From: Macrostomum hystrix
Taxonomy: Eukaryota > Animalia > Platyhelminthes
Length of the DNA: 64,000 bases
Assembly: GCA_950097015.1 (NCBI GenBank)
Contig: CATNEN010000014.1
Span: 806,001-870,000, forward strand
Direction of reading: 5' to 3'
Shown: one piece after another, positions 1 through 64,000 of the stretch
How the letters are laid out: every line of letters starts with the position of its first letter
Numbering within the stretch: position 1 is the stretch's first letter
The notes under the pieces: generated by a model
Told to the model about the DNA's origin: nothing
The model's input: the letters and a program-made list of their open reading frames with translations, nothing else
Database searches by the model: none
Translations under genes and position numbers: made by a program

Positions 1-135
1 GTTAAAGTAAAGGAAAGCAAAACTACTGTCCTACTGGTTAATGCTACCCTCTCAACTACCCCAGCTAATGCTGGCACATTTAACAGTTGGGTGAGCTGAT
101 GAAAAACAGTTAAGCGTCTTGCCAATGGACACACA
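1..135 (-). mobile_element. SINE-like fragment related to the elements at 13550 and 62120
   Basis: Shares catttaacagttgggtga...ttaagcgtcttgcc...gacac with aatttacagctgggtgaa...ttaagcgtctggctcagagacac at ~13625-13690. Confidence 0.4.
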
Positions 136-863
136 TTTTTCTAGTGGAATTGATATTCGAACTCTGAGCATGAGTAAAAAAGCGAGGCCCCAAAGCCCGC
201 CTTTTATTTTATCAAAATCTCTGTAAGCGAACCTGGAATAGGATCGGAAAGCTGGCTCTAAATTACAGAATATTGCGTTGCTTTGGACAGAGCGACATCT
301 ATATGCAAAAGCAGTTAATCAACATCATAGGATTTCTTGAATTCAACAGCCAGGTGAAATTTTCAGATAAGCTGTGACGAACCGCACAATGTTACGAGTC
401 TGCCGCCGACAACCGTAAGTGTCTCGTATTTATCCTACTATATTAATCCTAAAAGTACTGGGAAACATCGGCATTACGTACTGTTTGAGTAATTTACGGG
501 ACTTGGCCTGTAATTAATTTTTACACTTTAATTGTTTAAGGGGTGCTACGTACTGCTGGAGACTGCTGTCTTATATGTCACAGAAGACAGCGAGAGACAG
601 CGAGTTCAGGCAGGAAACTTTAGAGTGATTGTGCTAAAGCACATTGGAATATGCCGCCGCCCCAGTCCATACATGTACAATTGGCTCGTACCAAACCAAC
701 CTCGCAATTGAACTTTAAGTCAAAGCGGGCTCTCGAGACCATGCAGCCAGCGTCTTAGCTGTCAACTTCAACTCACGACCATTCAAGTCTCAACTCAAAG
801 GATTCTGCTGGTGGGCTTCGTATTAACTCTTGTACAAACTGGCGTATTATTAGCGGGCTGCTA

Positions 864-953
864 TCACAAGCTCGAAATTTCACAACACCGAAAAGCATTT
901 TTTCATTAGGTCGAAACTTTAGTTTTCGACGTTGTGAAATTTCGAGTTTGTGA
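864..953. repeat. ~90-bp inverted repeat (MITE-like hairpin)
   Basis: cacaagctcgaaatttcacaac (865-886) pairs with gttgtgaaatttcgagtttgtg (931-952) with 1 mismatch. Confidence 0.7.
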
Positions 954-982
954 AACCCCCCTTATTAGCAATCGGCCTAAAT

Positions 983-2100
983 CAGGGGTCGGCAAACTTA
1001 TATGGCTCGAGGGTCACAGAGAGAGTACAAGAGACGACAGCGGGCCGTGCTGATAGAGGTGACTTCATATAGAGGTGACTACTTTCAAAGATCACTTCAT
1101 TATCACTTCATCTTAATATTTATCGCGGCTTCAATGAAGACGTACAGGAGTATAAGAAACGGCAACCTTCCGGCCGACAGTGACGCCAGCCGACCCGCCA
1201 GCACCAGTCGATGACGCAGAAATTCTGACGCTGTTAGCCGACACCGTACTACTGGACTGGTCAACAATGATCGGTGGTAGGTCGGCAAAAGTTTTTTTTT
1301 AAAGAAAATAGACTCCTTTTTTGACCATATAGCGGCTAAGTCCTTTTTGCACAGCCGCTGCGGGTGACAGTCTTGCCGAACACCGGTTGGCCAATTAATC
1401 CACCGACCAAAGCGGGTGTGATTGGAGTACTGGAGCTGTCGGTTTTTAATAATCTTCGCTGCAAGGAAAAAGTAAAAACGCGAGTATGATTCAAGAAGCA
1501 GTGCTGGCCGGTATATTGGTACCTGCTCATGAATTCAAGACAATGCTTTTGACGAACTAACAGAAAAATACGAGTACTTACAAATTTTTTTTTGCAAAAG
1601 CTCGCTAACCGCGACACGAAGACCAGCAGCGGTAGTGAGGCCACCACTATCAGTATTTGCCAAAGCAGATTGAAGAGCCTAAAAATAAGATTCCCAGGGC
1701 TACAACGGTGTGGCCACATTCAATAACATACTCGTAGAATTGCGCCAGATCCAAAACAACATAATAATACTCTTTCCTAAATCCACAAAAAATTTTATAC
1801 TATCTTACCAAAGCAATATTTCGCTTTTCGCAAAACCCTGTCACGTCTTCCGACTCGAAGACGCTGGTTTCTCCGCCGCTTTTTGGATGAAGCAGTACGA
1901 TGGCATGTAAACCAGCTGAGTCAGCAGAATCAATCTGAAATTCCATATACCCTCGTTGAGTTTGTTGTACCTGTGGTAGCGTGGCACACACAATTGGTAA
2001 AATAACCAAGACAGGAACTAGATTCCGAGAGAGAATTTTATACCGGCCTCAACGCAGATGCTTCCTGGCAGAGGAACAATCCGGTAGTCAGGCTAGATCA
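983..2100 (+). mobile_element. Possible highly decayed hAT (Charlie-like) transposon
   Basis: CAGGGGTCGGCAAAC at 983 resembles a hAT terminus; LQGKSKNASMIQEAV near 1457 resembles the Charlie LQG motif; no matching right TIR or TSD found. Confidence 0.25.
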
Positions 2101-3261
2101 CCTAATTTCCTCGGATTGCTCTAAGTTAGCCTATAATTTAACTTATCTGACCTTGCTCTGAAACACCCGGTATACTCTGCTTCTAAATGCAGTATACGGT
2201 TTGTTTGCCAATAAGATGCAAGAAGAAAGCGAACCGAAGCAAAGCTGAAGTGTCGCTAAACGGCATGAAGACTGGAGACAAGAAACGTGCATATTCGTAC
2301 AGAAGTTGTGTTTACCATGGCACTAACACCCTCTCAAGGATTCGTCGGACTGTGCTCTACTCATAGTAGGAGCATTTGAGCGTTGTTATGCCAGTCTTCT
2401 TCCGAACTTAAGCGATTGCACCATGGTGTGCAATGTGACTCAGTGCGCAGACAGAGCTGGAAAGAGAGAGAGAGAGCGGAGGGGGGGTGGCGAGCGGAAG
2501 TGACAGTGCACGGGGAACACTAACTACCAACCCTAGCCCTCCCACAGACCTAGAACAGCCTGACTCTCAGATTGCCTGGAGGCTGCTCAGCAGTCTACAG
2601 CACATCAAGTTACATTGACTTAAGGAGAGTAAGTAACATCCGAAGCCTACTTAAAAACGTTTGAATAAAACGGCTAAATATTCCTGAATAAGTAAATTGC
2701 ATTTTTTCTTACAAGCTTACTAGCAGCCTTTCGAAGCTTCCGTTTGGTTACATCTATGCTACTTTTCCGTTGATCAGCAGCATTTCTCAACAAAATGCGC
2801 TCCGCGTCTCCTAAGTTTGCGTACGATGCTCGCAAACTTTCCATCTGGTCTGAAAGGCGGAAAAGGGATTAGTTTGAATTTTGACACCGAGCTAAATAGC
2901 AGTAAAAAGAGAAAGTGATCGAAAGAAGCCCATACAATTTAGCTACCTAAAGACAAGAAAATTGTCATGGTTACAATGTCAGGCGAATCCTCGAGTCAAG
3001 ACGATAAAGATATAACAACAGCATGAAGAAGATTGATTAAAAACTACTCATTTCTACTACTACTCCATACGAAGCATCACTCACGAGTAATACTAACACC
3101 CGGAGTGCAGTTTCGGCGGCAATGCTCCTTCCAAGACATTCTGAAAGCACAAAAACGTTAAAAAAAATAAAATAACAGAACATCTAACCACAAAAGAAGA
3201 AAATACACCCAACAGTATAAGAAAGGAAGGACCTAAAGGTAGGGAGGGTGGAGGGGGGAAA

Positions 3262-6200
3262 ATAGAGGTTAGGACGGCAGGGAGGGTGGGACAGCAGGGA
3301 GGGCTAGCAGGGAGGGCAGCACAGCAGGGAGGGTGGGACAGCAGGGAGAGCTGGACAGCAGGTAGGGCTAGCAGGGAGGGCAGGACAGCAGGTAGGGCTA
3401 GCAGGGAGGGCAGAACAGCAGGGAGGGAGGGTGTGACAGCAGGGAGGGTGGGACAGCAGGGAGGGTGGGACAGCAGGGAGGGTGGGACGGCAGGGAGGGT
3501 GGGACAGCAGGGAGGGTGGGACAGCAGGGAGGGTAGGGCAAGGAGGGGTGGGGAAGCAGGGAGGGCCAGTAGGAAATGCGGGACAGTAGGGAGGGAGAGT
3601 GGGGCAGCAGGGAGGGTGGGACAGCAGGGAGGGTGGGAAAGCAGGTAGGGCTAGCAGGGAGGGCAGCACAGCAGGGCGGGTGGGACAGCAGGGAGGGTGG
3701 GACAGCAGGGAGGGTGGGACAGCAGGGAGGGTGGGACAACAGGGAGGGTGGGACAGCAGGTAGGGCTAGCAGGGAGGGCAGCACAGCAGGGAGGGTGGGA
3801 CAGCAGGGAGGGTGGGACAACAGGGAGGGTGGGACAGCAGGTAGGGCTAGCAGGGAGGGCAGCACAGCAGGGAGGGTGGGACAGCAGGGAGGGCAGCACA
3901 GCAGGGAGGGTGGGACAGCAGGGAGGGTGGGACAGCAGGTAGGGCTAGCAGGGAGGGCAGCACAGCAGGGAGGGTGGGACAGCAGGGAGGGTGGGGCAGC
4001 AGGGAGGGTGGGACAGCAGGGAGGGTGGGACAACAGGGAGGGTGGAACAGCAGGTAGGGCTAGCAGGGAGGGCAGCACAGCAGGGAGGGTGGGACAGCAG
4101 GGAGGGCGGGACAACAGGGAGGGTGGGACAGCAGGTAGGGCTAGCAGGGAGGGCAGCACAGCAGGGAGGGTGGGACAGCAGGGAGAGCTGGACAGCAGGT
4201 AGGGCTAGCAGGGAGGGTAGAACAGCAGGGAGTGAGGGTGTGACAGCAGGGAGGGTGGGACAGCAGGGAGGGTGGGACGGCAGGGAGGGTGGGACAGCAG
4301 GTAGGGCTAGCAGGGAGGGCAGCACAGCAGGGAGGGTGGGACAGCAGGGAGAGCTGGACAGCAGGTAGGGCTAGCAGGGAGGGCAGGACAGCAGGTAGGG
4401 CTAGCAGGGAGGGCAGAACAGCAGGGAGGGAGGGTGTGACAGCAGGGAGGGTGGGACAGCAGGGAGGGTGGGACAGCAGGGAGGGTGGGACGGCAGGGAG
4501 GGTGGGACAGCAGGGAGGGTGGGACAGCAGGGAGGGTAGGGCAAGGAGGGGTGGGGAAGCAGGGAGGGCCAGTAGGAAATGCGGGACAGTAGGGAGGGAG
4601 AGTGGGGCAGCAGGGAGGGTGGGACAGCAGGGAGGGTGGGAAAGCAGGTAGGGCTAGCAGGGAGGGCAGCACAGCAGGGCGGGTGGGACAGCAGGGAGGG
4701 TGGGACAGCAGGGAGGGTGGGACAGCAGGGAGGGTGGGACAACAGGGAGGGTGGGACAGCAGGTAGGGCTAGCAGGGAGGGCAGCACAGCAGGGAGGGTG
4801 GGACAGCAGGGAGGGTGGGACAACAGGGAGGGTGGGACAGCAGGTAGGGCTAGCAGGGAGGGCAGCACAGCAGGGAGGGTGGGACAGCAGGGAGGGCAGC
4901 ACAGCAGGGAGGGTGGGACAGCAGGGAGGGTGGGACAGCAGGTAGGGCTAGCAGGGCTAGCAGGGAGGGCAGCACAGCAGGGAGGGTGGGACAGCAGGGA
5001 GGGTGGGGCAGCAGGGAGGGTGGGACAGCAGGGAGGGTGGGACAACAGGGAGGGTGGAACAGCAGGTAGGGCTAGCAGGGAGGGCAGCACAGCAGGGAGG
5101 GTGGGACAGCAGGGAGGGCGGGACAACAGGGAGGGTGGGACAGCAGGTAGGGCTAGCAGGGAGGGCAGCACAGCAGGGAGGGTGGGACAGCAGGGAGAGC
5201 TGGACAGCAGGTAGGGCTAGCAGGGAGGGTAGAACAGCAGGGAGTGAGGGTGTGACAGCAGGGAGGGTGGGACAGCAGGGAGGGTGGGACAGCAGGGAGG
5301 GTGGGACGGCAGGGAGGGTGGGACAGCAGAGAGGGTGGGACAGCAGGTAGGGCTAGCATGGAGGGCAGCACAGCAGGGAGGGTGGGACAGCAGGGAGGGT
5401 GGGACAGCAGGGAGGGTAGGGCAAGGAGGGGTGGGGAAGCAGGGAGGGCCAGTAGGAAATGCGGGACAGTAGGGAGGGAGAGTGGGGCAGCAGGGAGGGT
5501 GGGACAGCAGGGAGGGTGGGACAGCAGGTAGGGCTAGCAGGGAGGGCAGCACAGCAGGGCGAGTGGGACAGCAGGGAGGGTGGGACAGCAGGGAGGGTGG
5601 GACAGCAGGGAGGGTGGGACAACAGGGAGGGTGGGACAGCAGGTAGGGCTAGCAGGGAGGGCAGCACAGCAGGGAGGGTGGGACAGCAGGGAGGGTGGGA
5701 CAACAGGGAGGGTGGGACAGCAGGTAGGGCTAGCAGGGAGGGCAGCACAGCAGGGAGGGTGGGACAGCAGGGAGGGTGGGACAGCAGGGAGGGCAGCACA
5801 GCAGTGAGGGTGGGACAGCAGGGAGGGTGGGACAGCAGGTAGGGCTAGCAGGGCTAGCAGGGAGGGCAGCACAGCAGGGAGGGTGGGACAGCAGGTAGGG
5901 CTAGCAGGGAGGGCAGCACAGCAGGGAGGGTGGGACACCAGGGAGGGTGGGACAACAGGGAGGGTGGAACAGCAGGTAGGGCTAGCAGGGAGGGCAGCAC
6001 AGCAGGGCGGGTGGGACAGCAGGGAGGTTAGGACAGCAGGGAGGGTAGGACAGCAGGTAGGGCTAGCAGGGAGGGCAGGACAGCAGGGAGGGTGGGACAG
6101 CAGGGAGGTTAGGACAGCAGGTAGGGCTAGTAGGGAGGGCAGGACAGCAGGGAGGGTAGGGCAAGGAGGGGTGGGGAAGCAGGGAGGGCCAGTAGGAAAT

Positions 6201-6330
6201 GCGGGACAGTAGGGAGAGAGAGTGGGGCAACAGGGAGGGTGGGGCAGTAAGGAGGGTAAGACAGTAGGGAGGATAGGGCAGCAGGGAATGTAGGACAGCA
6301 ATAAGGGCCAACAGAGAGGATAGGATAGCA
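3262..6330. repeat. G-rich 18-bp-core minisatellite (gggtgggacagcagggag) with ~1003-bp higher-order duplication
   Basis: Direct reading; the ORF track shows identical peptides at 3286 and 4289 (offset 1003). Confidence 0.95.
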
Positions 6331-6384
6331 GTAAAGTAGGATAGCTGTTGTTCAGAGGGACATCAAGGATCAAGGCTACATATG

Positions 6385-6517
6385 GCTGTTCAGTCCATGA
6401 ACTAGGAGGCCACCATACCCATAATCAATTACCCTAGGTAATGCTGGTAAACCCTCAAATCAAACCCTTAACCTTTAAGTCATGAGTCCAATGCTCTAAC
6501 CACTAGGCTACAACCCC
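6385..6517 (-). mobile_element. tRNA-derived SINE head
   Basis: Minus strand reads ggggttgtagcctagtggttagagcattggactc...ggtttgatt (A-box TAGCCTAGTGG, degenerate B-box). Confidence 0.6.
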
Positions 6518-6819
6518 TAGCAGTAGGTATGTTGTAGGTATACAACCTATATTAAAAAGATCATATTTAAACCAACAATACAAATTTATACTCGTATTTA
6601 TACTGAAACTAATAGCAAATTTATATTAGGTCTAGAGTAGTGTCAATGAAAAAAAGATATAAATATCAAGCAATTCATATAGGCCTAGTATTAGGCAATT
6701 AGCCATTCTAAAGTGAGTATGAATTATACTGTTTATACCATTTCAGCATCTAAAAGCTACCATTTTTTGCTTGCTTTGCTTGCTATATAACTGGTACCAT
6801 ATAGCATATGGTACCAGTG

Positions 6820-7175
6820 GCGCTGGCGCCCTTTCTTGGCTCCTGGCGCCCTTTTTCGGCCGCTGGCACCCCCTCTGTGATTCTCATGGCGCTCCCCTGA
6901 CAGACCGCCCCAAAACAAAATTCCTGGATCTGCCACTGACTGTATAGAGGAGTGGCTAAGAGACATGTTTCTAAAGAAGTAATCAAGAGGGGGCTGTTTG
7001 GACAAACTTTTCACATATTTTTTACTTACAACGCCCTTAAACAAACTCTTCACTTTTCATTAATGCAGTAAATAAATAAATGGTGACCTTCACTATAAAG
7101 TTAATACAGAGACGTGAATTGCTTACTGCTTTGCTTTAAATTTCTGCCCCAAAAACAACGGGCAAAAAAAGCTAG
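6820..7175 (+). mobile_element. Helitron 3' end fragment including the right half of the hAT MITE
   Basis: Matches ~19960-20236 plus 20929-21004; ends with hairpin gcccc..gggc and CTAG (7172-7175). Confidence 0.85.
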
Positions 7176-7471
7176 TTGTTGTATAATTCGCTAGTCTCGA
7201 TTGCAGTAATAGTCCAGTAGGCCAATTAATAAGAAATGTGCATTATTAAGTAGTAAAATACCGATTGTTAGTTGTCATATTATTATGCAGATTTTTTTAT
7301 AAATTATTCATTTTGTTGATTGTAGTGGCTGTCTAGTTGTTTCAGAATATTTACAACTGTATTTACCATATTGCCATGTTGTTTTTGGCCCCGTCTTATT
7401 AAAAAAGGATAACATATGCCAATTGTTGCCAATGCTAATTGGCCATGAGCGACTAAATTATATTAACAGTA

Positions 7472-10033
7472 CTAGCTTTTTTTGCCCGTTGTTTTTGGGG
7501 CAGAAATTTAAAGCAAAGCAGTAAGCAATTCACGTCTCTGTATTAACTTTATAGTGAAGGTCACCATTTATTTATTTACTGCATTAATGAAAAGTGAAGA
7601 GTTTGTTTAAAGGCGTTTTAAGTAAAAAATAAGTGAAAAGTTTGTCAAAACAGCCCCCTCTTGATTACTTCTTTAGAAGAAATTAGAAATTCAGTCGCTC
7701 AGTCTCAATTTTAGCGTACATGTCCACTGCGAACTGAAGCAACAGCTTTCGGCACCTAAGAATGTAGTTGAAGCTTCCTTCTCGGACCATTAGCCTAAAG
7801 GCATAGAAGTCCATTGCTGACACATTCTTTGTCGCCGATGGGTTTCCAGTGCGAATGTCAATTTGCCTGATGTTGATGTGGTACCCATCCTCTCCGTCCC
7901 AGAAAATAAGCGGATACTGCAATGTATCATAGGCTTTGTGCAGCTCAGAAATCCTTTGCAACTGATTGCTTCGCAGCTGCAGAACAATGTCTCGCTTCTC
8001 AAATTCCTGCCCAACAATTTGAATTGCGACATCGTTAACAACTGGTGCGTTATATCTCCTCTCATGCTGGCCTGCAGGCCGTTTATCAGCACGAATGACT
8101 ACTCTGTGCTCCTCTGTGTCCCGTGGCAACCTCTCCATGGCAGTTTTAAATTGACGAACATAATTATTTTTCTCGTGCAGGACTTCCTGTAACTCAAATA
8201 CAATGTTGGCACGCACTCCTGGAGCGATTCTACATCGGCGCTCAACCTGCTCTTGATGATCTCCCATGAAGTAGATCTGCAGGAACTTTGGCTCCTCTCC
8301 AGGCAGTGGTAGCAATGATCCTATGTCATGGTACACCTGACCTTGGACTTTGAATGCAGGCATGAACCCTGGATCACGGACAATACTTTTAGCTCCAAAA
8401 GAAGTCATTTGAAAGCAGCTGTTGTAGCACCGGATATTAGACAGAAAGTGCTCAGATTCTTCTGTCTCACCCAGCAACAGATGCCGAAGGCATGGTGGCA
8501 GGTTCTCGTTCAAAGGTTCAAGTCTGACCTTTCCGTTGGAACAGCACATGCCTGGAGTTTCGTTGGCCCATCTTAATGCATTGCAGCGTGCGCATTTGAC
8601 CGACATTCTCGCCATCGCAAGTTTAGGATGGACACCATAGACAACAGTGGGATCATAACTCAGAGCCGCATTCAGTGCCCAAGGACGTGGGCCAGCTGGC
8701 TGATCAGGTTCGTCAACGTTGGGGTTTGTTGGGGCCGGGGGTGGTCCAACAAATTGGAAGGTCTCAGTGCGTTCCCTATGCCGCTCTCGATCATCCTGCC
8801 GACGCACTTCAGCCTGGTTGGCTGTTTCATTGCGACGGGCCTCGGCAGTCCGGTCTCTGTCCAGTTCTTGGCGCTGCTGTGTCTGGACTGCAGTCTCATT
8901 GCGACGGGCCTCGGCAGTCCGGTCTCTGTTCTGTTCTTGGCGCTGCTGTGTCTGGACTGCAGTCTCATTGCGACGGGCCTCGGCAGTTCGCTCTCTGTTA
9001 AGCTCTCGTCGCCTATCTACGTCTCTGCCGTGACTGGCTGTAGAACTTATTGCAGCTCCAGCACTGCTTCCACTGGTGCCTGATGTCTGTGCTCTTGTCC
9101 GAGGTCGAAGGTTATAAGGCTGGACTGGCTCAACTTCATTTTCACTTGAAGCTGCTTGTGGCTGTGCTGAGGTGCTTGGTCTTGGTGCTGCTGTTGTTGC
9201 GCCGTCTTCTACTGCATCGTTTGGCCTTGCTGTTGCTCGTCGAGCTGCTTTAGTCAAGCGACTTAAAAAACTTTTCTTAGGTGGCATCTGAAAGTTAGAA
9301 GTAGTCCGAATGACAGGGGACCTGTGTTGGAAAATCTTTCTCTTCTCTTCAGTGGGAGAGGCTAAGCCTCTGTATATTTTAGCAAAGCACTGTACGCCAG
9401 CCTCTCTCTTTCTTCTATCCCAGGCTGGCTGGAGAGAAATATCGACCGGAGAGCCCACTGGGACGCCACCGCACTCACCGCACTCAGTCTCAGTGCTGCT
9501 TGGGGGCCAGTAGACAGTCTAGGGGTTTGGGCTGTGTACATTCACGCTTGAAATACAATGTACAGTCTGGGGCTTCGGCGCCCGGGGAAGGGAGGGGGTG
9601 GCTGTAATAAAATTTGGCCCGCAGAGTGGCGGAGGGGAGTTGGGGTGGCTGTCCTCGGAAAACAAAAAGTGACTCACTTTGAGATGATGCAGCTTTGCTC
9701 TGGATTGAGTAGAGATGTTCAAAATTGACAGCATTGTTGGAAAACATGTAAAGTATAAGTGGATCAAATTTGGAGAAAATCTGAGAAAGTGGGGCGACGA
9801 TATGTCGAATTGAGTGATTTTTTGACGATCTTTGAGCAGTTTTTTGCACTTTTGAGCAGGAAGGAAATGATTTTTCGGGAATTTGAGTAGCCTATTGCAC
9901 TCAGCGTAGGTGGTTTTAGGTATGTGCAAAGTTTGGTGCGATTTGGTTGAGCGGTTTCGGCGTCTATAAAGACAAAAGGTTGCACACAGACAGACAGACA
10001 GACAGACAGAGTTTTCACTTTTATATATATAGA
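7472..10033 (-). mobile_element. Helitron derivative H1 (5' end + N-terminal RepHel + 3' end), 2562 bp
   Basis: Minus strand starts TCTATATATATAAAAGTG and ends hairpin+CTAG; inserted at A|T; empty site attaacagta|taatacagg at ~27750. Confidence 0.95.
7683..9287 (-). CDS. Truncated Helitron RepHel N-terminus (23-aa STPR-like repeats, Zn-finger, start of Rep region)
   Basis: ATG of MPPKKSF at 9287; RRNETAVQTQQRQE repeats, CARCNALRWANETPGMCCSNGK, FKVQGQVYH, YPLIFWDGEDGY; ends at KIETERLNF* at the junction to the 3' end. Confidence 0.85.
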   Translation of the reverse strand: MPPKKSFLSRLTKAARRATARPNDAVEDGATTAAPRPSTSAQPQAASSENEVEPVQPYNLRPRTRAQTSGTSGSSAGAAISSTASHGRDVDRRRELNRERTAEARRNETAVQTQQRQEQNRDRTAEARRNETAVQTQQRQELDRDRTAEARRNETANQAEVRRQDDRERHRERTETFQFVGPPPAPTNPNVDEPDQPAGPRPWALNAALSYDPTVVYGVHPKLAMARMSVKCARCNALRWANETPGMCCSNGKVRLEPLNENLPPCLRHLLLGETEESEHFLSNIRCYNSCFQMTSFGAKSIVRDPGFMPAFKVQGQVYHDIGSLLPLPGEEPKFLQIYFMGDHQEQVERRCRIAPGVRANIVFELQEVLHEKNNYVRQFKTAMERLPRDTEEHRVVIRADKRPAGQHERRYNAPVVNDVAIQIVGQEFEKRDIVLQLRSNQLQRISELHKAYDTLQYPLIFWDGEDGYHINIRQIDIRTGNPSATKNVSAMDFYAFRLMVREGSFNYILRCRKLLLQFAVDMYAKIETERLNF

Positions 10034-10211
10034 TAATACAGGGAAACATGTAATACCTTTCTCTGGTAAAGCGATAATTTTTTATTATAATTTTCACTTT
10101 TAGTTCACTTCACTAGCAAGTGATGCCCCCCTTCGGGGAGCAGAAATACTTTTAATTCGTCTAGTATATACTTTTAGCAGCTAAATTTACAGCTTTTTAA
10201 AGCTACAATTA

Positions 10212-10775
10212 ACTCCCCAGTTGACAATGATCCCCCAGTTGATGATGATCCCCCAGTTGACAATGATCTCCCAGTTGACAATAATCCCCCAGTTGACAAT
10301 GAACCCCCAGTTGACAACGATCCCCCAGTTGACAATGATCCCCCAGTTGACAATGATCCCACAGTTGACAATGATCCCCCAGTTGACAAAGATCCCCCAG
10401 TTAACAATGATCCCCCAGTTGATGATGATCCCCAGTTGATGATGATTCCCCAGTTGACAATTATCCCCCAGTTGACCATTACCCCCTATGATCCCACAGT
10501 TGACAATGATCCCCCAGTTGACGACCATGATCCCCCATTTGATGATGATTCCCCAGTTGACAATTATCCCCCAGTTGACCATTACCCCCTAGTTGACAAT
10601 GATCCCCCAGTTCAAAATGATCCCCCAGTTGACAATGATCCCCCAGTTCAAAATGATCCCCCAGTTGACAATGATCCCCCAGTTGACAATTATCCCCCAG
10701 TTTACCAAGATCCTCCAATTGACGATTATCCCCCAGTTTACCTTGATCCCCATTTTGATGATGACTCCCCAGTTA
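10212..10775. repeat. 18-bp minisatellite (cccccagttgacaatgat)
   Basis: Direct tandem units. Confidence 0.9.
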
Positions 10776-10794
10776 ACGTTGATTTTTCAAACGC

Positions 10795-11375
10795 TAGGTT
10801 AGCCATGATTCAAACCCAGGTTTCGCCATGTTTTAAACCCTGGTGGGCTATGATTCAAACTCTCGTTTTACCATGATTCAGACGCTGTTTTTGCAATGAT
10901 TCAAACTCTGGTTTAGCCATGATTCAGACTCTCGTTTAGCCATGATTCAAACTCTGGTTTAGCCATGATTCAAACTCTGGTTTGGCCATGATTTAAACTC
11001 TGGTTTAGCCATGATTTAAACTCTGGTGTAGCCATGGTTCAGACGCTGGTTCAGCCATGATTCAAACGCTGGTTCAGCCATGATTCAAACCCTGGTTTAG
11101 CCATGATTCAGACTCTGGTTTAGCCATGATTCAAACTCTGGTTTAGCCTTGATTCAAACTCTAGTTAGCTATGATTCAAACTCTGGCTTTGCCATGATTC
11201 AAACTCTGGTTTAGTCATGATTCAAACTCTGGTTTAGCCATGATTCAAACTCTGGTTTAGCCATGATTCAAACTCTGATTTAGTCATGATTCAAAATCTG
11301 GTTTAGCCATGATTCAAACTCTGATTTAGTCATGATTCAAAATCTGGTTTAGCCATTATTCAAACTCAGATTTGC
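10795..11375. repeat. 23-bp minisatellite (gccatgattcaaactctggttta)
   Basis: Direct tandem units. Confidence 0.9.
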
Positions 11376-12109
11376 TATGATTTATGATATTTTATTTACG
11401 AAATGAAAAAAATAAATTTAAATAATCTTCAATCACTACTGGCTGAAAATTAGTCTAAATGATTTGACGCAGTGCAGAATCGAACCCTAGCCTAGCCTAA
11501 CTTATTCCTGGTGCCTACACATCGGCTATTCCGACTTTTGGTTAGTGGGTGCAGAAATCAGCCTTATAAAATGAATTTTCAAAGTTCTGGCTTTGTACAA
11601 TGAAGTAAGAAAATAGAGTACACTCAGTCTCGCGGTTGGTTGTGTACATTTATTTCTAATTTGTCTCCAGAGTGCAGGCTTCAAATTCAATCAGCTAGGG
11701 GTTGTTGCGCAATTTGACGATGCAATTCTAACTCAGTGGCTGTCAGTGAAATTCTCAATAGGCCAAGATGGTTTGACCTTTGAAAAATCATGTTTTTCGA
11801 ATATTTAATCCCCTTAGCAATAAAGTTAAGCTTAATAAAAATACGTGTATAATTCTCCCCATATTTAGCATCTTTTGGTGAAGAAATGGTGAAAATCGGT
11901 TGAGCCGTTTTTTCTAAAATCAATCTCCTACCTAGATAGATAGATAGATAGATAGATACATCTCATTTTTAGTGTATAGGAAAGGATGGAGGATTAAAAT
12001 ACTCTAGTGGAAATTTAGCCAGACTAAAAATAAAAAAAACTTTTAAAAGATCGCATTTTTCCTTTCTCACTGCTCTATGTTAATTGGCTTCACTATTCAT
12101 CAACATATT

Positions 12110-12248
12110 CATTAACTAATTCATCAACAGAATTATCAACAGATTCATCAACAGATTCATCAACTGATTCATCAACAGATTCATCAACAGATTCATCAAC
12201 TGATTCATCAGCTGATTCATCAACTGATTCTCAACTGATTCATCAATT
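12110..12248. repeat. 12-bp satellite (attcatcaactg), short array
   Basis: Same unit as 27945-28203 and 55722-58655. Confidence 0.9.
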
Positions 12249-12359
12249 AATAGAGAAATAATTGAGTCATTTGTCATGCGTTAAAGTCATTCGAGAGGCG
12301 TTTGAGTCATTGCATTTTTGCAAAATTTAAATGCTGAATTTTCAAACTAAGGCTGTGAC

Positions 12360-12857
12360 CTAGTAGACGGTGACTGCGGCGGCTGCCAAGCTGGCCAGGC
12401 TTACCAGGATGGCGGCGGAAACTCCGCCAGTTCTCTGGCCGTCACTAAACGGTCCGGGCGGACCGCTGTCGATGCTGCCACCGTTGCCGGCCAACTGGCA
12501 GTCGGGCGGGGCGAATCCTGGCGGACAGTGGCAGTGGCCGCGCGAGTTCACGGTGCCACCGTTTTGGCAGGTGACATTGCCAGCCACAGCGTTTCGGTTA
12601 CGAATCTCCGAGGCGGATTGGCAAGCTCTGTTGAAGCACATTTGCTCGCCGTTACGGTTTCCGCAACGCGCACCGTCTGGCACTCGATCGGGCGGCCCGC
12701 GGATCCGCGGATTGTAGCCGCAAATGGCAATGCCGCAAGTTTCTGGACCTGTCCCGGTTATATCCGGAACGCAGTTCGCCAAATTCTTAATCGGGTGCAC
12801 AAAGGTGCCGCACGTTACCATATCACATTCCTTGCTTTTTTTCGGGCACCAGGAACT
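12360..12857 (-). CDS. ADAM A exon: Cys-rich + EGF-like + C-terminal hydrophobic segment
   Basis: VPDGARCG...CQNGGTVNSRGHCHCPPGFAPPDC...GSIDSGP...AILVSLASLAAAAVTVY*. Confidence 0.9.
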   Translation of the reverse strand, partial: SSWCPKKSKECDMVTCGTFVHPIKNLANCVPDITGTGPETCGIAICGYNPRIRGPPDRVPDGARCGNRNGEQMCFNRACQSASEIRNRNAVAGNVTCQNGGTVNSRGHCHCPPGFAPPDCQLAGNGGSIDSGPPGPFSDGQRTGGVSAAILVSLASLAAAAVTVY

Positions 12858-13078
12858 CTGCAAGCAGTGGAGAAGTGTGATGTGTTGCTAAAAAGTGAAC
12901 TAGACAGCGAATCGGAATCGCTCAGGAAGAGACGCAATAAATAGTGAGGTGAGCTTGACGGCTGACTTAAAAGGCAGTCAATATCGTTTTGCAGGAAAAT
13001 AAGCAATTCAATCAAAGTGAATAAAAAGGGTTAGTAGTTTTAAGAGCTTCCGAGAATGAGGGAATTCCTCTGACTCAC

Positions 13079-13373
13079 GGCATCCCGTGCCGTCGGTCCC
13101 CAGAGTAACTGACACTGAGTCTGGGCGGAGCCGCACAGACCGTTGGCGCAGAAGTTGCTGCCGCACGGTGTCCCGTCTCTGACAGCGAAATCGGCAGGGC
13201 AGGTTGAGTCGACGCCGTTACAGAATTCCGGCAGGTCGCATTGTCCTTTGGCGGCGCGGCAAACGGTGCCAGTCGGGTGCGGCTGACAGACCGTCAAGTC
13301 GCAGCAGCGCCCTGCGGCGCAGGCAGCGGATTCGGCCAGCTTGCAGGAGGTGGCGTTGCAGCAGGCGTTGCCT
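13079..13373 (-). CDS. ADAM A exon: disintegrin domain
   Basis: CCNATSCKL...GRCCD...CRAAKGQCDLPEFCNGVDSTCPAD...DGTPC; cag acceptor and gtgagt donor. Confidence 0.9.
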
Positions 13374-13549
13374 CTGTGAAACGATTGGTGAGCAGATAAC
13401 TAACGACTTGTTTGCTACCTCTGACACAAAGCTCGAGACTTTGGATCTTGTTAGTTACGAAATAGATGAAAGAGTTGTAGAAAAAAGAATCGATATTGCA
13501 CGAAATTCACTTGGCACCGCCGAAGCTATTGCGCAGCGCTTCCAAATCA

Positions 13550-13738
13550 TGTGTACAGCTGTTCAGTCCGTGGACTGAGTGCTGCCACTACTACCGAAAT
13601 TTCCACTCCAGCAGATGCTGCTAGTCAATTTACAGCTGGGTGAAATGACGCAATGAGGGAATTGATTTAAGCGTCTGGCTCAGAGACACAGGTTATTTTC
13701 TTCGGGCTGCGATTCGAACTCCCGAACTACTCACACGG
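13550..13738 (-). mobile_element. tRNA-related SINE in ADAM intron (also ~62120-62307)
   Basis: B-box GTTCGAATC on the minus strand; body similar to 1-135. Confidence 0.5.
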
Positions 13739-14286
13739 ATCAGTTGCCTTTCAATGTGCAGCAGTCACTTTTTGTAGGCACTCGTTTTTTAAAACACACA
13801 CGACACGCAAAACTCCTAAAATAGCTCGTAGAAAGAATTGGCAGAGCACAAAATGAACAATTGCAAGAGGGCTGCGGGCAATGGCACATCATTTGGCGAC
13901 ACCAGAGCCGCAGCCAGCGAGGAGACAATTCGGCCCATTTTGCTGACTCCTGAGCACACCTACTCACACAGGTGTGTACACCTGCAATCAATTTCTCATC
14001 ATCAGGCAGTGTACACTGTCACTGTGCCTTGGAGGTTGGCCCCCAAAGGCGCAAATTGCACTACAAGCCCCAAGCCTAATCTCCGCGGCTGCGGCCCAAA
14101 TGAATGAGGCCTCACCATGGAATCGAGCTCAGGGAGCTTGGTGCGAGAGGCAAGCGCTTTAGACCGCTCTGCCTCTGAAAGTAATTCTAACCTGAGTTGT
14201 TCGGCAGCCAAGTGAAAAGTGAAGAATCCCAAGATTGGGTCAGATTCAAGAAGTCAAATCCCAGTTGACTGAGTACCCTGACCTAC

Positions 14287-14684
14287 TCATCCCCTAGAAC
14301 GCCACGACAACCGGCCTCGCCGCCACAGTCGCAGTCCTCGCCGTCTTCCAGAAGGCCGTTGCCGCAGACCGCTGTTGGCCAATCCGCGGCTACGTGCAGG
14401 CGAAGAAGCCCGCCCGGATAGTCAGCCTCTGGTCTCGGCCACAGCAGGCAGTGACGGACGCCGGAATCCAGGAAGTTCTTCAGGGCTTTCTTTGAGCAGT
14501 CCGACCAGCCGATGTTGTGCCACTTGCTGCGATTCAGCGTTTTGGGGTGCATCATGCAGGCCTCATTGGAGTCGTGACACCAGCAGTGGTCTAGGTAACT
14601 GGTATCGTAGTCGACGCCAAGGTTGTATGCCAGGTTCCGTGTCATCATCACCCCGGTGGTGTCGAAGTCGCTGGACGAATGAGA
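14287..14684 (-). CDS. ADAM A exon: reprolysin C-terminus with degenerate zinc motif, Met-turn and disintegrin start
   Basis: MTRNLAYNLGVDYD in place of xAHExGHxxGxxHD; CMMHP; CGNGLLEDGEDCDCG. Confidence 0.9.
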
Positions 14685-14769
14685 CTGGCGTGGGCAGTCG
14701 GAGATATTCGTAATATATAAAAAATTTTTATGTGAACCCAGATTTGGGAGCCTGCGGAACAAAGATTGG

Positions 14770-14950
14770 AGAGACTGGGAACAGATATTAGGGAGACTGG
14801 AAACAGAGATTAGGGAGACTCGGGAACAGAGATTAGGGAGACTCGGGAACAGAGATTAGGGAGACTGGAAACAGAAATTAGGGAGACTGGGAACAGAGAT
14901 TAGGGAGACTGGGAACACAGATTAGGGAGACTGGGAACCGAGAGTAGGGA
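14770..14950. repeat. 22-bp intronic minisatellite (gggagactgggaacagagatta); also ~34025-34135 and ~63350-63660
   Basis: Direct tandem units. Confidence 0.85.
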
Positions 14951-15088
14951 GGCTGGTGTGATAGATTTTGGGGAGGCTGTGGGATAAAGATTTGGGAGAC
15001 TGGAGATCGAGCGAAAAATTGAAAGAGAGTCTTCTCCTAACTCATTCTAATATAGGGATTAGTGGAAGCTAATTTGCTAGTTACTTAC

Positions 15089-15170
15089 GACACTAAAACC
15101 GACGCACTTTTTCCACATGCACATTCTATTCTTAGTGGCGTTGCCTGTCAGGCTGGGTCGATTTGTGGCT
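15089..15170 (-). CDS. ADAM A hypervariable exon 1
   Basis: ttcag|a GCC...GTC|gtaagt; ATNRPSLTGNATKNRMCMWKKCVGFSV, aligning to the reprolysin G-x-A-x4-MC segment. Confidence 0.8.
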
Positions 15171-15204
15171 CTGAAATTTGATTTGATAAAGTATAGTCGA
15201 TAAG

Positions 15205-15400
15205 AGAGTCTGGTAGACTGGAGTGTTTTGGATAAGAGAGTCTGGTAGACTGGAGTGTTTTGGATAACAGAGTCTGGTAGACTGGAGTGTTTTGGATAAG
15301 AGAGTCTGGTCGACTGTTTTGGATAAGAGAGTCTGGTAGACTGGAGTGTTTTGGACAAGAGAGTCTGGTCGACTGGAGTGTTTTGGATAAGAGAGTCTGG
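15205..15400. repeat. 32-bp intronic minisatellite (gagagtctggtagactggagtgttttggataa); also ~34520-34750
   Basis: Direct tandem units without spacers. Confidence 0.85.
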
Positions 15401-15512
15401 TATACATTAAACCATTGTCAATAAGATAGGAGTCTTTTGTAGAAGCCAATGTGCTATCGGCTGTAGTCTTGCACATAGACAGTGAGCACTCAAGGCTATC
15501 CAATCAGCTCAC

Positions 15513-15629
15513 GTAAGCACGTGCACACAGTCGTGGTCCTCGCCCCCAAAAATATGCTTAGAACTGTCCAAGGTATCCAGCGTTTTGTCCAAATCCCAAT
15601 TGAAGATGTCGAGATAGCTGTCATTAGTG
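15513..15629 (-). CDS. ADAM A hypervariable exon 2
   Basis: cttag|...|gtgag; TNDSYLDIFNWDLDKTLDTLDSSKHIFGGEDHDCVHVL, phase-compatible with the next exon. Confidence 0.75.
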
Positions 15630-15975
15630 CTAAGAATTTCCAGCGCGCTGACTACTACGTAGATGTCGAAGCGGCGAAAAAACTGCAGAAATATCGAAAA
15701 TATGCCTCTTATACTGCTTTCAGTACAGTGCGAAAAACAAACTGCAGCTTTATATATCCATAATATTTTATTTAGAATTTTTTAAGAGTGTAAAAATATA
15801 AACTGTATCATCTGTTAGACATGGGTATCGCATGTTAGACATGGGTATCACCCTCACCCTCATGAGTTTCACCTGTTAGACCTGTTAGACATGGGTGTCA
15901 CCCACAGATAATATATAACATCTATATATATAAAAGTGAAAACTCTGTCTGTGTGTGTGCAACCTTTTGTCTTTA

Positions 15976-18386
15976 TCTATATATATAAAAGTGAAAACTC
16001 TGTCTGTGTGTGTGTGTGCAACCTTTTGTCTTTATAGACGCCGAAACCGCTCAACCAAATCGCACCAAACTTTGCACATACCTAAAACCACCTACGCTGA
16101 GTGCAATAGGCTACTCAAATTCCCGAAAAATCATTTCCTTCCTGCTCAAAAGTGCAAATAACTGCTCAAAAATCGTCAAAAAATCACTCAATTCGACATA
16201 TCGTCGCCCCACTTTGTCAGATTTTCTCCAAATTTGATCCACTTACACTTTACATGTTTTCCAACAATGCTGTCAATTTTGAACATCTCTACTCAATCCA
16301 GAGCAAAGCTGCATCATCTCAAAGTGAGTCACTTTTTGTTTTCCGAGGACAGCCACCCCAACTCCCCTCCGCCACTCTGCGGGCCAAATTTTATTACAGC
16401 CACCCCCTCCCTTCCCCGGGCGCCGAAGCCCCAGACTGTACATTGTATTTCAAGCCGTGAATGTACACAGCCCAAACCCCTAGACTGTCTACTGGCCCCC
16501 AAGCAGCACTGAGACTGAGTGCGGTGAGTGCGGTGGCGTCCCAGTGCGCAGGGCTCTCTGGTCAATATTTCTCTCCAGCCAGCCTGGGATAGAAGAAAGA
16601 GAGAGGCTGGCGTACAGTGCTTTGCTAAAATACAAGACGGTTATCCGCTGTATCGACGGAGATCACGTGAGGATGGCGGCTTTACTACTCGCATTATTCT
16701 ATGCAGCCATGGGAATGAAGAGATCGATCTGGACAACAGATGGGTCGTTCCCTACTGCCCGCTACTGTCCAAGGTGTTCAATCCACACATCAACGTTGAG
16801 TACTGCAACTCTGTTAAATCAATCAAGTACATTTGCAAGTACGTGAACAAGGGTAGCGACCAAGCAGTGTTCAACATTGAGGGACCTGGAGGCATAGTAA
16901 ACGAATTTGACGAAGTCAATCGCTTCAAGAGCGGAAGGTATCAGCTCTAACGAGGCAATGTGGCGAATCTTCGGATTCTCTATTCATGAACGCCACCCAA
17001 CTGTCATGCACCTCAGTGTGCACCTGGAAAACGGTCAGAGAGTATACTTTACGGAGGAGAACATCCAGCAGCGTGCTCAAAGGCCACAGGACACTACTCT
17101 TACTGCTTTCTTCAAGTTGTGCGCTGAAGACCCCTTTGCCAGGACTTTGCTGTACCACCAGGTGCCTGCCTATTACACATGGAACGCCTCTTCGAAAGGA
17201 TGGAAGCGGCGGGTTCAAGGCGCTGCAGTTCCAGGCCATCCTGAAATACGACAGACTGATGCATTAGCCAGAGTACACGGTGCACCCAAACCACAGTGAA
17301 TGCTACTACCTGCTACACACCGTGATTGGTCCGACGTCATTTAGACACATTAGAACGGTGGAAGGCCATACCTGCCAAACTTTTCATGAAGCATGTCAGC
17401 GACTGGGACTGCTGGAAGAGCTGGATGACCAGGAGCAGCTGGGACAGTTCATAGAGGAGAATGAGCCCCGACTCATGCCTGAGCAGCTAGAGGCGTACCG
17501 CGAGCTATTGCGCAGAGTCAACAACAACGTTGGTGGCATGGTTTTTCTTGATGCTCCAGGTGGCACAGGAAAAAAATTTCTAATCAACCTCTTTCTGGCA
17601 AAGGTCAGGCAACGAGGCGACGTTGCCATTGCTGTAGCTTCCTCTGGAATTACAGCCACCTTGCTGCCAGGCGGTCGCACTGCCCACTCAGCACTGAAGT
17701 TGCCGCTTGATCTGTCTTGAGCGGAGAATCCGCTGTGCAACATCAAGAAAAACACAGGCACTGCCAGAGTGCTTCAGGCTTGCAAGCTTATCGTCTGGGA
17801 TGAGTGTACCATGTCCCACAAACTGGCATTTGAAGCACTCAACTTAACTTTGAAAGACCTGCGCAATAGCAATCAACTGATGGGTGGTGTCACTCTGCTG
17901 CTGTCTGGAGACTTTAGACAGACGCTGCCTGTGATTCCGCGAGGCACTCCTGCTGATGAGATTAATGCTTTCCTAAAATCATCTCACCTGTGGCCATCGG
18001 TTGTGAAGTTGCACCTACGAACAAACATGAGAGCTACAATTCAAGGAGACGAAACAGCTCATGAGTTCTCTGCCAATCTATTGCGAATCGGCAATGGTCT
18101 GCTGGAGATTAGCACAGAGAATGGGCAGTCATCGATCGCTACAATCGGAACCATTGTGCAGTCAGTGCAGGAGCTCAAGGCAAAAGTTTACCCGAACCTG
18201 ATGGTTCGATATACTGACGTTGACTGGCTGTCAGAGCCAGTACGCCCTTAAACAAACTCTTCACTTTTCATTCATGCAGTAAATAAATAAATGGTGACCT
18301 TCACTATAAAGTTAATACAGAGACGTGAATTGCTTACTGCTTTGCTTTAAATTTCTGCCCCAAAAACAACGGGCAAAAAAAGCTAG
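15976..18386 (+). mobile_element. Helitron derivative H2 (5' end + Rep motif 3 to mid-helicase + 3' end), preceded by a 55-bp 5' stub at 15921
   Basis: TC start, CTAG end; same 5' ~650 bp as H1 and H3. Confidence 0.9.
16633..18236 (+). pseudogene. Helitron RepHel middle part: Rep Y2 motif and Pif1-like helicase motifs
   Basis: DGYPLYRRR, KYICKYVNKGSD, SSNEAMWRIF, FLDAPGGTGK, LIVWDE, GDFRQTLPV; frameshifts near 16940 and 17275, stop at 17720. Confidence 0.9.
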
Positions 18387-19040
18387 TCTATATATATAAA
18401 AGTGAAAACTCTGTCTGCCTGTCTGTGTGTGTGTGTGTGTGTGTGTGCAACCTTTTGTCTTTATAGACGCCGAAACCGCTCAACCAAATCGCACCAAACT
18501 TTGCACATACCTAAAACCACCTACGCTGAGTGCAATAGGCTACTCAAATTCCCGAAAAATCATTTCCTTCCTGCTCAAAAGTGCAAATAACTGCTCAAAA
18601 ATCGTCAAAATATCACTCAATTCGACATATCGTCGCCCCACTTTGTCAGATTTTCTCCAAATTTGATCCACTTACACTTTACATGTTTTCCAACAATGCT
18701 GTCAATTTTGAACATCTCTACTCAATCCAGAGCAAAGCTGCATCATCTCAAAGTGAGTCACTTTTTGTTTTCCGAGGACAGCCACCCCAACTCCCCTCCG
18801 CCACTCTGCGGGCCAAATTTTATTACAGCCACCCCCTCCCTTCCCCGGGCGCCGAAGCCCCAGACTGTACATTGTATTTCAAGCCGTGAATGTACACAGC
18901 CCAAACCCCTAGACTGTCTACTGGCCCCCAAGCAGCACTGAGACTGAGTGCGGTGAGTGCGGTGGCGTCCCAGTGCGCAGGGCTCTCCGGTCGATATTTC
19001 TCTCCAGCCAGCCTGGGATAGAAGAAAGAGAGAGGCTGGC

Positions 19041-19658
19041 GTTGACTGGCTGTCAGAGAGGGCAATTCTGCGTCCTAGAAATGATGCCGCCAACGAAATT
19101 AACTACCAACTGCTTCAGGAGTTGCCAGGTGCAGTTTTCACCTACAAGTCAATTGATACAACGTTGACTGATGACACCGCTGTGGAGTATCCTGTTGAGT
19201 TTCTGAACTCTCTAGATCCTCCTGGAACTCCATCGCACAACTTGCAGCTGAAAGTTGGGGCACCAATTATGCTCCTCCGCAACCTGAATGCGCCAAGGCT
19301 GTGTAACGGCACCAGACTGATAGTCAGGCGGCTCTTCCCACACGTGATTGAGGCCACGATAATGACTGGATCTGGCAGAGGAGAGTCTGTGTTCGTTCCC
19401 CGGATTCCAATTATCCCCACGGACCTGCCATTTCAGTTCAAGCGACTGCAGTTCCCTGTGAGAGTGTGCTTTGCGATGACTATTAACAAGGCTCAGGGAC
19501 AGTCGCTGAAGGTGGCTGGCATCAACCTGGAGACTCCTTGCTTCTCGCATGGGCAGCTTTATGTCGCCTGCTCCCGTGTTGGAACTCCAGCTGGCCTATT
19601 CATTTTCGCACCAAGGGGAAGAACGAAGAATGTGGTGTATCCCCAGGCCTTGAGGTGA
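19041..19658 (+). CDS. Helitron Pif1-like helicase C-terminal fragment
   Basis: AILRPRN, LKVGAPIMLLRNL, RLQFPVRVCFAMTINKAQGQSL, FSHGQLYVACSRV. Confidence 0.9.
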   Translation, partial: VDWLSERAILRPRNDAANEINYQLLQELPGAVFTYKSIDTTLTDDTAVEYPVEFLNSLDPPGTPSHNLQLKVGAPIMLLRNLNAPRLCNGTRLIVRRLFPHVIEATIMTGSGRGESVFVPRIPIIPTDLPFQFKRLQFPVRVCFAMTINKAQGQSLKVAGINLETPCFSHGQLYVACSRVGTPAGLFIFAPRGRTKNVVYPQALR

Positions 19659-19810
19659 CTCGCAAGCAATTAATAGAAAAGTAGTCACGAATTGACCTTG
19701 ACCTGTCTAACTCTGAACTCTGAAACAGTTTAATTTTGTTTCTTTGACATTGTTATTGTTATGCCATGGCTATTTTCCTTATGTATACGCGTGTACATGC
19801 ATACTGTATA

Positions 19811-20071
19811 CAGAGGCAGATTTAGGGGGGGGGGTGGGCGGGGGGCAGTCGCCCCCCCCCAAAATTTTAATCATGGGAATAAGATGCCCCCACCAGGGGC
19901 GCCAGTCGCAGCACTGGCGCCCCTTTTCGGCCGCTGGCGCCCCTTTTTCAGCCGCTGGCTCCCGTTTTTCAGCCGCTGGCGCCCTTTTTCGGCCGCTGGC
20001 ACCCCCTCTGTGATTCTCATGGCGCTCCCCTGACAGACCGCCCCAAAACAAAATTCCTGGATCTGCCACTG
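19811..20071. mobile_element. hAT-type MITE in the Helitron 3' region
   Basis: TIRs cagaggcagatttagg / cctggatctgccactg; 8-bp TSD ACTGTATA (19803-19810, 20072-20079). Confidence 0.85.
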
Positions 20072-20236
20072 ACTGTATAGAGGAGTGGCTAATAGACATG
20101 TTTCTAAAGAAGTAATCAAGAGGGGGCTGTTTGGACAAACTTTTCACTTATTTTTTACTTAAAACGCCCTTAAACAAACTCTTCACTTTTCATTAATGCA
20201 GTAAATAAATAAATGGTGACCTTCACTATAAAGTTA

Positions 20237-20928
20237 TGTGGTGCCGGTGTCTCTGGCCTTGTGGTTTTGTTAGGCCTTCCTCACCCAACGCCGTCTTGGC
20301 TGCCCGGTGCCCGGTGCCGCCATCTGATTGGCTGGGCGCGGGCCTTGTGTGCCTATCCTACCCCAGCCCTGCGTGGCTTTGCCCTCACGCCAATCAGCTC
20401 TGCGTAGCTTTGCCCGTCCACCCGTCCAGCGCGTACAACCCAACCCCCCCAGCGCGCTGTAGGCTTTGTTTGTGCTCCGCCCATGTCTGCCCCCTTGTCA
20501 GCCCTTAAGGTATCGTTTTCTGCCCGGGCCAAGGCTACCTCTCTCCCCCCTTGCGAACTTTAAAAGATCGTGCCGTAAAGACGGTCTCTTACTGCGAAGG
20601 CTCAATTTATTGCATAGCGAAGTGATTATTGAATAGTGATTCCGAGTGCATGGTTTATTAAAGTGCAAAAATTGCCGACAAATACATTCAGCGTCATCCT
20701 GCCATCCTATCGTGCGTCCCGACCGGTAAGCACTGTATTTGTGTCTGTCCTTTCGGGGTGCCAGGTCCGCACGGAGTACTGTAATAATCTTAGAAGTACT
20801 GTGTGAGCGTCCTAACGCCACCAGTCCCTGACTGCAACAGAGCGTCCTAACGCCTGGTTCAGTGATCGATAATATTTTACTTAATAGGGCTGTCGGCCGG
20901 GGATCTCAAACCGACCACTGTCACTACA
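20237..20928. mobile_element. Solo LTR (Gypsy-like), 692 bp
   Basis: TGTGGTG...CACTACA termini; 4-bp TSD GTTA; interrupts the Helitron 3' sequence aagttaatacagag seen intact at ~7100 and ~18310. Confidence 0.8.
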
Positions 20929-21034
20929 GTTAATACAGAGACGTGAATTGCTTACTGCTTTGCTTTAAATTTCTGCCCCAAAAACAACGGGCAAAAAAAG
21001 CTAGTATAATATATAAGTTATATATTATCTGTGG

Positions 21035-21270
21035 TGTCACCTGTTAGACATGGGTATCACATGTTAATGACCCTCACCCTCATGGTTTTCACCTGTTAGA
21101 CCTGTTAGACTTGGGTATCACCTGTTAGACATGGGTATCACCTGTTAGACGTGGGTATCACCTGTTAGACATGGGTATCAGCTGTTAGACATGGGTGTCA
21201 CATGTTGGACATGGGTGTCACATGTTAGACATGGGAATCACCTGTAAGACATGTGAATCACCTGTTAGAT
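21035..21270. repeat. 20-bp intronic minisatellite (cacctgttagacatgggtat); also ~15810-15902 and ~35200-35610
   Basis: Direct tandem units. Confidence 0.9.
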
Positions 21271-21607
21271 ACTATACTCACGTTGTTGACGATTCCAATA
21301 ATGCTCTGTACCGCATCAATCACAACCGATGAGCTCATGGAGTGCATATTGTACTGCAATGAGAAGTGAGCAGCTGGACTATTACTCTAGTAAAGTTATT
21401 TTTTGGACCTAAAAAAGGGCACGTCTTTTAACATCGGAAACGCTAATCGTTGCTAAGGCCCTCTAGTATCCATGGTTACCCCAATGGCAAACAAATTATC
21501 TCTTAATTTGCATAACATCTCGCACAGCATTAGAATCTCGAGCAACGAGCAAGCAAAACAGTTTGCAATATTAAAAACTGTCTTGACCACTTTACTTCGA
21601 TTGCCTC

Positions 21608-21745
21608 GCCTAATGTCTATGGTACACCCACATGACCTGGCCTAATGTCTATGGTACACCCACATGACCTGGCCTAATGTCTATGGTACACCCACATGAC
21701 CTGGCCTAATGTCTATGGTACACCCACATGACCCGGCCTAATGTC
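21608..21745. repeat. 32-bp intronic minisatellite (gcctaatgtctatggtacacccacatgacctg); also ~35950-36150
   Basis: About 4 units in A and 6 in B. Confidence 0.9.
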
Positions 21746-22814
21746 AATGCTTCTCCCTCAAGTCTTTCCAAAGCTAGTCGCTACTGTTATTATATGCTAT
21801 ATTAACATCAAATTATAAATGTTACACTCACAAACCAATAATCAGCGATGATGTAGAGCTGCATAATGAATGGGCCGCCACTACTGATCACCTTCCTGCT
21901 CAGCTTTATAAACCGGGTCTCGGACTTTGCTAAGCGCCGGTGCCTCTGTATTTGAGTTTGGATCGAGCAAGCAAAGGCGAGTAGAATTAACGGAATTGAT
22001 TCAGTCAGTCTGTCTGTGTTAGCTTGATCAGTCCATGGACTGGGTGCCGTCACACTCACTCAAATTTCTATCCGAGCTAATGCTGCTAATGCTGCTAATG
22101 CGGTTAGGAGTCCGAAACTCTGCGCCAAAACCTCATGAGCATACGCTTTCAATGTTGGGTCACCAAGAAGCATAGAATTTGCAAAGCTAAGCCTCATCTA
22201 TATAACTCTTGATTTTTAACTGGCTAACATGATCAAGCTGAACAGCAACTTGACACTTGAATGGCACCAGTCATAAATACTTTTGCTATTCTGCCCCATT
22301 CTATCTGTTGGTCAGCTTTATCAACAATGGGAACAGCCATCCATCTGACATTATCCTTAATCCTTGGGATATAGAATAGTGACTCATAGAATAATTAGTC
22401 ACTTTCAAAATTGGGCTCTTGAACTTTATTAATCCAAATAATGGCTTACCTGTAATAAAACGCTGCCACCAAGCATTTTGGTCAGTTGCTGTGGACTTAC
22501 TGGAAGTTATGGTGAAACCCATCTACTTATTCATTGAGCATCTCAATATATTTCTAAAGTGATGTGAATGAAAGCAAAAATCATACTCACGTGCAGCAAT
22601 CCGCTTATTCAGCACATCATAGGCCGATTCCAATGCTTGACGCTGCTTCCAACCGACACTTGAAGGATACAAGTTGAGCTGGTACACCTGCCAGCTTGAG
22701 TCACGCAGCCGCATGCGATGCCCGGTGGCTTGAATATAGCCCAGGTGAGTGATGTTGATTGACAGCGTGCCACTGTCAATGAGGGTTTGATTCAGCTGCC
22801 CGGGTAAATGATCT

Positions 22815-24330
22815 GCATGGCTGTCTGTTCTGGGCTGTCTGTTCTGGGGTGTCTGATCTGGGGTGTCTGTTCTGGGGTGTCTGTTCTGGGCTGTCTGTTC
22901 TGGGCTGTCTGTTCTGGGGTGTCTGATCTGGGGTGTCTGTTCTGGGGTGTCTGTTCTGGGCTGTCTGTTCTGGGCTGTCTGTTCTGGGCTGTCTGTACTG
23001 GGCTGTCTGTTCTGGGCTGTCTGTTCTGGGGTGTCTGTTCTGGGGTGTCTGTTCTGGGCTGTCTGTTCTGGGCTGTCTGTTCTGGGGTGTCTGTTCTGGG
23101 CTGTCTGTTCTGGGCTGTCTGTACTGGGCTGTCTGTTCTGGGGTGTCTGTTCTGGGGTGTCTGTTCTGGGGTGTCTGTTCTGGGCTGTCTGTTCTGGGCT
23201 GTCTGTTCTGGGGTGTCTGTTCTGGGCTGTCTGTTCTGGGCTGTCTGTTCTGGGCTGTCTGTTCTGGGGTGTCTGTTCTGGGCTGTCTGTTCTGGGCTGT
23301 CTGTACTGGGCTGTCTGTTCTGGGCTGTCTGTTCTGGGCTGTCTGTTCTGGGGTGTCTGTTCTGGGCTGTCTGTTCTGGGATGTCTGTTCTGGGGTGTCT
23401 GTTCTGGGCTGTCTGTTCTGGGCTGTATGTTCTGGGGTGTCTGTTCTGGGGTGTCTGTTCTGGGGTGTCTGATCTGGGCGGTCTGTTCTGGGGTGTCTGT
23501 TCTGGGGTGTCTGTTCTGGGGTGTCTGTTCTTGGCGTCTGTTCTGGGCTGTCTGTTCTGGGCTGTCTGTTCTAGAGTGTCTGTTCTGTGGTGTCTGCTCT
23601 GAAGTGTCTGTTCTGGGGTGTCTTTTCTGGACTGTCTGTTCTGAACTGTCTGTTCTGGGCTGTCTGTTCTGGGCTGTCTGTTCTGGGCTGTATGTTCTGG
23701 GCTGTCTGTTCTGGGCTGTCTGGGCTGTCTGTTCTGGGCTGTCTGTTCTGGGCTGTCTGTTCTGGGCTGTCTTTTCTGGGGTGTCTGTTTTGGGGTGTTT
23801 GTTCTAGGGTGTCTGTTCTGTGGTGTCTGCTCTAAAGTGTCTGTTCTGGACTGACAGTTTTAGGCTGTCTGTTCTGGTATGTCTTTTCTGACGTGTCAGT
23901 TTTGGGGTGTCTGATTTGGGTTGTGTATTTCTGGGGTGTCTGATCTGGGTGTCTTCTGAGGTGTCTGTTCTCGGGAGTCAGTTTTGCATGGCTTTCTGTT
24001 CTGGGCTGCCTGTTCTGGGCTGTCTGTTCTGGGGTGTCTGTTCTGGGGTGTCTGTTCTAGGGTGTCTGTTCTGTGGTGTCTGTTCTGTGGTGTCTGTTCT
24101 GAGGTGTGTATATCTGGGGTGTCTTTTCTGGGATGTCTGTTCTGGGCGTCTGTTCTGGGCTGTCCGTTCTAGGCTGTCTTCTGGGGCGTCTGCTCTGGGG
24201 TGCCTGCTCTAAGGCGTCTGCTCTGGGATGTCTAAACTGCATGGCTGTCTATTCTGGGCTGTCTTCTGGGTGCCTGATCTGGGGTGTCTGATCTGCATAT
24301 CTGTATGTTCTTGAGTGTCTGTTCTGGGTG
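22815..24330. repeat. 14-bp minisatellite (tgtctgttctgggc), ~100 units in A and 4 in B
   Basis: Direct tandem units; compare 37249-37305. Confidence 0.95.
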
Positions 24331-24769
24331 TCCATTCTCACCGCAGCAGGTCAGAGCAGAGTGACACAAGGCCTGGCTGAGTCACATTGCCCAACTGGGC
24401 AGTCCCAGACTCAATCGGCCACGCTGAGTAGTGGCACTGAGAGCGATGTCGCGATTTGGTGGCCTGGGATCGACTCCCCACGATTCGAACTGGGAACTCT
24501 TCAGGTCTGGAAAAGTATTTAACAAAGAGCTGCTACAAAGGGGATTGCAGCAATGGGTCGTATTCGAGCTTCATCAAAAAGTATAAAAGTGCATTTGTGC
24601 TTACCTTCTCACCGCCAGGTAGAATGAGAACCGGCGCAGCGATGGCATAGCAACAATCTCTAAGACCAAATTTCTGCCGATTTTCTGAAGCGGTAAAATC
24701 GAACTCACAATTTTGAAAACATTGAAACAATTTCAAGCCTCCGGTGTGTACCAGCTGGAACAGCCTTCT

Positions 24770-25245
24770 GTCGACAGGGGCAACCTTCTACTGATAGGGC
24801 AACCTTCCACGAACAGGGCTATCCACTGACAGGGCTACCTTCCACTGACAGGGCTACCTTCCACTGACAGGGCTACCTCCCACTGACAGGGCAACCTCCC
24901 ACTGACAGGGCAACCTCCCACTGACAGGGCTACCTTCGACAGACAGGGCTAACTTCCACTGACAGGGCTAACTTCCACTGACAGGGCAACCTTCCACTGA
25001 CAGGGCAACCTTCCACTGAAAGGGCAACCTTTCACTGACAGGGCAACCTCCCACTGACAGGGCTACCTCCCACTGACAGGGCTAACTTCCACTGACAGGG
25101 CAACCTTCCACTGACAGGGCAACCTTCCACTGAAAGGGCAACCTTTCACTGACAGGGCAACCTCCCACTGACAGGGCAACCTCCCACTGACAGGGCAACC
25201 TCCCACTGACAGGGCAACCTCCCACTGACAGGGCAACCTTCCAAT
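24770..25245. repeat. 20-bp minisatellite (ccactgacagggcaaccttc) upstream of ADAM; also ~37630-38035
   Basis: Direct tandem units. Confidence 0.9.
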
Positions 25246-26064
25246 GAGGCTCAACCACTCAAATCAACAAAGATTCATATGTAGGCTTCACCTTCTAGCC
25301 TTTTGTTGGTGCAAGATTTTAACGCAATGAGGTTAGTAACAGTACGAGTGGTGGCATTTGATGGCACAGAACATATGCATCTGTTCCAATTTGCTCATCG
25401 TTAACGATTGTGCACACTCGCTTTAATTTTAGCCCAACAATACTAAATCTCTAAAATGTTTTCTTGCTAAAAAGGTTTAGTTCAATCATTTCAGATTTTG
25501 CTTACCCGGCTTGGCTGAACTTCCTGACCATCGTTGGCCTGAAATGTTCTCATCTTGGCCAGCAAGGTTAATGGCCTGGTTGAGTCCGCTGAAATTGCAG
25601 TTGAGAAGGCTAGAAATTCAGTGGCAATCATTGCTTTTGTAGCTTTCCAGCTTGTATTTTGTAAAATATGCTCGCTAATTACTTTTGAATTGTGTTGTCA
25701 TTTCAAATAATGCATTTAAAACTGAGCACACTCAAAATAGTTAAAAGGATTGTGAGTACTCACCAATTGCGCAGTTGGAACACAGCAGGATGATAAATTT
25801 AGCTATTAATGTGATACAAAGAAGGCTATGGAGTTCACTGGCATGACTTATTGGCATGTTTACACAAAAAGTTGTAGCGATTCAACCAGTGGAATAGTCA
25901 ATCGTCAATGTATATAAAATTCCTGCAATTTGAAACCCGATGTATATAGTTTCAGGATTGGAAAGGCTCATAGACTAAAACAGCGGGCACGGAAAGTCGA
26001 TTTGTGCCCGCTGCCGGGGGATTTCGTCTATGTCCAAAGCAACGGAAATATTGCTGCAAAGCCA

Positions 26065-26215
26065 AGAAATCATTAGAGAGCTGCTATCTATTGATGCAAG
26101 GGATGGAGGGATGAGACTCAGCGGCAGAAAGCTGCGTAAAGACAATCATTCCGAACAAGTTTTGGACAAATCGAGATGAGACATTAAGAAACTTGAGCAT
26201 GTCCTTAAAGTCCGC
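26065..26215 (+). mobile_element. Diverged fragment related to the LINE at 51.4-55.6 kb
   Basis: gagactcagcggcagaaagctgcg.aaagacaatcattccgaa...ggacaaatcgagatgagac matches ~53025-53110. Confidence 0.7.
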
Positions 26216-27944
26216 TCGCACCGGCGGGACACAACGCCTGTGAGGTATGAGTCAGTCCAGGCCCACGGGCTAAGGTCTGCGATGCCTCACACCTGCGCAG
26301 TCGCTCTTTGAGCAGGCTTGGCAGGAAGCATCCCTGTGCCTTCGGGTGCAGGAATCCCTCCACGCTGTCCCGTCAGCTGATCCATGAGTACACGTGCAAC
26401 GAGTGTTCAATTAAAACTCGTTCGCCACAAATGGAAAACAACTTTTCTAATAGATCTTGATGTAACTCTTATTCGCCACTAATTGTTTCAAGCAGCTTTG
26501 TTACTTATAACTTATTACTTATAACTTATTACTTACTTATTACTTTATAACTTGGTCTGGTCGTTCAAAAAAGCAACTTCGGCTTATAACGGGTTTATGA
26601 GCGGTTTATAAGCCCCTACGATAAGAGATTTATACGAAAGCTTTCGCCGTTTTTTAATTCTGTTAGAACACAACTGCATACATTTAAAACATATTTTTTA
26701 ATCAATTTCTGTTGCAAGATACATTTTCTGGGCAAGCAAAATGTGTATATTTTAACAAAAATCATACTTTCTTTTCACCAATGACCAAAACAGTAGTCGA
26801 TAGTTTCGCCGTTTTAAAAATATAAAAAAGCGAGGCTTAATTGATGGATTTTTATTGCATTCACTTTTTCGCTAGCTTTTATTATCATATATCTGAACAT
26901 TTTGTAATGTAGGCAATAACGAGCTTCATCGGCAGCAATTTGTTTTTAAGAGTCCGGAAAGACTAAAGATAAATCTGTTAAAAACAGCTGTAAATTTTTC
27001 ATTCAACTTGATTACAAATTAATTTCTGCGCATTTTAATTATAAAACAAAAAATTCTTGCATTCTTGTATAACACTTGTTTTAGTTTTGTTTCCATGACG
27101 CAAAGCATGACCACGATTTCCAGTTTGGTTTGACTTGAAGATTATATAAAATATTATTACCTGAATTATTTAGTTCGTTTTAATTATTTTTTTCTCCTAT
27201 GTATGCATGTAATAAACTGGATGTAATGAAATATAAATGCTATTAAATTGATAATGTAACATGCTAACTGTGAAAACAGTTTTTCAATTTAAAACGTACT
27301 AATACCTTATATCATGTCTATTATACGAATATCGTAATTCTAATAAGAATTGTTTGTTTGATTCCTTGATGATTCTTTATATAAATGTAGTCCTGTATTA
27401 TAATTTAAACGGGCTTACTTAAACTCGTAGTTGCAATTCTTGCGCGGCAAAAAGTTGTTGTATAATTGGCTAGTCTCGATTGCAGTAATAGTCCAGTAGG
27501 CCAATTAATAAGAAATGTGCATTATTAAGTAGTAAAATACCGATTGTTAGTTGTCATATTATTATGCAGATTTTTTTATAAATTAATCATTTTGTTCATT
27601 GTAGTGGCTGTCTAGTTGTTTTAGAATATTTACAACTGTATTTACCATATTGCCATGTTGTTTTTGGCCCTGTCTTATTAAAAAAGGATAATATATGCCA
27701 ATTGTTGCTAATGCTAATTGGCCATGAGCGACTAAATTATATTAACAGTATAATACAGGAAACATGTAATACTTTTCTCTGGTAAAGCGATAATTTATTT
27801 TATAATTTTCACTTTTAGTTCACTTCATAAAAATACTCTAGTGGAAATTTAGCCAGACTAAAAATAAAAAACTTTAAAAAGATCGCATTTTTCCTTTCTC
27901 ACTGCTCTAAGTTAATTGGCTTCACTATTCATCTACAGATTCAT

Positions 27945-28203
27945 TAACTAATTCATCAACAGAATTATCAACAGATTCATCAACAGATTCATCAACTGAT
28001 TCATCAACTGATTCATCAACTGATTCATCAACTGATTCATCAACAGATTCATCAACTGATTTATCAACTGATTCATCAACTGATTCATCAACTCATTCAT
28101 CAACAGATTCATCAACAGAATTATCAACTGATTCATCAACAGATTCATCAACAGAATTATCAACAGATTCATCAACTAATTCATCAACAGATTCATCAAC
28201 TGA
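27945..28203. repeat. 12-bp satellite (attcatcaactg)
   Basis: Direct tandem units. Confidence 0.9.
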
Positions 28204-28268
28204 TGTACTCATCTAATCTACTCCACTCTACTCTATTAGCAGATCTAATCTACTCATTCCTTCCCTTC

Positions 28269-28577
28269 TCATTTTTCTTTAGCAATTTTCCCCATCTCTT
28301 GTGGATGTGCTCTGTCATTGCCAGCCTTCACAGCTGATGCAACTCCACCGGCTACACCTCCTGCAGCACCAAGAGCACCTGCGATGATGGGGATGAGTGT
28401 TAGCAAAGGAAGAATCCCGCCTGTCTTCTCATCAGTGTTATTGTGTGTTTGATTGTTACAATGGATTTGATATTGAATTGGATCTACTTTCACTGTCGTA
28501 CCTTTAATTTGCACAACACCGGGTTTCTTAGAGTCGATAATTCTGTTGATTTTATTTACTGTTTTGGTTTCAATCAT
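28269..28577 (-). CDS. Polinton/adintovirus-type small core protein with an adenovirus pX-like GG-LP-LIPIIA motif
   Basis: GGILPLLTLIPIIAGALGAAGGVAGGVASAV resembles adenoviral pX GGFLPALIPIIAAAIGA; adjacent to a Polinton integrase. Confidence 0.6.
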   Translation of the reverse strand: MIETKTVNKINRIIDSKKPGVVQIKGTTVKVDPIQYQIHCNNQTHNNTDEKTGGILPLLTLIPIIAGALGAAGGVAGGVASAVKAGNDRAHPQEMGKIAKEK

Positions 28578-28611
28578 TTTATTTAAACAATTTTAACGAA
28601 TTTCTGAATCA

Positions 28612-30040
28612 TGTGGAATCACAGTCTTTTTCTAGCCCTTCAGGTAAGTAAAGGAAGCGAACGAATTCAAAGTTAGTAAGAATTTCTGGAGAATATAGTC
28701 CTGCTTATTTAGGAAATGGTGACTGACTACTTTTAGTTGTGTTATTAGTATCAAGTAGGCGGTCTTGCTTAATTGCTGTAGAAGGCTTTGGTCCAGGCAC
28801 TTCTATATATAGCAATTTGGACTGGCGACGAAAATAAAACGGTGCCCCGGTTATACGCTAGTGTGGCAAGGCATTTGGGTCTAGCTAAAAAATCTATGTT
28901 ATCTGTTTTCGAGTTGAAGGGGGAAACAGGAGGGTTGGGAAGGGGCGGGTGGGGAAGGGGGTAGGAGAGTGGGGTCAGGGGGGCCTGTACATTCCAGGAA
29001 ATGTACAGGCTTGGATGTTCAAGCATTGCGGAAGAGTATATAATGCCTTACATCTGCCTGGCAGAAGATTTTACCGTCACCGATGGAGCCAACGGACTAC
29101 CACTGAAATCAAGCTTGTTTAGCGACCTACTGTCTGAAGGCAAGGCTTCGACTCTCAGTCAGCTGTTGAATCTCATGTCGAGAATCAAGAACTGGGCTGA
29201 GGATTTCAGCAAGACCGAGTCGGCACCTGAAGCCAAGGCTTCCAGTCTGTTGGATGCGGTGCAGGATCTTTTGGAGGAGGCAAAAGGGCTAACGGAAAAT
29301 CGTACCGTAGGTTTTGCCTTGAAGCAGCTGAAGTTAAGCAGGAAGCCTTTGCGTTCCAGGAGGTACTCCGAGGATCTCGTTGTGTTCTCCTACCTGATCT
29401 ACTCCACCAGTGCTTCAGCATACAAGAACATGCTTGATCAAGATGCCATCGGCCTTCCATCTGATCGCACGCTGAGGTCCATCACTGCTCGAGTTGGATC
29501 TTCAAGCGGCCTGGATATCGAGGGCTACCTTGCTCTGAGAGCTTCTAAGCTGTCTCAGCCGGAGATTGCTATATATAGAAGTCCCTGCTTTAGTCCAGTC
29601 ATTCGAGAAATTTCATTATTGAGTTGATTTATTACAGCTGGGAGCCGGTCTGCCCACTTGGTATAGTATTGGCCACTGTTTAGTTTCAGCTGTTCAGCTG
29701 TCTGCTTTGTGAAAAGTCTCTTTGCTAAAGTTAGATTGAATTTTTCAACAAAAGCCTGCAGTCTCTATGGAGCTCAGTTCTTCCGTAGCGTATTTTCGCA
29801 TTGTTCTTTTCCATCTAGCTTTTAACTGCCCCCATGAATTCTTTGCCGGGATCAGTCATAAAGGTTTGGGGTATGTGAGTGAGCGGAGAGTTTTTGTAAA
29901 TGTCTCGGAGGGCAGCTGCAACAGCTGCATCTGATTTCTTAGTCTTAAGTGGTCTCGCATCTTTGTATCTGGAGGCAATGTCTATAACTGTGAGCGCATA
30001 CTTGTAGCCTGAGTCATTGGGGAGAAACAGCTAGAAGGTT
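28612..30040 (-). pseudogene. Polinton/Maverick retroviral-type integrase, interrupted by a P-like element
   Basis: Hand translation: GYKYALTVIDIASRYKDARPLKTK...MTDPGKEFMG...INQLNNEISRMTGLK|PSTAI...VRFLYLPEG; several stops. Confidence 0.85.
28794..29587 (+). mobile_element. Non-autonomous P-element-like transposon with a transposase fragment
   Basis: TIRs CAGG(C/G)ACTTCTATATATAGCAAT; 8-bp TSD ctttggtc/ctttagtc; ORF part RRYSEDLVVFSYLIYSTSASAYKNM...LPSDRTLR resembles the P/THAP9 transposase N-terminal region. Confidence 0.8.
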
Positions 30041-30328
30041 CAGAGCATTATCGAGTAGAGTCGCGTTGTTGTTCTTGTGTTGAGGTTATCGAGATTTTGT
30101 TAAGTGAGTTACCAGTGCGAATTGTGAATTGAATATTGAATTGAATCAAGTACAGTACCTGGCAGGGGAATTAATCGTTCATTGCTTTCTCTTGTTAACT
30201 AATTAACACTTAAATATCAGCTGTTTAGCTTGGGCTTTTGAATCGTCTTGTCTTCGTTATTTTCGAGTTACGGCAATAGAGTCTCTCGCAAAGAGTAGGA
30301 CACCCGACCTCATTTAGGAATCTCAACG

Positions 30329-32013
30329 AGTAGTAGGAGTTAGCAGAACCCTGCCGACACTGCGGAGATAGGAGGCTATCTCGCCAGTGTATTTTGGAGT
30401 GTGGAGGGGCGCCGAAAATCTCAGAACAGAGGAGGAATGGGATAGGAGGAAAGCATTGGGGTGGGGTGGGGTGTGTCGTCCAATCCGAGACTGGAGGGTG
30501 TAGAGGCATGGGGTTGGTGGGTGCCTGTGTCACAGTGCAGGGATGAACTGATGGGATGCCGGCCTATCTGCTATAGCAGAACCCTGCCGACACTGCGGAG
30601 ATAGGAGGTTGCCCGGCAGTGTATTTTGGAGTTTGGAGGGGCGCCGACAATCTCAGAACAGAGGAGGAATGAGATAGGAGGAAAGCATTGGGGTAAGTGT
30701 AGGGTGTGGCGTCTAATCCTACTTACCTACATATCTAGTTTAAGCTCCATCACAGGACAAACACCCACCCCAACTCTAGCCAATCAGAATCGAGCACACA
30801 TTTTGGATGGTATATAACCCCTCAAAAATCGTTAGGAAAGGAGCAAGTTTTCTCAGCTCGTAATTTTTCTGATCTTAGCTTTTGACATTAGCTAGCGATG
30901 GACATCTGCGACGGTTGTAAGATTCAGATTCAAGAGTACGAAGGCTTGAAGTACATAGCGATAAGAAAGTTCTACCGCCACGGCAGCACTGCAAGTCTGA
31001 AACCTGGCGTCCCTGGCTTCAACCTGAATGTTTGCCAATGGGAAAAGCTGAAGCAACTGAAGCGGTCGCTCGTAGTGTCTGCTCTCAAAAGCGAGTGCAA
31101 GGTGGTGAAACTAGGCTTTGATAAGTTTATCGAAGTCAGGGATGGCATCATCTGGCTCAAGCGGCTGCCTGAGGACTGCTGCGAGGAGTTCATGAAGCGT
31201 AACGCCGTACCGCTGACCCCACCGCTGTGGAAGAAGCTGTGGCACAACGCATCATGGATATAGACGGCCAGTTGTCAGCTCCCTTCAAGGACATGCGGAC
31301 GAAGTACGAGCTGGAGTCAGATGAGGAAGAGCAGGACACGAAGCCCGTCCTGGAGGCCGAGAAACCTGAAGGCAATGGTGGAGACGAAGACGAGATCGGC
31401 TCGCCTAGAATGCTGCAGATCGACAACGAGGCTGCCACATCCACGCCGCTTCCCGTGGCTAGCGCTGGGGATGGACGGATCCCGTCTCGGGACTCGGACT
31501 TGCGGGAGGTTTTCATTTGAAAAATACTGCGCGGCGGCGTCGGCAGGGTTCTGCAAACAGATAGGCCGACACCCCATCTGTATATTCCCATGCCTCCTAT
31601 CTCCACAGTGTCGGCTGTGTCCTCTGCTGTGGAATAGGCAGCGCCTATAGGCAGAGCAATGGAAAGTGTGGCAAACTAGCGAAAACAAAACGCATACAGA
31701 TTTGCCAGGCATCCCATCTTTGTATTCCCGTGCCTCCTATCTCCACAGTGTCGGCAGGGTTCTGCTATAGCAGGTAGGCCGGCATCCCATCAGTTCATCC
31801 CTGCACTGTATACACAGGCACCCACCCACCCCATGCCTCCCCACCCTCCAGTCTCGGATTGGACGACACACCCCACCCCACCCCAATGCTTTCCTCCTAT
31901 CCCATTACTCCTCTGTTCTGCGATTTTCGGCGCCCCTCCACAATCCAAAATACACTGGCGAGATAGCCTCCTATCTCCGCAGTGTCGGCAGGGTTCTGCT
32001 AACTCCTACTACT
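30329..32013. mobile_element. Mini-Polinton (non-autonomous Maverick), 1685 bp
   Basis: AGTAGTAG...CTACTACT termini, ~280-bp TIRs, 6-bp TSD TCAACG; single-copy empty site at 60367-60372. Confidence 0.9.
30898..31263 (+). CDS. PC4-like (ssDNA-binding) domain protein
   Basis: YIAIRKFY...LKPGVPGFNLNVCQWEKL fits the PC4 IR-x-Y...PG-x-KG-x-L...W pattern; possible second degenerate repeat. Confidence 0.65.
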   Translation: MDICDGCKIQIQEYEGLKYIAIRKFYRHGSTASLKPGVPGFNLNVCQWEKLKQLKRSLVVSALKSECKVVKLGFDKFIEVRDGIIWLKRLPEDCCEEFMKRNAVPLTPPLWKKLWHNASWI

Positions 32014-32234
32014 TCAACGCAAAGAGAGACCTAAGTCAAAATATCAGAAGCGCATACAATCCTGAGCCGAGGCCGGACAACGGAATTTTGCGTCACATTG
32101 AAAGTTTCCATAACTGAAAAACGAGCGAACATTTCTATTCAACGTCATTTGTCCTTCAAAACATTAGAATTGCATTTGAGTCATTGCATTGTTTGCAAAA
32201 TTTAAAGGCTGCATTTTCAGACTAAGGCTGTGAC

Positions 32235-35200
32235 CTAGTAGACGGTGACTGCGGCGGCTGCCAAGCTGGCCAGGCTTACCAGGATGGCGGCGGAAACTCC
32301 GCCAGTTCTCTGGCCGTCACTAAACGGTCCGGGCGGACCGCTGTCGATGCTGCCACCGTTGCCGGCCAATTGGCAGTCGGGCGGGGCGAATCCTGGCGGA
32401 CAGTGGCAGTGGCCGCGCGAGTTCACGGTGCCACCGTTTTGGCAGGTGACATTGCCAGCCACAGCGGCTCGGTTACGAATCTCCGAGGCGGATTGGCAAG
32501 TACTGTTGAAGCACATTTGCTCGCCGGTACGGTTTCCGCAACGCGCACCGTCTGGCACTCGATCGGGCGGCCCGGGTACCCGCGGATGGTAGCCGCAAAT
32601 GGCATTGCCGCAAGGTTCTGGACCTGTCCCGGTTATATCCGGAACGCAGTTCGCCAAATTCTCAATCGGGTGCACAAAGGTGCCGCACGTTACCATATCA
32701 CATTCCTTGCTTTTTTTCGGGCACCAGGAACTCTGCAAGCAGTGGAGAAGTGTGATGTGTTGCTAAAAAGTGAACTAGAAAGCGAATCGGAATCGCTCAG
32801 GAAGAGACACAATAAATAGTGAGGTGAGCTTGACGGCTGACTTAAAAGGCAGTCAATATCGTTTTGCAGGAAAATAAGCAATTCAATCAAAGTGAATAAA
32901 AAGGGTTAGTAGTTTTAAGAGTTTCCGAGAATGAGGGAATTCCTCTGACTCACGGCATCCCGTGCCGTCGGTCCCCAGAGTAACTGACACTGAGTCTGGG
33001 CGGAGCCGCACAGACCGTTGGCGCAGAAGTTGTTGCCGCACGGTGTCCCGTCTCTGGCAGCGAAATCGGCAGGGCAGGTTGAGTCGACGCCGTTACAGAA
33101 TTCCGGCAGGTCGCATTGTCCTTTGGCGGCGCGGCAAACGGTGCCAGTCGGGTGCGGCTGACAGACCGTCAAGTCGCAGCAGCGCCCCGCGGCGCAGGCA
33201 GCGGATTCGGCCAGCTTGCAGGAGGTGGCGTTGCAGCAGTCGTTGCCTCTGTGAAACGATTGGTGAGCAGATAACTAACGACTTGTTTGCTACCTCTGAC
33301 ACAAAGCTCGAGACTTTGGATCTTCTTAGTTACGAAATAGATGAAAGAGTTGTAGAAAAAAGAATCGATATTGCACGAAATTCACTTGGCACCGCCGAAG
33401 CTATTCTACAACGTGGGATTCTACAACGTAATTAATAGGTGAAAGTAATTCTAACCTGAGTTGTTCGGCAGCCAAGTGAAAAGTGAAGAATCCCAAGATT
33501 GGGTCAGATTCAAGAAGTCAAATCCCAGTTGACTGAGTACCCTGACCTACTCATCCCCTAGAACGCCACGACAACCGGCCTCGCCGCCACAGTCGCAGTC
33601 CTCGCCGTCTTCCAGAAGGCCGTTGCCACAGACCGCTGTTGGCCAATCCCGGGCTACTGGCAGGCGAAGCCCGCCCGGATAGTCAGCCTCTGGTCTCGGC
33701 CACAGCAGGCAGTGACGGACGCCGGAATCCAGGAAGTTCTTCAGGGCTTTCTTTGAGCATTCCGACCAGCCGATGTTGTGCCACTTGCTGCGATTCAGCG
33801 TTTTGGGGTGCATCATGCAGTCCTCATTGGAGTCGTAACAATAGCAGGGGCCTTGGTATTTGTTATCGTAGTCGACGCCAAGGTTGTATGCCAGGTTCTG
33901 TGTCATTATCACCCCGGTGGTGTCGAAGTCGCTGGACGAATGAGACTGGCGTGGGCAGTCGGAGATATTCGTAATATATTCAATATTTTTATGTGAACCC
34001 AGATTTGGGAGCCTGCGGAGCAGTGAGTAGGGAAACTGGGAACAGAGATTAGGGAGACTGGGAACAGAGAGTAGGGAGACTGGGAACAGAGATTAGGGAG
34101 ACTCGGGAACAGAGAGTAGGGAGACTGGGGAACCCAGTATAGGGAGGCTGGTGGGATAGATTTTGGGGAGGCTGTGGGATAAAGAATTGGGAGACTGGAG
34201 ATCCAGCGAGGAATTGAAAGAGAGGGTACTGGTCTCCCAATTCATTTTAATGTAGGGATTAGTGTCCTCTGCTGGAAGCCAGTTTGCTAGTTACTTACGA
34301 CGGTAAAACCACTGCACTCTCTCCATTTGCACATGCTATTCTTAGTGGCTGCGCCTCCGTAGCTGTTGGTGTTGTACCTTTTGCCTCTAAAATTTGAGTA
34401 GATAAAGGTTTTTCTATAATTTTTGTCAATGCAGACGTAATTTTTTTCCGACAGAAGTGTCTAGTAGATGGGAGTCTACTCGAGATGAATGAGAGTCTGG
34501 TAGGTTAAAGTATTGTCCATAAGAGAGTCTGGTAGACTGGAATCTTTTGGATCAGAGAGTCTGGTAGACTGGAGTCTTTTGGATCAGAGAGTCTGGTAGA
34601 CTGGAGTCTTTTGGATCAGAGTGTCTGGTAGACTGGACTCTTTTGGATCAGAGAGTCTGGTAGACTGGAGTCTTTTGGATCAGAGAGTCTGGTAGACTGG
34701 ACTCTTTTGGATCAGAGTGTCTGGTAGACTGGACTCTTTTGGATCAGAGAGTCATTATCAATAAGATAGGTGTCTTTTGTAAGTATTGTGTAGTCTTGTA
34801 AGTCTTTTGTAGAAGGCAATGTGCTATCGGCTGTGGTCTTGCACATAGACACGGAGCACTCAAGGCTATCCAATCAGCTCACGAAAGTACGTGCACACAG
34901 TCGTAGTCCGTGAGATAGAAACTCGGCGTTGCTTTTATATATTTATTCACTAATTCCAGCATGTCCTCTACAGTACTAAAGTGGAATTTGGCGAAACTGA
35001 AGTCAGGAACTGTACGGCTTGTGTGAATTTCCAGCGCGCTGACTACTACGTAGATGTCGAAGCGGCGAAATAACTGCAGAAATAGCGATAAAAATGCCTC
35101 TTATACTGCTTTCAGTACAGTGCGAAAAACAAACTGCAGCTTTATTTATCCATAATATTTTATTTAGAATTTTTTAAGAGTGTAAAAATATAAAATGTAT

Positions 35201-37512
35201 CATCTGTTAGATATGGGAAACACCTGTTAGACATGGGTATCATCTGTTAGACATAGGTTTCACCTGTTAGACCTGTTAAAGACATGTGTATCACCTGTTA
35301 GACATGGGTATCACCTGCTAGACATGGGTGTCACCTGTTAGACATGGGTTTCACCTGTTAGACCTGTTAATGACATGTGTATCACCTGTTAGACATGGGT
35401 ATCACCTGCTAGACATGGGTGTCACCTGTTAGACATGGCTATCACCTGTTAGACATGGGAGTCACCTGTTAGACATGGGTGTCACCTGTTAGACATGGCT
35501 ATCACCTGTTAGACATGGGTGTCACCTGTTAGACATGGCTATCACCTGTTAGACATGGCTATCACCTGTTAGACATGGGAGTCACCTGTTAGACATGGCC
35601 ATCACCTGTTAGGCACTATACTCACATTGTTGACGATTCCAATAATGCTCTGTACCGCATGAATCACAGCCGATAAGCTCCCGGAGTGCATCTTGTACTG
35701 CAATGAGAAGTGAGCAGCTGGACCATTACTCTAGTGAAGTTTTTTTTGGACCTAAATAAGGCCACGTTTTTTCACATCTGAAACGCTAATCATTGCTAAG
35801 GCCCTCTAGTATCCATGGTTACCCCAATGGCAAACAAAATATCTCTTAATTCGCATAACATCTCGCACAGCAGTAGAATCTCGAGCTACGAGCAAGCAAA
35901 TCAGTTTGCAATATTAAAAACTGTCTTGACCACTTTACTTCGATTGCCTCGCCTAATGTCTATGGTACACCCACATGACCTGGCCTAATGTCTATGGTAC
36001 ACCCACATGACCTGGCCTAATGTCTATGGTACACCCACATGACCTGGCCTAATGTCTATGGTACACCCACATGACCTGGCCTAATGTCTATGGTACACCC
36101 ACATGACCTGGCCTAATGTCTATGGTACACCCACATGACCTGGCCTAATGTCAATGCTTCTCCCTCAAGTCTTTCCAAAGCTAGTCGCTACTGTTATTAT
36201 ATGCTATATTAACATCAAATTATAAATGTTACACTCACAAACCAATAATCAGCGATGATGTAGAGCTGCATAATGAATGGGCCGTCACGACTGAGCACCT
36301 TCCTGCTCAGGTCCAGCTTTATGGACCGCATATCGAACTTTTTGAACTTATTGAACCGTGCTAAGCGCCGGTGCCTCTGTATTTGAGTTTTGAACAAGCA
36401 AAGGCGAGTAGAATTAACGGAATTGATTCAGTCAGTCTGTCTGTGTTAGCTTGATCAGTCCATGGACTGGGTGCCGTCACACTCACTCAAATTTCTATCC
36501 GAGCTAATGCTGCTAATGCTGCTAATGCGGTTAGGAGTCCGAAACTCTGCGCCAAAACCTCATGAGCATACGCTTTCAATGTTGGGTCACCAAGAAGCAT
36601 AGAATTTGCAAAGCTAAGCCTCATCTATATAACTCTTGATTTTTAACTGGCTAACATGATCAAGCTGAACAGCAACTTGACACTTGAATGGCACCAGTCA
36701 TAAATACTTTTGCTATTCTGCCCCATTCTATCTGTTGGTCAGCTTTATCAACAATGGGAACAGCCATCCATCTGACATTATCCTTAATCCTTGAGATATA
36801 GAATAGTGACTCATAGAATAATTAGTCACTTTCAAAATTGGGCTCTTGAACTCTATTAATCCAAATAATGGCTTACCTGTAATAAAACGCTGCCACCAAG
36901 CATTTTGGTCAGTTGCTGTGGACTTACTGGAAGTTATGGTGAAACCCAAATGCTTATTCATTGAGCATCTCAATATATTTCTAAAGTGATGTAAATGAAA
37001 GCAAAAATCATACTCACGTGCAGCAATCCGCTTATTCAGCACATCATAGGCCGATTCCAATGCTTGACGCTGCTTCCAACCGACACTTGAAGGATAAAAG
37101 TTGAGCTGGTACACCTGCCAGCTTGAGTCACGCAGCCGCATGCGATGCCCGGTGGCTTGAATATAGCCCAGGTGAGTGATGTTGATTGACAGCGTGCCAC
37201 TGTCAATGAGGGTTTGATTCAGCTGCCCGGGTAAATGATCTGCATGGCTGTCTGTTCTGGGCTGTCTGTACTGGGCTGTCTGTTCTGGGGTGTCTGTTCT
37301 AGGCGAGCGATGTCGCGATTTGGTGGCCCGGGATCGACTCCCCACGATTCGAACTGGGAACTCTTCAGGTCTGGAAAAGTATTTAACAAAGAGCTGCTAC
37401 AAAGAGGCTTGCAGCAATAGGTCGTATTCGAGCTTCATCAAAAAGTATAAAAGTGCATTTGTGCTTACCTTCTCACCGCCAGGTAGAATGAGAACCGGCG
37501 CAGCGATGGCAT
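32235..37512 (-). CDS. ADAM-family (non-catalytic) gene copy B, multi-exon; 5' exon partly deleted relative to A
   Basis: Paralogous exons at 32235-32732, ~32954-33248, ~33551-33945, 34299-34386, 34883-35017, ~36240-36375, ~36880-37235. Confidence 0.75.
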
Positions 37513-39550
37513 AGCAACAATCTCTAAGACCAAATTTCTGCCGATTTTCTGAAGCGGTAAAATCGAACTCACAATTTTGAAAACATTGAAACAATTTCAA
37601 GCCTCCGGTGTGTACCAGCTGGCACAGCCTTCTGTCGACAGGGGCAGCCTTCCACTGACAGGGCTAACTTCCACTGACAGGGCCAACTTCCACTGACAGG
37701 GGCAACCTTCAACTGACAGGGCTACCTCTCACTGACAGGGCTACCTTCCACTGACAGGGTAACCTTCCACTGACAGGGCAACCTCCCACTGACAGGGCTA
37801 CCTCTCACTGACAGGGCTACCTTCCACTGACAGGGCTACCTTCCACTGACAGGGCAACCTCCCACTGACAGGGCTACCTTCGACTGACAGGGCTAACTTC
37901 CACTGACAGGGCTAACTTCCACTGACAGGGCAACCTTCCACTGACAGGGCTACCTCCCACTCACAGGGCAACCTCCCACTGACAGGGCAACCTTCCACTG
38001 ACAGGGCAACCTTCCACTGACAGGGCAACCTTCCAATGAGGCTCAACCACTCAAATCAACAAAGTTTCATATGTAGGCTTCACCTTCTAGCCTTTTGTTG
38101 GTGCAAGATTTTAACGCAATGAGGTTAGTAACAGTACGAGTGGTGGCATTTGATGGCACAGAACATATGCATCTGTTCCAATTTGCTCATCGTTAACGAT
38201 TGTGCACACTCGCTTTAATTTTAGTCCAACAATACCAAATCTCTAAAATATTTTCTTACTAAAAAGGTTTAGTTCAATCATTTCAAATTTTTCTTACCCG
38301 GCTTGGCTGAACTTCCTGACCATCGTTGGCCTGAAATGTTCTCACCTTGGCCAGCAAGGTTAATGGCCTGGTTGAGTCCGCTGAAATTGCAGTTGAGAAG
38401 GCTAGAAATTCAGTGGCAATCATTGCTTTTGTAGCTTTCCAGCTTGTATTTTGTAAAATATGCTCGCTAATTACTTTTGAATTGTGTTCTCATTTCAAAT
38501 AATGCATTTAAAACTGAGCACACTCAAAATAGTTAAAAGGATTGTGAGTACTCACCAATTGCGCAGTTGGAACACAGCAGGATGATAAATTTAGCAATTA
38601 ATGTGATACAAAGAAGGCTATGGAGTTCACTGGCATGACTTATTGGCATGTTTACACAAAAAGTTGTAGCGATTCAACCAGTGGAATAGTCAATCGTCAA
38701 TATATATAAAATTCATGCAATTTGAAACCCGATGTATATAGTTTCAGGATTGGAAAGGCTCATAGACTAAAACAGCGGGCACGGAAAGTCGATTTGTGCC
38801 CGCTGCCGGGGGATTTCGTCTATGTCCAAAGCTCCGGAAAGCTGTTCATATTGCTGCATTGAAGAGAGACGTGGATGCACCGGACTAGAGCTGAGAGACC
38901 TGCAGTGTGATCTTATTCTGACTGAAACATGCTCGATTTCAATAAGATAGCAACAGGCGATATTAGTGGCTAGTACACCTTTTTACATTCAATTTCAACA
39001 AAACGCGTATTCTATTTAGACAAGCTGCGTTCAAATTCGTCAGTCTATATTTGGCTTACCGTTCCCGCATTCGCTTTAGTCAAACTCACATTCAATCTAG
39101 CCAGTGAAGCTTCTTTTTGGACAACTCTTTACAACTCTTTTCACTAGATTTGGTTTCTCTACCAGCATCTGTCCTCCAGCAACAGAGTTTGAGATTTTGT
39201 ACAAAATACTCTTTCGCTTTCCCTTCAATGCCCAATCAAGACTGAGAAGTATCTTCATGAGAAGCAAACAAACGAGAAATCAGTACAGAACTCTATCATA
39301 GGGTACATCTCAAAGGCGATGGAAGACAAGTTCACTTCGGAGGATGAATTTAAAACATTCAAGACCTCTATGAGCAACGAGTTAGGCTTAATCTGGATGC
39401 CATTGGTGACATGAGTCAGCTAAGAAATGATTTGGAGAATTTGTTCAAACAGCATGTAGCGAAATTGGGAAAATGAAAGAATAACTCAAAATTTGTTCTT
39501 ATTTCATTTTAGATATTTCGGGTATGGGTCATTGCATACAAAACGGACAT

Positions 39551-39830
39551 TCACAGCTCACCACAAATATCACCGTTAATACCCTGAAGCATGAAGTCTA
39601 AGCGGTAAATTTTCGCTCCTTTCAAATATTTTCTTAGCTCACCAGGCACGGCCGTATCATAGCTGTCGAAAGAGTTGTACTTGTGTTTACGGCTTGGATC
39701 AATAACCCAACAAACCCAATGAGAACCTGCTTTTTCTGCAGGGTCAAAGTTCATGATTCCAAATTATTTTTCTAGCGGGGATTCTGGCAGTGAATCTCTC
39801 ATAAAGACTCCTCGAAAGTTTGGGATTTGC
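39551..39830 (-). pseudogene. Polinton adenain-like cysteine protease fragment
   Basis: NFDPAEKAGSHWVCW...SFDSY matches the N-x-D...GxHW...FDSxG pattern. Confidence 0.75.
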
Positions 39831-41712
39831 AATTGTTGAGCTAGCTTTTCTAACGAAAATATTTGTTCTCAGTTGTAGTGCTCAGCATAATAATTTATAG
39901 TGTCCGAATGGTTGGCTGTTAATGTCGTCATCAAAGATACATCGCTTGTTATCGGCACCTTATAGAGCAATCTTCTTCTGTTGAAATGTGTGAATGTTGT
40001 GGTCCTTAGACTGTAGTTTCACAAATTCATGGGTGGTGCGTTTATTATATAGCAATGCGTCCTTGTATGAAGCTTCATTCAAATCATTTCTGACAACATG
40101 CTTCGCAATTCCCTTTCACTTTTTACTGGAATGCTGGTCACTTTTTACAAAGTAGGACTTGGATCTCAAACCGATAAACTCTGTAATGAGGCTGCCAGCC
40201 GCTTCATCCTGCATTTTTCCTACACTTTTTGATTTGTTGAGTCGCGTACTTGATCACATTTTTGTGTCTTGAAGGACTCTGGATATTCGGATAGGTCATA
40301 TAAATATTTCTGGCTTAGCATGTCCTGATAGACATCCTCAGTCTGTATGTTTAGAATTGGGGAGTCAGTGTCAGTGTAAGGAAGTCTTTCTCTGTCCCCA
40401 TATTGACGCTTTTTGCGATAGAATAATTTATACATCATGCGCTGATACACAAACAGAGATGACACCTCTCTTTAGATGAATCTATAAAGTTGTACGTGTC
40501 TATGTCTGTAAGCAGCTGGATGTACCAGTACGGATTTCGATCCCGTTTCATTTTAAGCAACGATTCCCAACTAGTAGCAGGCAAAGACACATAATGAGCT
40601 GGGTCAAGACCATAAGCAGAGTAGCAGGTCTTTCTGAATGTTTCAAATACATCAGCTAAAAGAAAGACATCAGTTAAAAGATAAATGATATGATAATCAA
40701 GAAAGTTTTGACAGTTAAAATGTTTGAAAACACTCTGAGCAGGCTCATAATCTTCCTCAGAAATCCCAGAGTTTGTTAGCCTCGAAACAAACTTGTCCTT
40801 GGCTGGTAATTGGGTGGCAAAGACATAATGTCCTGTCTCCCATTCATAGGGGTAGAAACATTTCTTTCTAAGAAACTTAAATGACTCTGGGTTAGGGGTT
40901 AGGGAAGCTGCAAGCAACTTGGTATAAGTGCATTGGTCATCGGTGAGATTTTTAATCAAAGCATCGAGACTTGCGATGAAACATCGAGACATCGAGAAAC
41001 TGGAATGAATCTTTGATCTTAATCTTGCCTGAAACAGATTTTATATCAATGCACTTGAACTTTTCTTTGTTCTCTGTGATGTATTCTATTTTAATGCCTG
41101 GTATCATAACCAGCTTCTCAATCAATAAATGATAATCACACCCCCTTTCCTTTGTGAAAGTAAATATTAAGGTCGTTGATGTTTTCCCTTTTTTCAGATT
41201 ACACACAGTTGTTATGCGCTGCTCCTCTAAGTGCATAACATAGTTGTTTTCCTGTGAAGTGATCGTGGTCTCTGACCGTATTGTTTTTCTCATCGCAGGG
41301 TGTTAATAGCCTTCGGCAGATGTAACAATGAGTTGCAGATCTGAAGTTAATTTCATCTTGATCGGACATACTAATTTAAACAGGCTGAATGGCGGAAATC
41401 TTTTTCTGTAATTCCATCATCATGCAAATGAATTGTTCAACAAACAGGTTGTAGTGTTTGCTTCGAACTCTTTGTGTGCGCTCCGAACCCTTGTCTGCCC
41501 GTACCCAGAGTACAGTACGCTATCTTTCTCTCCCCACCCCCAAACAGGCGGAGGCATGTTGGGAAGTCTCCCCTCCCGGGAGCAAGGTAAATATAGTGGC
41601 CGCATGGCCGCGGTGAATCACGGCAAGCGAAGCTTAGCCACTACGAGGCTTCTCACGGACACACACTGTTCAGCTTTCTTATTTGGAGTCCGACTCCACA
41701 GTGGCGACGAGG

Positions 41713-42396
41713 ATGTCTAGCATCGGCACAGTCGAGCCTTTCGAGGAGGGAAAAGACTGGTGCGCCTACGAGGAGCGCGTCGCCCTGTACATGACCGTCA
41801 ACAGGATCAAGGGGGAGGACCAGAAGAAGGCTGTTTTTCTCACTCTGATCGGCCGCCAATGCTACGCCATTCTCCGGAACCTGTGCTCGCCTGCAAAGCC
41901 TACGGACCTGGACTACGAGGAGCTGGTCAAGCGACTCAAGGAGCACTTCCAGCCTAAGAAGCCGGTCATCGCCGAGCGGTTTCGCTTCTACAAGCGGACC
42001 CAGGGGGACGGAGAGTCCGCAGCTCAGTTCCTGGCCGCCCTCAGGAACCTGGCGGAGACCTGCGACTTCGCCACCTTCCTGGAGGATGCCCTGCGCGACT
42101 GCTTCGTCTGCGGACTCCGGGAGCCGCAAGTGCAGAAGCGGCTGCTGACCGTCAGCACTCTGACGCTCGACAAGGCGAAGGAGATCGCTCAGGCAGCAGA
42201 GGCGGAGGCCAACAGCTGGCGGGCCAGGCCGGAGGTCAACCAGGTAGGAGAGGCCCCGCCACCGCGGCGGCCCTGCATGCGCTGCGGCTCCAGGCAGCAC
42301 CTATCCTCCGAGTGCCCGCATAGGAACACCAAGTGCCACGCCTGCGGCAAGCTGGGACACCTGAAGGCCGTCTGTCTGTCCAGCCAGAAGGCCAGC
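41713..42396 (+). CDS. Outer Gypsy Gag with CCHC zinc knuckles (continues in frame at 47037)
   Basis: YEERVALY...ERFRFYKR...CMRCG...H..C...CHACGKLGHL..VC. Confidence 0.9.
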
Positions 42397-45300
42397 TGTT
42401 GTGAATGCACATTTGCTCATAGTGTACTTATGTAATCAATGTACATGTGAGGTTCAATAATATATATACACGGCTCTCGCTACGCGAGAGAGCACCCTCA
42501 CCCTTGGTTAACTGGACTTGGCCTCGCCTCGCTTATTTGGCTAGCAGCCACAACACTGGCATCGCAAGCAGGGGTTAGAGCAAACCCCCCAAACCAGCGC
42601 AGACCAGCAAATCAACTCACGGCAGCCAGGCCCACTAAGCGACTTTCGCACTCATACGGCACTCACAACTGCAAGTCAGCCAGTTGAGCCAATCGGAAAT
42701 GGGTAGCACTGAGAATGCCACAGCGCCAGCACTACGCCTGAACCTCAGAGAACCTCCACCATTTCTGGACAACCCAGGAACACCTGCAGTTTCGTGGGAA
42801 ATCTGGGCCGCTGAGTTTGACACCTACCTGCTAGCATCCGGAATCGATAGCCTGCAAGAAGCCAGGAAGATTGCGCTGCTCACCCACTGCCTTGGGCGCG
42901 AAGGAGTACGAATCTACCGGACTCTCTCGGCTGACCAGGAAACAGCTCCGACAACACTAGCAGCGGCATGCGATCTCCTGAAGCAGCACTTCCAGCCAGC
43001 AGTGAGCGTGTATGCCAAGAGGCACGAATTCCGGAAGTGCGTCCAGCGAAGCGCCGAAGGTGTGCAAGCCTTTGTGGCAAATCTGCGCCATGCCGCCAAG
43101 GACTGCCAGTTTGGAGTCCTCCATGACGACCTCATCCTGGACCAGCTGATCTTTGGCACCTCGTCCTCAAAGGTGCGCGAAAGACTCCTACTTGAGAAGG
43201 AGCTCACGCTGGGCGGGGCAATCCAAATTGCAGCCCAGGTGGAAATGGCGGTCCACAGTGAGAAGTCGCTGACTGGCAAGACAGCAGCCGACGACAGCAT
43301 CAAGAAGATCAACTTTAAGAGAGCTTCCTACGACGCCAAGCAGCGCCAGACGGGTCAGCAGAACCAGTTCTGCTGCTCGCACTGCGGCCAGCGAGGCCAC
43401 CGCACAGGCAGTGATCCGCGCTGTGCGGCACGAGGCAAGGCGTGCACGAAGTGCGGGAGGCTCAACCACTTCGCCAAGGTGTGCAAGAGCAGCACGACGG
43501 CACCGACCTCAGGCCAAAAGAAGATTCAAGGCGTCGAGATAGACAGCTCCAGACAGCAGAGTATCTTCGCTGTCGGGTCGAGCCACAAAGGCCAATACAA
43601 GAGGGCCAGCATAAGAATCAATGGTCACAGCATCCCGTTACTGGTGGACACAGCCGCCAAAGTCTCCATCCTCAGCATGGAGACAAGCCGCAAAATCTTC
43701 GGATCTAAAATTCCTCTGCGCCCGTGCGACAAGAAGCTGCTTTCCTACAACGGCTCCAGTATCAGCGTCGCCGGCGAGATCGATGCCAGGGTCGAGTTCG
43801 ACGGCGTTCAGCTTCCGTTGTTCACCTTCACAATTGTGATGGACGGCGACGACCTGATGGGCATCGACCTGATGGACAAACTCGACTGCAAGGTCCTCGA
43901 ACCTTCCGGCCATCAAATCTTCACTATTAGCTCGGGTAACGAGGCTTCAGGTATGCCACCTATGCCAGATTGGATTCCTGCCAAGTACCACACTTTAGGC
44001 ACCGGTCTCGGCGAGATCAAGGGCTTCTGCCACCGCCCCAGGGTAGACCCGACCGTGCCGCCGGTAGCCCAGCGGATGCGCCGGCTGCTGCTCGCTCTGC
44101 GCCAAGAGTGTGCTGCGGAGATCCATCGCTGGAAGGAAGAAGGCATCATCGAGCGCGCCGAAGGCGACGTTCCTGATTGGCAATCGAATGTCACTTGCGC
44201 CAGGAAGTCTGACGGGAAGCTTCGCCTCTGCGTCGATCTGCGCAGTGTCAACAAGGCGATTGTCCCAGACTCGATGTCACTGCCAACATTCGCCGACCTA
44301 GTTACCGAGTTTTCCAACTCCAAGTGGTTCTCGCGGATTGATCTCAACCAGTCGTACCTGCAACTGCCGCTGCACGAAGACGCCAAGAACCTGACCTGCT
44401 TCCACACAGAATCCGGCCTGTACCGATTCAAGCGAATGCCATTCGGAATCAGCTCAGCTCCGGCGGCCTTCCAGAAGGTCGTCGGCAAGATCCTGGAAGG
44501 CATCGACGGCGTCATGCACTATCAAGATGACATCGCGGTGCACGCGGCAACGGAAGCCGAGCATGACAAACGCCTTTTCCGAGTCCTGGACAAGCTGCTG
44601 CATCACCGAGTCACCATCAACCTCAAGAAGTGCGTTTTCAAGGTTCCAGAGATCCAGTTCGTCGGACATCGGATCAGCGCCACCGGCATCCAGCCGCTTC
44701 AGTCCCACGCTGAGTCAGTAGAGCAACTCAAGGCACCGACGAACGCGTCCGAGCTTGCTTCCTTCCTCGGTTTCGCAAAGTTTCTCCAGTTCTACATCAA
44801 GAACCTGTCGCATGTCGCCGAGCCGCTGACAGCACTCCTGCGCAAGGATGTGCCCTGGAACTGGGACAAGAAGTGCGAGGCAGCCTTCAGTGAGGTCAAG
44901 CGGCTCATCTCATCCGCGCCGTGCCTAAAATTCTTCGATCAGAGCCACGAAACAGTCGTCTCGTGTGACAGCAGCGACGTCGCCCTGGGCGCTACTCTGG
45001 GCCAAATTGACGAGCGGGGACAACTTCGTCCAGTCGCCTTCGCCTCGCGCGCTCTGTCCGACACCGAGCGCCGTTACTCCGCGACGGAGAAGGAGGCCCT
45101 GGCCTGCGTCTGGAGCTGCGAGCACTGGCACCTTCTGCTGTACGGCCGGAAGTTCAAGCTGCTGACCGACCACCAGGCTCTGACCACCCTGCTATCAGCA
45201 CGCGGAAGCGGCCAGCGGCCTCTTCGGCTTCAACGCTGGTGTGAGCGACTCTTCGTCTACGATTTTGACATCGAGTACGTTCCTGGTAAGCTAAACGTCC

Positions 45301-47031
45301 AACCTGACTTTCTGTCCCGCTACGGCTACGATCGTAAAAAGATCGGCCAAGAATCGATTGATCAACGTCAAACTGAGTCAGACATCAACCTAGTGCTTGC
45401 CAGGAGCTCCGAGCCTATTTCAGTTGCTCAGCTCGCCGAGGCCACAGCTAGCGATGACCAACTGCAGCGAGTCGTTTCGTGCTCAACGGATGGCCTACCG
45501 AGACTCCTAGCGACCTGAAGGGTTTCCATCAGGTGCAGCACGAGCTCTGCCTGTGGAACGACGGGCGCTGTCTGGCGAGAGGCAGCCGTGCGGTCATCCC
45601 AGCCTCACTCCGCGACCTGGTGTTGACGGAGGCGCATCAAGGGCATCTCGGCGTGGCGAAGGTCAAGGCGCGATGCCGCGAAACTGTCTGGTGGCCGCGC
45701 ATTGACAGCGACGTGGAGACATTCGTGAGGAACTGCAGTGCCTGCATTCTGTCGGAGAAGGCGTTCAAGCCGATCAAGGTGCCCTGGTCAACCACGGAAC
45801 TACCAGCCGGCCCGTGGAGACAGCTCCAAGTCGACATCGTCGGAGAGCTCCCGGCAACCGAAGCGCCAAATTCGCACAGATTCCTCATCGTAGTCCACGA
45901 CCTCTACTCCAAGTGGCCCGAGATCATCGCGTCTTCATCCGTAACCTCTACTGCCTGCATCGAGGCCCTTCGCAGCCTGTTCGTCCGCTGGGGCCTGCCA
46001 GACGAGATCACAACTGACAACGGACCACAATTCGTGTCGAGCGAGTTCACGGACTTCCTCAGCTCACTTGGCATCAAGCATCGCCGGACTCCATTCTATT
46101 GTCCGCAGCAGAACGGCGGAGTCGAAAGGTTCAACGGCTTCATCAAGTCTTCTCTACGAGCCCTGTTGGCCGACGGCGTGGCCATGAAGCAAGCTGTGCA
46201 GGAACTCCTGCTAGCGTATCGATCGGCTGAACACGCGCTGACCAAGAAGACCCCGGCCGAGATGATGCTAGGGCGGAAGCTTCGCCTGCATCTTGACCGG
46301 CTTCAACCGGCCGAGCCTGAGTCCGCGCCCAGCCAGGCGCTGCGGCGCACCGTCCAGGAACAACAGCAGCGAGCCGAAAGTCGCCGGAAACCTTCCAAGC
46401 AGAATCAGCAACCGCGGAGCGCCGCATTGACCGTCGGCAGTCGTGTCCGCGTACGCCGACCGAAGAAAAGCAAACTCGGCAGCGGCATCTCCGAGCCGAT
46501 GACGGTCGTCGGTCGCAACGGCAACACACTGACGCTAACCGATGGCAGTCGCTGGCACATCAGCCGCTGCATCCCAGACAACCGCCGCGGCTGGTGCGAC
46601 GATGACGGTGACGGTGAGCTGCCACCCCAGCCAGCGGGTGCGCCGACAAGCCCAGCGCCACCAATGCCACCGCTGCGTCGTTCTGAGAGGCATCGTGCAC
46701 CGCCTCAATGGTTCGGCAGTGTCGTGACCCACGATTGAGTGTGAACCGACATGTGACTCAAGTGACTGTTGTGGAGAGAGCAATCGAGAGCTACCGATAC
46801 GAACTGATTAAATGCATGTCTCAAACTATGCCATCCCGCCCGTTGCCTGTCACCTCTTTGGAGGGGGGATGATGTTGTGAATGCACATTTGCTCATAGTG
46901 TACTTATGTAATCAATGTACATGTGAGGTTCAATAATATATATACACGGCTCTCGCTACGCGAGAGAGCACCCTCACCCTTGGTTAACTGGACTTGGCCT
47001 CGCCTCGCTTATTTGGCTAGCAGCCACAACA
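42397..47031 (+). mobile_element. Inner Ty3/Gypsy LTR retrotransposon, 4635 bp
   Basis: Apparently identical 159-bp LTRs 42397-42555 and 46873-47031; 5-bp TSD CCAGC; PBS tggcatcgc; PPT ggagggggga. Confidence 0.95.
42684..46738 (+). CDS. Inner Gypsy Gag-PR-RT-RH-IN, with one frameshift near 45480
   Basis: LVDTAA protease, YQDD RT, CDSSD RNase H, HHCC, TDNGPQF integrase. Confidence 0.9.
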
Positions 47032-47036
47032 CCAGC

Positions 47037-50024
47037 GCCGGGGCAGCTTCGAGCAGTCAAAGGGGTGGCTCGAAATTCAGCGGCTCCAAGAGCCGGAAGT
47101 CCATCCGGGCTGTCAACAGAGGTGGGAGCGAGGTGCACAGCAGCAGCGACAGCGAGGACTTGGAGGTGACGTGGGTCTCCCAGGTGAGCCCACTGATGGG
47201 CCGGAACTGGCTCAGGGGCATCCGGCTGGACTGGAAGGAGATCTTCGCGATCAGCAGCCCAACGGTGCCGGCCACCACCTCCAGCCTCGCCACGCCGCCA
47301 GAACTGGACGGCCTGCTGCAGGAGTTCGCAGATGCGTTCCAGCCGGGCTTGGGTAACTTCACACGGCACAGCGTGAAGCTACGGCTGCAGGAGGACGCTC
47401 AGCCGAGGTTCTGCAAGGCCCGGCCTGTCCCGTACGCTCTGAAGTCCAAGATCGAGGCAGAGCTGCAACGGATGCAGGAGGCGGGGGTTGTCGAGCCGGT
47501 GCTGCACAGCGACTGGGCGACACCGGTGGTGCCCGTCAGCAAGCCAAACGGGGCCCTTAGGCTGTGCGGTGACTACAAGGTCACGCTGAACCCACAGCTG
47601 AAGACCGACAACTACCCAATGCCGACGCCAGAAGAACTCTACGACGCGGTCGGCGGCGGCAGGATCTTCTCCAAGCTGGACCTGTTTGAGTGCTACCTGC
47701 AGTTTCCGCTGGACCAGGCCAGCCAGGACCTGACCACCATCAACACCCACAAGGTCTTGTTCCGGTTCAAGCGACTGCCGTACGGGGTCAGCTCAGCGCC
47801 AGCGCTCTGCCAGCAGATCATGGAATCCGTGCTTCAGGGCACCAGCTCGACGTGTTGCAGGATCGACGACATCCTGGTGGCCGGCAAGGGCACGGCCGAT
47901 CACCTCAACAACCTGCGGGAGGTGCTGAGCCGCCTGCGCAGCGCGGGCCTCCGACTCAAAGTGGAGAAGTGCCGGTTCTTCGAGAGCGAGGTGGAGTACC
48001 TTGGCTCACTCATTAGCGTTGAGGGGGTCCGGAAGAGCCCCAAGAAGGTCGAGGCCATCAGGGCCAGCCCGAAGCCAGCCACCGTGTCCGAGCTGCGGTC
48101 GTTCCTCGGCCTGGCCAACTATTACGCCAAGCACGTCGCCAACTTCTCTACGAAAGCGGCCCCGCTGTACGAACTCCTCCGAAAGGACACCGCGTGGGAC
48201 TGGACCGCGCGCCAGCAGTCAGCCTGGGAGGCACTGAAAGAGGCCCTCTCGTCGGACACCGTTCTGACCTGCTACAACCCTGACTGGCCGCTGGTGCTGG
48301 CCGTGGACGCCTCCTCTGTTGGCATCGGAGCCGTTATCTCCCACGTGGCGCCCGACGGAACTGAGAAACCGATCGCCTTCGCCTCCAGGAGCCTGAATGC
48401 TGCGGAGAAGAACTACGCCCAGATCGAGAAGGAGGCGCTGGCGATCATCTTCGGCGTCAAGAAATTTCACAATTACATTTACGGCCAGAAGATCACTATC
48501 ATCACCGACCACCAGCCGCTGACGAGCATCTTCGGCCCGAAAACCGGCGTCTCGGCGACGGCGGCAGCGCGCCTGCAGCGGTGGGCACTCACCCTGGCCG
48601 CTTACGACTACGACATCAGCTATAGGAACACAAGCCACCACGGCAACGCGGACTTTCTGTCGAGGCTACCCCTAGCGACCAAGGCGGAGTCAGCGGACCC
48701 AAGCGGCATGTGCTGGACCGACGAAGAGCGGCCAGGTAGCGAGGACTGGCCGCTGCTGGCCAGGGACATCGCCAGAGCCAGCCGCCGCGACGTCGACCTG
48801 CAGAAGGTTTAGCGGTTCATACAGGATGACTGGCCGCGCACCTGGCGCGCCTCCCAGGAGCCGTACCACCGACGGCGGCACGAGCTCAGCCTGGAGGATG
48901 GCTGCCTGCTGTGGGGTTCGCGGCTTGTCATTCCCCCAGCCCTGCGGCCTCGAGTGCTGCAGGAGTTGCACACGGATCACACTGGAGTCGTCAGAATGAA
49001 GTCGGTGGCGCGCAGCTTCGTGTGGTGGCCCGGCCTGGACCAGGACATCGAGCGGACGGCCAGCGCCTGCAGCCAGTGCCAACAGACGCGACCGGAGATG
49101 AAAGCGCCGCTACACCCCTGGATCTGGCCGGACCAGCCGTGGGAGCGGATCCACGTGGATTTTGCGGGTCCCATGGAAGGCCAGATTTACCTCCTGGTGG
49201 TGGACGCGCATTCCAAGTGGCCGCACGTGGAGCGAGTCGGTGGCCAGACGAGCGCCGAAGTCGTCAAGCGGCTTCGGCGACTGTTTGCGCAGTGGGGGCT
49301 GCCACGCCAGATCGTGTCCGACAACGGACCGGCATTTGCTAGTGCGGAGTTCCACGACTTCTGCAAGAGCAACGGCATCCAGCATATCCGCAGCAGCCCG
49401 TACCACCCGAAGACCAACGGCTTGGTGGAGCGCCTGGTAGGCAGCTTCAAGCGGGCCATGAAGTCCAGCCGGGAGGACGCGGGGGATGCCGACAGACGGC
49501 TGCAGAACTGGCTGCTCGGCTACCGCGCTACGGAACACCCGACCACTGGCCGGGCCCCGGCACAGCTCCTGCTCGGCCGCGGTCTGCGCACCCGCATGGA
49601 CCTGATGCGGCCATCGACTCGAGACCGAGTGCTGCGGGCCCAGGCCACGCAGAAGCAGCTCCACGACCGCACAGCTCGCCACGCCGACTACCTACCGGAC
49701 CAGGTGTGGGCCCGAGACTACCGCCGCGGCGCCGAACGGTGGGCGGAGGGCCGGGTTGCAGAGCAGACCGGGCTGCTCAGCAACCGAGTGGAGACCAACG
49801 ACGGCGTCATCGAGCGGCGGCAAGCCGATCAGCTGCGGCCGCGAATTCCACAGGAGCAGCCTGCAGGCGTCGCCGATGTGACAGCTGACAGAACCGGCGA
49901 AATGGAGGCCGCCGACATTGGTGCGGAGGCCGGCGGGTTGCTGCCGGCGCGTCAGTCACTGCGGACGCGGCAAGAGCCGGACCGGTTGCTGTACACTGAG
50001 CTGTGGACTCCGAGAATGAACTAA
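47037..50024 (+). CDS. Outer Gypsy Pol (RT-RH-IN); protease core missing; in-frame TAG at 48810-48812
   Basis: RIDD RT, VDASS RH, IHVDFAGP / SDNGPAF integrase; ORFs 46923 and 48954 are in the same frame. Confidence 0.9.
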
Positions 50025-51361
50025 AAACTGCGGCCATTCTTGCGGGAGGGGGAAAACTGTAGTGTTTGCTTCGAACTCTTTGTGTGCGATCCGAACCCTT
50101 GTCTGCCCGTACCCAGAGTACAGTACGCTATCTTTCTCTCCCCACCCCCAAACAGGCGGAGGCATGTTGGGAAGTCTCCCCTCCCGGGAGCAAGGTAAAT
50201 ATAGTGGCCGCATGGCTGCGGTGAATCACGGCAAGCGAAGCTTAGCCACTACGAGGCTTCTCACGGACACACACTGTTCAGCTTTCTTATTTGGAGTCCG
50301 ACTCCACACTGGTCACCTAAGAAATAGTTTGAGCAAATATTAGAGTCTCTTCCAATAAAGAGATACGCAACAGAATTAGGGACATGCTTTTTGGTTTCAG
50401 GCGTCATAGTGCTTTCGAAGTCGGCGTACACTATAAACGGGAGCTTCTCCATCTTGTGACAACTCTTAAATCTGAGATGCTTATTATCACCTCTTGGAAG
50501 TGAGCAGTTGGTTGGATGATCTTCACAGGTCATGCACTCTAAGTTTTTCATCACGATCGGGTCCACTATTGTGCTTCAGACAAAGACGGCAGATTGCTAC
50601 CGGTTCACGATGATTGTTCATTTGCTTGTGGAGGAGCATGGAAAGATCTTTGATCCAAACATACTGGGCATTTTCTTGGGAGCTTTGGCGGGAGGTCAAT
50701 ATATGATGAGGCTTTGAGAGGGTCATATTTCATTATCATTACTGTAGCTTTTCTAATTCCTGCAACAACCCAACCTGATCCTCTGGATGTAAAGGCGTCA
50801 GTATTTTTACTGATCCTTCAAGAAATGGATCCTGTGTGTCAGTGGGAGTAAAGGGTAGCGCTTTAGTAGTCATGTAGTATTGAAGACGCTTCGTAGGTTT
50901 TTTGGGCATGTCAAATTCAATCTTGAATGATAACTGAAGGGTGAAGGTCTTACGTGACTTCAGTGTGTGATCAGTAACTGATTGGATTGTCTTTGAAGTC
51001 GTAAATGTCTGTAAGGGAATCTGTAGTGGGTTGGGAATTTTCGGGGTTGTGATTTCTCCAGTATTGTAGTAGTAAATGTATATAGCTGGCTCTGTGTTGT
51101 GGATTGCGAACTCAATATAATGCTCTGTAATTTTTCTTTGTGCAAATGTCTTCAGTTTGTAGTTCTGACTCCGCCTTGGTGGATTGTACGTTCTAGATTT
51201 TCCTGTTCCTGCTTGTTTTGGGGATATTTACAAGTCTGACCTGTGAGAGTCTGATATCTGTTGACTAAGCTGCGGCTCTTTTGTTGGTGTTCAGTCGCCG
51301 GCTTCTTCACCGGTGTGTACTGCTCTGAAGACTGAAGCTGTTTAATAATTTCTTGCTGCAT

Positions 51362-54300
51362 TGCATAGCTCCCGAGCTAGCATGGATCTGTATTTAATTG
51401 CTGCTTACAGAGCTCTTGCAGAACTTTACTTCTATAGTCACGAGACGGCGGTGCAACTGGCTACAGAAACTATCGATCGAGCGCATAGCAGCTACCCAGT
51501 TCGAGATGCCAATTACATCCGTAGCAAAATAGACTACCGCATCAGCACCAACGGCAATGTTGACAGAAGTCGTGCTAGCCGCTATCGAATCAGCAACGAG
51601 TACGACTACAACAAAAGAGACCGCAAAAACTTTATAAGTGGCTATCGCGCCAATATCGAGCCCAGCAACTACCGCAGAAGTAGCTTTGCGTACCGCAACG
51701 GATACCAACAAGTTGGTGTCAGGCGCATCGATGACCGCCAGTTTCGTTGCGTCGATTAAGACCGCCTGCCCAAGCCTGTGCGGCAACAACTTCAATCGCC
51801 GGTGGGGTGGAGGAGTCATTTAGCTGCTCAGCTCGAGTCCTCTAACCCCTTTGCCTAATAACTTTCTATTTTTGATACCGTCAATCCCATACCGCGCAAC
51901 AGGTTTTGAAGGTTTTGAACCCGTCGTGACTGGCTCTAAGGACTACTACTCCCTCTTTCAATGTTAACTTCTACGCTAAATTTTAACTCCCGAATAGTCT
52001 CTGAAACACAGGGCAGCTGCGAAAAGAAGGTTGCTTATAATAAGTCAGAGTTGATTATCACCAGTTGGAACATAGATGGACTGATGATCAGTGGAGAATG
52101 CAAAATGGAGTCACCAAGTTTCCACGAACATATTAGGAATAGAGACATAGTTTTCCTCTGTGAGACCCACGCCAAACAGGAGCAGCTAGACTCAAACACG
52201 CTGATAGATTTCACCTGCTTTGGAGCAGATGGAATCAAGGCAAGGGGAGTCAACAAAGGTAGGTTATCAAACGGCATGGTTTACCTCGTAAAAAATAATA
52301 TTGCAAAGAGAACCACATTAGTGCACAAATCTGACTTCGCTCTGGTACTAAAAATAAAGCAAAAGCAGTCTGAAGAACCCCTGTATATCTTAGGGTGCTA
52401 TATCCCACCGGAAAATTATAAATACTACAAGGAAGATATATGGGAGGAGATTAAATATCTCATCCAGCTCTTCTCAAGAGAGGGCTCCGTATTAACAGTA
52501 GGTGATTTCAATGCACGAACTGGCACATTACAGTCCAGCACTAGGGATAAGTTTCCCAGACAGAATCAGGACTCTGAGAAAAACAAGCATGGACTAAGAC
52601 TGATGGAAATGTGCTCCGAGACCAAGAGCACGATTCTGAACGGAATGACTCAGGGTGACATTATGGGAAATTACACTTTTAGTAGCACACTAGGCCGAAG
52701 TACCATAGACTACGCTATTGCATCCATGGATAAAGTAGATACTATAAAAGACTTCTTTATTCATCCTCAAAGCTTTCTGTCCAGACATTGCCCGCTAACA
52801 GTCACTCTGATTTTTCCTGATCATGTCCAACCCGAACACGCAAACCAGGAAAAACATGAATCCTTCCCAATGCCTCCAAGATGGGACACTGAAACGCAGG
52901 GAAGTTACATTGAGGCATTGAATAACAAACAAAGCGAAGAAATAATTAGAAAGTTGCAATCTATTGACGCACACGATGGAAAATCCCTGGAAAATTTGTT
53001 CTCGAGCTTGACCAACCTGCTTAGAGACTCAGCGGCAGAAAGCTGCGCAAAGACAATCATTCCGAATTAGTTCTGGACAAATCGAGATGAGACCCTAAGA
53101 AACTTGAGCAAATCATTAAAGTACGTGGCCAGGAAAAAAAGACGTAGACCAACTGACAGTGCGCTGGCATGAGAATATAATGGGCTAGCAAAAACATACA
53201 AACAACAGCTCAAGAAACTTAAGCAGATGGACATAAATGACTGCATTCAGAAAATGGCGGCTAACGGAACCTCAAAGGGATTCTGGTCCGGTCTTAGAAG
53301 AGCAGAAGATTTGCTGTTCCCCAGCAGGAGACTTAACAGATCTCAAGCCCCAATCGCTGACATCGCGAACAACCTAACCAAAGTATTTAACGCACATCCT
53401 TCTTCGGGAACCCAGCCGCATCGCACAGATGAAGCGGTTAGTCCCGAAGATTTAATTAGCTGTGTAGATCTCGACAGAGCAGTTAAAAAGCAAAAGAGAA
53501 GAAAGGCTGCAGGAATAGATGGTATAACAAATGAGCACATTATCTACGGACAAGAGAAGCTAAAACCCGTACCTCTGAAGCTTTTTAACGCAAGCGTAAG
53601 ACTCGGCCAGACTCCTGCACAGTGGTCAAATGCCCTAATCACACCGATTTATAAAAAGGGATCCCGTAGTGACCCCAAAAACTACAGACCCATAAGCGTG
53701 CTGCCTGCCCTGGCTCGCCTGTTTGCCTCACTTATCTATGAAAAGCTAGAAACTCATATTCGCACCCTCGACTTGCTTTCAGCCAGTCAAATAGGAAATA
53801 GAAAGGGCTACCGAACTTCAGACCACATTGCCACTCTCTTGTCGTTGATCCACAACAAAAAGCGTCGCAAAAGACCATTTCACTTAGTATTCTTTGACTT
53901 AAAAAACGCATTTGACATGGTCCACCATCCAACACTTTTCCAACGATCGACTTAGGGAGTTAAAGGTCAGCCCAGAAATAATCGAAGCAATACAAAACAC
54001 GTACTCAGGAGCTAAATTTCAACTGAAGATCTCAGATGGCCAAGCAACTAAGGCAAGGAGCATAACAAATGGAGTAAGACAAGGCTGTCCCCTATCCCCT
54101 CTACTCTTCTCACTCTATATAGATCCTTTGAGCACAATGCTAAGGGATTCATTAGCAGCGACACCTTCATTAAAGATGAACAAATCAACAACTTGCTATA
54201 CTGCGATGATCTAGTGATCTTTGGAGAGAATCCTCGAGAGCTGCAGAAGGGCCTCGATAAAGTGTCAGAATTTAGTCAGAGCCACAAGCTAGAAATCAAT

Positions 54301-55610
54301 ATGCAAAAAACTAAGGTTATTAGCTGTTGCCCTGACCCATCAAAGACGGCTAACAAACTATTTCTGCAGGGACAACTGTTAGATGGCGTCAAAGAATGGA
54401 AATATCTTGGCTTTCACATCAATGCTAAAGGAACCGTGGATTCCCATGCCACAGAGATTAACAAAAAATGTGGATACCCTATTCTTCTCTTAAGGAAATT
54501 AGATAGCCATGGGGCGGTCAGATACAATCAGCTCATGCTGTACTGCACAGCAATGATAGAAAGCATAGCTCTGTACGCCTCCGAGGCCTGGGGGGCTTTT
54601 GTCTCGTGGAACCTGGGTCCTTGGGACCGCTGTCTTGTGGAAAGGGTAAACATCAGGTGCTGTAAAGCCATACTACAAGTCAGCCAAAATACGGATGGCA
54701 ACGGGGCCCGCTCGGAGTTAGGCAGATTGCCTTTATTATACAACATCCAGAAAAGAAGCATTTCGTACTGGGCCTCCATAACAAGCCGGCCGGACTCCAT
54801 AATTTTCAAGTTATTGGCGGACCCAACATACAGTGATGTTGGAATCAAAACAAAGACCAACAATGACGTTATGCTGAACTGCAGAGGCATTAGTCCCGCA
54901 AAAGCAATTAAAAACCACAGGAAAAAATTCGTTTCTCAGTTTGATACCCATTGGAGACAAAGGACACAGAACTCAAGCAAGCTAAGACACTTCTATTACT
55001 CCTTCAAGCAATAATATTCAGCCGAAAAATATTTAAAGCAAATATACAACCCGGAGTTGAGACGTACCATATCCTCGTTTAGACTAGGAAACCATAAGCT
55101 AGCTTGCGAAACATTGCGAACTGCAAGACCGAAAATTCCGTATGAGAACAGATTATGTAGTAAGTGCAAAACAGAAGTTAAAAACGAGGTCCACTTCCTT
55201 TTTAAGTGCACTTGGAATAAGTATAGCGCAGCACGTTCGAATTTTGAGAAGGAAATTTCTGGGAAAACTCCCAATTCCATATCCTTAACAGCAGAAGAGA
55301 AATCTAACTACATTTGGCTCAAGACGATAGGGAAACCGCTGAAGCTTTAGCAAAATACATCATAGATATCTCTAAAATAAGGGAACAGCTGCCCTGAGAC
55401 TACAAGCTCGTATTAACATTTAACAATATATATATTGTTTTATTCGTGGCGTCCCTTGTGTTTTTACTGCTCTTATTTTTAATACCTTTGCTTGTGCTTT
55501 TCCCTTCCCAGCTCGATAGTGTAATCCAACAAAACTTCGCTTTTTATGTTGTTTTTCGTCGTCCATTGAAATATTTGTCAACAATAATTATTTAGAAAAA
55601 AAGATTTGAC
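51362..55610 (+). mobile_element. Degenerate LINE (APE endonuclease + RT; CR1/L2/RTEX-like)
   Basis: SWNIDGL, LCETH, GDFNAR, STIDY; KNYRPIS, FDLKNAFD, GVRQGCPLSP, YCDD; C-terminal RLCSKC...EVHFLFKC; several stops and frameshifts. Confidence 0.9.
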
Positions 55611-55721
55611 AATCTTTGTCAGGAATCTATAGGCCTTTTTACAGCAAAAAATATTTTATAGGCTGGTCACGCTCAAGTGACGTGTAAAGTATGAGAAATT
55701 AAGGCTAGCATGGATTGAGAA

Positions 55722-58655
55722 GCAGATTCATCAATAGATTCGTCAACTGATTCATCAACTGATTCATCAACTGATTCATCAACAGATTCATCAACTGATT
55801 CGTCAACTGATTCGTCAACTGATTCGTCAACTGATTCATCAACTGATTCATCAACTGATTCATCAATAGATTCGTCAACTGATTCGTCAACTGATTCGTC
55901 AACTGATTCATCAACTAATTCATCAACTAATTCATCAACAGATTCATCAACTGATTCGTCAACAGATTCATCAACAGATTCATCAACAGATTCGTCAACT
56001 GATTCGTCAACTGATTCATCAACTGATTCATCAACAGATTCATCAATAGATTCGTCAACTGATTCATCAACTGATTCATCAACTGATTCATCAACTGATT
56101 CGTCAACTGATTCATCAACAGATTCATCAATAGATTCGTCAACTGATTCATCAACTGATTCATCAACTGATTCATCAATAGATTCGTCAACTGATTCGTC
56201 AACTGATTCGTCAACTGATTCATCAACTAATTCATCAACTAATTCATCAACAAATTCATCAACTGATTCGTCAACAGATTCATCAACAGATTCATCAACA
56301 GATTCGTCAACTGATTCGTCAACTGATTCATCAACTGATTCATCAACAGATTCATCAATAGATTCGTCAACTGATTCATCAACTGATTCATCAACTGATT
56401 CATCAACTGAATTCGTCAACTGATTCATCAACAGATTCATCAACTGATTCGTCAACAGATTCATCAACAGATTCATCAACAGATTCGTCAACTGATTCGT
56501 CAACTGATTCATCAACTGATTCATCAACAGATTCATCAATAGATTCGTCAACTGATTCATCAACTGATTCATCAACTGATTCATCAACTGATTCGTCAAC
56601 TGATTCATCAACAGATTCATCAATAGATTCGTCAACTGATTCATCAACTGTTTCATCAACTGATTCATCAATAGATTCGTCAACTGATTCGTCAACTGAT
56701 TCGTCAACTGATTCATCAACTAATTCATCAACTAATTCATCAACAGATTCATCAACTGATTCGTCAACAGATTCGTCAACTGATTCATCAACTGATTCAT
56801 CAACAGATTCATCAATAGATTCGTCAACTGATTCATCAACTGATTCATCAACTGATTCATCAACTGATTCGTCAACTGATTCATCAACAGATTCATCAAC
56901 TGATTCGTCAACAGATTCATCAACAGATTCATCAACAGATTCGTCAACTGATTCATCAACTGATTCATCAACTGATTCATCAACAGATTCATCAATAGAT
57001 TCGTCAACTGATTCATCAACTGATTCATCAACTGATTCATCAACTGATTCGTCAACTGATTCATCAACAGATTCATCAATAGATTCGTCAACTGATTCAT
57101 CAACTGATTCATCAACTGATTCATCAATAGATTCGTCAACTGATTCGTCAACTGATTCGTCAACTGATTCATCAACTAATTCATCAACTAATTCATCAAC
57201 AGATTCATCAACTGATTCGTCAACAGATTCATCAACAGATTCATCAACAGATTCGTCAACTGATTCGTCAACTGATTCATCAACAGATTCATCAACAGAT
57301 TCGTCAACTGATTCGTCAACTGATTCATCAACTGATTCATCAACTGATTCATCAACTGATTCGTCAACAGATTCATCAACTGATTCGTCAACTGATTCGT
57401 CAACTGATTCATCAACTAATTCATCAACTAATTCATCAACAGATTCATCAACTGATTCGTCAACAGATTCATCAACTGATTCGTCAACAGATTCATCAAC
57501 TGATTCGTCAACTGATTCGTCAACTGATTCATCAACTAATTCATCAACTAATTCATCAACAGATTCGTCAACTGATTCGTCAACTGATTCATCAACTAAT
57601 TCATCAACTAATTCATCAACTAATTCATCAACAGATTCATCAACTGATTCGTCAACTGATTCGTCAACTGATTCATCAACTAATTCATCAACTGATTCAT
57701 CAACTAATTCATCAACTAATTCATCAACTGATTCATCAACAGATTCATCAACTAATTCATCAACAGATTCATCAACTGATTCGTCAACAGATTCATCAAC
57801 AGATTCATCAACAGATTCATCAACAGATTCATCAACTGATTCGTCAACAGATTCATCAACAGATTCATCAACAGATTCATCAACAGATTCATCAACTGAT
57901 TCGTCAACAGATTCATCAACTGATTCGTCAACTGATTCGTCAACTGATTCATCAACTAATTCATCAACTAATTCATCAACAGATTCATCAACTGATTCGT
58001 CAACAGATTCATCAACAGATTCATCAACAGATTCATCAACAGATTCATCAACTGATTCGTCAACAGATTCATCAACAGATTCATCAACAGATTCATCAAC
58101 AGATTCATCAACTGATTCGTCAACAGATTCATCAACTAATTCATCAACAGATTCATCAACTGATTCGTCAACAGATTCATCAACGAATTCATCAACAGAT
58201 TCATCAACTAATTCATCAACTGATTCGTCAACAGATTCATCAACTAATTCATCAACAGATTCATCAACTGATTCGTCAACAGATTCATCAACAGATTCAT
58301 CAACAGATTCATCAACAGATTCATCAACTAATTCATCAACTAATTCATCAACTAATTCATCAATAGATTCATCAACAGATTCATCAACAGATTCATCATC
58401 AGATTCATCAACTGATTCATCAACTGATTCATCAACTAATTCATCAATAGATTCATCAACAGATTCATCAACAGATTCATCAACTAATTCATCAACTGAT
58501 TCATCAACTGATTCATCAACTAATTCATCAACTGATTCATCAACTGATTCATCAACTGATTCATCAACTAATTCATCAACTGATTCATCAACTGATTCGT
58601 GAACTGATTCATCAAATGATTCATCAACTGATTCATCAACTGATTCATCAACTGA
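55722..58655. repeat. 12-bp satellite (attcatcaactg), ~2.9 kb
   Basis: Direct tandem units with internal higher-order blocks. Confidence 0.97.
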
Positions 58656-60085
58656 TGTGGAATCACTGTCTTTTTCTAGCCCTTCAGGTAAGTAAAGGAA
58701 GCGAACGAATTCAGAGTTAGTAAGAATTTCTGGAGAATATATTCCTGCTTATTTAGGAAATGGTGACTGACTACTTTTAGTTGCGTTATTAGTATCAAGT
58801 AGGCGGTCTTGCTTAATTGCTGTAGAAGGCTTTGGTCCGGGCACTTCTATATATAGCAATTTGGACTGGCGACGAAAATAAAACGGTGCCCCGGTTATAC
58901 GCTAGTGTGGCAAGGCATTTGGGTCTAGCTAAAAAATCTATGTTATCTGTTAACGAGTTGAAGGGGGAAACAGGAGGGTTGGGAAGGGGCGGGTGGGGAA
59001 GGGGGTAGGAGAGTGGGGTCAGGGGGGCCTGTACATTCCAGGAAATGTACAGGCTTGGATGTTCAAGCATTGCGGAAGAGTATATAATGCCTTACATCTG
59101 CCTGGCAGAAGATTTTACCGTCACCGATGGAGCCAACGGACTACCACTGAAATCAAGCTTGTTTAGCGACCTACTGTCTGAAGGCAAGGCTTCGACTCTC
59201 AGTCAGCTGTTGAATCTCATGTCGAGAATCAAGAACTGGGCTGAGGATTTCAGCAAGACCGAGTCGGCACCTGAAGCCAAGGCTTCCAGTCTGTTGGATG
59301 CGGTGCAGGATCTTTTGGAGGAGGCAAAAGGGCTAACGGAAAATCGTACCGTAGGTTTTGCCTTGAAGCAGCTGAAGTTAAGCAGGAAGCCTTTGCGTTC
59401 CAGGAGGTACTCCGAGGATCTCGTTGTGTTCTCCTACCTGATCTACTCCACCAGTGCTTCAGCATACAAGAACATGCTTGATCAAGATGCCATCGGCCTT
59501 CCATCTGATCGCACGCTGAGGTCCATCACTGCTCGAGTTGGATCTTCAAGCGGCCTGGATATCGAGGGCTACCTTGCTCTGAGAGCTTCTAAGCTGTCTC
59601 AGCCGGAGATTGCTATATATAGAAGTCCCTGCTTTAGTCCAGTCATTCGAGAAATTTCATTATTGAGTTGATTTATTACAGCTGGGAGCCGGTCTGCCCA
59701 CTTGGTATAGTATTGGCCACTGTTTAGTTTCAGCTGTTCAGCTGTCTGCTTTGTGAAAAGTCTCTTTGCTAAAGTTAGATTGAATCTTTCAACAAAAGCC
59801 TGCAGTCTCTATGGAGCTCAGTTCTTCCGTAGCGTATTTTCGCATTGTTCTTTTCCATCTAGCTTTTAACTGCCCCCATGAATTCTTTGCCGGGATCAGT
59901 CATAAAGGTTTGGGGTATGTGAGTGAGCGGAGAGTTTTTGTAAATGTCTCGGAGGGCAGCTGCAACAGCTGCATCTGATTTCTTAGTCTTAAGTGGTCTC
60001 GCATCTTTGTATCTGGAGGCAATGTCTATAACTGTCAGCGCATACTTGTAGCCTGAGTCATTGGGGAGAAACAGCTAGAAGGTTC
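58656..60085 (-). pseudogene. Second copy of the Polinton integrase remnant
   Basis: Near-identical to 28612-30040 (offset 30044). Confidence 0.85.
58838..59631 (+). mobile_element. Second copy of the P-like non-autonomous element
   Basis: Identical 208-aa ORF; same TIRs and TSD. Confidence 0.8.
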
Positions 60086-60928
60086 AGAGCATTATCGAGT
60101 AGAGTCGCGTTGTTGTTCTTGTGTTGAGGTTATCGAGATTTTGTTAAGTGGGTTACCAGTGCGAATTGTGAATTGAATATTGAATTGAATCAAGTACAGT
60201 ACCTGGCAGGGGAATTAATCGTTCATTGCTTTCTCTTGTTAACTAATTAACACTTAAATATCAGCTGTTTAGCTTGGGCTTTTGAATCGTCTTGTCTTCG
60301 TTATTTTCGAGTTACGGCAATAGAGTCTCTCGCAAAGAGTAGGACACCCGACCTCATTTAGGAATCTCAACGCAAAGAGAGACCTAAGTCAAAATATCAG
60401 AAGCGCATACAATCTTAGCCTGAGCCGAGGCCGGACAACGTAATTTTGCGTCACATTGAAAGCTTCCATAGAAACTGAAAAAATTCCATCAAATGCCAGT
60501 TTTCATTCGAATATTTTATATTTGTACAAAAGAAAGTCTTTGTTGTACTATATTTTTCAAAGTTTTGAGCATATTGCCGTGTTGTTGTTCACTACAACCG
60601 AGCGAACATTTCTATTCAACGTCCTTTGTCCTACAAAACATTACAATTGCGACGAAAAGAAATTTCAAACGGAGAAAGAAAATACTTTGAAATGTTTACA
60701 TTTCTACCGAGCAGAAAGTAGCATAAAATACCTACAACTAAAGTTTACTTGAGTGGGTCTCGTGATGTTTAAATAAAACAGAGAAATAATTGAGTCGTTT
60801 GTCATGCGTTTAAGTCATTCGAGAGGCGTTTTAGTCTGGAGAGAGGCATTTTAGTACTTCGAGAGGCATTTGAGTCATTGCATTGTTTGCAAAATTTAAA
60901 GGCTGCATTTTCAAACTAAGGCTGTGAC

Positions 60929-63900
60929 CTAGTAGACGGTGACTGCGGCGGCTGCCAAGCTGGCCAGGCTTACCAGGATGGCGGCGGAAACTCCGCCAGT
61001 TCTCTGGCCGTCACTAAACGGTCCGGGCGGACCGCTGTCGATGCTGCCACCGTTGCCGGCCAACTGGCAGTCGGGCGGGGCGAATCCTGGCGGACAGTGG
61101 CAGTGGCCGCGCGAGTTCACGGTGCCACCGTTTTGGCAGGTGACATTGCCAGCCACAGCGGCTCGGTTACGAATCTCCGAGGCGGATTGGCAAGTTCTGT
61201 TGAAGCACATTTGCTCGCCGTTACGGTTTCCGCAACGCGCACCGTCTGGCACTCGATCGGGCGGCCCGGGTACCCGCGGATGGTAGCCGCAAATGGCAAT
61301 GCCGCAAGTTTCTGGACCTGTCCCGGTTATATCCGGAATGCAGTTCTCCAAATTCTCAATCGGGTGCACAAAGGTGCCGCACGTTACCATATCACATTCC
61401 TTGCTTTTTTTCGGGCACCAGGAACTCTGCAAGCAGTGGAGAAGTGTGATGTGTTACTAAAAAGTGAACTAGACAGCGAATCGGAATCGCTCAGGAAGAG
61501 ACACAATAAATAGTGAGGTGAGCTTGACGGCTGACTTAAAAGGCAGTCAATATCGTTTTGCAGGAAAATAAGCAATTCAATCAAAGTGAATAAAAAGGGT
61601 TAGTAGTTTTAAGAGCTTCCGAGAATGAGGGAATTCCTCTGACTCACGGCATCCCGTGCCGTCGGTCCCCAGAGTAACTGACACTGAGTCTGGGCGGAGC
61701 CGCACAGACCGTTGGCGCAGAAGTTGCTGCCGCACGGTGTCCCGTCTCTGGCAGCGAAATCGGCAGGGCAGGTTGAGTCGACGCCGTTACAGAATTCCGG
61801 CAGGTCGCATTGTCCTTTGGCGGCGCGGCAAACGGTGCCAGTCGGGCGCGGCTGACAGACCGTCAAGTCGCAGCAGCGCCCTGCGGCGCAGGCAGCGGAT
61901 TCGGCCAGCTTGCAGGAGGTGGCGTTGCAACAGTCGTTGCCTCTGTGAAACGATTGGTCAGCAGATAACTAACGACTTGTTTGCTACCTCTGACACAAAG
62001 CTCGAGACTTTGGATCTTGTTAGTTACGAAATAGATGAAAGAGTTGTAGAAAAAAGAATCGATATTGCACGAAATTCACTTGGCACCGCCGAAGCTATTG
62101 CGCAGCGCTTCCAAATCATGTGTACAGCTGTTCAGTCCGTGGACTGAGTGCTTCCACTCCTACCGAAATTTCCACGCCAGCAGATGCTGCTAGTCAATTT
62201 ACAGCTGGGTGAAATGACGCAATGAGGGAATTGATTTAAGCGTCTGGCTCAGAGACACAGGTTATTTTCTTCGGGCTGCGATTCGAACTCCCGAACTACT
62301 CACACGGAGTTGCCTTTCAATGTGCAGCAGTCACTTTTTGTAGGCACTCGTTTTTTAAAACACACACGACACGCAAAACTCCTAAAATAGCTCGTAGGAA
62401 GAATTGGCAGAGCACAAAATGAACAATTGCAAGAGGGCTGCGGGCAATGGCACATCATTTGGCGACACCAGACCTGCAGCCAGCGAGGAGACAATTCGGC
62501 CCATTTCGCTGACTCCTGAGCACACCTACTCACACAGGTGTGTACATCTGCAATCAATTTCTCATCATCAGGCAGTGTACACTGTCACTGTGCCTTGGAG
62601 GTTGGCCCCCAAAGGCGCAAATTGCACTACAAGCCCCAAGCCTAATCTCCGCGGCTGCGGCCCAAATGAATGAGGCCTCACCATGGAATCGAGCTCAGGG
62701 AGCTTGGTGCGAGAGGCAAGCGCTTTAGACCGCTCTGCCACTCACTCACCCCGCAAGTGGGATTCTACAACGTAATTAATAGGTGAAAGTAATTCTAACC
62801 TGAGTTGTTCGGCAGCCAAGTGAAAAGTGAAGAATCCCAAGATTGGGTCAGATTCAAGAAGTCAAATCCCAGTTGACTGAGTACCCTGACCTACTCATCC
62901 CCTAGAACGCCACGACAACCGGCCTCGCCGCCGCAGTCGCAGTCCTCGCCGTCTTCCAGAAGGCCGTTGCCGCAGACCGCTGTTGGCCAATCCCAGGCTA
63001 CTGGCAGGCGAAGCCCGCCCGGATAGTCAGCCTCTGGTCTCGGCCACAGCAGGCAGTGACGGACGCCGGAATCCAGGAAGTTCTTCAGGGCTTTCTTTGA
63101 GCATTCCGACCAGCCGATGTTGTGCCACTTGGTGCGATTCAGCGTTTTGGTGTCCATCATGCAGGCCTCATTGGAGTCGTGACACCAGCAGTGGTGGTCT
63201 TGGTATTTGTTATCGTAGTCGACGCCAAGGTTGTATGCCAGGTTCCGTGTCATTATCACCCCGGTGGTGTCGAAGTCGCTGGACGAATGAGACTGGCGTG
63301 GGCAGTCGGAGATATTCGTAATATATTCAATAATTTTATGTGAACCCAGTTTTGGGAGACTGAAAAACCAAGATTAGGGAGGCTGGGGAACCAGGATTTA
63401 GGAGCCTGCGGAATAGAGATTAGAGAGACTGGGAACAGAGATTAGGGAGACTCAGGAACAGAGATTAGGAAGACTGGGAACAGAGATTAGGGAGACTGGG
63501 AACAGAGATTAGGGAGACTGGGAACAGAGATTATGGAGGCTAGGAACAGAGATTAGGGAGACTGGGAACAGAGATTAGGGAGGCTGGGAACAGAGATTAG
63601 GGAGACTGGGAACAGAGAGAAGGGAAACTGCGGAACAGAGATTAGGGAGACTGCGGAACCCAGTATAGGGAGGCTGGTGGGATAGATTTTGGGGAGGCTG
63701 TGGGATAAAGAATTGGGAGACTGGAGATCCAGCGAGGAATTGAAAGAGAGGGTACTGGTCTCCTAATGCATTCTAATATAGGGATCAGTGTCCTCTGCTC
63801 GAAGCCAGTTTGCTAGTTACTTACGACGCTAAAACCAAAGCAATCTTGAATGTTGCACATGCTTTTATTATAGGCTGCGCCTGTCATGTCGTCGAAATTT

Positions 63901-64000
63901 CTGGCTCTGAAGTTTGAGTTGATGAAGGTTTTTCTATAATTTCTGGCTCTGAAGTTTGAGTTGATGAAGGTTTTTCTATAATTTCTGGCTCTGAAGTTTG
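60929..64000 (-). CDS. ADAM-family (non-catalytic) gene copy C, 3' exons (5' part outside the window)
   Basis: Exons 60929-61426, ~61648-61942, putative microexon 62750-62764, ~62895-63292, 63825-63906. Confidence 0.8.

Follow-up and report, generated by a model that had tools for sequence, protein, structure and literature searches.

Several vertebrate ADAMs are catalytically inactive, namely ADAM2, 7, 11, 18, 22, 23, 29 and 32. Dead ADAMs are already known as adhesion and receptor proteins, and fast-evolving reproductive ADAMs have also been described. In vertebrates the sites under selection have been reported mainly in the disintegrin and Cys-rich adhesion domains. In the MHC, HLA-DRB1 exon 2 shows a pattern in which the variable segments of the exon are old or under selection while the introns on both sides are young and homogenised. 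Venom genes, such as those of crotaline PLA2 and of the snake venom metalloproteinases, lie in tandem arrays and diverge more rapidly in exons than in introns. ADAM22 is catalytically inactive and has a receptor role; the structure of its ectodomain, with metalloproteinase, disintegrin, Cys-rich and EGF domains, has been solved (PMC4848645). Duplication and positive selection of reproductive ADAMs are reported in the same paper, which cites Glassey and Civetta 2004 (PMC4848645). The receptor for sperm bindin on sea urchin eggs, EBR1, is an ADAMTS-like protein of the M12B family with a role in species-specific gamete recognition; it keeps the zinc signature, and its binding is attributed to CUB/TSP1 repeats, not to the protease domain (PMC13672419).

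The genus Macrostomum is a model for sexual conflict, with hypodermic versus reciprocal insemination. Rapidly evolving genes related to reproduction are sought in it, and few candidate molecules for surface recognition are known. In the literature searched we found no paper on Macrostomum ADAMs and no precedent for a tandem family with hypervariable, sharply delimited patches in a dead protease domain next to homogenised introns and other domains. Here we study 64,000 nt of Macrostomum hystrix (GCA_950097015.1, contig CATNEN010000014.1, 806,001-870,000 of the forward strand). This whole stretch is the window, and all coordinates refer to it. It contains three copies (A, B and C) of one ADAM-like gene, all on the minus strand, in agreement with the tandem array proposed in a first, sequence-only reading of this DNA. 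The peptides quoted in that reading were all recovered by a six-frame search, on the minus strand and at the same positions. All our counts derive from these three copies, the last of them partial; they are low in number, and comparisons between pairs of copies are not independent of each other. A search of 1.84 billion representatives gave as best match the Macrostomum lignano ADAM Mlig005741 (PAA73542.1), of the meltrin type (ADAM12/19/33-like), whose own nearest named relatives are of the ADAM12/33/15 types. No second ADAM gene is found within 10 kb on either side of the PAA73542.1 gene.

Copy A (12360-25857) has a complete coding region in 13 exons, and all its splice sites are canonical AG/GT. 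Exons 1-4 are at 25857-25764, 25588-25506, 24684-24605 and 24506-24342; exons 5-8 at 22772-22591, 22499-22450, 21945-21832 and 21353-21282; exons 9-11 at 15682-15513, 15170-15089 and 14684-14287; exons 12-13 at 13373-13079 and 12857-12360, stop included. The spliced reading frame is free of stops across the 13 exons and codes for 760 aa. The protein shows, in this order, a signal peptide, a furin-type site RHRR, the dead protease domain, a disintegrin, a short Cys-rich part, an EGF-like stretch and a hydrophobic C-terminus.

For copy B (32235-38649) the splicing is supported by the joints of RNA contigs. Its exons 1-4 are at 38649-38556, 38380-38298, 37548-37469 and 37370-37305, exons 5-8 at 37199-37018, 36926-36877, 36376-36239 and 35697-35626, exons 9-11 at 35073-34883, 34386-34299 and 33945-33551, and exons 12-13 at 33248-32954 and 32732-32235. 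The frame is intact from exon 5 to the stop. Exon 4 is truncated: its 3' 99 nt and the splice donor are deleted when compared with 24342-24506 of copy A, and the deletion fuses the middle of the exon to the minisatellite of intron 4. At this site all RNA contigs carry a full exon 4 similar to that of A, with loose ends at 37200 and 37305 on copy B. Of copy C we have the 3' part (60929-64000), mapped by edges and translation, while the remainder lies past the end of the window. Its exons 10-13 are at 63906-63825, 63292-62895, 61942-61648 and 61426-60929. Exon borders in A and C come from edge mapping and translation, with splice sites transferred from the RNA-supported copy B.

Minisatellites, identified with Tandem Repeats Finder, occupy many introns of the gene. 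In copy A the one in intron 4 (22819-24295) has a 14-bp unit repeated 106 times, and others are found in introns 2 (24773-25247), 7 (21604-21749), 8 (21100-21269), 9 (15199-15402) and 10 (14740-14956), with counterparts in B and C. Intron 8 of copy A also contains an insertion of repeat elements of about 5 kb (15895-21041), apparent in self-comparison as an interruption of the homology between A and B; it has repeats in common with region 6821-10036. Between B and C, Pfam detects retroelements on the plus strand (42684-55014): two sets of LTR-type pol reading frames with protease, RT, RNase H and integrase (42684-50024), followed by LINE-type frames with endonuclease and RT (51961-55014).

The protein aligns over its full length with PAA73542.1, whose model has the expected strands and helices. 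The zinc motif is dead in all copies. In copy A it reads RNLAYNLGVDYD (14604-14639), which aligns to HELAHNLGSGHD of the M. lignano homologue; six-frame search and translation locate it in copy B at 33865-33900, starting with Q, and in copy C at 63212-63247, starting with R. In place of the consensus HExxHxxGxxHD the three copies have R/Q-N-L-A-Y-N-L-G-V-D-Y-D, where only the Gly and the final Asp are retained. The core NLAYNLGVDYD (A 14604-14636, B 33865-33897, C 63212-63244) is invariant, and RNA from a second organism label contains the version starting with R too (33899 T>C). The loss of the three His and of the catalytic Glu is thus as described in the sequence-only reading, and so is the conservation of the Met-turn (C-M-M, after the variable loop) and of the cysteines: all 8 Cys of the protease-like domain are retained in A and B and align with those of the homologue. 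The Pfam profile for Reprolysin (PF01421) matches exon 11 of A, B and C (E 1.5e-11 to 2.6e-10, profile positions 123-197) and, weakly, exon 9. Since the zinc consensus is lost we place these proteins among the non-catalytic ADAMs. They are unable to cleave peptide bonds, as every ligand of HExxHxxGxxH and also the Glu have been replaced.

The other domains are recognised to a variable degree by Pfam, which was run on the exons. The disintegrin is clear (PF00200, E 1.1e-15, 58.5 bits, cut-off 35.1). ADAM_CR (PF08516) gives a partial match at profile positions 1-36 of 115, with 27.3 bits, below the cut-off of 29.4. The complete ADAM Cys-rich domain is missing: no exon corresponds to residues 610-723 of PAA73542.1, since intron 12 has only 221 nt and the RNA joins exon 12 straight to exon 13. 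The EGF_2 match is weak (20.8 bits, below the cut-off of 22.1), and the same stretch aligns well with the EGF-like region of PAA73542.1. Single prodomain exons have no match in Pfam; with tblastn the prodomain shows a weak similarity to that of PAA73542.1 (E about 1e-2 to 5e-4), and RHRR is found at the expected junction between prodomain and mature protein. About 19 hydrophobic residues, preceded by small and polar ones, come immediately before the stop of the frame; the RNA does not reach the 3' end. In the alignment there is no counterpart to the exon for the cytoplasmic tail of PAA73542.1 (aa 916-1031). The signal peptide would direct the protein to the secretory pathway, and the prodomain is probably removed at the RHRR site. 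The mature proteins are predicted to stand on the cell surface with a GPI-like or tail-less anchor, since the frame ends in a hydrophobic stretch without a cytoplasmic tail.

Copies A and B have an identity of 99% in the predicted prodomain and 96% from the disintegrin to the tail, but only 72% in the protease-like domain. Differences are concentrated in short patches. The sequence-only reading had noticed two of them, exon 10 and the loop after the dead zinc site; both are confirmed, and the variation extends to the middle of exon 9, to the start of the mature domain in exon 7 and to part of exon 8. The first patch (V0) comprises the first mature residues after RHRR, in exon 7 (A 21877-21933, B about 36284-36364), with indels of 18 and 6 nt which keep the frame. 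Exon 8 has a variable stretch of smaller extent (A 21353-21282, B 35697-35626). The patch in the middle of exon 9 (V2) has 86 nt in A (15543-15628) and 107 nt in B (34913-35019); in the alignment to the homologue model it covers helix B with the loops on its two sides, the first following strand 2 and the second preceding strand 3. Its mismatch fraction is 0.57, to be compared with 0.55 +/- 0.06 for shuffled sequences, whereas the introns which flank exon 9 differ at only 4/82 and 2/60 positions (3-5%). Patch V3 is exon 10 itself (A 15089-15170, B 34299-34386, C 63825-63906), which codes for strand 4 with a loop before it and the loop that leads on to strand 5, and which has two conserved Cys. 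Its nucleotide difference is 0.30-0.34, with dN 0.40-0.54 and dS 0.11-0.50. It has N-glycosylation sequons in A (NAT) and C (NKS) and none in B; such gain and loss of sequons inside the patches would agree with a diversified binding surface. Finally V4 is the loop that leads from the position of the third zinc ligand, now lost, to the Met-turn (A 14574-14603, B 33835-33864, C 63179-63211); the stretch in which it falls has 14 nonsynonymous changes and no synonymous one. No indel breaks the frame, and the patches have sharp edges inside exons. Frame and cysteines are kept in the variable stretches (8 Cys in A and B), as had been proposed, with the caveat of exon 4 of copy B and its missing splice donor. 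The idea of a variable dead cleft stands in part: in the alignment to the homologue only exon 10 and the loop from HD to the Met-turn border the former cleft. We take the largest patch, in exon 9, the N-terminus of the mature protein and the beginning of helix A to be on other faces of the adamalysin topology.

The array is transcribed and spliced as predicted. RNA contigs aligned to copy B are spliced with GT..AG ends where exon borders had been predicted (CT..AC on the plus strand), and their joints fix exon 10 at exactly 34299-34386 and exon 11 at 33551-33945. A spliced contig of 194 nt spans the B-specific exons 9 and 10 with 0 mismatches. At least two further variants of the variable stretches of exons 7 and 8 are present in RNA contigs. 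Conserved exons reach an RNA depth of 70-130 in two runs, and RNA of two other organism labels contains these exons at 95% identity or more. The variable exon 9 of copy A itself was matched by DNA runs only, being absent from the RNA runs searched.

The divergence of the patches is best appreciated by comparison with introns. Divergence is 0.4-4.4% in introns 1, 3, 5, 6, 7 and 12, and 1.0-1.7% in intron 11 (A-C, B-C). Near-identity of constant exons and introns, one of the points of the sequence-only reading, is thus valid for most introns and for the disintegrin to the tail, but not for introns 9 and 10. The latter stand beside the variable exons, are filled with minisatellites and, in clean columns, show differences of 6-11%. 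For the protease part of exon 11 a star tree over A, B and C gives 21.5 nonsynonymous versus 0.5 synonymous changes, a ratio of about 12 (binomial p=0.004); dN is 0.06-0.12, compared with 0.004-0.05 for clean intron differences. The disintegrin has 4 nonsynonymous versus 4 synonymous changes, a ratio of 0.31. Exons 9 and 10 have a pairwise dN/dS of 0.8-4.8 with dS 0.1-0.5. In these two exons selection is suggested by the contrast with introns, not by the ratio; they look like old or exchanged cassettes rather than the result of simple selection on point mutations, since synonymous divergence is also high there. The patches thus outpace the introns, mainly by replacement, as had been claimed. 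None of the three outcomes named beforehand as contrary to this claim was found, namely a dN/dS of 1 or less, a divergence similar to that of introns, or absence of transcription and splicing.

The groupings AB, AC and BC occur about equally often and fall into runs (p=0.0016 in exon 11, p=0.018 in exon 10). Such switching, in short blocks, of which copies agree points to gene conversion. We should keep in mind that homogenisation of introns by gene conversion alone can make exons look older than introns.

On balance we favour the view that the array is a lineage-specific tandem subfamily of ADAMs, whose dead protease domain has become a diversified binding surface while conversion homogenises the rest. 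It would have started from a canonical catalytic meltrin-like ADAM in a flatworm of the Macrostomum type. Gene conversion or unequal exchange between neighbours would homogenise most of the gene, introns included. The reprolysin fold would be retained, with its Met-turn, its 8 Cys and the strands and helices of its core, and four to five short surface segments of the dead domain would be held different between copies. In the zinc exon this would be classical positive selection, with changes almost all nonsynonymous and synonymous change at the level of introns; in exons 9 and 10 the segments would be deeply diverged, cassette-like and shuffled in short blocks. The pseudo-protease domain would then act as a variable scaffold for ligands on a constant stalk formed by the disintegrin and EGF-like parts.

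Concerted evolution with relaxed constraint offers a different explanation, which we consider unlikely: the dead domain would be a functionless spacer, conversion would stall at patches which have drifted, and the patchwork would be a by-product. The mosaic of short blocks indicates that conversion is active. In exons 9 and 10 dN/dS is about 1 and dS is high, which, together with the damage in exon 4 of copy B, also fits this explanation. The excess in exon 11 counts against it, because relaxed constraint cannot exceed the neutral rate: nonsynonymous changes per site accumulate there about 12 times faster than synonymous ones, and several-fold above the 1-2% of introns 11 and 12. The in-frame indels, the retention of the 8 Cys and of the core elements, the invariant dead motif and the sharp patch ends within exons also speak against it. 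It is rather improbable that the proteins are regulatory pseudo-enzymes, such as decoys, substrate traps or partners of active ADAMs, substrates or inhibitors, with loops which track fast-changing endogenous partners and not foreign or gamete ligands. In favour of this, the catalytic residues have disappeared but the fold and the elements lining the cleft are retained, a catalytic relative exists in the related M. lignano, and receptor roles have been described for dead ADAMs such as ADAM22 (PMC4848645); however many diversified tandem paralogs are unusual for a housekeeping regulator, and the largest variable patch is away from the cleft in the adamalysin topology which we assume. That the array is a decaying set of transcribed pseudogenes with no protein function is very improbable: the truncated exon 4 of B, the mobile elements within and between copies and the absence of A's variable exon from the RNA runs would agree with decay, but copy A is intact over 13 exons (760 aa) and copy B from exon 5 to the stop, the disintegrin ratio of 0.31 indicates purifying selection, splicing is accurate with a depth of 70-130 in two runs, and RNA of two other organism labels has the exons at 95% or more.

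If the favoured reading of a diversified binding surface is true, the array shows clearly how the fold of a pseudo-enzyme can be put to new use as a variable scaffold for binding. As to the ligand, our first guess is a molecule of reproduction or one that comes from the partner, these animals being hermaphrodites with strong sexual conflict; our second is a molecule from a pathogen. If such ligands are bound, the array becomes a concrete and testable candidate family for recognition. The locus also illustrates, in nature and on a small scale, how concerted evolution and diversifying selection can act next to each other inside single exons.

The comparison with known systems starts with PAA73542.1. 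It has 44% overall identity to the array protein, 53% in the zinc exon and 61% in the disintegrin; the borders of exons 7, 8, 10, 11 and 12 are common, the Cys positions are aligned, and both have a basic site before the mature domain (RKKR in PAA73542.1, RHRR in the array). It differs by an intact HELAHNLGSGHD, thus being of the catalytic type, by one extra Cys-rich exon (aa 610-723), by a transmembrane helix and by about 150 aa of cytoplasmic tail. Among M. lignano copies its protease domain does not vary, whereas that of the array is hypervariable. The inactive vertebrate ADAMs share with the array the ADAM domain order and a lost zinc site, and are adhesion or receptor proteins; they are not orthologous, and in the array the disintegrin is conserved, the dead protease domain is the variable part and there is no tail. 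EBR1 has a different architecture and is a single gene. Snake venom metalloproteinases have the same reprolysin fold, with PDB sequence matches to VAP1, RVV-X heavy chain and catrocollastatin (E 2e-5 to 4e-4). The venom enzymes keep the catalytic site and are secreted toxins, whereas the array proteins are dead and, by prediction, tethered to the membrane, with no sign of a venom role. With the MHC pattern the array has in common near-identical introns and constant exons, shuffling of motifs and an excess of replacements. It differs in that the diversity observed is between tandem paralogs; fold and organism are unrelated, and the array proteins are not known to bind peptides. It is possible, though we say so tentatively, that the array forms a germline repertoire of cell-surface receptors on a dead metalloprotease fold. 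Its diversity would be generated and reshuffled by short-tract conversion among the tandem copies, perhaps aided by minisatellites, and maintained by selection for recognition of mate, sperm or egg or of pathogens. It would then be a flatworm counterpart, built from an ADAM, of MHC-like and gamete-recognition families.

The ADAM-like genes of the window form a tandem family, are catalytically dead, and are transcribed and correctly spliced. Self-comparison of the window finds one unit present as three direct copies, at about 11990–26050 (copy A), about 32170–38840 (copy B) and about 60860 to the window end (copy C), as expected for the array proposed by the sequence-only reading. Copy A is the only complete one within the window. 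The peptides on which that reading was built are real: a six-frame motif search finds all of them on the minus strand, at the coordinates given in that reading. The motif NLAYNLGVDYD is at 14604–14636 in A, 33865–33897 in B and 63212–63244 in C. The three versions of the loop which follows it are at 14574–14603, 33835–33864 and 63179–63211, and the exon 10 peptides fall within 15089–15170, 34299–34386 and 63825–63906, respectively. On the plus strand, translation at these coordinates gives no matching peptide.

Copy A is interrupted by a repeat-element insertion of roughly 5 kb (15895–21041) and includes a minisatellite of 1.5 kb, both found by self-comparison. Between B and C there are two sets of LTR-retrotransposon pol ORFs (protease, RT, RNase H and integrase, with about 60% GC) in positions 42684–50024 and LINE-type endonuclease/RT ORFs in positions 51961–55014. 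Six introns (2, 4, 7, 8, 9 and 10) have minisatellites of their own kind, with units of 14, 19, 20, 22 and 32 bp; in copy A they are found at 14740–14956, 15199–15402, 21100–21269, 21604–21749, 22819–24295 and 24773–25247. They have counterparts in B and C, and their copy number varies among the gene copies. A 12-bp satellite, CAGATTCATCAA, is found immediately 3' of every gene copy (12095–12246, 27927–28204 and 55723–58656). Its length is very uneven: copy A is followed by about 13 units, copy B by 23 and copy C by 244. Directly upstream of exon 10 of copy C a 42-bp unit is repeated 2.5 times (63896–64000); it includes the splice acceptor, so that several acceptors are possible. A G-rich satellite of 3 kb with strong GC and AT skew is found at 3272–6331, with about 180 copies of the 17-bp unit GGACAGCAGGGAGGGTG.

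The gene model was established with RNA. Logan contigs from four runs, two with organism label C, one with label A and one with label B (labels unrelated to the gene copies), were aligned to the copy B region, 32900–38899. The runs of label C match the introns without mismatch. The segments skipped at contig joints have CT..AC ends on the plus strand, that is GT..AG for a minus-strand gene. Joints on copy B are found at 33248/33551, 33945/34299, 34386/34883, 35073/35626, 35697/36239, 36926/37018, 37370/37469, 37548/38298 and 38380/38556; the joint 36328/36877 comes from an RNA contig of a divergent paralog. They fix 13 exons, and the exon predicted at 34299–34386 is exact to the base. Word depth is 70–130 in conserved exons versus 2–4 in unique intron pieces, which indicates RNA libraries in which the gene is expressed. 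A contig of 194 nt from run X5 contains 132 nt of B exon 9, with its B-specific middle, followed by 62 nt of B exon 10 with no mismatch, and exon 10 is joined on both flanks in runs X5 and X6. Transcription and splicing have thus been found as predicted. Mutually exclusive alternative exons are excluded, as exons 9 and 10 are present only once per copy and are flanked by RNA joints on either side. An assembly or polishing artefact is also ruled out by the exact match of the variable patches of B with RNA contigs.

When the splice sites of B are transferred to A, every exon border is canonical (AG/GT) and the spliced product is an uninterrupted ORF of 760 aa. A run search with copy A's own exon 9 gave matches in DNA runs only. 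The joints and loose ends of the RNA contigs show that at least two further variants of the stretches in exons 7 and 8 are expressed, together with additional variants of exon 9 and of the Cys-rich start: the expressed family exceeds the three copies of the window. Copy B has an undisturbed ORF from exon 5 up to the stop codon. In its exon 4 a deletion, which terminates within the intron-4 minisatellite, fuses the middle of the exon to that minisatellite; 99 nt of the exon and the donor are gone. All RNA contigs which cover this place have the full exon 4. Skipping it would preserve the reading frame in B. The joint 37200/37305 of run X1 was considered as a B-specific splice and rejected, because the length of the contig fits a full A-like exon 4 (98 + 20 nt) and the ends are not GT..AG. 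An RNA contig of organism label B runs 4 nt beyond the exon 12 donor (32950–32954) before entering exon 13, which would shift the frame; possible sources are an alternative donor, a different paralog and an assembly quirk. The 5' part of the transcribed exon 1 (25858–26038 in A, the same in B) also has an upstream ORF of 29 codons, starting MSLSNPETIY, ahead of the main start codon.

The predicted protein of copy A has a signal-peptide-like start, a prodomain of about 190 aa, the sequence RHRR, a protease-like domain, a disintegrin, a short Cys-rich stretch, an EGF-like module and a hydrophobic end. In Pfam the exons match Reprolysin, Disintegrin, ADAM_CR (partially) and EGF (weakly); the prodomain exons, searched singly, gave no match. 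Sequence matches in PDB are snake venom P-III metalloproteinases, ADAM17 and ADAM22. The furin-type RHRR is at the same place as RKKR in the closest Macrostomum lignano homologue, and the prodomain may be removed there. The C-terminus is a hydrophobic stretch of about 19 aa which leads into the stop codon. Since it has no cytoplasmic residues and is preceded by small and polar residues, it is most likely a GPI-type signal; the protein would then be held at the cell surface by a GPI-like anchor.

The zinc site is dead, as the sequence-only reading had stated. Aligned to HELAHNLGSGHD of the homologue, the copies have R/Q-N-L-A-Y-N-L-G-V-D-Y-D: the three His and the Glu are replaced in A, B and C. 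The C-x-M Met-turn is retained and so are the 8 Cys of the protease-like domain, both in agreement with that reading; in the motif the Gly and the final Asp are also unchanged. The motif is the same in the three copies except for R or Q in its first position, and the R version is also present in an RNA contig of organism label A (33899 T>C). This identity indicates that the substituted helix is conserved and is not decaying.

The constant parts of the copies are homogenised, and the protease-like domain has hypervariable patches with sharp limits. Proteins A and B are 99% identical in the prodomain and 96% from the disintegrin to the C-terminus, versus 72%, with 18 additional gap columns, in the protease-like domain. 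Introns 1, 2, 3, 5, 6, 7 and 12 differ by 0.4–5.4% in clean columns between A and B, and intron 11 by 1.0–1.7% (A–C and B–C; the A–B value, 0.188, was left out as an alignment artefact due to a 611-nt deletion in B). The minisatellite-rich introns 9 and 10 differ by 6–11%. The variable exons are more divergent than introns, as had been proposed. Exon 10 differs by 30–34% of its nucleotides. The central part of exon 9, 86 nt long in A and 107 nt in B, has a mismatch fraction of 0.57, no different from shuffled sequences (0.55 ± 0.06), whereas the introns next to this exon have only 4 differences in 82 nt just after it and 2 in 60 nt just before it. The ends of exon 9 have 5 differences in the first 54 nt and 5 in the last 30 nt. 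N-glycosylation sequons are gained and lost inside the patches, and an RNA variant at 34355, in exon 10, changes Gly to Arg.

Where the alignment is safe we find an excess of amino acid replacements. Substitutions were counted on a star tree of copies A, B and C. The protease part of exon 11 has 21.5 nonsynonymous and 0.5 synonymous changes, a ratio of about 12 (binomial p=0.004); the zinc, loop and Met-turn stretch alone has 14 and 0 (infinite ratio, p=0.047). The disintegrin has 4 and 4 (ratio 0.31, no excess), and exon 13 has 13 and 2 (ratio about 2, not significant). Exon 11 has about 0.007 synonymous changes per site, the level of neighbouring introns, so that the excess sits in the replacements. 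Simple relaxation of constraint cannot yield such an excess over synonymous change of intron level. For exons 9 and 10, pairwise comparison gives a dN of 0.40–0.54 and a dS of 0.11–0.50: their variable stretches are old, exchanged or saturated, and dN/dS alone proves nothing there.

The copies are also mosaics of short blocks, as no single tree fits them. The site groupings AB, AC and BC are about equally frequent in the three copies and are clustered in runs: 8 runs in exon 11 versus 14.4 expected (p=0.0016). In exon 10 the clustering has p=0.018, a value inflated by changes which share one codon. The loop after the zinc site varies as had been described, and in copy C its first half is as in B and its second half as in A. 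Such a structure is expected from short-tract gene conversion among the members of the array, and the intron minisatellites may have a role in this exchange.

The five variable stretches were placed on the AlphaFold model of the homologue. V0 corresponds roughly to the first 20 residues past RHRR and has in-frame indels. V1, in exon 8, is a loop and the start of helix A. V2, the exon 9 middle, comprises the loop after strand 2, helix B and the following loop; V3, in exon 10, is a loop, strand 4 and the loop to strand 5; V4 is the loop from the HD position to the Met-turn. In metzincins strand 4 and the segment ahead of the Met-turn line the substrate cleft. V3 and V4 thus fit the proposal that the dead cleft is the variable surface, but V2, V0 and V1 do not: from adamalysin topology we take them to lie elsewhere on the domain. 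The surface that has diversified probably extends beyond the cleft, and the patches may be used for binding. The original observation is confirmed, and its interpretation as a recognition surface is partly supported.

A full HMMER scan with the zinc exon against 1.84 billion representatives gave three matches below 1e-10. The top one is PAA73542.1 of M. lignano (Mlig005741), the homologue used throughout, with 53% identity in the zinc exon, 44% overall and 61% in the disintegrin. With its residues 225–600 as a query we found only ADAM12/33/15-type proteins, with at most 38% identity over the full region, and no closer flatworm relative. Neither this query nor B exon 11 found a product of the window genes in the protein collections searched; the fragment search with B exon 11 (131 aa) gave no homologue, which says little given the length window of the search. 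A search of the literature on Macrostomum disintegrins and metalloproteases, including the M. lignano gene name, turned up no paper on Macrostomum ADAMs, and the supplements of the M. cliftonense/M. hystrix genome paper have no ADAM or Mlig005741 entry.

A second family of M. lignano contains short ADAM-like proteins of 522–537 aa (P0075–P0080, Mlig019806/Mlig026616); members of both types are found on common contigs. Their zinc motif is intact and, as in the window genes, their C-terminus is hydrophobic and lacks a cytoplasmic tail. Their differences are evenly spread and not patchy.

PAA73542.1 is a conventional ADAM: its zinc motif is intact, its Cys-rich domain is complete, and it has both a transmembrane helix and a long tail. 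Its gene shares the borders of exons 7, 8, 10, 11 and 12 with the window genes (exon 9 was not recovered in the search), but it has an additional Cys-rich exon and a tail exon which they lack. No further ADAM gene is found in the 10 kb flanking it on each side, and the protease domain of PAA73542.1 is invariant among the M. lignano copies. By this comparison the window family is a derived branch: catalysis, the tail and part of the Cys-rich domain were lost, and the gene was multiplied into a tandem array. ADAMs without catalytic activity have been described before, as have tandem families that evolve fast; here concerted evolution occurs together with hypervariability inside exons of a pseudo-protease domain.

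Follow-up and report, generated by a model that had tools for sequence, protein, structure and literature searches.

Near-identical twin ADAM genes of the flatworm Macrostomum hystrix carry an unalignable in-frame stretch in the same exon

In venom genes, short exon segments differ radically from isoform to isoform, with high similarity retained in the introns and in adjacent segments, a pattern named ASSET in which the cysteines and the fold are kept and the changed segments have been proposed to be surface ones (PMC2474615, PMC2711939). Its mechanism was declared unknown, recombination, splicing shifts and accumulated point mutation each being judged unsatisfactory (PMC2474615, PMC2711939). 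Innan's model for exon 7 of RHD/RHCE and the protocadherin clusters relate to converted duplicates in which selection or heterology keeps a diverged exon (Ohta 2010 review, PMC3966226), and in both the divergence peak corresponds to the exon region for the exposed surface (PMC3966226).

Two neighbouring ADAM genes of Macrostomum hystrix, found in a window of 64,000 nt (the whole stretch of DNA analysed), show a comparable pattern of segment divergence. As in ASSET, a radically different segment lies within an exon while the flanking exon segments and the introns are highly similar. In venom metalloproteases, however, switched segments have been reported from the spacer and the cysteine-rich hypervariable region and not from the protease domain, whereas in the flatworm genes it is the protease-like domain that varies and the exons for the disintegrin and cysteine-rich parts that are conserved. 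The flatworm set further differs in that most copies are catalytically dead and in that graded intermediates and direct evidence of exchange between paralogs are available. With Innan-type systems the ADAM clade shares a reticulate history of the flanks and a divergence peak that covers synonymous sites, but its island is much smaller (34-49 codons), unalignable, sharper at its edges and occurs several times per gene.

The exon concerned (exon Z) and its flanks are shared by 12 ADAM paralogs in the genome, 5 of which belong to a tandem array on the contig. Six of them, A to F, are near-identical, make up one clade and have a dead zinc site; A and B adjoin each other on the minus strand. Their domain order is ADAM-like (propeptide, reprolysin-like, disintegrin, cysteine-rich, EGF-like), with matches of the catalytic exon to PF01421 (Reprolysin; E=2.6e-10 for A and 1.5e-11 for B) and a match to PF00200 (Disintegrin; E=1e-15) over the cut-off. 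PF08516 (ADAM_CR) reaches 27-28 bits, just below its cut-off of 29.4 bits, because only its first 36 positions fall in that exon. The zinc consensus HExxHxxGxxHD is lost in A and B (Table 1); the site is dead in all of A to G, while H and I1-I4 retain HELAHNLGVxHD. Fold-defining cysteines and the Met-turn are kept despite the loss of HExxH. A and B are therefore ADAM-family proteins by descent that cannot act as ordinary zinc proteases.

Database relatives of the clade are distant, the nearest showing only about 36-53% identity. Among 1.84 billion representatives the nearest protein is an ADAM of Macrostomum lignano, PAA73542.1 (BOX15_Mlig005741g1), with 53% identity to the catalytic exon; unlike A and B it retains HELAHNLGSGHD intact, and its cytoplasmic tail is long. 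No more than two proteins of the database have an E value below 1e-10, so that the family found here appears as a lineage-specific expansion.

The same M. lignano protein fixes the gene model predicted from sequence, since its alignment with the translations of exons Y and Z is gap-free where the exons meet (ADRDF/YAIH...FVNN/RFRSF..., slashes marking the joints). Exon Z aligns to its LVGLEIW...HDNAQLL part, end to end with residues 285-341 for A (E=1e-6) and with the same residues for B (E=4e-6). Pfam gave no match to exon Z alone. In A, 10 of the 24 residues of exon Y are identical, as read by eye, to YAIHNS...FVNN; BLASTP of these 24 residues against the M. lignano ADAM gave no match, the query being too short. 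A sequence-only reading of this DNA had placed the 5' boundary of exon Z further downstream. The AG acceptors proposed there fall within the variable stretch and lack conservation, none being present in copy D, and the string taken for upstream intron is coding, giving ...YVVVSALEI, an ADAM beta-strand (LFRRFDIYVVVSALEI) that aligns with LVGLEIW both in solved ADAM/SVMP structures and in a Macrostomum ADAM. The acceptor ending in TTTCTGCAG is conserved in 12 of 12 paralogs and is phase-compatible with the preceding exon; it lies 48 nt 5' of the variable patch and upstream of the earlier exon start by 53 nt in A and 56 nt in B. An acceptor still further upstream (AAAGCAG/TA or CTGCAG/TTTG), suggested by an open frame ...SSIRGIFSLFLQ with a weak Pfam match (E=0.13), was ruled out by an in-frame TAA in D and I1-I4, by a 1-nt insertion in B and by the detection, 550 nt upstream, of the true helix-A exon (Y), whose phases agree. 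An annotation using the earlier 5' boundary would drop the conserved beta-strand, which the corrected gene model includes.

Table 1. Features of ADAM copies A, B and C (window numbering)
Feature	Position	Strand	Remarks
A exon X	21832..21945	-	Propeptide end with RHRR and protease-like domain start GPFIMQLYIIADYWF
A exon Y	21282..21353	-	72 nt; helix A of protease-like domain; precedes Z; CAG before, GTGAGT after; 12-paralog alignment
A exon Z	15513..15682	-	170 nt; phase 0 in, 2-nt overhang out; AG/GT, exact window match; beta-strand FFRRFDIYVVVSALEI, hypervariable loop and helix, then DHDCVHVL
A patch in exon Z	15533..15634	-	102 nt, 34 codons
A 32-nt minisatellite, Z-W intron	15199..15402	.	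About 110 nt downstream of exon Z
A exon W	15089..15170	-	82 nt; 12-paralog alignment, conserved AG and GTAAGT
A exon Cat	14287..14684	-	Dead zinc site TRNLAYNLGVDYD, Met-turn, disintegrin start; Pfam Reprolysin
A disintegrin exon	13079..13373	-	98.6% identical to B; Pfam Disintegrin E=1e-15
B exon X	36239..36376	-	In frame, 24 nt longer than A
B exon Y	35626..35697	-	
B 20-nt minisatellite, Y-Z intron	35197..35612	.	About 22 copies, about 125 nt upstream of exon Z
B exon Z	34883..35073	-	191 nt, phases as in A
B patch in exon Z	34903..35025	-	123 nt, 41 codons
B counterpart of 32-nt minisatellite	34522-34753		
B exon W	34299..34386	-	88 nt; 5' third unalignable to A, 6-nt length difference
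B exon Cat	33551..33945	-	Dead zinc site TQNLAYNLGVDYD
B disintegrin exon	32954..33248	-	
Copy C, third paralog	61648..63906	-	Cut by window end; Dis 61648-61942, Cat 62895-63292, W 63825-63906
C exon Z	64322-64518		Just past window end

Over ca. 7 kb, the non-repetitive blocks of A and B are 98-100% identical, and identity is 94.5% once minisatellite stretches are counted. The exon core is unalignable: the best alignment of the two patches is at the level of shuffled DNA (z=1.1, with 36 of 300 shuffles equally good), and forcing one yields 48% identity. Both cores are open in identical phase. The core observation of the sequence-only reading is real, namely twin ADAM copies that are near-identical except in an in-frame stretch of roughly 100 bases of the same exon. 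The peptides it quoted are both present in the minus-strand frame, with coordinates one base out of frame, and the intron on the donor side is a genuine GT intron, near-identical between A and B. Its restriction of the divergence to one exon did not survive. A second hypervariable patch occupies the first ca. 35 nt of the next exon, W, corresponding to the loop that follows the DCVHVL strand, and is equally scrambled between A and B. A third variable stretch follows the dead zinc site.

A minisatellite is present in every intron of the protease-like region; in A, the 20-nt array of the Y-Z intron is broken by an insertion of ca. 5 kb at about 15950-21050. The immediate flanks of the patch are 94-99% identical even between subfamilies on separate contigs. 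The idea that they represent uniquely conserved cassette borders was dropped, other 100-nt blocks of the gene being also 97-100% identical between subfamilies, and a structured RNA or RNA gene behind the conserved intron flank was rejected (fold z-score 0.09, no Rfam match).

Synonymous and non-synonymous sites of the patch are both highly diverged, and to about the same degree. In clade A-F, exon Z as a whole has 71% identity, against 98-99% for the intron flanks of exons X and Dis and for the downstream flank of Cat. For B-E the patch pS amounts to 0.205 and for E-F to 0.166, while 0 of 15 synonymous sites are changed in the conserved ends of exon Z; patch pS inside the clade is at least as high as pS between subfamilies elsewhere in the gene (0.075-0.22). 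Since these synonymous sites are also strongly diverged, point mutation at the flank rate cannot explain the patch, and to this extent the earlier dismissal of gradual point mutation holds. In nearly all alignable pairs patch pN/pS is 0.8-1.2, a ratio of about 1, so that amino-acid-level positive selection cannot by itself have been the cause. Purifying selection acts on the disintegrin exon (dN/dS = 0.36, pS = 0.023 in clade A-F). In the Cat exon, 16.5 non-synonymous and 1.5 synonymous differences separate A from B; dN/dS is 2.0 for clade A-F, a value pooled over non-independent pairs, and A-B alone is not significant (estimated P about 0.07), so that the evidence for positive selection is no more than suggestive.

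A patch pN/pS of about 1, together with the dead zinc site of A to G, would be compatible with a stretch that is unspliced or with copies that are decaying pseudogenes, the patch being in either case unconstrained DNA without functional difference. Little credence can be given to this, for unconstrained DNA could not outpace the divergence of the adjoining introns, and the disintegrin exon is constrained. The six exons examined are intact and open with canonical AG/GT boundaries in every copy, as far as the fetched stretch extends. Moreover, patch lengths of 102, 123, 129, 102, 147, 144 and 114 nt are all multiples of 3 and stop-free, and in all 12 paralogs, which fall into six length classes, the patch is open with a length multiple of 3; by chance, with five independent types, this would have a probability of about 1e-4 (stops) x about 0.004 (frame).

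A further explanation, put forward in the sequence-only reading, is that a short conversion tract, copied from a distant paralog, took the place of the exon core in a single step. Gene conversion is indeed active in the family, identity changes abruptly from about 98% to random, and the flanks with their 94-99% identity could act as homology arms. The evidence nevertheless speaks against an imported cassette. Genome-wide, both patches as DNA queries and exon Z of A as a protein query matched only the 12 cognate exons, none of them near-identical. The A patch matched only itself in the 220-Mb assembly, both as DNA and as protein, and the B patch, searched as DNA against the whole genome, only the same exon of F (78%) and of E (87% over part), although the flanks of these copies are 96-98% identical to those of B. 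One and the same segment of the M. lignano ADAM is the homologue of the A patch and of the B patch, so that neither is foreign sequence. Intermediates exist as well, the 12 patches forming a graded series in which B, E and F are close, followed by C, then by the G/H/I type and then by A, while D matches nothing. Alignment of the B patch gives z = 22.7 with F, 16.9 with E, 7.1 with C and about 7 with the I type (z 6-7 from B to C and to the G/H/I type), and the A patch is weakly alike to the I-type patch (z about 4); all of these similarities are significant. The series is incomplete in that A-B, A-D and B-D are unalignable (z<=1.5), so that gradual divergence, named beforehand as evidence against the swap, is seen in part. 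The differences between B and F or E consist of point changes and small in-frame tandem duplications. Finally, the sharp-edged pattern repeats at the start of exon W and, more mildly, in Cat, and several independent swaps per copy would be needed. The source may have been a donor outside the assembly, on another haplotype or in a paralog since lost, but a one-step swap is regarded as very improbable; of the earlier proposal, the role of gene conversion in shaping the locus stands and the import of a cassette does not.

Alternatively, the copies may be young, with 1-2% neutral divergence, and the patch may be rewritten in place far above the flank rate, in an ASSET-type turnover whose agents would be mutations in clusters, slippage during replication that leaves small duplications and deletions, and perhaps positive selection. 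The like pattern has been published for snake-venom gene families, metalloproteases included (PMC2474615, PMC2711939). The very sharp patch boundaries, the in-frame tandem duplications found relative to B in E (9 nt) and F (11+10 nt), the slippage-prone surroundings created by the minisatellites, and the Cat exon, where a dN/dS of 2.0 goes along with synonymous divergence near the intron level, all agree with such turnover. F and E, and marginally D, show an excess of internal k-mer repeats, yet enrichment is seen in a control exon too, and A, B and C are without internal repeats. The patch pN/pS also makes selection directed at amino acids insufficient on its own, the flanks have independently been shown to be exchanged among copies, and we know of no germline process by which a stretch of exactly 100-150 nt would mutate more than ten times faster. 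This local turnover is considered possible but rather unlikely. Improbable, in our view, is a dedicated germline diversification process producing sharp-edged, frame-keeping patches, which might proceed by local error-prone repair or slippage seeded by the minisatellites on both sides of each protease-like exon, or by templated switching from sequences outside the assembly. If it were true, surface segments of a dead protease would be rewritten and the ADAM array would be a variable recognition repertoire.

Exchange among copies is directly visible in clade A-F, where informative sites group the copies in conflicting ways along the gene and 305 of 535 site pairs are incompatible. The four-gamete minimum amounts to 7 plus 11 exchange events (at least 18), and compatibility between adjacent sites exceeds that obtained by permutation (P=0.0005 and P=0.07). 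Individual mosaics are also recognized: the 5' part of the exon of D carries G/I-type synonymous variants and the 3' flank of C is I-like, while in both the gene body is A-F-like. The flanks, being exchanged among copies, thus look younger than their real age.

The reading that we favour, with a probability of roughly 0.55, is that gene conversion keeps the copies alike and halts at an island of heterology. Frequent conversion or unequal exchange among copies would hold the introns and most exons 98-99% alike, while a few short stretches of the protease-like domain escape, the largest being the loop plus helix of exon Z between the LEI and DCVH strands. These stretches would have diverged too far, in-frame indels included, for a heteroduplex to cross them; conversion tracts would end at the island edges, and repeated homogenisation of the flanks up to the heterology would leave razor-sharp boundaries. 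Inside the island, synonymous and non-synonymous sites would diverge at about the same rate, within limits set by the open frame and a weak helix pattern, and length changes would come from small tandem duplications. The contrast between patch and flank would then be caused by blocked conversion rather than by a local mutator.

Three observations count against the conversion island. First, the saturated synonymous divergence of A-B and B-C would require patch lineages that predate the split of paralog H, whose pS with the copies is 0.16-0.29 in the rest of the gene; this depth would also fit partial homogenisation of H or, equally well, a local mutator. Second, the boundaries are sharp to one or two codons. 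In classical conversion models divergence decays over tens to hundreds of bases. Third, the Cat exon gives no more than a suggestive signal of positive selection.

The patch probably lies on the molecular surface. The M. lignano ADAM aligns to VAP1 (PDB 2ERO), ADAM22 being also among its solved relatives, and in the VAP1 alignment the patch corresponds to the loop plus helix after the LVGLEIW strand. We infer that this variable surface is a putative binding site under relaxed or diversifying selection.

The locus represents a very clean natural case in which the members of a multigene family are near-identical, introns included, while a few dozen codons are unrecognisable. Its 12 copies at graded distances could help to distinguish conversion that stops at heterology from a local mutator, a question that is open for venom ASSET. 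Catalytically dead ADAMs act as binding proteins via their protease-like domain, and mammalian testis ADAMs evolve fast. Like A and B, ADAM22-type dead ADAMs have lost HExxH (PDB 5Y31/3G5C). Taken from sequence, the data point to a lineage-specific expansion of ADAMs that are dead as proteases and bear a variable surface on what was once the protease domain; binding or recognition would be expected of them, candidate roles being gamete or partner interaction, adhesion or defence.

Genes A and B, two neighbouring near-identical ADAM copies on the minus strand, are part of a duplicated unit in which most 50-column alignment windows hold 47-50 identical positions out of 50. In one island this drops to 21-23 of 50, with near-identity flanking the unalignable core on either side; the other low windows correspond to minisatellite indels and to a milder downstream island in exon W. 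Global alignment of the two cores (102 nt in A and 123 nt in B) gave z=1.1, 36 of 300 shuffles scoring equally well, and because the core thus aligns no better than shuffled DNA, the central observation of the sequence-only reading holds. As it had also noticed, both cores are open in a shared phase, and the peptides that it quoted were both found on the minus strand, its coordinates being one base out of frame. The divergence is nevertheless not confined to one exon, since the first ca. 35 nt of exon W, 3' of a conserved ...TTTCAG acceptor, are just as scrambled between the two copies, with a 6-nt length difference. Exons X and Y, the beginning of the catalytic exon and a stretch just past the dead zinc site vary more mildly. 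The disintegrin exon, in contrast, shows 98.6% identity between the copies.

The exon that carries the island had been delimited with acceptors that lie within the variable stretch and are missing from copy D, and of the two near-identical flanks described as introns only the downstream one is a true intron. When the paralogs are aligned together, the frame reading ...DCVHVL stays open through the supposed upstream intron, which encodes LFRRFDIYVVVSALEI. Protein searches were run exon by exon; the nearest database protein, from a HMMER search over 1.84 billion representatives in which just two proteins had E<1e-10, is the Macrostomum lignano ADAM PAA73542.1 (...ADRDF YAIHNSNVESVVAATQNIINFVNN RFRSFNLHIAVTGLEIW...; 53% identity on the catalytic exon). 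With Macrostomum proteins as its best matches, the contig is not human and its source is probably a macrostomid flatworm. With this protein as a guide, three consecutive exons (X, Y and Z) were located, every join being in phase 0, and exons X and Y in that phase together with the acceptor before LFRRF fix the limits of exon Z. The exon Z translations of A and B align end to end with residues 285-341 of PAA73542.1 (E=1e-6 and 4e-6), which itself aligns to the segment LVGLEIW ... HDNAQLLTG of VAP1 (PDB 2ERO), an alignment that would place the hypervariable stretch of exon Z (the patch) on the protein surface. The 35-40 nt preceding the acceptor can be read in frame as ...SSIRGIFSLFLQ, which resembles the last part of helix A (exon Y) and drew a weak Pfam alignment; this intron stretch has a 1-nt insertion in B and a TAA in D and I1-I4, and may be left over from an earlier arrangement of exons.

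Table. Features of the ADAM copies and their surroundings (positions in the window)
Feature	Copy	Position	Strand	Description
Duplicated unit	A	about 12300-26100
Duplicated unit	B	about 32170-38860
Unalignable island	A	15531-15640
Unalignable island	B	34901-35030
Exon X				ends ...ADYWF, then GTGAGT
Exon Y				72 nt, encodes YKMHSGSLSAVIHAVQSIIGIVNN; CAG before, GTGAGT after
Exon Z acceptor				conserved TTTCTGCAG, immediately 5' of LFRRF
Exon Z	A	15513-15682	-	conserved acceptor and phase
Exon Z	B	34883-35073	-	conserved acceptor and phase
In-frame intron stretch	A	15683-15720
In-frame intron stretch	B	35074-35112
Exon W	A	15089-15170	-
Exon W	B	34299-34386	-
Minisatellites		14740-14956, 15199-15402, 34001-34151, 34522-34753, 35197-35612		units of 22, 32, 20 nt, and others
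Minisatellite	A	22926-24476
Y-Z intron insertion	A	about 15950-21050		ca. 5 kb
660-nt sequence, inverted copies	A	15973-16632, 18387-19042		within the insertion
660-nt sequence, further copy		9375-10036
12-nt-period satellite		55746-58650, 27827-28204, 12092-12246		3' of each ADAM copy
3' flank	B	28700-30130
3' flank	C	58750-60175
Tandem array		about 3265-6300		3 kb, GC-rich (up to 68%)
GC-rich block		42000-50000		8 kb, GC 58-66% vs 40-50% around
Internal repeats of block		41412-41717, 50020-50340		match each other

Every intron of the protease-like region contains a minisatellite whose place is shared by all paralogs and whose copy number varies; two of them bracket exon Z at 110-125 nt, and such arrays could seed slippage or exchange. 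The insertion in the Y-Z intron of A is absent from B. The satellite found 3' of the ADAM copies has grown to ca. 3 kb downstream of copy C, and the 3' flanks of B and C include stretches with 98-100% identical six-frame translations, so that for this pair the duplicated unit reaches well past the gene. The tandem array near the start of the window has long open frames on the minus strand with a Pro/Cys-rich repeat (...PPCCPTLPAVPPSLLSH...), and is putatively coding or a minisatellite.

A search of the 220-Mb assembly with the exon and its flanks identified 12 paralogous places: E, A, B, C and D in tandem on the contig of the window, F on contig C39, the tandem I1-I4 together with G on C38, and H on C24. 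Exons X, Y, Z, W, Cat (catalytic) and Dis (disintegrin) have AG/GT boundaries and are open in all copies within reach of the fetched 10 kb, and Pfam confirmed Reprolysin, Disintegrin and the start of ADAM_CR. The zinc site HELAHNLGVxHD is intact in H and I1-I4 and lost in G and A-F (TRNLAYNLGVDYD in A), with the Met-turn and cysteines retained. Segment by segment over ca. 7 kb, A-F are 94-100% identical to B, and G, H and I 74-94%. The patch measures 102 nt in A and D, 123 in B, 129 in C, 147 in E, 144 in F and 114 in G, H and I, and in all 12 copies it is stop-free with a length that is a multiple of three. Extreme patch divergence and length changes coincide with the dead clade A-F, the active-type copies having a constant 114-nt patch.

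Patch DNA alignments form a graded series, with z of 22.7 for B-F, 16.9 for B-E, 7.1 for B-C, 6-7 for B to the G/H/I type, about 4 for A to the I type and at most 2.4 for A to any of B-F. Relative to B, the patches of E and F carry point changes as well as short tandem duplications that keep the frame (9 nt in E; 11 and 10 nt in F). Replacement of the exon core by a cassette from a distant donor, as first proposed, is the least supported explanation: DNA and protein searches of the whole genome found no second copy of the A patch, and the B patch matched nothing beyond the corresponding exon of F (78%) and that of E (87%, part of the patch). Intermediates do exist (the B/E/F, C and G/H/I series); D scores at most 2.5 against anything. 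The assembly thus holds no donor for either patch, and the A and B patches are diverged versions of one ADAM segment.

In clade A-F, with rates pooled over non-independent pairs, the disintegrin exon has pS 0.023 and pN 0.008 (dN/dS 0.36) and the catalytic exon pS 0.044 and pN 0.086 (dN/dS 2.0). For the latter, A and B alone differ by 16.5 non-synonymous vs 1.5 synonymous changes, an excess that is suggestive but not significant on its own. The open reading frame of all 12 patches and the purifying selection on the neighbouring disintegrin domain make it unlikely that the copies are pseudogenes or that the patch is not spliced in.

In alignable pairs of the patch, each with 24-27 synonymous sites, pS reaches the level of pN: 0.205 and 0.172 for B-E, 0.166 and 0.194 for E-F, and both 0.2-0.33 among G, H and I. 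Nearly all pairs have a pN/pS ratio of 0.8-1.2 and in no alignable pair is it significantly above 1, and the conserved ends of exon Z show no synonymous change in ca. 15 sites. Patch pS within A-F equals or exceeds that between subfamilies elsewhere in the gene (0.075-0.22), which selection on amino acids in a young duplicate does not account for. The patch is either far older than its flanks appear or mutating far faster.

Among A-F, the groupings backed by informative sites conflict with one another and shift along the gene (AF, AC, AD, ADE, BE, BF, CD, DF and others). The four-gamete test requires at least 7 and at least 11 exchange events in blocks of ca. 1.5 and 2.5 kb, in which compatibility between neighbouring sites exceeds that after permutation (P=0.0005 and P=0.07, respectively). 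Mosaic ancestry is also seen beside the patch, the 5' part of the exon in D carrying G/I-type synonymous variants and the 3' flank of C differing from I1 at 1 of ca. 100 positions and from B at 6.

The main rival, not fully separable with one genome, is fast turnover in place of the ASSET kind, described in snake-venom genes, where isoforms with conserved introns have short exon segments that are "radically changed" by a mechanism admittedly unknown (PMC2474615, PMC2711939). The very sharp patch edges, the small tandem duplications and the minisatellites in each intron of the protease-like region are in its favour, but the exchange among copies and a patch pN/pS of about 1 favour concerted evolution with conversion-resistant islands, which is the most economical account. 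Within the arrays, all sequence still able to pair would be homogenised by conversion and unequal exchange, and those segments of the dead protease-like domain that are under least constraint, and probably exposed, would have diverged and acquired indels. Heteroduplex would halt at these diverged segments, so that the flanks are polished up to the island edges and the islands go on drifting, or diversifying, in frame. The A/B locus would represent a situation for which exon 7 of RHD/RHCE has been modelled and of which protocadherin clusters are a further described case (PMC3966226).
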